Shown here: piece by piece, positions 1 through 64,000 of the stretch
Numbering within the stretch: the first letter of the stretch is position 1
Layout: each line of letters starts with the position of its first letter
Source of the DNA: Flaccisagitta enflata
Lineage: Eukaryota
Length of the DNA: 64,000 nt
NCBI GenBank assembly: GCA_965153355.1
Contig: OZ231126.1
Span: forward strand, 27,342,001-27,406,000
Direction: 5' to 3'
Program-made: the position numbers and the translations under genes
The notes under the pieces: generated by a model
What the model was told of the DNA's origin: nothing
Databases searched by the model: none
What the model saw: the letters and a program-made list of their open reading frames with translations, nothing else

Positions 1-3000
1 GATTAAGGCCACCGAAGGATGGACTTCCACCACCTGTCCTTGTCCCGCCGTGGGACCGCTGGGATCGTCCACGTCGTCGTCGAGTCCGCCGCTGGCGTTG
101 ACGGACATGCCCGCCGCCGCCGCGACGAGACTCGCGCTGAAGTGCAGCTCCTCGTCACTTGTTGTCAACAGAATTTGGTCCGAAGTCAACGACGTGGTCG
201 CGTTGTCAACGACGTTGGTCAACCTCGCCGTCGTGGTCGTCGTGGTCATCTCCTCTTTCTTCAGTAGCTGCGGCTGCGGCTGTTCCGAACGCGGCTGCTG
301 TTGCTGCTGCTGCGACTGACTTTCCTGAGCTCGAGGATGGGCTTTCTTCAAATGAGTGGTCAAATCGTTTTTCACTTTATAAGATTTGTCGCAAATCGTG
401 CAAACGTGAGGCCGAGATTCGGAGTGGTACAACATGTGACGTGCGAGTGACGTGGCGTATTTAAATTCTTTGCCGCATGTCTCGCACTTGCAGTAAGTCT
501 TGTCGCTGTGCGCACGCGCGTGGTACTCCAATTTGTCTTTGGTACGGAACGCTTTGTCGCAGACGGAGCAAGTAAATTCCCGTCGTTGCTGCGACGCGGC
601 GGAAGCGGAAGTGGCGTCGGAATGACGCAGCGCCACGTGGGATTTGAGTTGAGGCTTGGATGAGAAGCCGGTGCCGCAGACGTCGCAGGTGTAGGGCTTC
701 TCGCCAGTGTGTTCCCTCATGTGTCCTTGAAACCATCGCTCGTCCGTGAATCCCTTGCCGCAAAACTAAAGGGAATGGAAAAAGATGGGGGTGGGGGTTG
801 CGTTTGGTCAGAAGAGGCAGATGAATGACTCATCAGAAAGCAAAGTTATATTCTCTATTATTTATGTACCCCGAAATTAGTCTGACAGCCCAAAACAGAG
901 AGATGGTCAGAGACCCCCATGCCTCAACTAGCGTATACTCTTGACTGTCCATTCAAAAGAAATAGCCTATTTCCGAAAAACAGGGAGACAGAAAAATTAA
1001 CAGAGACAACGATATCGAGACAGAAAGAGAGAAGGAAAGAGACAGGGAAAGGGAGAAAGATTGAAACAAAGAAACAGAGTGAAACAAAGAATGAAAGACA
1101 AAAACAAAAAATGAGTGAAATAAGAAAAACGAAAATGAAGAGAGACAGATTAACAAAGTGAGAAACAAGCAATGGGAGAAACGTAGTGAGTGACAAATAC
1201 AGTACGATGGGAGCAAAGACGACAGACGGGAGGATAGATTTTAGGTATCTTAATTCCATTTGATATATAAAAAAATTAAGATCTGTACTAATTAAAGGTT
1301 GTTTTATTGCTTGAATATATTGACTTCTCTCATTCTTCAACTTGTGACTTGACTTCATCAAGACTTCATTTTTCATTGTTCTAACCTAGCTCATCAAATT
1401 GAGCAAAAATTTTTATGAAATTCTAAAAAAAAAATCAGCTCAATGGAACTATTTTTACAGGTTTTATGCCTGTTTTAAGCTTTGCCCAGATATTAATTTA
1501 CATAATTATCAGTCTTGAAAAATGGCTATAAAACCTGTAAAAATAATCCGATTGAGCGGATTTTTTTTTAAAATTATATTAAATCTTGATGGGCTAGGTT
1601 ATAACATTGAAAAATGAAGTCCTGAAGAAGTCAAGTCACAAATTGAAAAATGAGAAAAACTAACATATTCAAGCAATAGAGCAACCTTTGATTACCACAG
1701 ATATCAATTTTTTTATACATCAAATAAAATTAAAATACTTAAAATCTATCCTACAGTCTAGGTCGTCTTTGCGCCCATCGTACAGTAACAAAAGAGTCCG
1801 AGAAGGGAATGCAAAAATGAAGAAGAAAATGAAGACAAAGAGGAAGAAAGAGGAGGAAAGAGAGAGAAAGAAAAAGAGAAAGAAAGAAAGACAGAGAGAA
1901 CTTGGAGAGAAATAAAGCGACTAAAAATAAGGGGTGGATAAAGCCAGCCTATCAAGTATTAAAACGATTTCAAAATGTTAAGACCCAGACATAACTTCAC
2001 TAACCACAAAGTGGTGGAAACTAGAGAGAAAGAACGCTTATGCGATAAGGGGGAGAAAAACCGTCAGCTGCCCCAAGCGTTAGGTAAATAAAAGGGATAA
2101 AAGGAATCTGTCATTCGAATTTCTCCCAAACACACCACGTGGATTTGACAAACAACGATATTTTATTGCAGAGTAAATGCGGACTTGGCAGTCTTCTCGA
2201 ATTAATCCACTTGAAACTCTATTTCGCATTCCTCTCCTGTTCAGAACAAGGTCGGGTAGATGAAAACCCAAGTCGTGTGCGGTTGGGCATAGGAGGTGAA
2301 AAAATGAACACTAAGCAGGGCATTTAGGAAGGAGCGGTGAGACCGTGAAAGCTCATAAACACCGAAAAATCATACGACCATGACCGACCGACCAACAAGA
2401 GGGGTATAGACTATAGAGTTGTGTTGCTTGCGGCAAAAAACTATCACTTACTTGGCACTTGAACGGCTTTTCACCCTGAGCATGCGTCTGCGTATGATAG
2501 TTGAAAGATAACTGGGTCTTGTATATTTTTCCGCACAGGTCGCATTGGAAGCGCACTTGTTTGTTGTTTTTATTGTGAACGCGAATTTCGTGTTTTTCTT
2601 TATTGGAATAATCCTTGAAGGCGAGAGAACAATAAGCGCATTGAAACGGTTTGGCATCCATGTGGATCATGATGTGACGATCTAAGAGTAGGAGAGCAAG
2701 CGTAGAGAATTGGAGGAATGGCGTAGTTAAATTTGACAAGTAAATCGTAACGAAGAGGGTTTTGGAAGAAGAGGGAAACAGGAAAGAAAGATAACAGAAC
2801 GGCAGAACGTGACAACTACAAAGAGGAGATAGGAATGAAGAAGTAATAAGAATACCACGCTGAACTTACCCAAGTTGGTTTTCTTGCAACTGACGTAATT
2901 GCAATATTGGCAATTAAAAGCCGGCGTGGTGGCGGCGTGCTTTTCACGGTGGTGACGAAACAAGCTTCCTTTCCGGGAAAACGACCGATCGCATGAGTCG

Positions 3001-4672
3001 CACTTAAACAATCTTTGAAAGCCGTTTCGAGTCACCGTGTAAGGAATATTTTGAACGGAGCGTTTGGGTCCTCGTTTGCCGGGAGGTTCATCCTCGTTGG
3101 CTTCTGCTCCATCTTCTTCGTCACTCTCTTCATCGTCGTCATCTTCCTCTTCGTCGTCTTCATCCTCGTCATCCTTGGCGTGCTCATTCGCAAATTGAGA
3201 GGTGGATGCGCCTTTGCCGTCGACAACCACGCTGGCTGACGACGCGCCGACGACGATCGACTTACTTCCAGCGTCACTATGATCCGTTTTTATACCGTCA
3301 ATGGATTCCGAGTCTTTGAAGAGAGACGACGGGCTGAGGACCGGAAGCAACGAGCCTAGAGGACCGACGACCACCTGATCGTTGGTTTCGACGTCGTCGT
3401 CGCCGTCCATGATCTTTCCGACGACCAGACTGTTTGGTAGACCGACTCCGATACGCAAAGAAGAGTTGGACAAGGCATTCGAAGCTAAAGAAGAAAGGTC
3501 AATACCCGACGTCGACGACGATGGTAATAATGTCGGCGGTGCGTCGGAATTAGTCTGCAATATTTGCCGTTCAAGATTGGGTCGCGGCGGTTGTGGTTGC
3601 TGCTGCTTTTGAGATTGTTGCTGCTGCTGCTGCTGTGATTGTTGTTGCTGCTGCTGTGGTGGTCTGTGTTGTATGACGATTCGACACGGTTCCATCTGAC
3701 TCGTTTTGCCAGCTAGGGTAACCAAAGTATGATTGGACGTCAACGTCGCCACATTCACAGCGGCGTTGTAGTTGTCGGAACGAGACGTGACGATACGCGG
3801 CACCACGTTGGCCATAATCGTCTCCAAAGCGCGCTTCTTTTTCGTTTTTTTCTTGAGATGGAACAAGCCCTGATGACGAATAGATCGCGAGTGATGCGAA
3901 GATGAGGCTGGGGAATCATTCGATGGTACGTTTTGTCGTTGTTTGGCGTCTCCTTTCGTCGAAGCGGAGGATTGCGTCTTCCGACGATCGTGATTGACTT
4001 CGTCCGCCTGACGACGCGCGGCCCGTTGCTCCACGTCGATTTCGTGTTGTAGACAGTTGAGGATGGCGTCGACGAGATTCCACGGCGTCTCGGACGAATC
4101 CCGACTCCATTCACGCAGCGGCCGCAATCCACCTCCTCCGACCCCGTTGTTACCGTCGTCGTTGTCGCGATCGTAGGCCGTCTTCATCATCATCTGTCGA
4201 CGTACGAACCATTTCGAAGGATCCGTCAAGTCGGAGGCACGTGGAGGACACGTGGGCGTTGGTAGAGACGATGGTGGTAGAGGAGGAAGAGGAGCCGATG
4301 AGGAAGAGGACTGTGCCGAGGCAGGTTGGATGTCGTATGAAGCACGAAACAAGACGAAAACGGCACGATCGCAGAGAACCGGGATCACCGCCTCGAAAGA
4401 TCTAAACGGGGAAATGCGAGGAAAAATATGCGTCTATGTTTGTGTGTATCAGCGTATGTTAATGCGTTTAAGGAAGAAACAAAGACCTCCACTTTTCCAT
4501 AACTACGGCATTACCTTATGACGTTGTGTGAAAAACAAAGTCCGTATTGAAGCGGGGAGACGCTCCATCCGTGAGGGAGAGCGGTAGTGACGATGGCGGC
4601 GACGTCCGCTAAAGACGCGACCGGCGCCGCCTTCAAATCCGCCTGACAATCGATGTCCGATGAAGCCTTCAT
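1..4672 (-). CDS. Multi-C2H2 zinc-finger protein (9 fingers visible), 3' end beyond window start
   Basis: Phase-consistent GT-AG model on minus strand: 4672-4515, 4401-2870, 2681-2452, 765-<1. Splicing rebuilds split fingers (CQYC..KTNL|DRHIMIH; KPFKCQ|FCGKGF). HTGEKPY linker, polyQ and acidic tracts present. In-frame stop upstream of ATG 4672. Confidence 0.88.
1200..1785. mobile_element. Palindromic TA-flanked MITE (Tc1/mariner-type)
   Basis: TA|CAGTACGATGGGAGCAAAGACGAC ... GTCGTCTTTGCGCCCATCGTACAG|TA; arms complementary over most of their length. Confidence 0.82.
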
Positions 4673-4999
4673 CGTCGTCGTCGTCGTCGACCAAAATTAC
4701 AGTCATCGAAATCTGTTGAAATTAGTGAAATGGAGAGAAGAACCAGGAGAAAAGAGGCAAAGGGGAAATGATCACAGGACAAGGACAAGGATTTTAAGAC
4801 AATAAGATAATAATCGGACGACTTGGAAATATTCAGAGGGAGAGGAAAAAGCAAATTGACAAAAGGGACAACGGAGGAAATTGCAAACCGGAAAAAAAAA
4901 AGAGACCAGGGAGGGGGGGAAGGAGGGAATTTCGAAGAGGCAAAAGGCAAAAAGGTGCAAGGGTTCAAGATGCAAATAACAGAAGAAGTGAGCTGGAGG

Positions 5000-5272
5000 A
5001 ACAAGGCCAAGTTAAGGCCAATAAGTGCGCCTCGCTTGATTAAGAATTTATGAATGAATGAATGAATGAATGAATGAATGAATGAATGAATGAATGAATG
5101 AATGAATGAGGTAAGGCATGAAAGGTGATAGGAATGAAGAAATGCATCAGAATCAGCCGTTTTGCGCATTTCAAACGTTTGCGTGACCGACCGACCGACC
5201 AACCGACCAACTGACCGACCAACCAACCAACGGACATGACCTCTTATAGAAGTGCGAGGACGAACTTAAAAA
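5000..5272 (-). mobile_element. HINE-like element, family B with (ATTC)n
   Basis: Close match to 43923-44160(+); related to 43663-43791 and 62890-63012(-). Same end architecture as family A. Confidence 0.65.
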
Positions 5273-5336
5273 CAGGCGGACGGACGGACGGACGGATGGA
5301 CCAAATTAAGGTCTAAAAGAGCTAATTAGTGGGCTC

Positions 5337-5838
5337 AACAGGTCGCCCAAGGGCAATATGTGGTCAGCGATACCCGTTGCCCTGCTTTGAGTGATTATGA
5401 ATTGGAGTGAGGGGAAGCAGGGCAGCGGCCCCAAAGGGGAGGAAGTCCTGTAGAACACAGGGGAACTTTCGTTCGTCCTGCCTGAACAAGTGGATGAGAT
5501 GATATAGCCTGAGAAGCCAGGTTTGAGGCCTGAGAGGTTGGATTTGAGGTCTGAAAGGCCAGTTTTGAAGCCTGAGAGGCTGGATTTGAGGCCTGATGGG
5601 CTGGATTTGAGGCCTAAGAGGCTGGCTTTGAGGCCTAAGAGGCTGGATTTGAGGCCTAGAGAGCTGGATTTGAGCCTGAGAGGCCAGATTTGAGCTGAGA
5701 GGCCAGAATGAGTCCTGGGGCCTGACCGGGAGAGAGGACGAGACGGACAGGCAACGGGCGGACAGCGGACGGACAGACGAGGAGAAGTCCCCCTGTGCTC
5801 TACAGGACTTTGTCCCCTTCGGGGCCGCTGCCCAAAAA
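5337..5838 (-). mobile_element. HINE-like element, family C (GGGCAGCGGCCCC subterminal IRs, internal 21-bp tandem repeats)
   Basis: ~50-bp asymmetric subterminal IRs and a 3' short palindrome. Relatives at ~7420-7537, 11913-12838, 24290-24738, 48180-48697 and 48714-49365. Confidence 0.65.
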
Positions 5839-6352
5839 ACAAAAATCAAGCCTAAGAGTCCTGAAATTTACACCTGCGCCCTTCAGGGCCGCTGCCCAAA
5901 AAAGGAAAACAATCGAGGATGAGAAAAACAATCAAGAGGATAAGGAAAACTACCAAGTAAGGAAATGGACCAGTAAATAAGAAAACAACAACTAGACAAC
6001 AAGAAAAACAGTCACTGAGGGTAACCACGAGAGGAAAACAATCAAGAGGGCAAAGAAAACAGGAAGCGATTTCTCCCTCTCTACGACGTCAGTTCTTTGT
6101 AAATAATTGTCAATAGTTAAAAGTTAAATGTGAATTCGCACGCGAGAACCAGCTTTAAAGTTTAATAGACATAATAAAAGATAAGGATTAGTTGCCTGTA
6201 AATGGCACTTGTATTCGTAGTGCAAAAACAACAAATACGTGAATATAAAAAAATTTGCATTTTGATCAGCATTTACATATTCAACGGCCTCATCAAACAA
6301 CCATTCTAATTCTAATCAATTCCAGAAAGGAGAAAGGAGAAAACAATCTCTA

Positions 6353-8218
6353 CAGTCAGTCCCAATTCCACATTCATCCATATGCTCGTATCTCAACATA
6401 TTTCGGCAAACCAAAACTTTTTCCATCTGGGCATATTTCGATATATCGAAATATGACTTACAAGAATTTCATTTTTTTCAGTTGTGTCTTTTGTAATATC
6501 AGAATCAATTTCATGTAGCTGTTTGTCTTGTTTACGGTCTTCAATGATTTTGACACCTATTTTCTTTAAAAAATTGATTCATAAATGCAGCACCGTTCAA
6601 TCACATCATTAGATTAAGTTTAAATCCTTCTTTCTTTTTAATCTCACTGATTATTCAAGAGTTGGGTATAAAAAGCCAAGTAAATAACAGGGGGAGGAAA
6701 GCTAAAAATTTTTTAGACATTTGTAGCTTTTTGTAGCTTTTTTTAACATTTTTTAGCTGTTTTTCAAATTTTAAAGTGTGCAAAAAGTTAAAAAAAACTA
6801 AAAAAAGCTAAAAAACGCTAAAAGAAGACTAAAAGGCTAAAAAAGGCTAAAAAACCTGTTTTTTATCCGAGCCCAGGAAAAAAACAGACGAAAAAGCTAA
6901 AAAGGGCAAAAAAGAGCTAAAAACTAAGAGCTAAAAATGGAAAACATATGCTAAGACATGAAAACAGCTAAAAAAACATTAAAAAAGCTAAAAAGTTAAA
7001 AAGGCTAAAAAGCTCAAAAAGCTAAAAAAACATGAAAAAAGCTAAAAAAAAGCTAAAATCCAAAGAAAAAGCTAAAAGCCAAAGAGCTAAAAAGCAAAAA
7101 AAAACTAAAAACTAAGATCCAAAAATGGGAGACATAAGCTGAGACATGAAAACAGCTAAAAAACATAAAAAAAGCTATGAACTGTTGAAAAAGGCTTATA
7201 TCATAGAGAAAATCATGAGAAAAAGCAAAAAAAGAGCTAAAAAACATTCAAAAAATCGCTACAAAGAGTTAAAGAAGGCTAAAACATTAAAAAGAGCTAA
7301 ACAAGCAAAAAAACAAAAGAACAAAAGAACAAAAAATTCGCTGCAAAGAGGGAAAAAACGCTAAAAAACAGAATTACACTAGAAAAGGGAGGGCTAATTT
7401 GATGCTGTGATGGTTGACGGAGGGGGGGGGGAAACAGACGGAAGGATGGACAGAAGAATGGATGGAAGGACGGACATCAGGAAATTCCCCCCAGTGTTCT
7501 ACAGGACATTGGCCCTTTGGGGCCGCTGCCCAAAAAGTAGGTTTAACTACTTTATTCCATTGGCTTTTAAAATTTCAAAAATCTGTTTTAGCTTTTTATA
7601 GTCTTTTTTAGTCTTTTTTAGTCTTTTTTAATTTTTTTTAGCTTTTTTTAGTTTTTATTAGTCTTTTTTAGTCTTTTTTAGTCTTTTTTTAGTCTTTTTT
7701 AGTCTTTTTAGTCTTTTAGTCTTTTAGTCTTTTTAGTCTTTTTAGTCTTTTAGTCTTTTTAGTCTTTTTAGTCTTTTTAGTCTTTTTCAGTCTATCCGCA
7801 GCTAAGTGCCAAAGTCATGACAAATCTTTAAAGCTAAAAACCGCTAAAAACAGCTAAAATCAGCTAAAAAAAATTTCAAAACCGCGAGGAACTTCCAATT
7901 GGAGATTTGGATGGAGGGTTATTTTAGACATTTTTAGCTTTTTTTAACTTTTTTTAGCAAAACTTTAAAGTGTGCAAAAAGTTAAAAAAAGCTAAAAAAG
8001 ACTAAAAATGTCTAAAAAATTTTTAGCTTTCCTCCCCCTGAAATAAGATCAGAGCTTGATAATCGCTAAAAGTACTTACTTTTGAGTTACCGAACTAAAA
8101 GGGAAATTTGAGAGTCATATTTCGATATATCGAAATATGCCCAGATAAACCAAGTTTCGTTATCTCGTAATATGATGAGATATGGTCATATGGATGAATG
8201 CGGAATTGGGACTGACTG
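6353..8218. mobile_element. Tc1/mariner-type MITE (TIR CAGTCAGTCCCAATTCC) split by a nested element
   Basis: ~110-bp imperfect TIRs including the palindrome CATATTTCGATATATCGAAATATG. TA on the left flank, TC on the right. Confidence 0.8.
6688..8040. mobile_element. TIR element (CAGGGGGAGGAAAGCTAAAA) rich in AAAAAGCT/TTTTTAGTC repeats
   Basis: ~35-bp near-perfect TIRs; AAATAA on both flanks. Confidence 0.8.
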
Positions 8219-8682
8219 TCTAGTCTGCCCAGGTTTCTTTATCAAATCCAGCAGCAGCCGCGATTCAAGCCTGACTAGTTTTTAAACCCCGTCGCTACCA
8301 AAAAATAACGATCGACCTTTCTCCTTCAGCCATTCACTCTCTTTCGGCCTCGAGATCGCAAGACCTACGACGGGACGAAAACTTTTTTGTCGTATTTGTT
8401 CCCGGATCAGGATCTCGTCAGTCCGGTTTTCGGAATAACCTCTCGTAAATGAAAAAAAAAGGGTTTATGAGTGAGAGAAAGGTGAAAATTTGAAACGTGC
8501 AAGGTCGCTTCGAATTTCTTTTTAAATCGCGAGAATGCCGAGTGGAAATTCAAAACTTGAGACGCCAGACCTACGACGTGTCACTCATTCTAGTCATACT
8601 CATTCGTGGTGACTCAAACCTAGCAAAGAAAGGGAGAGAAAAAGACGCGAGAAAAAGGGACACCCGACGCTCACTTGGGGCG

Positions 8683-15922
<7,240 letters not shown>

Positions 15923-16796
15923 GCCACGATTAGGCCTTTTAACTCCATGTTGCGTCATTTCGTTTTTTGCCTCATTTTCACGAAATATGAAACATAACTA
16001 TCCACTATGAAAGGCTCCTTGTTATCTCTACGTTGAAACATGCTAAGTCGTCTAATATTTTTTTTTCGGGATAGTTCGCTATTTACCATAACTTATTGAT
16101 TAAGCTCCCGAAGTTCATGGAGTTTGAATAACAAGACAATTTTGATGTACATAGACAGATTTGTGAAAAGTTAGCTTACCGGTCTTACAGCGATTTACTT
16201 TAGTGTTTTCTTCATCGTTGCTGAGCATCTTCAGTCTTTACATCTTTAAAGCCTAGACTGCTCATCTTTCCCACAAAGCTGGTAGGTAGAGGAGCTGCGA
16301 GCTGTTGACTCAAACAAAATCCTGAACCCTCATCGCTCCGAGCCCAAAAGCAGGGAGCTCAGAATAAAGCAAAAACAGAACTCCCAAACGCAACCGCACA
16401 CACAAAGCTATGTTTGCACAAAGCCTTTCAAGTAGCTCAGCTTTAAATTCGAACATTACGCAATCGCCTTGGAAAAATTGTCAAGCCATGCCAAACATAA
16501 ATCGTTACTAGCGTTTTAAACTGATAAGCAAGTCCACATTAAGAACCACTCTCGAAGATCAGTGAGAATGGGCGATTGGGATGGGAGATTTGTTCGATGA
16601 AGAACATCACAGAGACATTTTGTGGAACAGCGAGGACTTGGCTAGCTTCCGCTTCTTCACCGTGCTTATCGTCTACACGGATATGATAGTTATCACCGTT
16701 TTTCTCGTGGCAGCGGCCAGATTGCTCCTGTAGCAGTGCATTTCATATTTCGTGAACTACAGAAACTACAAAAACTATCAAAAATTTAGACCAAAG

Positions 16797-19700
16797 ATGC
16801 GACCAGACTACATTATCGCCGCGTCGTTCGTCACGTTCGCGTCCATATACGTCGCTCATCGTCGGCTACAACCGGACAAGTGCTTAGAATGGACCATACG
16901 TCTCGTAACGATGATCCACGCCGCCGTCGTCACGTCCCTCGCATATTTCTCCTGTTTTCTCCTCGGTCCGTGGCCCTTCAACGAACCGGGACTAGATTCA
17001 AACTCTTTCAATCTCGCCATCATATCTATTTGTTTAGGGTATTTTATCTTGGACTATCTTTGGTGTCTCAGATACGGTACGGAGAGAGTTATCATGCACA
17101 TCCATCATTGGTTCAGCCTCGTCTACCTCACCTGGGGCCTTTACTCGAAAGTGAGCGGAGCGGAAATCGTGGGTGTCATTTTTGGATCGGAAATAACGAA
17201 TCCTATGCTGCAACTTCGCTGGATGTTACGAAAGAGCGGAAATTACGAATCGACTGTGGGAAAAATCAACGATATTCTTTTCGCCATTACGTTCATTAGG
17301 TCGGAAATGCCGTGAAGATTAACAAGCGAACAGACGGGCGGTTTATTTGATGCTAAGACCAATTAAACCACCAATTACAGATCAGAGCGTATTTGAACGA
17401 GAGGCCCCCACTTTCAGGAAAGATAACTGTAGCAGACCCCCTACAGCCTAGTAGGTTGAGGCTCGGGGTATGATTGAGGTATCATTTGAAAGCTTATGAG
17501 AATACAAATGGCGCCATCAGAGGTATTTTTAAATTTTGTTCCCTAGCTCAAGATATAGCTATTCAAAGTATCAAATTTAGCTTTTTTTAAACAACCCCAA
17601 AAAAGTCAATTTTTACACCTTTAAAGTGCTGTAATTTTAGTCAGGGCTCAAAACTAAAAAAACGCTCTGATGGCGCCATTTGTATTCTCATAAGCTTTCA
17701 AATGATACCTCAATCAAACCCCTAGCTCTAACATACTGGGCTGTAGGGGGTCTGCTACAGTTTTCTAGGGGGCCTCGCGTTCAATTACGCTCTGACCTGT
17801 AGACCACCCAAACAACCCTAACTAATATTATGCATTATGCTGACGTCACTTAACAAGTGACGCGGGGTCACAAAAAAACTCACAATATCATTGCGGACGG
17901 ATGGGCAAGGGCGACCAACCCCCATCCCTAGCCCAACCCACACACTTACGTCGTGGTGCACATGAGCAGCAAATTTGGGTAGTCATTTTGCGTGAAATTC
18001 TTAGTCTATGCAAAAATTTGCATTTCTAAAAACACAACCTTTTGCTTATATGTTTTTAGAATAGGGCCATATTTAAAAAAAAAAAACAATTTTTTTTATT
18101 CAGAAACAGATTTAGAATTTCAAATAAAACAAGTCAAGGAATGAGGTTAATTTTCTTTAATTTTTCTCAACTTTTTAAATTGATTTTGTATATATAAATG
18201 ATTCTCACTGCAAATAAATCAAGAATTTGGAAAAAAGTCTAAGAATACCTTTGGCTTTATGAGACCTACGGCGGAAATCGATTTTCCCCTTTTCTCATGA
18301 GTGGTTTGCGAAAGTTGATCAGTTTTTGGGCCCGAATGATGCTACGCATGAAATTGATAGCTAAAAAAGAGCTAATTCTCCTTTTTCAGATGACACCTAG
18401 CAGAATTCTGTGTGATTGATGGTTTTGGAGCTATGATTTTTTGAATTTTTTTTTATTTTTCCGCATTTTTCGCATTTTTCCCAAAAACGAAGAATCGAGT
18501 TAGTTGAAGTCTAATTGAACTTTGAAATGTTCCAGGTGATAATTGTGCATCCTGGCAGCACAGTCTATCTCTCATTTCAACTCCAGACTCTGAGAGGCTT
18601 TGTCCGCCAGTCAATCCATTGGTCTGTTGGTCCGTTTGTCCGTCCGAGTGAAAAAGTGGAAAAATAAGGGGTCTAGATGCTTGTGTGTGGGGGTTGAGGT
18701 TGGGGTGTGGATGGGGGTTAAATGCTCTTGTCCGCCTGTCCACAACTCTTGTTTTTTCTCTAAGCATTTATGACTTTTTTCCTACAGCGATTAACCGCCT
18801 TTATTGGTATATAGTAATAATACAGTTTTTTTTTTAAATTGTAAATTTATTACTTTAATATTTTTTTTTAGAATATGATTTGACCATAGAAAGTGGCCCT
18901 TCGTGTGCACCTTGACTTACATACACAAAAAGTATCTAAAACGCTAGTTTTTCAACCTTTCGACTCAATGACCCCTGACCGACTGACGGACGGACAAACC
19001 AATGGACGGACAAAGCCTTTTTTAGAGTTGCGTGTCGGCAAGTTAAGATTGGGTATGATCTGAATGGATAGGGGGGGTGGGGCTATTCGGGACAAAAAAA
19101 CAACATTTTTCAATTTAAAAAATTTTAGGATTAAATTGAAAAATCGGGACTGGTGCTAAAACATAGTTAATTGTTCCCTCTAAAAAGCCAAGTAACAAAA
19201 ATCATCCTAGGGGCCCCTTAGGGGCCCCTTTTTTTTATACCAAGGGCTTGTCCCGAATTACCCCACGGCGGGAAATTCGGGACTTAAAGGGTTTTTTTAA
19301 AAAAATGGCCCAGAGGGCCAAACCAAGTGAACAATAAGAATGAACTATGTCCCAAATTTCCCGATTTTTAAAAAAGCTTACTAAAAAAAGTAATAACGCA
19401 ATTTTAATATTTTTTTTCCTTAAAGTACAGATAAATGAGTACTTTCAACTACAAAAGTTGAAAAATAGCAAAAAAAATTATTTTCTAGTAGTTACAGCAA
19501 AGTTTGCGACACCATTAAAAAATTCAAACCTGAGAGTCCTAGAATCAAAGTGGTGCTGCTGCTGCTGCGGCAGCAGCAGCAACCTGAATTCTTCAGCGCA
19601 ATTGCCCCATACCAAGGGTCATAGGTCGATCCCATAACCATTGTTCACTTCCATAAAGTTAAGTTCATATGTAGTCATTTATTTAATTTTGTCCCGAATT

Positions 19701-20142
19701 GCCCCTGTCCCAAATAGCCCCACCCCCCCCTATAGCTTGCAGACCGAGCGACTTTTTCTACACACAGCAGAACTGCTTTGAAAACTTTCTGAAGAAAGTG
19801 CCATGGAGCAAATAGACCAAGCAATCAATCGCTTGACGGAAATGACTACATGTGGCTTTTATTTTCTTTGCATTCCTTACTTTTCGTAGCACACGATGCG
19901 GAGTCGGCGCATACTTCCTCTACTGCGTGTTGACTCATCCACGACCCTCGACGACGGTAAAGCTAGGCGGCGTCGTCTTTTACGCCATCAGCTGCGTCTT
20001 CGGATTCCAAGTCGTGGCGTTTGCGAGGCGGAAAATTACCACGTGGCGGCAAAATGGCGTCGTCTCAAGTCCGTCGCCTGCGACTGCGCAATCGACTGAG
20101 GAAGAGACAAAATCCTGTGTCAAGACGAAAAAAAAAGAATAA
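16797..20142 (+). CDS. TLCD5: TLC (TRAM/LAG1/CLN8) domain membrane protein, TLCD5/TMEM136-like
   Basis: Exons 16797-17299 and 19890-20142 join as FIS-TRCG. Motifs RLVTMIHA, GPWPF, GYFILD, HIHH, GSEITNPMLQLRW. C-terminal KKKE. Confidence 0.8.
17378..17799. mobile_element. Palindromic TA-flanked MITE
   Basis: TA|CAGATCAGAGCGTA ... TACGCTCTGACCTG|TA with long internal inverted arms. Confidence 0.82.
17952..18914. mobile_element. Short-TIR element with 8-bp TSD inside a HINE-like element
   Basis: CGTGGTGCACA ... TGTGCACCTTG; flanks ACTTACGT / ACTTACAT. Confidence 0.6.
19071..19730. mobile_element. MITE with G-run termini
   Basis: TA|GGGGGGGTGGGGCTATTCGGGACA ... TGTCCCAAATAGCCCCACCCCCCCC|TA. 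Confidence 0.78.
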
Positions 20143-21584
20143 AATGAGGGTGGAAACAGGGGCTCAGCGAATATATTTAGCATTCCGCCGTTTGTGCCTT
20201 AAACGATCTACGCCGTTAAAACTTACATGCGTGAGACACGATTTATTCAAATAACTGTAGAATAGTTGTGCAATTATGATCTCTCGAGCATATCTTCTCG
20301 CGCTTTTTGCCGGTATCCTATTAAACTGTATCCAAGTGCTTACAAAATACTATCATTCATGAATTATGTTTCAATCGCATCAGCAGCTCTAACGTTTTTT
20401 TAGCCGTTAACGTTGAAATAAAAGGTTCACTTTCCCATGTTTACAACTAGTTAACTGATAGGAGAATGAATACCTAGCCGAATCCGACATAACATCTGGC
20501 TAATATTTAACGTCACACCTTTGAGGGCCCTCAAAGCATAGAAGATATGCACTTAGCTGCATCAAATTTGAACACAAGTTAGCTAGTTAGTGACACTTGC
20601 ATGTAAAATCGGCGTTCGGACAATTAGGATGCGCACCACCGCCCTGAGAAGCATCAAGCATGAAACGCGTTGGCAAATAATCATCAATTTTTATTGAAAT
20701 TTCACTGAAAATGGATACTTTGCACAGTGGTGCTTTTTGCGCTGATTTAAACTGGACGCAGGTTGGGGAAGATTATGTATCGTAGGCAAACATCTTCCAA
20801 CACATTTAGAGGAAGAATAGACGGGATAAAAGGCGCAAAAAAAGGAATTCTCTTCACCCTCAATGACCGACAATACTCCGCTTTTTGTTGATTTTGATGT
20901 GGGAACAATTTTATTATATTGGAGATATTTCCCAACCCCAATCAACTTTTGTCATTTTATCAAAAATTTTAGTAAAATATACATTTAGTTAATGATTTTT
21001 GGCATTTATTTGTATTCTTGAAGAATTAGAATGACTTATGTTAACATACTCCAAATCAATAAAGGTCAATATTGTAAGATTCCAAATGATAGTTTTTAAT
21101 GTGATTTCACCTCTCTTTAAAGATAAACCTGAGATAAAGGTAAAAAATCTTCAGTCCCAATGGGACCGATGAGGCGGGGTTCTACTGTACTTACAAATCG
21201 CGCTTTGTTAGAAAGCTTCCCGACTGATGCAAACGCAATCTATTCATTTTTCATGTCACTCTACTAGAGTATTTGGTAAAAAACAGATGATTTTGGGTCT
21301 TTTTTATTATACCTGATAACATGAAATTGTTGGGACACATTTCTCTGCGCATTTACGACCTTATTTTCCCACGGCTTTACTGATACCATATATATTTGCT
21401 CCTGACTACCTATCTTTTTAGTCGCGTGCTACGCGATTCTATATCCCGCTTTGTCCGTCAATCCGTTGGTTGGTCAGTCGGTCGATCAATTTTTATTTTC
21501 ATATTCGTAATGTTCTTATTAAGTTTTCTAAAGTCAAGTCATTTGAGTCAAATACGATCATTTTCTTGAACAGTTTAAGTCAAT

Positions 21585-23661
21585 TGAATAATGATATAAA
21601 GAAATGCATTGAAGAAAAGAAGAAACTTTGGAAAATCTGGAAGAAGACGAAGAAAGAGAAAGACGGACAGACTTATAAGAAAAAAGTAACAGAGACAAAA
21701 AGAAAAATACGAAACAGTAAAAACTCTTATGAACGGGCAGTAATGCAAAGCCGGAACACGAATCCAAAGATATTTTACTCATATGTAAATCGGGCGAAGG
21801 CAACAAGAGCAAAAATTGGGCCACTGATCAATGAGAAGGGAGATGTGATTATTGACCCAAAAGAACAGGCACGTATTTTGAATGAATACTATGGATCTGT
21901 ATTCACCCTCGATGGAGACAACTGTCCAGAGGTACGACAGAGAGAGGACGGACTGTCACTGGAAGAAATCGAAATCACGGAGAAAATAGTGGAGGAGGTA
22001 ATCAACGGGTTGAAAGATGACTCAGCCGCAGGACCGGATAATATCCCGCCGCGTCTCATTAAAGGATTGAAGGAAGAACTTGTTAGACCATTAACGCTTC
22101 TCTTTCAGAAGTCGATGGATGAAGGTCGAATCCCCGACGACTGGAGACTTGCGAACGTCACACCAATTTTCAAAAAAGGGAAGAAGTCGGATCCCGGAAA
22201 CTATCGACCGGTGAGTCTCACCAATGTAATCGGAAAAATAATGGAAAGAGTGGTGAAAAGAGGCTTAATGCAGTACGTTGAAAATAATGACATCATTGCA
22301 AACTCGCAGCACGGGTTTAGACCGGGGAGATCGGTGCAAACGAATCTCGTGGAATTTCTTAATGTTGCGACCAAGTGGCTCGATGAAGGGAAATCTTTCG
22401 ACGTCCTCTACCTTGACTTTAGCAAAGCCTTTGACAAGGTAAGCCACAAACGTTTGCTGGTGAAATTGGAAGAGGCGGGCGTGAAGGGAAAAGTCTTGGA
22501 ATGGATTCGTGATTGGCTTAGAGAGAGAAAACAACGGGTACGCGTGGACGAAGAATACTCGGAATGGATCGACGTTTTAAGCAGCGTAGTACAGGGCTCA
22601 GTACTAGGTGGAATTCTCTTTGACCTGTTTATCGATGATATTGACGTTGCAGCACTCAAAGCGCTAATTATGAAGTACGCCGACGACACGAAAATTGCAA
22701 AAATCGTGGAATCCGCGGAAGACGCGAGAGAGATGCAAGAAATTATAGACAAGTTGGCGTCATGGGCCGAAAAATGGGGAATGGAATTCAACATTAAAAA
22801 GTGCAAGATTCTGCATGTTGGAAACAAGAACCAAAGACACAGGTACCATATGAACGGAGTGGAACTGGAACAAGCAAAAGAAGAAAAAGATCTGGGAATT
22901 TGGATTGATGGGACATTGAAACCATCAAAGCAGTGCGCAGCTGCGGCAAAGAGTGCGAACTTTGCTCTTGGACAGATACAGCGGGCGTTCCATTATCGGA
23001 AAAAAAGTATGCTTGTTCCTCTCTACAAGACGTTTGTAAGGCCAAGGCTCGAGTCCTCGGTGGCAGCATGGAGCCCATGGCTTGTAAATGACGTACAAAC
23101 CATGGAGAGGGTGCAGGAAAGGATGACGAGAATGATATCAGATGTCAAAGGAAAAACCTACGGCGAAAGACTGAAAGAAGTCGGTTTGACGACACTGAGA
23201 GACCGGCGGATCAGAGGTGACATGATCGAAACCTTCAAGACGTTGAAAGGATTTACGAAGGTGGAGAAGGAAAAATGGTTTTCCGAAGTTGGAGAAGAGG
23301 CAAGGCCGACAAGGATGAACACGATGATCACCGATGAAGGAGCAGTGCGGAAAGAGATGGTGCTGAACTTAGAAAGGGCGCGATTGGACGTAAGAAAAAA
23401 CTTCTATACGGTGAGGGCAGTAAAAAACTGGAAAGATCTGCCGGAAGCTGTAAGAGGCCAAACTTCGATCAATGGCTTCAAAAACAGCTACGACAAATGG
23501 TGGAACACTCAAAGCCTGAGCGATGAAAAAACTTCTAGTGTGACGAGAAGTATGGGAAATGATGAATAACAATCATCGCTACGAAAGGAGAAAAGTCGTC
23601 CCCGCAATGCCAGCGGACGCTGGCCTAGGGGCACTACATCTATTCTATTCTATTCTATTCT
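21585..23661 (+). mobile_element. 5'-truncated non-LTR retrotransposon (CR1/L2-group LINE), uninterrupted RT region
   Basis: ORF to 23569 with PGNYRPVSLT, QHGFRPGRS, YLDFSKAFDKV, VVQGSVLG, YADD, KDLG. No endonuclease domain present. Ends in a (TATTC)n tail at ~23641-23661. 5' junction approximate. Confidence 0.92.
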
Positions 23662-23747
23662 AATTTAGTGTAGAACTGGCCATCAAAAAATGTTTTTTTT
23701 TACTAGTGAGTGATTTCATAAGCCTTATGATAAGGTCACTTTATTTT

Positions 23748-24058
23748 CAGGGGTGTATATAGTTGAGCGGCTTTTGATTTTATTCCCCTCCCTGCCTTTG
23801 ATTTTCTTCCCCGCGACGCATTACAAAATCTTTGTTTTTCTTCTCCTAAAAGCTATAAAACAGTATATTTTAGGTTTAAATAGTGTTGAATTAAGTTGTA
23901 GTAATTGTATTTTACCTTTTGGTACTACCAAAAGTGTTAGATCTTCAAAAATTTTCTTTTTTCTTTTTTTCAAACTTTTGATTTTCTTCCCCATCTCCAA
24001 ACCTTTTGATTTTATTCCCCCCCCCCACCGGGGGGGTGGGGGGAACTATACACCCCTG
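23748..24058. mobile_element. ~310-bp hAT MITE family, copy 1
   Basis: CAGGGGTGTATA ... TATACACCCCTG; homologous to copies at 31951, 35407, 49887 (truncated) and 59302. Confidence 0.8.
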
Positions 24059-24742
24059 AATTATTTTTGAAGGCTCCATGTTCTTATTTTGAGAGCCAAA
24101 TAAAGCCTTCAATGTTTTTAGAGCGTTCTTAATTTTCTAACACCATTTAACAATATAAAAACTACAAAAAAACATTTAATTTTTTTATGACTTGATTATA
24201 CTTGATACATTCTTATAGAAAACTACTAAAACAAATGTTAAATCATAAAATCTAGAGATATTTCTGGTATATACATAAAAAATAGAGTGATCCAGTGAGA
24301 GCAGGGCAGCGGCCCCAAAGAGCCGATGTCCTGTAGAACACAAGGGGGAATTTCGAGACGTCCATCTTTCTGTCCGTACTGACAAGGCATAATTCAGGCT
24401 TTAGTTGGCCACTGAAGGTATATATGGGGGCTAGAGGGCAGAATTAAGGCTTGGAGAGCAGATTTGAGGTTTTTAGGGCTGATTTGATGCTTGGGAGGCT
24501 GATTGAAGATCTGGAGGGCAGATTTGAGGACGAAAAGGCAGATTTGAGGCATGGGGGTGGCTAATTTCAAGAAAAGAGGGCTGATTTGAGGTCTAGAGGG
24601 CTAGATTGAGGCCTGGGAGAGCTAATTTGAGGCGTTGATGGTCTACGGGGGGGGGGGGGTACAGACGGACGGACGTCTCGAAATTCCCCCCTGTGTTCTA
24701 CAGGACATCGGCCCTTTGGGGCTGCTGCCCAAAAAAAGACAC

Positions 24743-24786
<44 letters not shown>

Positions 24787-24985
24787 AGAAAGACAACTTG
24801 ACACAGAGCGAAAAAGAGGGAAAAAGACACAAACAGGAAACACGAAAACCGGAAAGGCTTAGACAGGCCCTGCCATTTTAAAAAGCTCCACCATCGCAAG
24901 ACTAGGTCAGGGGTTCTCACTTCTTACCATGGTGCATCTTTTGTCGGGCCTTAACTCGTCTTTAAACAACACCGTCATGTCGCGC

Positions 24986-26394
24986 TTGACGGTATGTTTT
25001 CCCCCTCATGTGCTCAAAACCCATGTACCCGATCGTTTTTGATTATTTTTATAATATTACTACCTAGAATTAAAGAGATTTGGGATTTTTGATCCATTTT
25101 AGGGACCGCGAGTTCCATTTATTTATCACCACTCCAAGGTGGTTGTGGTGAAAATGTTGAAATTTGGTCACTTTGGGCTCAAAATCGGGCCACTTTGGTT
25201 TGGAAATTTGACCCAAAATCTGTGAGATTATGAAACTAGAGCTCAAGAGCTAACCAGTGGTGCAATCCGCATGTTGCTATCATTTTTTGTTAAGATTTGA
25301 GAGCTTTTCAAAGATGGAAGGGTATGAGGGTTATTTTACCAATTGAATTTGGTGGTCAATTTTGACATTTTTTACAATTTTTGATATATTTCCGCTTTGG
25401 ATGGACAAATCTGGATGAAATTGGTGACCAAATTGAAGAGTTTTTGATGCTCTAACTGAATCTGGTAAAATTTTGGATCGATATGACCCTCAAAATTTTT
25501 GGGAGACTCTACAAGCAGGTGCTAAAAAGTGATTTTTTTCGCCATTTTGGCTACTTTGGTCAAAAAATTTGGGCACTTCTGAGATAGAAAATGACAAAAA
25601 ATCAGTGGGCAAATTAAACTACTGTTCAAGATCTAACCAATGGTGCAATCGGCATGTCAATAGGTTAAAGCATATAGATTTGGCAAAGCTTCAAAGATCA
25701 GTAGGTTTGATAAAATGACATTTTTTGTCATTATGAGCCTAAAAGCTCTGCCAAATCTATATGCTTCAACATATCAACATGCCGATTACCATTTGTTAGA
25801 TCTTGAACAGTAGTTTAATTACTGATTTGTCATTTTATCTTGGAAGTGCCCAAATTCTTGACCAAAGTAGCCAAAATGGTGATCACTTTGCTTTTGCTTC
25901 TAGAGTCTCCCAAAAATTTTGAGGGTCATATTGATCAAGTACCAGATTCAGTTAGACTAAAGCTCTTCAATTTATTCACCAATTTCATCAGATTTGTCTA
26001 TCCAAAGTGGAGATATAACAAAAAATGTAAAAAATGTCAAAATTGACCACCAAATTCAATTGGTAAAATAACCCACCTTCCATCTTAGAACTCTCAAATC
26101 TTAACAAAAATGTGGCTGCAGATTACCCACTGGTTTCTTGAGCTCTAGTTTCATAATCTCACAGATTTACAGTCAAATTCCAAACCAAGTGGCCATTTTT
26201 GGCCAAAAGTGACCAAATTTCAACATTTTCACCACAACCACCTTGGAGTGGTGATAAATAAATGGAACTCGCGGTCCCTAAAATGGATCAAAAATCCCAA
26301 ATCTCTTTAGTTCTAGGTAGTAATATTATAAAAGTAATAAAAAACGATTGGGCACAGGGGTTTTGAGCACATGAGGGGGAAAACATACCGTCAA
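24986..26394. mobile_element. Foldback (Mutator-like) element, ~700-bp inverted arms
   Basis: Termini TTGACGGTATGTTTTCCCCCTCATGTGCTC and its reverse complement. Perfect 9-bp TSD ATGTCGCGC (24977-24985 and 26395-26403). No ORF. Confidence 0.9.
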
Positions 26395-27340
26395 ATGTCG
26401 CGCAAAGCAGGGTTCGGCACAAATCTCTGTTCCTGCCGAGGGAAAATGGGCCTTTAGACAGTCGATCTTTCGTTTACGTCTTGTTCTGCAAAAAAAAGAA
26501 GAAAACAAGCATTTTAACAATAACGGGAGACTGATCTTTCATTAACGTGATTTCTATGATCAAACCTGAGACCTACCTTGATCGGAAATCGAATTTCTAC
26601 GAGGATACCGAAGCTCCTTGGATGTCCCCACCGCCGCGTAGCGCCTCCGTCTTAAATTTACTGATCCACATTAACACGTAGCCGTCACCGTCACTGTCAT
26701 GCGCCAACTTACGACATCTTATTATCTGTGTTGTTCATTTGTCCAACACCACCACCTTTGTTCATTTGTTTTGTCTTTGTTCACCGTTTGTAACCTCTAG
26801 CGTTTTGTCATTAAAACAATTTATAAACAGTTATGGCTGCGCCCTTGCTCAAAGTTAGAAAAATTATCTAAAATTTTTTTACGGATTTTACTTTTTTTAC
26901 GGCCGATGCAGCCTTTTGCTCATTGATCGTGACACTGAACCTGCATCGCAATAGCTTAAAAGCCTTTCCTACGAATAACCTCTTCGTTATTAAGATGACC
27001 GTTACATGTTTCGTTTCTCCTTGTTGTGCGTGATATAAATTTTGAAAGTTTTTCTCAATGCTATAACTATTCACAACTGCCTCATTTTCATTAACATTGG
27101 TTAATTGTTGTTGTTCTCTTCTCTCCTTTCAGAAAAAAAAAATTACGCTATTGTTGCCAACTAATTTGTACTGTGTGTTGCCGTCGTCTTCAGTAATTAC
27201 CATGATCCTGAGGGAAACAACCATGCCTTGTTTTGTTGCTTCTTACTCTTAAGGTAATACGAGTGGTCAATTTTGCAGGTGTATCGTCCTCGGGGAGAAT
27301 TTGCCCACACCTGTTGCTGTTAAAGAGAAATATCTGAATC

Positions 27341-29017
27341 ATGACGCAAGAAACTCAAGTGCAGGGCTCCACCAGCGGGCCGTACGATTCCGCGGCGCAG
27401 ATGATGGCGTCTCTGCCCGGCGTTAGTCAGGTGACGTCGTTCTTCCAAGGTAATCCAATGGCGACACCTGTCGGACAAATGATTGAAAAGGCCACCGACG
27501 CCACATTACCCTCGGAAAATTGGGCCTTGAATTTGGAAGTGTGCGACCTGATTAACGACAGCGGGGAGAATGGACCGCGCGACGCGGTTCGGGCCATAAG
27601 AAAGCGCTTGCAAGTGAGCGTGGGAAACCGCAATTTCACCGTCGTCATGTACACGTTGACGGTGTTGGAAACCTGTGTCAAGAATTGCGGCCGACGTTTT
27701 CACGTTCACGTAGCGCAAAAGGACTTCCTAAAGGATTTGACGAACATCATGAATCCCAAGCACGATCCGCCGATCATCGTGCAAGACAAGATCCTCACCT
27801 TGATCCAGTGTTGGTCTATCGCGTTTCAAGGTGCCCCGGAGCTACGGGCCGCGGAACAAACCTACCAGGATCTCAAAGCGCGCGGCATCATTTTCCCCAC
27901 CACCGACATGGAAGCTGCGGTACCTATCATCACGCCCAGAAGGAGCACTCAACCCCCACCAGCCACCAATTCTAGACCTTCTCCGGCAAAGACCACCGCG
28001 CCGTCCAACGGCCAGCAATCCTTACCACAACATCACCATCATCCCCAACAGCCGGTTGACAGACCCCTCACCACGTCGCCTCACGGTTTGCCGCCCCAAC
28101 CATCCGTGCAGCAAATCGTCGAGATGTCCGGTCCCGTCGCGCCGACTCCGGACCAAATGGCCAAATTGCGCAGCGAGCTGGACATCGTCAATGGCAATAT
28201 CATCGTTATGGGCGACATGCTAAACGAAATGGTACCCGGCGAAGAAGACGTCGCGGATTTGGAGCTGTTGCAGGAGCTAAACCGAACTTGTCGCGCTATG
28301 CAGACTCGGCTTCTCGAGCTGATTGAAAAGATTTCCGTGGAGGAAGTGATTGAGGAGCTGTTGCACGTTAACGACGATCTGAACAACGTATTTTTGCGGT
28401 TTGAAAGATTCGAGCGCTATCGCACCGGCAAGACATCCAACAACGCCGCATCGGCCGAAGCCAACGCCAGTCCTCACGTCAGTCCTAGTCGTAACAACGC
28501 CGAGCGGCAGCAACCAGTCTCGCCGCTCATTGATTTATCATCCAACGCCGTTCCTGCCGTTGCTGCCGACGCCGAGGAAGACGTCGCTCGTCAATTGGCT
28601 TCCCTCGGAATCGTAGATTCGTCGCCGGCGCCGCGACCTGATGGCGCTCAAGCTGTTGGTGGCGCCGGTTTCAACGCCACGGAGGACGAATTTAAGGAGA
28701 TGGAAGCCTGGTTGGGTGCGACAGGCGGCGACGGTGGCGCCGGAAGTGTCGCCGTCAGCGGCAGCGTCGGCGCAGTCTCCAGTTCCGAATTTGACGATTT
28801 CCTCGCTTCTCGGCTCGGCGTTGGTGCCGACAGCGTTGCAGCTGCCGGAGGCGCCGTTTCGAGCGCCGACACCGTGTCCGGTGGCTCTTCATCATCCCCG
28901 GCGGTGATTCGTAGCATCGGCGATGTTCCGTCCATCTCTGCCACCTCGGGAGCGGTGCCCAGAGTGAACAGAACACCGACGAAGAAAAACGAAGATCAAG
29001 ATTTACTTCTTGGCTGA
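27341..29017 (+). CDS. TOM1: TOM1/TOM1L2-like VHS-GAT adaptor, uninterrupted CDS
   Basis: 558-aa ORF with VHS domain (ENWALNLEVCD, LTVLETCVKNCG), GAT domain (KLRSELDIV..ELNRTCRAMQ..LLHVNDDLNNVF) and C-terminal EMEAWL and SSEFDDFL motifs. Confidence 0.92.
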   Translation: MTQETQVQGSTSGPYDSAAQMMASLPGVSQVTSFFQGNPMATPVGQMIEKATDATLPSENWALNLEVCDLINDSGENGPRDAVRAIRKRLQVSVGNRNFTVVMYTLTVLETCVKNCGRRFHVHVAQKDFLKDLTNIMNPKHDPPIIVQDKILTLIQCWSIAFQGAPELRAAEQTYQDLKARGIIFPTTDMEAAVPIITPRRSTQPPPATNSRPSPAKTTAPSNGQQSLPQHHHHPQQPVDRPLTTSPHGLPPQPSVQQIVEMSGPVAPTPDQMAKLRSELDIVNGNIIVMGDMLNEMVPGEEDVADLELLQELNRTCRAMQTRLLELIEKISVEEVIEELLHVNDDLNNVFLRFERFERYRTGKTSNNAASAEANASPHVSPSRNNAERQQPVSPLIDLSSNAVPAVAADAEEDVARQLASLGIVDSSPAPRPDGAQAVGGAGFNATEDEFKEMEAWLGATGGDGGAGSVAVSGSVGAVSSSEFDDFLASRLGVGADSVAAAGGAVSSADTVSGGSSSSPAVIRSIGDVPSISATSGAVPRVNRTPTKKNEDQDLLLG

Positions 29018-29948
29018 CAGTGACGATTTTGAAGGAGATAAATATTAGCGACTTAACAAGGAGAAAGCTTATTAAGTGTTTAATGGTGAAATTTATCTAA
29101 TTCGCGCTCGGATATCGAATTTTTGCCACTTGACTTTGGAGAAGTTGAAACACTTTTTCTCTTTTTTTAACACTGTGGTGCACGCACGATACTATTGACT
29201 TGATTGTTTCGATACTTCATGTATTTAATCATTTGGTGATCGACGAGTTTTTGACGTTGTAATTTGAATCTAGTCACAAAAAACACATCCTTCTGCTTCG
29301 CCTGTTTTCTCTAGTGTATAGCTCGGTACTTTTTGCGTATATTCTCTCCGGATGCCATTGCAGCTTACTGAATTGACGATTGCTTTTCGCGCAGATGGTA
29401 AAGATGGAATGAAAATGCTGAGCTCTATGGTACTTCAATCATTTTCTCTTTCTCTCTCTCCTTGCTAGTCTTTTTGAAGAATGCAGAAAAATCTAATGGA
29501 AAGATACCTTACGTACTAAAAGAAAACCTCTATCAGCAAGTTCGATACTGTTAAAGATGTAATATCTATTGTGTATGAATTTTGACGCTTTTTTCCTGAT
29601 CTACTACTCATTTGAAAATTGTTATTCGTGACTATTTTGGAGTTGAAATCCGTAACTCGTGTGTCAAGATTTTTCGATTGTAAAAAGAAATAATTAGAAT
29701 CAAATCGCTTAGTAATGCGCCTAGATGGAAATGATGAATGTTCAATCTTATGTCGCGCATATAAGATGGAAAGATAAATCAAATCTCTTGATGTAATGTC
29801 GCGCATATTTAGCTTAATGGCTCGCTGATAAGAATGAAAGAGTTGAGAAGAGAAACTTTTGATGTTCTTTTTCTATATTTTCAGATTCAGTCGGTGAATT
29901 ATCGTATTACATTTTCATCACATGACGTTAAATCCTTACTATGCAAAG

Positions 29949-32650
29949 ATGAATGCCTCGATTGTGTCGTCGGTAGTTTACGTCTCAATTGTCTATGGCA
30001 TTTACAAAACTGTTTCTTTTGTGTGGAATTTTGTCGGATTGCGCAATTGGTTTGCCGATCAGACCTGCCCTTCTTCCGCCAGAATTGATGGGAAGGTAAA
30101 ACTATAAAAAACCGCTTCGACTGAAGCCCGATCAGCCAGGGTCTTCCTTTAGTGATCTTCAATTGACTCTTTACATAGCAACATAATCAAAGTTGATACA
30201 ATTAGTTGAAATCACTATGCACAGCTCGGATGAATGGGCCTTATGAGATTCGTTGCTGGCCTAGCTTAGCTCACTGAACTGTCATTAGGGAGAGATGCAT
30301 ATAAATAGAACGCGACCGAACTTAAGAACATAACAGCAACAATCGATATGCGGATGTCTTAGTCCTCACATTTGAGTATGCACGTATCCGTCATTCAGGT
30401 TGTGCTAATCACCGGTGGCAATGGCGGAATAGGCGCCGAAACTGCGAAGGGGTTGTTGTCGAGAGGCGCCGTGGTTTTCATCGCGTGCAGGCACGTGGAA
30501 AGGGCCGAAGCTGCGAAACGCTCCATTTTGGATCACGTCAAACATATACCTGGGTTGGTTCAGTGACTCGCTGGTCGTTGGTTCTTCTGGTGGCACGAAT
30601 CTTAGTGTAAGCGTGTTAACTAGTTATGTGGAAGGGCTTCTGACATTACCCTTCTGCCTTCCTCCATTCTACAGCGCCGGCGTTCGCTTGCGTCTATTAT
30701 CCCTGGATCTGTCATGTTTTGCCTCAATCCGCGCATGCGCCGCGCAGTTTCGCTCTCTTTCCGATCGTTTAGACATCCTAATTAACAACGCAGGCGTCAT
30801 GATGTGTCCCTTTCAAAGGTGGGGGCGATGCAATGGATTACTGATCCATGACTGATCATCGGCATTTTCCTTTCTGCTTTGCTTTCTTTCGGCCTCTCTT
30901 TCTTTCAAGAGTTTTTCTCAGTTTTCTTTTTTCTTGTTTTCTTTGTCTTAATGGAATGGTCTCCCTTTCTGTCTTCGTTTCTCTCAGTCTTTCTCTCTTT
31001 GTCTCCGTTTCTTCTAGTCTCTTTCTTTCTCTTTGTCTCTGGTATTCTTCGTACTTTCTTCTAGTTTCTTTTAGTATTTGTCCTGTCTTTCTTTGAGTTT
31101 CTTTCTTTGTCTTTCCTTGTCTTTCCTCCCAGTCTTTCTTCCGTATTTCTTTCTCCCAATCTTTCTTCCAGTCTATCTGTCTTTTATCGTCTTTTATCTT
31201 TCATTAAGTCTTTGTATGTCTTTGACTTTCTTTCCGTCCTTCTTTGTCTCTCTTTCCGTCCTTCTTTGTCTCTCTTTCAATCTTTTAATTTCTTTCGATC
31301 GTTCTTTCTAGCAGTCTTTCTTTCACGAAGTCTTTTCTTTCTTCGTCTATTTAATATCCCCTTAGTTATTTTATCCTGACTCATTCCACCTCCTCAACCA
31401 GCCGGGATGTTTTGTTGAAGGTCCGCGGATGGTATCGAATTGCAGATGGCGACCAACCATTTGGGCCACTTCCTCCTTACCAACTTGCTTTTGGATTTAC
31501 TTGGTAAGTTTTTATCGGCGTTTTATCATGTTGTAAGACACGAATAAGAGACCAAAGATGATTGCTCCGTTTTCCAGAATTTTCTGTGCCTTCTCGCGTT
31601 ATCAACGTGTCTTCCGTGGGCCATTGGCTGGGCTCGTCTAATTTCGAAGATCTGGAGTATCTGCACTCTCGTTACGATCCCACTTTGAGTTACGCTCAGA
31701 GCAAACTCGCCAACCTCTTGTTTACTTCCGAATTGGATCGTCGACTGCGCGCGCGTCGAGTGGATGGAGATGACGTCACTTTCGGGATCACTGTCAACGC
31801 CTTGCATCCGGGAGTTGTGGACACACCGTTGTTTCGGCACGTCTGGCTGGTCGCCAATCCCGTGTCGGAGATGATATTGCGTCCAGTTCGGTAGGGAAAT
31901 TATGTGACATGTCCTTTTCATGAAATTGGGGAGTTGGGATGTTAAAAATACAGGCCTGTATACAGTTCTACATTCCCTCTTTTCCCCCCCCCCTCCCCAA
32001 TCAAAGGGTTTGGAAATGGGGAAAAAATGTAAGGGGGGAAAAAGAGAAAAAAATTTTGGCAGTACCAAATCATAAAAACACAATTTGATATTATTTATAT
32101 TTTAACACTGTTTTATTGCTGTTTGATTAAACACTGTTTTATTGCTATATGTGGAAGAAAATCTTAGATTTTGTAATGTGAGGTGATGCGTCGCGGGGAA
32201 GAAAATCTAAGGTGGGGGAGGGGGGAAATTAATCAAAGATTATAGAACTATATACATCCCTGTGAAAACGTACGCCGCACACTAGCTAAGCATAGTACAC
32301 CATAGAATAAAATGCTATTTATGGGGTTGACAACGCCTCTGTTGTGATTGTCCAACATCCCTGACATTCTCGCAACGACGATCAGGTTTATGATGGAGAA
32401 AACTCCTCGATTGGGCGCTCAGACGAGCATTTATCTCGCCGTGGCGCCGGAATTGGAGGGCGTCAGCGGGAAATATTTCTCCGATTGTAGCGTCGCTCGC
32501 GTCTCGCCGAACGCCGCCGACCCAAGATTGGCGCGGGAGTTGTGGACTATCAGTGAGAAACTCGTCGGGTTAGACGAGACGGAAAATGTTTGGAAGAAAG
32601 AAGCGAATGGGACGCCGATTTCAGCGGCAGTTAGAACGAAGACTGATTGA
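29949..32650 (+). CDS. Retinol dehydrogenase-like short-chain dehydrogenase/reductase (RDH11-14 type)
   Basis: Exons 29949-30095, 30399-30553, 30675-30818, 31421-31503, 31578-31890, 32386-32650. Motifs [24 protein letters not shown], catalytic YAQSK, HPGVVDT, GKYFSDC. Confidence 0.92.
31951..32262. mobile_element. ~310-bp hAT MITE family, copy 2 (RDH intron)
   Basis: CAGGCCTGTATA ... TATACATCCCTG with shared internal sequence. Confidence 0.8.
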
Positions 32651-33091
32651 TTGCTCGTTCATAATGATATGATTGCAAATTTGATTAATTGCAAACACGA
32701 TTTGTGTTGAGCCGGGTGATCATAGAAACTCGGAAGCTTGAGATCTGTGTTCCACAGATCTGGTCGATATCCCTGACCAAAACTCTGAAGATGGCTGTTT
32801 GTTGATGCCTTACGCGTGTCTGGTTGATTTAATTAAGATGTGATATCTCGGGTGATATCTGATATTATACGCCTTAACTTCCTGTATTGATTTCATTGCT
32901 CATTATGAATATAATTCACACATTTACACCAAACGCGTGAATCGCGTGATAATTTAAATTGACAATGAATAGTTTCCACAAAGCATGCAATTGCTTGATT
33001 TATTGATAAAATTACTACTGGTCAGTGCTATGTTTCTGGAGAAAAATTTGGCACGATAGTTGCAGAAACAAAACAACGGACTGCGTCAACG

Positions 33092-36000
33092 ATGAAAACT
33101 GTATTGATGGTGGCTGAGAAGCCTTCTTTGGCCCAGTCACTCGCGTCTATTCTGTCGAACGGAAGTCATCATAGTCGAAAGGGTTTCAACGGCGCTTGTT
33201 CCGTTCACGAATGGACGGGACCATTCAACAGTTTCGGACAATGCAAATTCAAAATGACTTCCGTCTGTGGTCACGTGATGAGTCTCGATTTTCTAGGTTG
33301 GTCATTGTGATCACGTACTTCTTTAGTATAAGTGGTCAAGGAAATGAGCGATCTCCTTAAATGAACGTACAGTGGGAACCCGATTTAACGACCTTGAAGG
33401 GACTAAAGAATTTTGGTTGTTAAATCCGAGTGTTGTTAAATCGAATTTATAGTTTTAGAGGCATTTAGTTCAGATGGTTTTGAAATATGCTTTTATAAGT
33501 TTGTAGATGTATTAACGATAGTTTTTGTGCAACTGGCCAACAAACTAACATATAAAGCCAAAGATGGAATTAGCATAACATAATTTGTACATTATAGAAT
33601 GTCACATGTAATGAATTTCACATCAAATTGTTTCAAATAAAACAGATTATAAACCTCTTAGTTTATGATATGGCATTACTTTTGTAAAATATCTGTTTGA
33701 CACAGTCTATATTTATGATGGAGAGTTACAGTGCAAATTTGCAAAAGACAACAATTTTGCTTAAAATATTTACTTTCACATTGGGTATCATTATTAGAGG
33801 CAGAGAAAAAAAGAAAAAGGAGAGAGGTCTTTCTGTTTAATTTTTCAGCTCTTGTTTCAAATATTTGAGTGTTAATTTCTAACCTATTTCTATCTTGTAT
33901 TTTTTTTACAAATACGTTAGAGCATGTTAAGACCAATCAGTATTCAAATCAAAATTTTCAGTTAAAACTATCTACTTAGAATTTGATGTCACCAAATCAG
34001 GTTAAGGTCATCTATGGGACTTAAAAACAGTGACTTAAAATCAGGTTTGGATGTTAAATCAGGTGTTGTTAAATCGAATAAATTTAACATTACAAAAGCC
34101 TGCAAAAATTTGGGACTAAAGAAACTTGGCTGTTAAATCCGAAATGTCGTTGAATCAGGTGACGAAAATGCGGTAGTCCACTGTAATCCTAAAGTAGCCT
34201 AGGAAATCAGTGTTTCACTTGGATCGGGGTCAGGTTTGCTAGGAAATAAGATTGGGATTCATGGGATTGAGGAGAATTAAATACGATTTCAGCCATTTGC
34301 AATCAGTATTACATCGGTTGTCATTTTTGTTAAGTGCTAGGTTTAGGGACACATAGTATATTTCTCCTTGTTTGTCATTGCACTCAGCGAAGTACAACAA
34401 TTGGGACAAGACCGATCCTAGCGAATTGTTTCACGCTAACACTGAGAAGAAAGAAGCTACCGCCAAATTACAGGTTAGTGTAAACTGTGGAATGGGACAT
34501 CGATGCCTGCGCGGTTTAACGATGACGGTAGCGGTGCGGAAAGATGACTTTGTCGGGGCCTCGGCAGGAAACGATGACAATAGCGATGATGGCCATTGCT
34601 TTTCTTGTGTCAAATTGAGAGGGATTTATGACTATTTGTTCTTGGAGAGGAATTGATGGGCTTTTTTCTTGCGACAGCGATTGTGATAGAATGCTTTCCA
34701 CTTGTCGGTTTCTGTAGATGCCACGATTCTTAACTTCGGAAGGAAAGAACGTGGATGCGATCGTGCTGTGGTTGGATTGCGATAAAGAAGGAGAGAACAT
34801 TTGCTTCGAAGTTCTTGATTGCGTCCAGCCGGTGATGAACAGGAGCAATCGTGACCAAACCGTCTTTAGAGCCCACTTTTCAGCCATAACGGACTCCGAT
34901 ATCAAAGCGGCTTTCAGGTGAGATCGCCATGGAATATGGATTAACGGCCATTAACCAGAAGCTTGCGGTTGGGCTGGGGAAATGTGCTGGTGGGCAGGGG
35001 CAGTTAAGCGGGTTGATATGGGCTGTATGTTGGGGGGGAGGGGCTATAATGTTCCGAAGTCGCTGCCCCGGCCAATTGCGCCGCATCCAAAATTTCGCGT
35101 AACGGACCTTCGGACAGACACACCCGCGTAGTGGTGTAGGTAGCTAGATATCAATCGCTGCTCATGGCTCTTATCAGTCCCGTCAGTTCTGCCTCTTACA
35201 GTCGCATAGCAAGCGACTGAAAAACTACATCCTACTTTCTCCAAACTCAGAGAATAGGACTACCAAGTTACCAACTTGTTTCCCTGGCCTTGTAATTCTT
35301 CTCATCTTCTATAATATTAATTCTCCTACATTTTTATCAACAATTGTTTTTATTAATTCTACATTGTTTGCCCCATTTATCCCATCTTGTTCTCACCCCA
35401 CCTTCTCAGGGGTTTATATAATTGAGTGGCTTTTGATTTTTCCCCCCCTGCCTTTGATTTTCTTCCCCGCGATGCATCGCGTCGCATTTTTATATCTGAT
35501 TTTCTTCCCCATAGAGCAACAAGACTATGTAGTTAAAGATTAAATAGTGTTAAAATGTGTTTTTTTTTAATTAGGTTTTAAGATTTAGTACTGTCAATAG
35601 TTATATTTTCCCCAAATTTCTTTTTTTTTTTCTCTTTTTTTCCCTGTTTGATTTCCTTCCCCATCTCCAGACCCTTTGATTTCTCCCCTCTCACGGGGGG
35701 GGGGGACTTAATTATATACAGGCCTGCACCTTCTCACCCCTCCTGCTCCCATCGCCCCTTCTTTTCCTCCTCGCATTAGGAATTTGGGGGTCCCGAACAA
35801 GAACGAGGCTTTGGCGGTCGATGCTCGTCAAGAATTGGATTTGAGGATTGGCTGCGCCTTCACCCGATTTCAAACCAAATATTTTCAGGTTCGTGAGGTC
35901 GAGTCAATTGAAACCAGGTCAACCCTATTCTATAACACGAGCTTCCTCTCTCGAGTTTCATCCTCTCTGACCACCCTCCCCCCGCAGGGCAAGTACGGTG

Positions 36001-39000
36001 ATCTCGACTCCTCCTTAATCTCTTACGGTCCTTGTCAAACACCAACTCTGGGATTTTGCGTCGACAGGCATGATAAAATTCAATCATTCAAGCCGGAGCC
36101 TTTTTGGGTACCCCAAGTGAGTATCTTAAATTCTTTAATCTCCCACCGAGGTTAATAATTAATTGAAACGAATTGAATTTAAGCAGAGCCGATTTAAATG
36201 GAGAACAAACAACCAACACTCAATCGAAATCCAGAAGGCAGTGAAAATTATTACTGTATTTTCATTACGGTAGCTGTAAAGCAGAATAGGAGACGGTGGG
36301 GTAAAATGGGTCCCCTTGGGGTAAAATGCATCACTCACTTTATTCGGCCCTAGTATGAGTTTGAGCACAATTTCCCTTTTCATCGAAAACTAGACACAAT
36401 AAACCTTCCTAAGGAAGGCTTCCTTTATCATCAAAATTGGCAATGATTCTTTGATTCTTAGGGAAAAGTGGGTGACCCATTTTACCCACCTCTACCATAA
36501 TTTCTCAAGTTGTCTTTCCTCGTCTCCCTCTTCCTCCAAATTTCAGGTTGAAGTCGTAACATCGTCCGGAGCGTCGGCATTTCCAGAATGGGATCGCGTC
36601 CGTCTGTTCGACAAAGACGTCATGCATTTGTTCTTGACGCAAATTCGGTCCGCGTCCACCGCCAAAGTCACTTCCGTCGTGGCCAAGGAAAAGGCCAAGC
36701 AAAGACCGCAAGCGTTGAACACCGTCGAGTTGCTCAGGGTCGCCTCCTCCGCGCTGGGCATGAGTCCGCATCATACCATGCAGGTTGATTACCGTGATAT
36801 GCGGATATAAGTCTATACGCGTTGAAGCTATGTTTCGACTCTGGAAAATTTGTGTCGCTCTGAATGTTTTGTCATGAACTGTCCCTGTAATTTCGCATTG
36901 AATACACGCACTTGGCTGAGTAACAACCTTCTTTATAACAACGTTGAGGCTCAAAATGTCAAAAAAATAAGAACATTTCTAGCAACATCGTCAGCCTCAG
37001 AAAATCAAAAATATAACAACATTTCATCCTCAAGTCCAACTAATAACAATTTTTTTCTCAGATTTGCTATAACTTCCGTTGCATTCAATTGTAACATTTG
37101 GCGGTTTCATAGAAGAGGTGACTTTTTCTACTGTATTTCAGTTTAAAACAATATTTTGTTCCTGATTTTGAATGGTTGTTCTCCTTTATCGGGAAAAAAG
37201 TCGAAGTCAGTCTTCGACTTTTTGACATATTCGAGAGAAACAGGGTTTTCATTTTCTTATGGGAAAGTTGTGCATCTCATTCGGCTGATTGGGGCCTCCA
37301 ATGAAATTTATAGGGTAAGTAAATTTGATTATTCTCTTTCATTTGGCACCAAGCAGAATTCTCTACGACAAATATTTTTCGCGCTATGATTTTTTAAAGA
37401 TTTATTTATGAAAATTGCGAATGGAATTTTTTCGATTTTTTATGATTTTGAGTAGGATCAAAAAAGGAGTGTATCTATGTTTGTTTGAGCATGCAAATAC
37501 AACAAAACATGTTTATGAGAATTGCTGCTCATCTGTAAGGAGAATTCTAGCTCATTTAGCTCATTTAGCTCAGTTTTTTTTTTATTTAAACGTGATAAAT
37601 GAATAGATATTTTGATACATATTTAAGAAAGCAGATACAAAAAGCATATCAGTGAGCATAACTGCTCATCTGTGAGGGTGTTTTTAAGCATTTTAGCTCA
37701 CTTAGCTCATTTAGCTCAGTCTTTTTTTTCTGATTTTTAATGGGATAAATAAGTGTTTTGATAGGAGCATGTAAATACAAGAAAGCATGTCAGTGAGCAT
37801 AGCGGATTGTCTGGTTGAATGATTTTGAGCATTTTAGCTCATCTAGCTCATTTGGCTTGGTCCTTTTTTTCTCTGATTTTCAGTGCAATCAATACAATTG
37901 CTCTAGATTTAATCTAATTGAAAAAAAGATTTGCAGTGACTAAAGATAAAAGCTTGGTGAAAAGAGACCAATGCTTACGACTTTTTTCCTCACGGCGACA
38001 GCCGCCATTACTGGTACCCTAGATCCCTGTCATTCCAGAGAAAGCAGCGAAAGGAATGATGGTACAAATTATCCTTATCAATCGCTATGTATTAGAAGAC
38101 TGATGAGAAAAAAATAACAACAGTTTAGCAACGGTTTGAGCCTCATATCGTCTTTCAAATAACAACATTGAGCCTCAGAAAAAAATAACCCGTTGTTACT
38201 CAGCCAAGTGCAGGGGGGCAGCGGTGGCCGAGAGGTTAGAGGGTATGGCTCGAGAATTGATCGTTTACAATCGTTTACAATCGTTTACAATCTCTCTCGA
38301 GCGTACCGGGTTCGAATCCTGCACATTCTTGGGCTCTCGGCGTAAGTCGAGCGCCCGTGAATAGGCCCGGCTGTAACCTGGTGAAAACCATTCAGAATTC
38401 AAAGGAGAAGGAGGACTCCTGATAGGCTCCCACCTGCACACACAGCCGACCGCAAAAATAGAATGTGTTATTAATTGGGTAACCCTGAGTAACTCATCGG
38501 GCTCAAGACGAAGGTTGAGAGTTCGAGGTGTTAAAGGAGGAGAATCCTAGGCGCTGGGATATCTGGGCGAAGGTCCGGAATTCTAGCATAGGAAACAAAT
38601 GCCCACTGTAATCAACACGGTGTTTCGGTAACCCCCCGCCGTCACCAGCCCGAAGCACGTAGGAGCTCGCTCGCTGTGTATGGGTAAAAATCTTAAAAAA
38701 AAAAAAAAAAAAAATTCTCTATTTGTCTTAGGTAGCGGAACGACTTTACACGCAAGGATTTATCAGTTACCCACGAACAGAAACCACGCATTACCCGGAA
38801 AACTTCGACTTGCGATCTCCGCTCAAGGCACAGCAAGGCAACTCTATCTGGGGATCATACGTCAGGGATTTGCTCAGCAGCGGTAAGAATTTTCATTTGA
38901 GTGTGGATTCGCGGGTTGGACGCTTTTGAGAATTTGTTAAAGATGCTGATTACAGAATGCTTTCGAAAATTACATGGAATGACAGGAATTACGGACTATT

Positions 39001-40189
39001 GTACAGGTTTTGTCGATGTAACTTTTCGAAGTTAGTACATTTAAAATCTTCTTGTCATTTCCCAAGTTTCACCTATTCGATGTTCCATCACCCAGGCATT
39101 AACCGGCCTCGCAAAGGAACTGACGCCGGTGACCATCCGCCGATCACGCCCATGAGGTCGGCCTCGGAGTCGGAACTAGGTCACGACGGCTGGCGATTAT
39201 ACGAATACATCACCAAACACTTTATCGCCACCGTCTCTTACGACTGCAAATACTTGCAAACGACCGCGCATTTTCTCATTGGTGAGCTTTTTTGGACGTA
39301 GCCTGTTCGTATGATTACTAAATTTGGTTTGTATTTCTTTTATTGAGACTTGAGTTATATTTTCAATTGTACACTTTTTTCATTTTATAAGCACGCAACT
39401 TTTTTGGCTGAGGCTGAGCGTGCTTAGCAAAATCCTGTTTTTCAGGCTTAAATGTGCTTAAATGCGTGCTTATCACATATTGGTGTACAATTAACCAATT
39501 TAGTAGTTTTGAATAGTTTAAAGTAGAATACAGTAAAGAATATATTCAGTACAAAATATAAACAGTATCTTTCATTAATATGTAAGTATCTTGAATGAAT
39601 AAAAACTTTTTTAAAATGATATTTAATATTATGATAAATTGTCATTATGTGGGGCTTATTTATACTTTGTTACAGACATGACTGTTAATTTACAATCATA
39701 TCAAAGCATCAAATCATTATAATAATTTATAATTAGATATTATAAGAAATGTTTTTATGAAATTTCAAGAAATTGAATTGTTTTTTCTGTATAAAAATCC
39801 TAAATTGAAGGTTAAGCTTGATCATGGGTATTTTTACAAACTGAAATATCAAAATGAGAACATACTGAAATCATTTTAAAGTGTAAATTCTAATCATAGA
39901 AGTAATTATTAATTTTTTAAAAAATTTTAACAGAATAAAAAATTTTCATATCAATATTGTTTTTACCAATTTTTTTTTCACTGGAAATTCTCAGCCTGGA
40001 GCGTGCTTAGCATTGTGCTTGGATTTTTCAAATATTTGAGGCTGGGCGTGCTTATAAACTAGGTGCTTATAAAATGAATTAAGTGTATCTTGAATTCTTG
40101 ATGAGTCTCTCACTCACTTACTCCTCCCCCCCCCCACACACACTCCTCCCCCCATCCTCACACTCTCTCTCTCACTCATTCTCTTTCCT

Positions 40190-40241
<52 letters not shown>

Positions 40242-40265
40242 TCATTTTTTCTTTCTTTCATTTTT

Positions 40266-40300
<35 letters not shown>

Positions 40301-40501
40301 CACTCACTCACTCACTCGCTCACTCGCTCAACCCACACACTCTCTCACCCACCCACACACTCTCTCACTTAGTCTTACACACACACTTTCACACACACAC
40401 ACACACGCACGCTCACTCACTCACTCACTCACTCACTCACTCACACACACTCTCACGCTCTCACACTCTCACACACACACTCTCTCACTCACTCATTCAC
40501 A

Positions 40502-40569
<68 letters not shown>

Positions 40570-43558
40570 CACACTCTCCACCTTTTCATCTGATCCTTAC
40601 AGGTGGTGAATCTTTCACTTTGGTCGGAAAAACTCCTTTAGAGCCCGGCTTTACCGCGGTCTTGTCCCATCAAGCGATCACGGGTGAAGAAACGATTCCT
40701 CAGGTGAGCGAGGAAGCGCGGATCGCCTGTAATCTCCGATGACCGTATGCCCTATCTTCCTCGTCTAAGATGAGAGCGATGATAAAATCGATGATTTTGG
40801 CGGCTTGCTTTTGAGAACATTCATCAGGACTATTAGCGATAATCAGTGCCTTTTTTCCTGTGACCGCGGAAAATGGGTAACTGATTTTACCCCCACCCTA
40901 CAAGGCCTAGGCCTTCATTAATTTGCAAATCTCCTGACATTCTCCGATTTTCCGTCTCTTCTCAGTTTCTAAACGGAGACAGTCTGCCCGTGAAGGAAGT
41001 GAAGCTCTTGGAGAAACAAACTTCGCCTCCCGACTATTTAACGGAATCTGAATTAATTACGTTGATGGAGAAGCACGGGATTGGCACGGACGCCTCCATC
41101 CCAGTCCACATCAACAACATCTGCGAGAGGAATTACGTTGTCGTCTCCGCCGGCAGAAAACTCATTCCCAATCCTTTGGGGATCGTACTTATTCACGGGT
41201 ATGAGTCGAACCAAAAACCTTGCGTTGACGAACGCTGCTTCACAGTTCACACAGTGATTACGATGCTTTGAAGTCTGGATAAATTTGTCAGTAGGTGAAA
41301 TTGAAAATGTTGTCCTCTATATGTTGTTGAACAGCTACAAAAAGATCGACCCGGAGTTGTGTTTACCAACGATGCGGGCGGCCGTGGAAGAACAATTGAA
41401 TCTCATCGCTGCCGGAAAAGTAAGCCTCGTGGTTTCATTTCTTGGCGAACTTAAGAAAAGATTCCTGCTGAACATACATCGTCTTTCTTTTTTCTTTGCG
41501 TCATCCAACTTAGATTCGAAGGGGCGGAGCCCACCAACATGCAGCATTGGGACGAATAGACTTCCAAACGGACAGACCCTCTTCTACAGATACTATGATG
41601 CCTCTGAATACAATGTCCGCTTACATGTTGACTTAAAAATTTCTCTCGTATTTCTCCAGGTTCATTTTACGGCGGTACTCAAGCACGCCATCGAAATTTT
41701 CGAGCGCAAATTCCATTATTTTGTTCAAACGATCGAAGGCATGGACCAATTATTCGAAGTGACTTTTTCGCCACTGGCTAGCTCCGGCAAACCGCTCTCA
41801 AGATGCGGCAAATGCAAAAGATTCATGAAATACGTCGACGCTAAACCACATCGATTGCACTGCGCCACCTGTAATGACACTTACTCGTTGCCTCCGGTAA
41901 GAAAAATTTCTCGAGGCTCAACTGATACCTTTATTTCGTCATGCTTCACCATGCTAGAGACAATTAATAAAATTGTTCAATGACATTTCGTTCACTCCTA
42001 ATGCCATAGTTTAATTGAACTCATCTCCGTCTATGCGTTACAGAATGGTGCCATCAAACTGAACCAAGAACAAAAATGTCCCCTCGACGAATTCGAATTG
42101 GTGTTATGGTCGTCTGGTTCGAAAGGAAAATCTTACTCTATCTGTCCATTTTGTTACTCCAATCCACCGTTTAAGGTTTGATGAAATTGTATATCGCTTT
42201 CTTTATGTACCGCTACTTTTCTGAATGAGTGATAATTCAGTGAGTAGGCTAAGCGATACCCTCAAATCCTCGATTCTGTTCGATGATTATGACTAGAATT
42301 TACATTTTTGTTCAGGACATGCGCAAAGGTCAGGGATGCAATCAGTGCACGCATCCGGCTTGTAAACATTCATTAAACTCACTGGGAGTCGGCGAGTGTT
42401 TCGAATGCGATTCGGGCGTCTTAGTTTTAGACGCATCCTCCGCGCCCAAATGGAAACTTGCCTGCAACAAATGTAATCTCGTCGTTGCGCTCTTTGAAAA
42501 CGCACACAAGGTGATGATGATACCGCATTTGACATTAAGATTGATGGATTGAGAGGTCCGTTTGCTCTCCTGAATTTGTACTAGTAATGGCGGCTGTCGC
42601 CGTGAGGTAAAAAGTCGTAAGCATTGGTCACTTTTAATCACATTTTTGTCTCTACCACGCGAATAAAAAAAAAGACGCACTTTTAAATGGTTAATTTAGC
42701 CAATAAATCTTCAAAAAACTATAAAAAATCTTAGGTCATTTTAAAGCCCTTTGAAAGTATTTTCATATGGCGCCAATCTGGTATTGCTATCTTTTTTCGT
42801 TTAGAAATGGCATCAGTTTGAGTAAAAATGTTACCTATTTCAGTTTCGCAATTCCTATTAAAAAAATGCATTTTAGCAAAATAGTGTTTTTCTTTGCAGA
42901 GCTCTAGCTCCCAAACCGTTTGAGATACAGATCTGGGATTGGTCTAGAATGAAAGATTTTTTGAAAATCTTTCAAAATGTCTCTCTTGAAAATAGATAAA
43001 ATTATTATTTTTATTTGTTTTCTCAATTAATAGATAGGTGCGTCTTTTTTTTTGATCCAAGTGGTAGTCTCTGCAATTCTTTTATTTTATAGATCAAATC
43101 AAGAGCAATTGTATGTATTGATTGCACTGAAAATCAGAGAAAACTAGGACTGAGCCAAATGAGCTAGATGAGTTAAATTCCTCAAAATCACACAACCTGA
43201 CAACCAGCTATGCTCATTGATATGCATTTAGGGTGGCAGAAACAGGGGCACGCGGGGCACGTCGTGCCTCGGACCAATAGATCAAAAGTCGGAATTATAA
43301 ATTTGAGGGAAAGAAAAACAAGGCCGGATACACGGCCACCAGTTGCGGACGGGTGGGCAGGGGCGGAAATGCGCGTTTTACCACTTTTCAACTCGAGCGT
43401 GACGGACCGACCGACCGACGGACCGACCGACGGACGGACAAAGCCTCTTATAGAGTTGCGTGTCCGCAACTAAAAAGAGGGAGAAGAAAAAAAAAAGAGA
43501 AAGGGAAAAAGAGAGAGAGGAGGAGAGAAAGAGAGAAAGAAAGAGAAAGAAAGAAACA

Positions 43559-43630
<72 letters not shown>

Positions 43631-46600
43631 ATGTAAGAAAGATCTGAAGAGTAAAAACGATGTTTTTAAGTGCGCTAAAGTTGGAGCCGTGTCCGTTGGT
43701 CAGTTGGTTGATTGATTGGTCGGTTATTAGTCAGTAACGCAAATGTTTGATGAACCACACGGCGTACCTACTTTGCCTACTTGGCCTTGTTCACGTCACA
43801 AGTTAAATTTACTTGCCAACACTTTGGGCCACAAATTGTCAAATTAGCAATTATCAGCAAAATTTAATTTAATTCCATATTGGGAATGATCATTTATAAT
43901 CCCTGTTTTTGCTTACAGAATATTTTTAGGTGCGTCCTCGCACTTCTATAAGAGGTCATGTCCATTGGTTGGTCGGTTGGTTGGTCGGTAACGCAAACAT
44001 TTGAAATGTGCAAAACGGCTGATCCTGACGTTTTTCTTCCTCCTATCACCTCTCATGCTTTACCACATTCATTTTCATTCATTCATTCATTCATTCGTTC
44101 ATTCATCAAAAACGTTCATTCACAAATTCTTAATCAAGCGAGGCGCCCTTATTGGCCATATTAGGTATTGTAAAGAGGAATATACGCTTAGGGAAGTTGT
44201 ATGACAAGTGGAACAATATCCCTCACCATACCCAAACTGAAATAAATGGAAGAGGGCCTTGACCTTGAGAACCCCCGCTGATTACTTATTACGCGCACCA
44301 CTCCAAGTTTTCCATAAAACACATTCAGAAAAACAAACTTTCTCAATCTAACCTATGAGTTTGAGATCATCATTTCTTAGGCCTAAACATTAACAGCTCT
44401 CAGAAATATATAAAAATTATCATTTCCTCTTGTCCATTTTAAACTAGACCAATATTGACCTGAGGAATCAACTCAGACCGTTAAAAATGCTCTTAGGTCA
44501 ATTTTTCGATCCCCATGGCCTAAGGTTCTTAGGTCAAAAACCATATAATTATAAGTTAAAATTTTCAAAATTTGAAATGTGCATATCTGATTGCAGATTC
44601 AGAATCTTTGTAAATAACTGTATGTTGAAAGTGCCTTCCTTTTTTTTGAAATTCTGACCAGAACACTGTCAAAATTGACGTTTTAGGTCAAAATTAGCAA
44701 AATTTTAACAAGAGCGCAATTCTTACTCTATTTATACCTTCAACGTCAAATTTGACAATGTTCTTATTAGAATTTTGAAAAAAGGAGGACACTTTTAACA
44801 GGCAGTTTTTTACAAGGATTCTGAATCTACAATCAAATATGTATATTTCCCATTTTGAAAATTTGACCTTATATGGTTTTTGACCTGAGAACCTTAGGCC
44901 ATGGGGATCGAAAAATTGACCTGAAAACATTTGATAGTCTGAGTGGATTCCCCACCTCAATGGATGATAGCAAGTCATGATTTTTGATATTGCTTTTGAA
45001 CAGAATCTGTATCAATTTGAGTCTAGATTTTTTTTTCAATCAATTTCATTCTCGAAGCTTAAATTCTTTTACCTATTTTATTGAATGAAATTGTATTTAA
45101 GAAGTAGGACAATGAATTGAACCAAAAAGCAATGTCAGTCATTTCTACAGAAGTCAACTGTATTTTTTGTTGAAATTTAAAATCCATTTTCCAAATTGTC
45201 TTTGCTTATCTACTTGATGTCTCGGTTTAGCTTTGCTCATGGGTAAGAAGGCAGAAAAACATGATGAATCTGATAGTATGTGATATTACAAGGGGAACAC
45301 CGAAAGTCGGACTTATAGCGTTGGGAAAAAAGCGTGCCTCGGACCTATAGAATTTTCTGCCTCCCTGTGCATTTTTATATTTGCATGCTTACATTCAAAC
45401 ATTTATTTATCTTATTTAAAATTAGATAAAAAAACTGAGCTAAATAAGTTAGTATACTCAATAACAACCTCATAGATGAGCAGCTATGCTCACTGACATG
45501 CTTTCTTGTGTTTGCATGCTCAAACTTGCTTCAAAAATTTTCATTTATCCCATTTTAAGTCAGAAAAAAATGATTGAGCCAAATGAGCTAATTGAGCTAG
45601 AATACTGAAAAAAAAAACACAGATGAGCAGCTCTGCTCATAGAGATGTTTTCTTACATTTGTATGCTCAAACAAACATCAATACACTTCTTTATTGATAC
45701 TTCTCCAAATCTTTAAAATAGAAATAAATTTAATTTGAATTTTTTATAAAAAAGATCTTCAAAAAATCAAATCCAAAAATATTTGTCCTAGAACATTCTG
45801 CTTGGCGCCAACTAAAAGAGAATTATCAAATTTACTCACCCTATAAATTTCATCGGAGGCTCCATTTAGTCAGATGAGATTCTTAACTTCTATAAGAAAA
45901 TGAAAACTATGATTCTCTGGAACAGGGTGGCAGAAAATTCTATAGGTCCGAGAAACGCTTTTTTTCCAATGATATAACACGATTCGTAATGAATGGGATA
46001 TACATATACGAACAGACCATCGTCCAATTCTTTGTCATTCCATCCCAAAATTGTGTGCTGAATGCCGGTAAACCGTCGCAAAATATTTTCAACTGTAATA
46101 TTTTTGTGATTTTGCTAATCTTTAGACCCTTCTCGTTGGTGGAAATGGAAAAATATTTGGTCAACATTCTGCTCAGTTTTGTTATCAAAACGACATCTTA
46201 CTCAACAGCAGACTATGCTCTTAGTAGATTTCTAGTTGCGGACACGCTACTCTATAAGAGGCTTTGTCCGTCCGCCCATCTGTCCATCCGTCTGTCCGTC
46301 CATTGGTCCGTCCATGAGTGAGAGTCCAAAAGTAGGGAAACAAGCATTTTAGAGGCTTTTTATGTATATGTCTGTAATGGAAAGGGGTTGGGTGGGGCAT
46401 TGGGTATAGATGGGGGTAACGGTCGGCGGGCACCCGCTTTTAACCTACCGTCGGTTTGTTAATAGCTATTACCCGGTTTATCGGTAACTACAAATTGATG
46501 CGGTTACGATCGATTATGACCAATGATCTATCTCCTCTTCCTCTTTCTCCTCCTCTTCTTCTTCCTCCTAGCAGTAAGTCGCTGGTAAACTCAACATTTC

Positions 46601-46715
46601 TGTATGTTCTATGTCTATCTATTTCATCCTGTCTGTCTGTCTATCTCTCTGTGTGACATGACTTTTTGTCTATCTGTCTGTCTATCTGTCTGTCTATCTG
46701 TCTGTCTGTCTGTCC

Positions 46716-46778
<63 letters not shown>

Positions 46779-49700
46779 AATCCTGGATTAGCTTCGATTC
46801 TCTTTCATTGGGAAAGACTGTGAACGAGTGAGTTGAGATCCATTCATCTTCAAAAAAAAAAGTCTTGACTCATGGACGATCATCCATTAGAATTCCAGAA
46901 CAGCAATACTTGAGAAAAATTTAATGATCATTTGCCAACTTAGTATTGTTTCTAATCAAAACAAAAAATTTATTTAATTATATGAATAATTATATGATCT
47001 ATTTCAGTCAAAATGAAAACTGAAATGTATAATGTAAAAAAGGAAAAATGAAAAATAGGATTAATTAAGAATATCAAATAAATTATAAAAAGAAAATTAG
47101 AAGTGAAGAATAAAAAAATGAAAAATGAAAAAAAAAAAAGAAAAAAAAATATGAAACATGAAAAAAAAGTGAAAAATAAAAAGTAAAATAGATAAAAGAA
47201 TTTAAAAAAGAATATAAAAATTCTAAAATAATAGTTTGTTCAAAGGATCTCAAAAAATTGTTTATGAATGCAACAATTATAAAATTTTAAAGAAATGAAA
47301 AAGTAAATTTATTTTTTAAATTAGTATTGTTTTTTTGGGTGATCAGCGATTTTCAAACATGCAAAAAAAAAATGTCATTTTTTAAAAAGAATAATCGATA
47401 TTAACCGCAACCAAAAGTCGATTATAGCAGTATCCGAACCAAACCTATATTTGCGAATATTAATTTATTAATTGAACCGAATTGAACCGTTTTCTAATAG
47501 CCAGATCGCCGAAGTATAGATGGGGGTTGGCCGCTCCTGCCCATCCGTCCGTAACAGTATTGTGATCCCGCGTCACTTGTTTGACAGACCCCCCTACTTC
47601 ATTAAACTCAAATATGTCCATTTCGAAGGCTCATGGTTATTAGAGGTCAGATATTCAAAAACTATCCAATTGGCTGCTCCATGCAAGGGAGTTTTTCTTT
47701 CTAAGCATATAAATTGAAGTCCCGGGGCTGAGGAAGGGAGTTAGGACGCAATTTCAAGGTCGCGCATATCAGATTTTGCTTACAAAAGATCATCATCTCA
47801 CAAGTATAAGAGCTAAAATACCCCTCTACCTTTGTAAACACGCTACTTCTAAATGAAAAAAGATAGAAGATCGCGCTTGGCGCCATTTTAAAGAACACAA
47901 AAAAATCTTTAATTTCATCATGAATTTCATTTAAATCGGTTAAAAAACAACTAAGTAATAAGTGCCAAAATTTAGCTGAAGTTTGAGTGAGTTTTGATAT
48001 TTTTGATAACGACTTCAGTCTCACCCCTCACTTAGTAAGAATGTCATTTCCAAACGAAACAAGTGACGCGGGGTCACAACATCGTTGCGGATGGGTGGGC
48101 AGGGGCATCCAACCCCCTTCCGCACCCTAACCCCATCCACACCCCAACCCACACCCCCTCCACACACAACCATACACAACAAGTCATCCAATGATCGAAC
48201 ATGGTCAGCGGTACCCAATGCCTTGCTTGGAGTGATAAGCTGAAGAAGTAGAGAGAGAGCAGGGCAGCGGCCCCAAAGGGCCGATGTCCTGTAGGACACA
48301 AGGGTGATTTTCATACGTCCTGAGAGAGCATATTTGAGGCCTTAGTAGCAATTTTCCACGATATTCAATGGGAATTTTGCATTTTTTCAATTTCTTGTCA
48401 ATTTGCCATTTTATTCAATAGGAATTTTACATTTTTCTTAGTTTTCTTAGTTTTCTTAGTTTTCATCAATTTTCTATGTTATTCAATGGGAAACATGCAT
48501 TTTTTTGCTATTTTGTAAATTTTCCATGTTATTCAATGGGAATTTTGCATTTTGAAAATTTCCCATGTAATCCGATGGGAATTTGAGGCAAGAGAAGCTG
48601 GGGGGACATACGGAGGGACATACGGTCGTACAGAAGGACCTATGGAAATTCACCCATGTCCTACAGGACATTGGCCCTTTGGTGCAGCTGCCCAAAAAGT
48701 ATCCAAACCGTTGTTTTTGGGCAGCGGCCCCAAAGGGGACAAAGTCTTGTAAAACACAGGGGGAATCTGCCCGTCCGCATGTATGTCCATACTTTCATGA
48801 TTTCAACCCCTTCTGCCCCATCCTCAGGGCTTTGTCTCCTTTGAGGCCTATTCTGACCCAAATTCTCCCAAATAACCCAAATCCAAGCATTATGGCCCAA
48901 ATCTATGCAATATAGCCCAAATCCAAGCATATGGCCCTAATTCAGGCAAATGGCCCAAATCTAGCCATAAAACCCTGATTCTGGCCTGAGGTCTATCATT
49001 TTGGCCCATTAAACCTTTATTGTGGCCTCCAATACCTAGATTCTGACCAGATTTGGGCCATTTTGCTTGGATTCGGGCCAGTTTGCTTGGATTTGGGTTA
49101 TTTTGCTTGTATTTGGGCCATTTGCTTTAATTTGGGCCATTTTGCTTTAATTTGGGCTATTTCACTTACATTTGGGCCATATTGCTTGGATATAGGCTAT
49201 TTGGCGGATATGGACAGATGAATGTACGGATGGACAGATTCTCCCTGTGTTCTACAGGACTTTGTCCCCTTTGGGGCCGCTGCCCTGCTCCCCCTCAACT
49301 CAAATCACACACTACTCAAGCAGGGCACGGGTACCACTGACCATTTACTGCCTTTGGGCTGCTATTGCACTTTTCTACTCGATCACTATGACCAACGGAC
49401 GGACCAACGGACGGACCAACGGTCGGACAAAGCCCAACGGACGGACAAAGCCTCTTTTAGAGTTGCGTGTCCGCAACTAAAAAGATTGGAGATCGCGCTT
49501 GGCGCCATTTTGAAGAGCACAAAAAAAAATATTTCTTTTCATTATGAATTTCATCTAAATCGGTTGAAAAACAACTGAGTAACAAGCTTGCAAAGTTGGA
49601 TGAAGTTTAAATAACCTTAAATCAATACTTCAATTTCACCTCTTATAACTTTGTGAGAATGTCCTTTCTAAACGAAAAAACATAGGAGATCGCACTTTGT

Positions 49701-51232
49701 GCCATTTTGAAGAGCAAAAAAAATCTTCCTTTTCATCATGAATTTCATCTAAATCAAAGCGAGCGAATTTCAGGATTTGTTACAGGCAGTTGATTGTGCC
49801 ATCACTTGGTTGCCATGTATGCGTACAAAATCGGCGCTGGTTGCAGCTCTTGAACAAACTTGAGTTTCGAATTGAGTATTTGTATTCAGGCCTGTATATA
49901 GTTGAGTTCCCCCCCCTCAAAAAAAAAAAAAAAAAATCAAAGGGTCTGGAGATGGGGAAATCGAAGGGAAAAAAAAAAAAGAAAAAGAAAATTTTGAGAA
50001 AATAAAACTTTCGGCAGTACCAAATCATAAAAACTGATTAGTAAAACACAATTTGATACTATTTAAACGAATATGTCCATTAGGAAGGCCTATGGTTATG
50101 TTCAAAAGTTGAAAATGACACCTTCTAGAGATGATAAAACCACTTTATTCAGCGTTATTACATGACGACAATCAAATCGAAATGAACGCTGCAGGTTCCA
50201 ATGCACGCAAACTTAACTAGAAATCTGGCATCACCCTTTAAGAAGCGGTTGACGAGGTGCTGGAGCATTCTAATTATCTGAAGCCCTCCAACAGGCATAA
50301 ACAACGTACAAACCGATACCTAACCATAGAACTATAGCACTTTCACGCAAAAAAAAGAATCTTACAAGGCACCTTCAAGAGCATAAAAGATGCAGTTGAC
50401 GAGCTATTCCAGCATCAATTGAGGTAGGGACTGTCTACTACCAGACTAAACAATTCAATTGTTCAACAACTAATTACTTGATACACTGATCTCGATATTA
50501 TAGGTCTTGACAGACATTGATATCAAAGCGACTCCTTATTGCTCAGTGCTGATTTGCATTTTCAATACCTTGGGTTGAGAGGGTGATGGACGAAAATACT
50601 ACAGCTAAAAATATTTAGTGACGGTTTGCCGGCATTCAGCACACAAGTTTGGGTGGAATGTCAAAGAATTGGACGATGGTCTGTTTGTATATGTAAACCC
50701 CATTCATTACGAATCGTGATAAGTCCGACTTTTGAAGTTTCTCGCAAATAGTCAAATATCACTATTTTTTTTCATTCTTACCTGTGAAGAAGCATTACAA
50801 AGACCACCAGGGGCTTAATAGCGTTTAATAGGTGAGGTTAAGTAGATAGAATAAAACTAAAAAATAAAAAATCAACAATAAAAAACTGTTAGACTCATAT
50901 GGATACATTGAGCCTTGTCATTCGAATAAATTGATTTGAATTTTAAGTCATTTCAAGTGATTTCATTTAATACAATTTCATTCAATAAATTGTTGTCGAC
51001 TTGAGAAGAAAAAAGCAGAAATCAGATGATTTAGCCTCAGAAACAAGAGACGAAACAACGGTTGACTGTACTTTTCCAACTTGATCTGCACTCAATAAAT
51101 GCCATCCCATGGGCCACATTTCATTCAACACTCTTTTACGCCGTTCTGGCATGGTAAAAGACAAAAGTCACTTTCACCCTTGAGTCCTTTCATTTTCAAT
51201 TTCTATCCTTTCTTTCCCTTTCTTTCTTTTTT

Positions 51233-51291
<59 letters not shown>

Positions 51292-52359
51292 CTCTTTCTC
51301 TCTTTCTTTCTTTCATTCTCTTTTTCCTTCTTTCCCCCGCCCCCTTTTTTCCTCAATTTTTTCTTCCTCAAATCTATAAGTCCGACTCTTGATCTATGGA
51401 TCCTAGGAACGACGTTCCCGGCGTTCCCCTACTTCTGCCACCCTGCTCTGGAATATGTCAGAAAGTCGAAGACTGACTTCTACTTTTTTCCCCGATGATA
51501 ATTGAATGAATTATTGATAGATTTCTTAGCTTAGTAAATCATAGGTATTGGTTGACTGACTGTGAAATTGGTTGATTGACGCAATAGCGATACTAACGTT
51601 ACTTGTCTTGGTGTCTTTAGGTAGGCGTATCGGATGACGCTTGCGACGATTGCGGGGCCTCGTTACTCGACGTCTCCTTCAATAAAAACAAAACGCCTCT
51701 TCAACACGGCGAAACCGATCATTCCGGATGCGTATTTTGCGATCCTTTATTACAGGTATGAAAGCCTCAACACCTGAGTACTGGCTATGTCTTATGAATG
51801 GGATGCTATATGTATGGCAATCGTGAGTGAGGCTGACAAATGTTTAATACGTCTGCCAGGGTGCCTAGAAAAGCCAAAATCGCACTTCCCTGGCAAAAAT
51901 TCTTTTCTTTTGCAAAAATTCTTTGAAATGAGCCATTGGCAGAACTCTATTCAACCAGGAACTATTGTTAGGCTATGTATATTTCCATCATATAAGTTTG
52001 GGTTCCCAATTGGTTTGAAAGTCGCTCCATAGCTCTTTTAAAAGCATTTTTGCTTAGGAAAAAAGTTATTTGCAGGGGAAAGTCCAATCTTGGTTTTTTG
52101 GTTACCCTGGCGAACGAAATGTATAAGCATCGCTTGTCCACATTCCGATCTCTTCGTTTACGAGCCACGTTACCATGTTCTCTCAAATTATCTTAAGGGT
52201 TTGGTTGAGATTAAGCACGCGTCTCGAAGCCATCCCAACTTCTCCCGCGGTGGTCGAGGTGGACGCGGTCGAGGGCGCGGTCGAGGGCGTGGAAGAGGAA
52301 GAGGCGGACGACGAGCTCCCAAAGATAAAATGTCTCAACTCGCCGCTTATTTCGTTTGA
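33092..52359 (+). CDS. TOP3B: DNA topoisomerase III beta, 16 coding exons
   Basis: Exons 33092-33296, 34388-34473, 34718-34917, 35780-35888, 35988-36116, 36547-36783, 38732-38882, 39096-39281, 40603-40703, 40966-41198, 41335-41419, 41660-41896, 42044-42175, 42316-42510, 51621-51755, 52198-52359. Motifs [15 protein letters not shown] (TOPRIM), catalytic [16 protein letters not shown], Cys-rich C-terminus, RGG box and terminal [10 protein letters not shown]. Confidence 0.96.
33370..34183. mobile_element. pogo/Tigger-like MITE
   Basis: TA|CAGTGG ... CCACTG|TA with repeated subterminal GTTGTTAAATC motifs. Confidence 0.72.
35407..35726. mobile_element. ~310-bp hAT MITE family, copy 3 (TOP3B intron)
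   Basis: Perfect 8-bp TSD CACCTTCT. Confidence 0.88.
36908..38211. mobile_element. TIR element hosting the intact Helitron
   Basis: Perfect 20-bp IR GCACTTGGCTGAGTAACAAC (36908-36927) and GTTGTTACTCAGCCAAGTGC (38192-38211). The SINE abuts the right end. Confidence 0.75.
37189..38014 (+). mobile_element. Non-autonomous Helitron, uninterrupted copy
   Basis: Starts A|TC, ends with GGCGACAGCCGCC hairpin then ATTACTGG|T. No TSD. Collinear with the inverted, fragmented copy at 42581-51495. Confidence 0.8.
38213..38714 (+). mobile_element. tRNA-derived SINE with poly(A) tail
   Basis: Pol III A box TGGCCGAGAGG (38225-38235), B box GGTTCGAATCC (38309-38319), ~380-bp non-tRNA body, A20 tail 38695-38714. 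Confidence 0.8.
39372..40085. mobile_element. TA-flanked MITE
   Basis: TA|CACTTTTTTCATTTTATAAGCAC ... GTGCTTATAAAATGAATTAAGTG|TA. Confidence 0.78.
40140..40566 (+). repeat. Compound microsatellite (CTTT)n/(CACT)n/(CA)n/(CT)n
   Basis: Direct reading; ends ~35 nt upstream of the TOP3B acceptor at 40602. Confidence 0.9.
42655..43064. mobile_element. TA-flanked MITE inserted in the Helitron
   Basis: TA|CCAC..AAAAAAAAAGACGCAC ... GTGCGTCTTTTTTTTT..GTGG|TA; absent from the intact Helitron copy. Confidence 0.78.
43229..45367. mobile_element. Second copy of the CAGGGTGGCAGAA hAT-type family, opposite orientation
   Basis: Termini TAGGGTGGCAGAA and TTCTGCCTCCCTG. Subterminal sequence matches the 45923-51445 element in reverse. 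Degenerate TGCATTT duplication at the flanks. Confidence 0.75.
44455..44960. mobile_element. Palindromic foldback MITE
   Basis: ~240-bp inverted arms, e.g. AGGTCAATTTTTCGATCCCCATGGCCTAAGGTTCT and its reverse complement. Ends approximate. Confidence 0.7.
45923..51445. mobile_element. hAT-type element (TIR CAGGGTGGCAGAA) containing further insertions
   Basis: 13-bp perfect TIRs and a perfect 8-bp TSD CTCTGGAA (45915-45922 and 51446-51453). Confidence 0.88.
45978..50718. mobile_element. CAC...GTG DNA transposon with ~115-bp TIRs and 4-bp TSD (Chapaev/CMC-like)
   Basis: Termini CACGATTCGTAATGAATGGG and CCCATTCATTACGAATCGTG, with ATAA on both flanks. The paralogous hAT copy (~45303-45335) shows the empty site. 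Superfamily is inferred from termini only. Confidence 0.75.
51857..52109. mobile_element. Small degenerate CAGGGT-terminated MITE
   Basis: Imperfect ~45-bp IRs; no clear TSD. Confidence 0.55.
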
Positions 52360-52707
52360 CGGATACGCGTTTTAAGCTGAATACTTTGATTTCAAGCTGT
52401 ATTTCGATAATCAATTGTTTCAATTTGTTTGATTCTGTTTAGTTGATTTTCCTCATTTGGGATTATCCTTCGTATTGGATCTTCCAAATTGTATTTTGAT
52501 CTAAGTATTTTCGATCGCTTTTTTCCATCCTCCTTGTCTGGGGACCACGCATTATTTATTACACCAGCGTTTTTATCATCATCAATCTCATGTTACGTTA
52601 TCTATATATTTTCAATTCTTTACCCAGGCCTTCAACCCGTGATAAGACTCAATGTATCGGTAATACTCAATGGTTATTTTTGTGTAAATGAACTACTGAA
52701 GCCGACA

Positions 52708-53675
52708 ATGACATTAACAGCCTCTGCCGTCAAGTTATTTCGACCATTGGTCATTTGCGGTCCCTCTGGATCAGGAAAATCCACGATTTTGAAGAGGGTG
52801 TGTATACAGTTCTCATTCTATGTCACTGCAAATGGATTTTACGCAGTTATCCAATTCATTTATCTTGCCATATTCTCTCTTCATGATTGCAGGTAATGAA
52901 TTCGGAGGCAGTAAAAGAATATCTGGCCTTTTCCGTTTCGCACACAACTCGTCAACCGCGTAAGGGGGAGCAGGATGGAAAAGATTATCATTTTGTCTCT
53001 CATGATAACTTTAACAGGGTGAGCCATCGTAAGATAATGATATCTTTGCGTCTTCACATCGATTGAATGTTTGATTGAATCTCGGTCGAAACCGCTGTTC
53101 CATCTCGTTCTATTCAGAGCGTGTCCGAGAACGCCTTCGTGGAGCATGCCGAGTTTTCCGGCAACCAGTACGGCACCTCCAAAGAGTCCATACGAAGATG
53201 TCAATTATCCGGCAAACTCTGCGTCTTAGATATCGATTCTCAAGGAGTGAGAAGTCTGAAAAAGACGGATCTCAATCCGTTCTACGTCTTTATTCTTCCG
53301 CCTTCCTTGGAGGAATTGGAGGTACTCAGGCTCTGTTTGTAAGATTTTATTGTTAGAAAAGCGAATCTCTGTGGCATTCAGTCATTTGCTAAGTTTAACT
53401 GATCAAACATTCGCCATATTATCATACATGCAAGCTATCGTCAAGCCTATTCTTTATTCCTCTTCCTCTTCCTACTCCTCTTCCTCCTGCAGCGCCGCCT
53501 TCGCGGTCGTCGGACGGAATCCGAAGAGTCTCTTCAGCGTCGACTGTCGACCGCCAAAAGCGAAGTCACGTTTGGTCAGACGCCGGGAAACTTCGACGAG
53601 ACTATCCTCAACGACGACCTAGATAGAGCCGTGGAGAAGCTCCACTCCATCGTCCTCAAACTCATCGCCGACTGA
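52708..53675 (+). CDS. GUK1: Guanylate kinase
   Basis: Exons 52708-52797, 52893-53018, 53118-53321, 53493-53675. P-loop [50 protein letters not shown]. Confidence 0.93.
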
Positions 53676-54122
53676 CCAACGTATTGACAGTATTGCAGCT
53701 CGGTGAAAACCAATGCGTGCCTTCTTTCAAGACAGTGACAACTCTCTAGAGAAAAATTCCTGGGAATTCCCTCGTTCTCATAATAGGAACTCTATGGTTA
53801 TCTATCTATTATCTATTTATTTTCATAGTCTTCCCAACGTGTACTTCCTCCATGGAGTATATGCCACCTCTTCCGCGTTTCGTTTTTTCAGAGTTTTATA
53901 GATTCTAGTCAAGTTTTGGATGTTATTTTCATTTACTCATTCCCGCCATACTCTTATAGAAAATAGCATTTTTGATTTGGTGTTCTTTCTTTCCTTTGCC
54001 GTCGTCTTGTTTTTTTGAAATTTTGTGTCGCATTTGCGTCTTGTTTAGTCTTTTCCTCTAATAATCAAACCCTCAGAAAATTGACTATAAGAACCTTTTA
54101 CTTTTTATTTGAAAATTAAACT

Positions 54123-55769
54123 ATGGGGCACGACATTCATTCGGCGCTTTTGTTAAAAATCGGCTGTTTTTCCCGCCTCATCGTTTTCTCGCTCCAGCTG
54201 CTCGCCAACTGTCTTCCCAATCACAAAGCCGACGCGTTCAATCCTCCAACCACGCCAACTTTCAACTCTACTTACTCTTCCATGATGGACTCATTCGTCC
54301 ACGATGGTCTCCTTCAGGGTTTCGCCAAGTGGGACAGTCTTCATTTCCTGCACGTCGCCGAGTTCGGTTATCTATTCGAGTCGGACTTGGCGTTTTTCCC
54401 GGGATTTCCGTTGACGCTGCGATGCGTCGACGCCGTCTCGCTACGTCCACTTTTCGGCGCCGTTTTGCGGACGCGGACTCGTTTGCTGCTCGGCGCTTTT
54501 ATCGTCAACAACGCCGCCTTCGTTGCGTCGGGGATTCTCTTATATCATTTGTATCGTCGATGGTTTGTTCCAGCCCCGACGGCCTTTATCGCCGTCGTCA
54601 TCTTTTACTTCAATCCGGCGTCCATTTTTTTCTCCGCGATTTACTCCGAGACTCTCTTCTTCGCGGTTTCTGTAGCCGCTCTTTCTCTTTATTACAGACG
54701 TCAGAAAGCCTGGGCGGCTTTGTTCTTTTCCTTTTGCGCCGTTATCCGCTCAAACGGCGTTGTTTTCTTAGGCTTTTTCTGGTTTTCTTGGCTAAACAAT
54801 TTGTATAAACTGTCAACCGCCACGATGATGTCATTGACAGAACGACTCTCACTCGTCGCGATGGAATCGATCAAAGCGGTAATGTTTACCGGTATTGGTC
54901 TTTCGCTGTTCGTCACGTATCAATTCTACGGCGCCTTCTTATTTTGTCACCGACGGTCAGAGACGTTCGACCAATTTCCGGCGCACTTACGGCAGATGGC
55001 GGCCGAGGACGAAGACGCTCTCATCGTCGGCGCTCATCGGATGATTGGAATCGGCGCCAAGACGTCGACGCCGGATGTTAGCGCCGATATCAAATGGCGT
55101 CTGTCGCCGGTCGCCTTTCCTTCCTGGTGCGAGAAGACGATCCCGTTCTCATACTCGGCCGTGCAGAATCAATACTGGAATCTCGGCTTTCTCGCTTATT
55201 ATCGCCTCAAACAGATTCCCAACTTTTTCCTCGCCGCGCCCGTTGTCGTGATCACGTGTCTCAGCGTCATGGATTTCGCGCGTGCGCACTGTGAGCGTCG
55301 GAGGATGGACAAGAAAGGCTTAAAAGAGACGATTCTAGAGTTGCTGTTCGTCGATTATCTCGAGAAAATGCAACGGGACGAGAGAGAAAACGTCGACACT
55401 GATGACGTGAAACATCGTCCTCGTTCATCTTTTCTACTCTCCGCAGATTGCTTTCCATTTTACGTCTATACATCGTTTCTTTTAATCTTCGGATTGTGCT
55501 TCATGCACGTGCAAGTGATCACAAGAATGCTCTTTAGCTCCTCGCCTATTCTGTATCTCTTCATGGGATCGCAATTTCTCGACGCGGCGGATTACAATGA
55601 CACGAAAACCCTAGAATCGGGGTTAAAGGAAGAAGGGGTCGTTCAGTTGTTACGCCGGATCATCCACATGGCTACAAACTCTCGTCTTCAGAAAGCGCTG
55701 TTGTTATATTGTGGTTTCTATTTCGTAATCGGTACATTACTTCATTGTAATTTCTTGCCATGGACGTGA
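54123..55769 (+). CDS. PIGV: GPI mannosyltransferase II
   Basis: 548-aa multi-pass ORF with KWDSLHF, AFFPGFP, NPASIFFSAIYSE, RSNG, YWNLGFLAYYRLKQIPNF, HVQVITR and terminal NFLPWT. Confidence 0.93.
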   Translation: MGHDIHSALLLKIGCFSRLIVFSLQLLANCLPNHKADAFNPPTTPTFNSTYSSMMDSFVHDGLLQGFAKWDSLHFLHVAEFGYLFESDLAFFPGFPLTLRCVDAVSLRPLFGAVLRTRTRLLLGAFIVNNAAFVASGILLYHLYRRWFVPAPTAFIAVVIFYFNPASIFFSAIYSETLFFAVSVAALSLYYRRQKAWAALFFSFCAVIRSNGVVFLGFFWFSWLNNLYKLSTATMMSLTERLSLVAMESIKAVMFTGIGLSLFVTYQFYGAFLFCHRRSETFDQFPAHLRQMAAEDEDALIVGAHRMIGIGAKTSTPDVSADIKWRLSPVAFPSWCEKTIPFSYSAVQNQYWNLGFLAYYRLKQIPNFFLAAPVVVITCLSVMDFARAHCERRRMDKKGLKETILELLFVDYLEKMQRDERENVDTDDVKHRPRSSFLLSADCFPFYVYTSFLLIFGLCFMHVQVITRMLFSSSPILYLFMGSQFLDAADYNDTKTLESGLKEEGVVQLLRRIIHMATNSRLQKALLLYCGFYFVIGTLLHCNFLPWT

Positions 55770-55824
55770 ACTCTTTCTCTTTCCTACGTCGTTCGCCATT
55801 GGTCTACCTATCTTGGCATGGCAG

Positions 55825-56200
55825 AACTTTTCTTCTTTTCTTGCTGCCTTTTTTCCTTCTGTCTCTTTTCTGCCTTTCTTTTTTCGTCTCTCTCCTTTCC
55901 GCATTTTCTCCTTTCTTCCTTCCTGCCTTCCACCCTTTCTCCCTTTGTCTTCCTTCGGCCTTTCTTCCTTCGGCCTTTCTTCCTTCGGCCTTTCTTCCTT
56001 TCTGCCTTTCTTTATTTCTGCCTTTCTTATTTTCTTCCTTCCCGCCTTCCTATCTGCCTTTCTTCCTCTCTGCCTTTCTTCCTCTCTGCCTTTCTTCCTC
56101 TCTACCTTTCTTCATTTCTGCCTTCCTTTCTTTCTTCTGCCTTTCATCCTTTCTTCCCTTCCTTTCAGTATTTTACTTGCTTCTTCTTTCTCTTTTTTTT
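55825..56200 (+). repeat. CT-rich low-complexity repeat after PIGV
   Basis: Includes a 15-bp unit CCTTCGGCCTTTCTT x3 and TCTGCCTTTCTT units. Confidence 0.85.
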
Positions 56201-56696
56201 TTCGTTGTCTACCCTGTATGCTGCTCTTCCTATCCGCCGTCACTGGTCGTTATCACTCACGTGAATTTTTTGAACACGTGCCTCTGTATTTCTGATTCTT
56301 TAAGGTCGTGTGACGATAAGGCGAAAGAATCGGGTCGCTTGAGTGCTATCGGCGATCGGTTCAAGTGATAAATGCAAAAAATCATGTGACGAAAGTAACT
56401 CCAGAAAAGGTCATGTTATCGGAAAAAAAACCTAAAGATCTAAATCTGAGTTGGACTGTGAGCTTACGCAATGTCAAAGAAGAAAACAGTTTTAGAGATC
56501 TTTCGGAGGAGTCTTGGATTGCGGTCTATGCACGGAGGGTGACACAATTTTGTTGAATCAAAAACCAGACCGGGATCGAACCAAATAATTGTGAACAACG
56601 TAATAATCTTAAAACATTGAATTTAATCTGAATGATTACGTCAAACGGAAAGCGCTCTCACGTATTATCGTCACGGACGTTCTCGATTAACGCAAT

Positions 56697-59600
56697 ATGG
56701 AAGTACCGCAGGAAGATATCGTGGAGGAGACGGCGTCTGCACCTCCGGAGCCTCCGACCGAAGATACCCCTCTGTTGAAGGCAACGCCCGGTGAGGCCCA
56801 GTATCTATATGAAATTTGGACAACATTACTTCTCTTACCGTATTTTACTAAAGGTTTAATCCGGACCCATCAAAACCATCTTTTGTAGTTACAACCAAGT
56901 CTATCTTCACATCAAATTTCTGGCTAACTCTAGCTTTGCAAGGTCCCGGTGCCTTACTTTGAGTCTTTAACATATTGGTATGGCTTATGTTGATTGCCTT
57001 TCTTCTTACATTCCAGTGCCTCCAACCAGCGACTCTGTGTCTGCGTTATCGGCGTCTTCCGGTATTCCCATCGCCATCGTTCATCCGTCGCGTAACATCG
57101 ATCCTTTGGACGCCGCCAGAAATCGACTGGACAATCCATATCAAGATGAACTCCATGGTTCCGTCACCGCCTCGAGAGCCGTCAATAGGTTTGTGAAGGG
57201 AACGAATGTCAATCGAGTAATGCACGTTTGTTATTAAAATTCATCATATCACTCAGGGATCTTAATATTGAAGTTAAGCACCATCATGATGACCGTAATT
57301 TGCGCCTGAAGGGAGCCTGTGAAGAGACAGCTTGCCGGCTTTCTCGGAGTTGCAGCTGCCATATGTTGACGCTAAAGCCTGAAAGTGTGCATGGGGTACA
57401 ATTCATTCAGTCGCATTATTTTCTTGCTTCGAGATTCTTGATTTGAATCTACCAAAATGTTTTATCTTTGGGTCGCTCTCAGTTCGTCGCATCGCGTTCC
57501 CGGTTACGGCTCCACTGTTTGGGCGGAAGATCGTATCGACGATAACGTGTTGCCACCGACGCGGACGCTCAAAAAAGGGGCCACCTCTAATTTACAAACA
57601 ATGACGCACATCTTCAAGGGAAATATCGGCACCGGGATTCTCGCCATGCCTTATGCCTTCTCAAATAGCGGTGGGAAGCATGTTGTGCTTAGGTTGTCTA
57701 CTTGCCCATAGATATTTCAATTTATCCCTTATGAATCTTAAGGGTTTTAAAAGCGCTACGGTATGCCCAGAGTTTATGAGACAGTGAGGGGTAATTCTTC
57801 TCTCCCTACCCAGGTGTATGGGCGGGTTTTGTCGGCACAGCGGTTATCGCGTTCATCGCCATTCATTGCATGCGTCTGTTGGTGGAGTCTTCGCACTACC
57901 TCTGCCATCTGACGGGCCGGGAAACCCTTGATTACGGATACTGCATGGATTTTGCTTTCAAGAACGTCGAAGGTACATGATTGGATGCTCAATAAGCGTA
58001 CGAAGAGCTTTATCTCATGAACGTGTGATGTGTATATAACTTTCTGAATCTATATCAGACATTCCTGGTAAACTACGTCTATTGTTGTTTACAGGTGGAG
58101 GCACGATAATCAAGAAAACTGGCCGATGGATGCGCAAATTGGTGAATCTCTCGTTACAAATTACTCAGTTTGGTTTCTGCTGCGTCTACTTCGTCTTCAT
58201 GGCCGACAATATCGGTCACGTCGTCAATAATCACTTGTATGGCTCCAACCACATTGACCATGGGCTTTCATCTAGGGTGGGTTTTTGTTAGTTTGCCCTT
58301 TGTACGCCTAAAATCCTTTTCAACGAATGCGAAAGTGACCAAATTTCGATATTTCATGTAGGGTGGGTTTTTGTGAGCTTGCCCTTAGTACGCCTAAAAC
58401 CCTTTTCAACGAATGCGACAGTGAACAAATTTCGATATTTCTTTTCTTTTATTGATAATTCAGTTAATTTACTAAAAAAGATTGAAATTACCAGTCCTTT
58501 AAGATCCGTTATTGCGGGATGGAACCTTTATTCTTTTGCTTTTGATGGATCCATAACAAACTCAATCAATAATACCTCAATACCTCAGTAATACCTCGTT
58601 TGTTTTATCTTCTTTCTCAGGTATACATGTCAATTATTCTTCCATTCGTTCTCGCATTATGTTGCATTCGCTCCGTTCGGAAGCTGTCCTATTTCTCAAC
58701 TTTCGCCAATTTTCTGTGTCTTGCCGGTTTAATCATTGTCTTCGCACAACTACTTCAAGATATTCCTTCCATCGATTCCGTCCCGGCAATTGAGACGGAT
58801 TATACAAGATGGCCTCTGTTCTTAGCCACAACTATCTACACGTTCGAGGTCTGTGATGGGATGTCGTCGATGGGCTAGAGTCTAGGATGTCATTGGTAGG
58901 GCGATAGGGCGACATTTTATTCTCAGGTCACCAAAATGTTCTATAAATCGAATTGTAGATCTATCTTATTGATAATATACATCAGTCGGATGAAGCTGGA
59001 ATTGTTACCACAACTGCACCAACGGAGTATAATTATTGATGGTTGGCTGATTTCTATTCAGGGCATCGGCGTCATCTTGCCGTTGGAGAACAAGATGAAA
59101 AACCCTCAAGCGTTTCTTCCGTGGAACGGCGTCTTGAACACGGCCATGATCATCACTTGTTGCCTTTACATCTCCGTGGGATTTTACGGCTACCTCAAAT
59201 ACGGAAAACACTGTCTGGGCAGCATCACTTTAAATCTGCCGTCGGATAGGTGGATCAACGACGTACGTGAAAGGGCTGATTTTGATCGTTTAACTACACT
59301 GCAGGCGTGTGTATAGTTCTACATTCCCCCACCCTCCCCCCGTGGGGGGGGGAATTCATCAAAGGGTTTAAAGATGGGGAACAATATCTAAGCGGGATGA
59401 TAGAGAAAAAAAATTTAGGGAAAATAAAACTTTTGGCAGTACCAATTGATGAAAACTGATTGGTAAAACGCAATCTGACACTATTTAAACCTTAAAAACA
59501 GTTTTATTGCTATATGGGGAAGAAAAACAGATTTTGTAATGTGACGCGGGGAAGAAAATCAAAGGCGGGGGGAATTAATCAAAGGTCATAGAACTGTATA

Positions 59601-60509
59601 CACCCCTGCTACACTGGTTTGCCTGTCCAATGAACTTGGCAGCATTCAATTGAGTTTAATCCATTGTCCATCACTTGTTTCCTTCGCAGGCGGTGCGTGT
59701 TATGTTCTCGGTGGCGATGTTTATCACTTACGCCCTGATGCTGTACGTCCCAATCGAGATCATTTGGCCCATTTTGCGCAAGCGAGTTAAAAAGGACGAA
59801 TGGAAAAAACCTCTCGAGCGTGTCTTTCGATGTTTTCTCGTCGTTTGTACCTTCGCCATTGCCATCGCTATACCACACTTGGGTAATAGATCTGATTGTA
59901 GACACAGATGATTGCTGAATTTGATTTCATGAGTGATTAGTTATTTCTCATGGCCTCCTTCAACAAAATTGTTCGTCTTAATCTGCTTTTTTGTCCTAAT
60001 CCTTGTCACCCGGACGAACGATGGACATCAATGTCTAATGAACTTCATTCATCATAAAACCGCGCTTATTTTCAGGTCCCTTCATCTCGTTGATCGGCGC
60101 CTTCGCTTCCAGCAACTTGGCTCTTATGTTCCCCGTATTGATCGATACGTTGGTTCGGTGGCCATCGCGCTTCGGGCCCTGCCGTTGGCGTCTCATCAAA
60201 AATATACTCATTTTCTTGTTTGGATTGGTCGGTATGTGACATGGTGCATTTTCTTCTTCAGTGAATTCTCAATTTTCTATTTGTAGGCATAGTTGTTCAA
60301 AATTTTGGTGTTCCTATTGACGGTAACATCGTATGTACATCGTTTCATCATCATTCTTCCTGGCCGCAGGATTCTTTTTCGGAACGTGGCAGTCCATCAA
60401 CGAAATCATTTTGGCGTTTCACAATGAAGGTGGCAACTCGACGGTGGCGCCAACCGTGTTGCCGTCAACTCCAATACCGATCTTTCCAAATGCTTCCGGC
60501 ACACACTGA
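56697..60509 (+). CDS. Proton-coupled amino acid transporter (SLC36/PAT family)
   Basis: Exons 56697-56790, 57017-57188, 57483-57670, 57814-57972, 58095-58276, 58621-58848, 59062-59262, 59690-59882, 60076-60231, 60370-60509. Motifs KGNIGTGILAMP, TQFGFCCVYFVF, FE|GIGVILPLENKM, GSITLNLP. Confidence 0.92.
59302..59608. mobile_element. ~310-bp hAT MITE family, copy 5 (SLC36 intron)
   Basis: Perfect 8-bp TSD CTACACTG. Confidence 0.88.
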
Positions 60510-60731
60510 TAGTATAATTGCCACCTTTCCCGCAACAACTAGATTTCCGAGAGATAATTTGTAGCTTGATTTTGTTAGCGTAGATGGGGCTTGGTCTATT
60601 TATTCCTCACCTTGCCATTCGAACAAATCTTTTGTGCGTTGTATCAACGCATGTTTTAAAATTTCAAGATCACCAAAATGATCAAATTGATCCTAGATAT
60701 CGTCATCTCAACATGCGGTTTTAGTTGTCTA

Positions 60732-61134
60732 CAGTTGCAATGAAAATACAATGCGAGGAGCCGCAAAATCTCTAGCAACCCCCCTTTGCAGCTTTTACTA
60801 TAAATATAATGGGGATGAGTGAAGTGGTAGAAGTTAGTTTACCTCAATTCGATTTCCGCCACCAAGGTGATTTTTGAATTTCCTCATAGTACTTACAATA
60901 ATAGCTATAAAAGAGCAAAATTCAATACTTGCAAAAATGGTTGATTTTGATCTTTTAAAAAGTAGTTTTTTTAAAACTAGGTTGAAATGCAAAAATCACC
61001 TTGATGGCGGGAATTCTATTGGAACAAGCCATCAGCTGCTACTTTAAAAATTGATGTAGTATTGACTATTTAAGCTGCAGAGGGGGTTGCTAGAGATTTT
61101 GGCTGCTCCTCTCGTTGTATTTTCATTGTTTCTG
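60732..61134. mobile_element. Palindromic TA-flanked MITE
   Basis: TA|CAGTTGCAATGAAAATACAA ... TTGTATTTTCATTGTTTCTG|TA, with internal AAAATCTCTAGCAACCCCC IR. Confidence 0.8.
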
Positions 61135-61970
61135 TACGGGTTAGACAGCTAATTGCAAAAAAAAAAAGTGAAATGGCGTGAATTACCCATGCCAGTTAAG
61201 TCGAGACTCGAGACTACTTGACTAGACGTAGTATCGTACAATGCGAATTTGTTAGCGTTATTAATTTCAGTCTTCTGTTGATCACGAGACGTAGATATTG
61301 GAAATTTTATGTATTTATTTGACCACAAGATAAACTTTGTTAGTCAGGTTTTTTATTTTAACTTCTAGCTCTGTCTGAAGAGGGCGTTTTCAGTTATATA
61401 ATCGGATCAATGGTTGATAAATTTTTAGATTAGTCCTTTGGGTAATAGACATCTTCTATGTGTATGATTAAAAGTCTAGTCTTATCTTGTTCTTGAGGTC
61501 ATACAGTAGATGGTATTTAAGCGATAATCAACCACAAAGATAGCATTTCCTCGGTATCGTTCGATCTTCCTTTTTGCAACAAACCGTTTGGGATTAATTG
61601 CCCCTACCTCTGCTGGCAGACTAGGCTTCAGTGATCAGATTTTAGCAATCAGGACACTGTCTGCTACTGACAACTTTTTTTTTCATTTCCGTGTCCATTT
61701 CTCATTTAAACAGATTGTTTCTATTATCCATTCCATTTTCCGTGGCCCACCCTTTCCCTATTGTATCCCTTTCTTCATTGATTGTGTCCCACCGCAATTC
61801 TTTGCTCATTCATTCTCTGAAGGAGAACTACGATGCATGACTTCTCTCTCTTGTGTGAAGTTCACCGTCGCCACATCGCTAAATCAGACCGCATTGCGAC
61901 CATATTCCCGCATCTGCGCCGCAGTTAATTGAGGGAAAAACCTGAGCTAATTGGTATTCGTAGAATAGTG

Positions 61971-62747
61971 ATGGACGAACGACGGCATAAACGTCCCCGT
62001 CGTTCGGATAGATCTCTTTCCACTGAGCGGGAGGAAGATCGGAAGAAAGTAAGTGCTGCGGCTGATTTGCCAAAAATGTACTGACTGCCATATGTCAAGT
62101 ATATGTCGTAGTTAGTATATTGTGGCTTCCTGTTTCACCTTCTTTCGCGTCTCATTTCGATACTTCCATTTTCCATCTCACCCTCATTCTTTCGTGTGTT
62201 TTTTTCACGTTTTTCACTTTATCCATCTTTCCTATGTTCCTTTACATCTTGTATCCCAATTTCCGCTCATGGAATCTTCTTGTTTGCTACCTGTGGAAAG
62301 AGGGCGCGCGTGCCGCCTAAAGCACCCGCTTCACGCGTTGTTCACATTCGGAACATATCATCGGGAGTCGACGAAACGGACGTTATCCAACTTGGGCTGC
62401 CTTTTGGGAGGGTATCAAACATTTTAATGCTCAAACAAAAGAATCAGGTGAGAAAATAAGTTTGAGTGGACGAAACGTTTGAGTTGGCGTTAGAGCATGG
62501 ATATCTTTGAACCTGGCTGTCAATTGATCAATCTCGTCGTTTAAATTGCATTTCCAGGTATGCGGATCCCTCTCTCGCAGGCCAGTCATCTCACATTTAA
62601 ACTCTTTCCCTATTTTCCCATCAATTTTCTCCTGCTTCATTTTAGGCGTTTCTTGAATTCGAACGAGAATCATCCGCAAAGACGATGGTCGAATACTTCG
62701 AGAACTCGTCCCAACCAATGATTTGCGGGCGAACCGTGTTCGTGCAG
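61971..62747 (+). CDS. Polypyrimidine-tract-binding protein (PTBP family), 5' part only; gene continues past window end
   Basis: Exons 61971-62048, 62301-62447, 62646-62747 give a basic N-terminus and an RRM1 ([44 protein letters not shown]) closely resembling PTBP1 RRM1. Confidence 0.85.
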
Positions 62748-63009
62748 GTAAACCCTGGTAAGGGGGGCCGGCCCCGCGGTACAGCCCTCAACCCTGGGAA
62801 AAAGTCGGGGGAAAGGGAGGAAAAAGGAAGAAAAAGGAAAGATAGAAAGAAAAAAAGAGAGAAAGAAAGAAAGAGAAAAAGAAAGTGAGAACAAGGCCAA
62901 GTAGGCCAATAAGGTGCGACGTGTAGATCGTCGAATGAATGCGTTAACGACCGACCAACAGACCAACCGACGGACACAGCCAGTTATAGAGGTGCTTTGT
63001 CGCACCTAA

Positions 63010-64000
63010 AAAGAACAAAGGACAAATAACAGACAAAACGACAGACAAAACGACAGACAAAAAGACACAGACAAAAGACCGAAAAAAAGACACAGAAAAA
63101 AAGACACAGAAAAAAGACGGACAGAAAAAAGACAGACAGAAAAAAGACAGACAGAAAAAAGACAGACAGAAAAAAAGGCAGACAGAAAAAAAGACAGACA
63201 GAAAAAAAGACAGACAGACAGAAAAAAGACAGACAAAAAAAAGACAGACAGAAAAAAGACAGACAGAAAAAAGACAGACAGAAAAAAGACAGACAGAAAA
63301 AAGACAGACAGAAAAAAGACAGACAGAAAAAAGACAGACAGAAAAAAAGACAGACAGAAAAAAAGAGACAGAAAAAAAGACAGACAGAAAAAAAACAGAC
63401 AGACAGAAAAAAGACAGACAGAAAAAAGACAGACAGAAAAAAGACAGACAGAAAAAAGACAGACAGAAAAAAGACAGACAGAAAAAAGACAGACAGAAAA
63501 AAAGACAGACAGAAAAAAAGACAGACAGAAAAAAAGACAGACAGAAAAAAAGACAGACAGAAAAAAAGACAGACAGAAAAAAAGACAGACAGAAAAAAAG
63601 ACAGACAGAAAAAAAGACAGACAGAAAAAAAGACAGACAGAAAAAAAGACAGACAGAAAAAAAGACAGACAGAAAAAAAGACAGACAGAAAAAAAGACAG
63701 ACAGAAAAAAACAGACAGAAAAAGACAGACAGAAAAAGACAGACAGAAAAAGACAGACAGAAAAAGACAGACAGAAAAAAGACAGACAGAAAAAGACAGA
63801 CAGAAAAAGACAGACAGAAAAAGACAGACAGAAAAAAGACAGACAGAAAAAAGACAGACAGAAAAAAGACAGACAGAAAAAAGACAGACAGAAAAAAAGA
63901 CAGACAGAAAAAAAGACAGACAGAAAAAAAGACAGACAGAAAAAAAGACAGACAGAAAAAACAGACAGAAAAAGACAGACAGAAAAAGACAGACAGAAAA
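63010..64000 (+). repeat. ~14-16-bp minisatellite (AAAAAAGACAGACAG)n in a PTBP intron, runs off the window
   Basis: Direct reading; almost T-free strand with variable A-run length. Confidence 0.97.

Follow-up and report, generated by a model that had tools for sequence, protein, structure and literature searches.

The question raised by this locus in Flaccisagitta enflata is whether a run of closely spaced, co-oriented genes is transcribed polycistronically and resolved into single mRNAs by spliced-leader (SL) trans-splicing, as a sequence-only reading had proposed, and whether such a run would form one operon or several.

Gene content and intergenic gaps

The window analysed here (64 kb; contig positions 27342001-27406000) carries seven genes on the + strand in the order TOM1, RDH, TOP3B, GUK1, PIGV, SLC36 and PTBP, an arrangement already read from the sequence and now borne out by ORF positions and Pfam matches. 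The TOM1-like gene (27341..29017; VHS and GAT domains by Pfam) is a single coding exon; it is followed by a short-chain dehydrogenase gene (SDR, RDH-like; 29922..32650; Pfam) with in-frame ATGs at 29922 (first) and 29949 (second), by the multi-exon TOP3B (33092..52359; Toprim/Topoisom by Pfam) with introns of up to 9.1 kb, by a guanylate kinase gene (GUK1-like; 52708..53675; Pfam) with three introns of 95-171 nt, by PIGV (54123..55769; PIG-V by Pfam; single coding exon), by an SLC36-like amino-acid transporter gene (56697..60509; Aa_trans by Pfam), and by the 5' part of PTBP (61971..64000), the remainder of which extends about 30 kb past the window end. TOP3B was told from TOP3A by one exon (E 6.5e-35 to TOP3B vs 3.9e-13 to TOP3A), and PTBP owes its identification to an exon further downstream, outside the window, that matches PTBP1/2; the Pfam search with the two PTBP exons within the window gave no match. 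The nearest protein to PIGV in a large protein collection is 40% identical. The names RDH, SLC36, TBC1D30 and TLCD5 are those of the sequence-only reading and are supported to the family level.

Upstream of these genes, a TBC1D30-like and a TLC-domain (TLCD5-like) gene are co-oriented with them (8683..20142, + strand; 874 nt gap), the latter parted from TOM1 by 7.2 kb containing a LINE reverse-transcriptase ORF (21422-23569). Together with an unnamed ORF after PTBP, the full co-oriented run comprises 10 genes. Set against the 26 genes called by hand over 264 kb, a same-strand run of seven has P=0.16 and one of 10 has P=0.018, the latter value uncorrected for window selection. A divergent zinc-finger gene sits upstream of TBC1D30.

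On recount, the stop-to-ATG gaps from TOM1-RDH through SLC36-PTBP are 931, 441, 348, 447, 927 and 1461 nt, exactly as first given; the TOM1-RDH gap becomes 904 nt if RDH starts at the in-frame ATG at 29922. The RDH-TOP3B gap (32651..33091, + strand; 441 nt) is single-copy and contains three CGCG motifs and a possible internal promoter, and the GUK1-PIGV gap (53676..54122, + strand; 447 nt) is T-rich. Inspection by eye had shown no AATAAA in the three shortest gaps, and its absence holds for all six (4,555 nt; 2.55 copies expected from shuffles, eight present on the reverse strand); the deficit is not significant (P=0.064). It had also been said that introns here readily reach several kb, which proved overstated: the median is about 250 nt, and five of 34 donor-acceptor pairs, two of the 34 being mis-paired, exceed 1 kb. 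The argument that the gaps are shorter than the introns was dropped, since the gaps are not below typical intron length.

The four shortest gaps have no repeat match in the own genome, in searches of which one scored 40 of 368 candidates. A MITE-like inverted-repeat element lies within the SLC36-PTBP gap (60730..61136), and the stretch at 26906..27142 (+ strand), ahead of TOM1, is the 3' end of a repeat that has a poly(A) tail and six other copies; the strong AG at 27132 comes from this repeat and was discarded for that reason.

Spliced leaders and their junctions in the genome

For the detection of SL RNA genes, motifs from PMC2481426, which tabulates chaetognath SLs, were matched exactly in the own genome, with reversed motifs as controls. 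There are 276 exact copies of the SL1-type motif and 230 of the SL3-type motif (151 SL3+GT and 79 SL3+nonG), and the controls gave 0 for both types. These matches identify the genome as that of a chaetognath. Many copies form tandem arrays of SL RNA gene units of about 730 bp; in the one unit examined, the SL1 and SL3 genes stand about 365 nt apart, each leader is followed by a GTRAGT donor, and the SL3 gene folds with the donor within a stem, plus a 3' hairpin. Multicopy SL RNA genes (leader and 5' splice donor) are present in this genome. Rfam found no 5S or other family beside the SL unit, in the SL loci or in the window, and no hammerhead was found in any of the 12 loci tested.

Leaders are also found joined to other sequences. 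For 23 of 144 SL-headed loci a longer version was compared, and the junction carries an AG in 14 of these; in most of the other nine, the junction overlaps the end of the leader itself. Acceptor strength was scored with a matrix (PWM) built from 33 cis acceptors of the window, the chance level being a median best AG of 4.4 across 113 intron-interior 150-nt windows. Six distinct pyrimidine-tract SL junctions score 6.4-10.3 on this scale, five of these six calibrating junctions being local duplications and not annotated genes, and SL-receiving AGs located in the 5' ends of transposons have scores of -1.4 to 4.5. Elsewhere in this genome, mRNAs receive the SL at unpaired AG acceptors.

One of these loci is a La/SSB retrocopy (L013; Pfam La and RRM_3), in which the SL directly precedes base 1 of the first exon of the parent gene and seven introns are removed. 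In the parent La gene, this junction follows a T-rich AG 68 nt upstream of the ATG (score 8.8, P=0.044); the ATG lies 448 nt past the stop of a co-oriented HSPA9-like gene, and the gap is without AATAAA. The parent locus is itself a + strand run of, by names from translations, hnRNP-like, cyclin C-like, HSPA9-like and La genes and further ORFs. SL trans-splicing at a downstream gene behind a gap like that of RDH-TOP3B (441 nt) or GUK1-PIGV (447 nt) occurs in this genome; as a control, La is evidence of trans-splicing only, not of polycistrony. Three other loci were rejected as sources of parent acceptors, two as transposon-like (L016, L030) and a myosin-tail copy (L078) for a match of only 78%.

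For the genes of the run themselves, no SL-headed or processed copy was found among the 144 SL-headed loci. Own-genome searches for processed copies with parts of the run, the queries covering neither the PTBP start nor most of TOP3B, recovered, apart from the run itself and repeats, a single 62-nt match that resembles a GUK exon. Similarly, comparison of the SL-headed loci with the window by blastn and tblastn gave no match at any 5' junction.

Candidate acceptors before each gene

Five AGs had been singled out ahead of the ATGs as acceptor-like. All five were found in the sequence, and two of them, RDH 29884 and GUK1 52627, resemble the observed SL junctions by score, whereas 33065 (2.4), 54076 (2.4) and 61963 (-0.3), ahead of TOP3B, PIGV and PTBP, are no better than chance. 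The unpaired 3' splice site before RDH (29860..29884, + strand) is a candidate SL acceptor with a score of 11.1, as high as which none of 500 shuffles came, and is the only acceptor that remains after strict multiple-testing correction over nine genes. The unpaired site before GUK1 (52603..52627, + strand; score 9.5, shuffle P=0.026) lies 80 nt upstream of the ATG and 268 nt past the TOP3B stop. The short uORFs that had been noted between this AG and the GUK1 ATG are real; there are three, of 3-5 codons, in weak context and all with T at -3.

For PIGV, the best acceptor lies further upstream, at 53891 (10.3, with one weak-context uORF downstream), and 54048 (4.2) is weak, as is 54076. A candidate for TOM1 at 27253 (8.5, P=0.07; a score of 8.5 is attained by chance in 12% of intron-interior windows) lies 87 nt upstream of the ATG without uATG; for PTBP, 61822 (7.3, P=0.14) and 61924 (6.3, without uATG) both score above the AG first named. 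The TOM1 site and the two PTBP sites are plausible acceptors by their scores. The acceptors RDH 29884, GUK1 52627, PIGV 53891 and TOM1 27253 score within or above the SL-junction range. Upstream of the acceptors, the only donor that attains the cis median is one at the margin of the MITE ahead of PTBP. Measured from the upstream stop codon, the distance is 867 nt for the RDH acceptor and 216 or 401 nt for that of PIGV.

The remaining genes are poorer in such sites. The gap upstream of TOP3B contains weak AGs only, the best being 32757 (4.7), and the 128 nt leading up to the presumed ATG of SLC36 contain no AG, six uATGs following the nearest decent one; the region upstream of SLC36 is CpG-rich, and SLC36 may possibly have its own promoter. 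Near the ATG, acceptors are at chance level for TOP3B, SLC36 and PIGV (P 0.39, 0.55 and 0.70). Among the downstream genes, RDH and GUK1 have a strong unpaired acceptor and PIGV and PTBP a plausible one; that of TOP3B and SLC36 is weak or absent. RAB1 and a FAF2-like gene, which lie close by in the same orientation behind gaps of about 1.2 and 1.4 kb, are both without a good acceptor, and AATAAA occurs in the 3' region of RAB1.

An exploratory count of CGCG motifs gave two upstream of RDH and three upstream of TOP3B, vs 0.36 per 350 nt in introns. Counts are higher before the acceptor-poor genes (TBC1D30 two, TOP3B three, RAB1 two, FAF2-like three) and 0-1 before La, HSPA9-like, GUK1, PIGV and PTBP; RDH, with two, and SLC36, with none, are exceptions to this pattern.

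Transcription of the run and known operon systems

We consider it somewhat more probable than its contrary that the run splits into two or three short SL-resolved operons with TOP3B-GUK1-PIGV as the core, and is not one seven-gene unit. Under this reading, some neighbouring genes would be co-transcribed by Pol II and then cut to single mRNAs: the 3' end of the upstream gene would be made inside the short gap, and an SL1- or SL3-type leader from the tandem SL RNA units would be trans-spliced to the next gene's unpaired AG, a pyrimidine-tract acceptor 40-230 nt upstream of the ATG. The predicted units are TOM1-RDH, TOP3B-GUK1-PIGV and perhaps SLC36-PTBP, with promoters expected ahead of TOP3B and SLC36. 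The trans-spliced operon as originally proposed is supported in part, by the SL RNA arrays, the SL fossils and the strong unpaired acceptors for TOM1-RDH, TOP3B-GUK1 and, at the site further upstream, PIGV. The single seven-gene transcript is not established: of the five AGs first named, three are weak, no good acceptor is found close to the ATG of TOP3B or SLC36, and the RAB1 and FAF2-like neighbours are likewise without a good one.

The run might instead consist of compact monocistronic genes with their own promoter in each gap, some with a short outron and trans-spliced in the manner of nematode SL1 genes, and others not trans-spliced at all. We regard this as possible but doubtful. SL addition alone does not prove polycistrony, since in Paraspadella gotoi about half of the genes are trans-spliced (10,197 of 21,072) and 18% are in operons (PMC12460157), and separate promoters would agree with the missing acceptors of SLC36 and TOP3B, the CGCG motifs upstream of RDH and TOP3B, the MITE within the SLC36-PTBP gap, and RAB1, which is co-oriented yet without acceptor. 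However, gaps of 348 and 447 nt would then need to hold a 3' UTR, a terminator, a promoter and an outron, the GUK1 acceptor being so close to the TOP3B stop; the zero count of AATAAA across the gaps and the 10-gene run statistic also speak against it. That same statistic is in favour of the opposite extreme, one operon of seven genes, or of as many as nine or ten if TBC1D30, TLCD5 and the ORF past PTBP are counted in, with a single upstream promoter and with the weak AGs of TOP3B, PIGV and PTBP in use, which we judge to be improbable. AGs as weak as these do take the SL in transposon 5' ends, the divergent zinc-finger gene leaves a plausible head-to-head promoter region upstream of TBC1D30, and a nine-gene operon exists in P. 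gotoi (PMC12460157); against this stand the SLC36 start with its lack of a close AG and its uATGs, the transposon-bearing 7.2 kb ahead of TOM1, and the MITE ahead of PTBP. Decidedly improbable is the fullest form, a single nine- to ten-gene operon that would extend over more than 85 kb, its introns and gaps multi-kb in size and filled with transposons, in a genome where SL1 or SL3 is a routine feature of the 5' ends of LINE and other retroelement families. If true, it would equal or exceed the longest reported chaetognath operon, and read-through with trans-splicing may replace promoters for host genes and retroelements.

The favoured reading, of short SL-resolved operons, would make the locus probably a further example of a kind of chaetognath operon that is already documented. 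An operon calls for adjacent same-strand genes with nothing between them, which is the arrangement found here. The operons of P. gotoi likewise join co-oriented, unrelated housekeeping genes, up to nine of them, in a chaetognath with several SL forms; they are enriched for metabolic housekeeping functions and have no operon-specific leader (PMC12460157). Unlike the present run, with its stop-to-ATG gaps of 348-1461 nt and its repeat-rich genome, they were defined by less than 250 bp between annotated ends together with SL reads (PMC12460157). TOP3B, PIGV, GUK1 and TOM1 do not occur in three supplementary PDFs of that study (PMC12460157). In Spadella cephaloptera, RPS14-PCNA is an SL-resolved operon, and the SL1 and SL3 forms in Table 3 of that study have exact counterparts in this genome across the 20-25 nt used for the search; in that operon, three bases separate the poly(A) site from the acceptor (PMC2481426). 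A literature search, which left subscription papers mostly outside its scope, found no paper on chaetognath operons beyond these two species.

Nematode and tunicate operons are likewise transcribed by Pol II as polycistronic units from which SL trans-splicing makes the single mRNAs, although SL-bearing genes include monocistronic ones, and their intercistronic distances range from 1 bp (Ciona) through about 100 bp (Caenorhabditis) to 517 bp (Trichuris muris) (PMC7986045). Their SL sequences are unrelated to those of chaetognaths, for which a specialisation of SL2 type is not reported.

If confirmed, the present locus would take chaetognath operons beyond the two species studied so far, into a repeat-rich genome with SL1 and SL3 leaders, and would offer a concrete test locus for 3' end formation without AATAAA. 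No concept is changed, operons of housekeeping genes being already documented for the phylum (PMC2481426, PMC12460157). The by-products may be more useful, namely the tandem unit of SL1 and SL3 genes, and SL-headed retrocopies as a genomic fossil record of trans-splice sites that can be read without RNA data.

JGI metagenome contigs contained neither a PIGV relative nor an SL motif. Apart from small word shares in runs X3-X6, to which no weight was given as evidence, two marine metatranscriptome runs (X1 and X2) contain fractions of 0.32 and 0.20, respectively, of the words of positions 52000-55800.

Spliced-leader RNA genes and dispersed SL copies

The genome assembly contains a tandem array (L010; G000:C3:84831653-84834675) with a unit of approx. 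730 bp. The unit combines a single SL1 RNA gene with a single SL3 RNA gene, and the 3' hairpins of the two are similar; no 5S gene was found near this unit, and no canonical Sm site is obvious in it. The majority of the dispersed loci that begin with an SL copy (L003-L040, L072-L111 and L133-L202) look like retroelement 5' ends, and the same families are headed by SL1 and by SL3. In Pfam searches of two sets of ORFs from SL-headed loci, LINE endonuclease or reverse-transcriptase families were matched by 4/53 and 5/45 ORFs, and PHD by some; most ORFs had no match. The ORFs of the retroelement-like loci are presumably LINE ORF1. Transposon transcripts that bear an SL are reported for Hydra (PMC12220107).

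Sequences adjoining the spliced leader

A hammerhead-like core was found by pattern match within 25 nt after the SL in two sets of loci (12 of 78 and 5 of 70; among others L018, L033, L080, L082, L088 and L198); Rfam confirmed none of 12 such loci as hammerhead. A comparable arrangement is reported for Penelope-like elements (PMC4209133).

At five loci (L014, L029, L038, L109, L145), an SL-headed piece of 50-110 nt has a second copy 270-790 nt away, which is inverted in four of the five cases and in all of them comes after a strong genomic acceptor; possibly, trans-spliced cDNA was reinserted locally. At L078, the SL is joined to sequence from within a myosin-tail coding region (Pfam Myosin_tail_1); the closest other copy of this sequence has 78% identity.

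Gene blocks and an inverted duplicate around the window

Minus-strand gene runs lie left of the plus-strand run (L046-L050 and window 1-4433; zinc finger, RRM gene and unnamed gene; RRM copy, RAB1 and FAF2-like), so that the genes form long blocks of a single orientation about a divergent region at window ~4500-8600. Window 12701-26723 has an inverted duplicate (L048-L049; 97.6% identity over 8.9 kb) located 17.6-28.2 kb upstream of the window, which comprises TLCD5 and TBC1D30 minus the first exon of TBC1D30, and lacks the LINE of the window copy. Exons differ by 0.2-1.3% and the intergenic gap by 3.3%; the copy is either a real duplication or a haplotype artefact. About 90-100 kb downstream, L060 carries long ORFs (439 and 1913 aa), probably of an LTR retroelement.

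Within the window, the GUK1 frame is open through 52628-52707 and contains no ATG, hence an N-terminal extension from a non-ATG start is possible.
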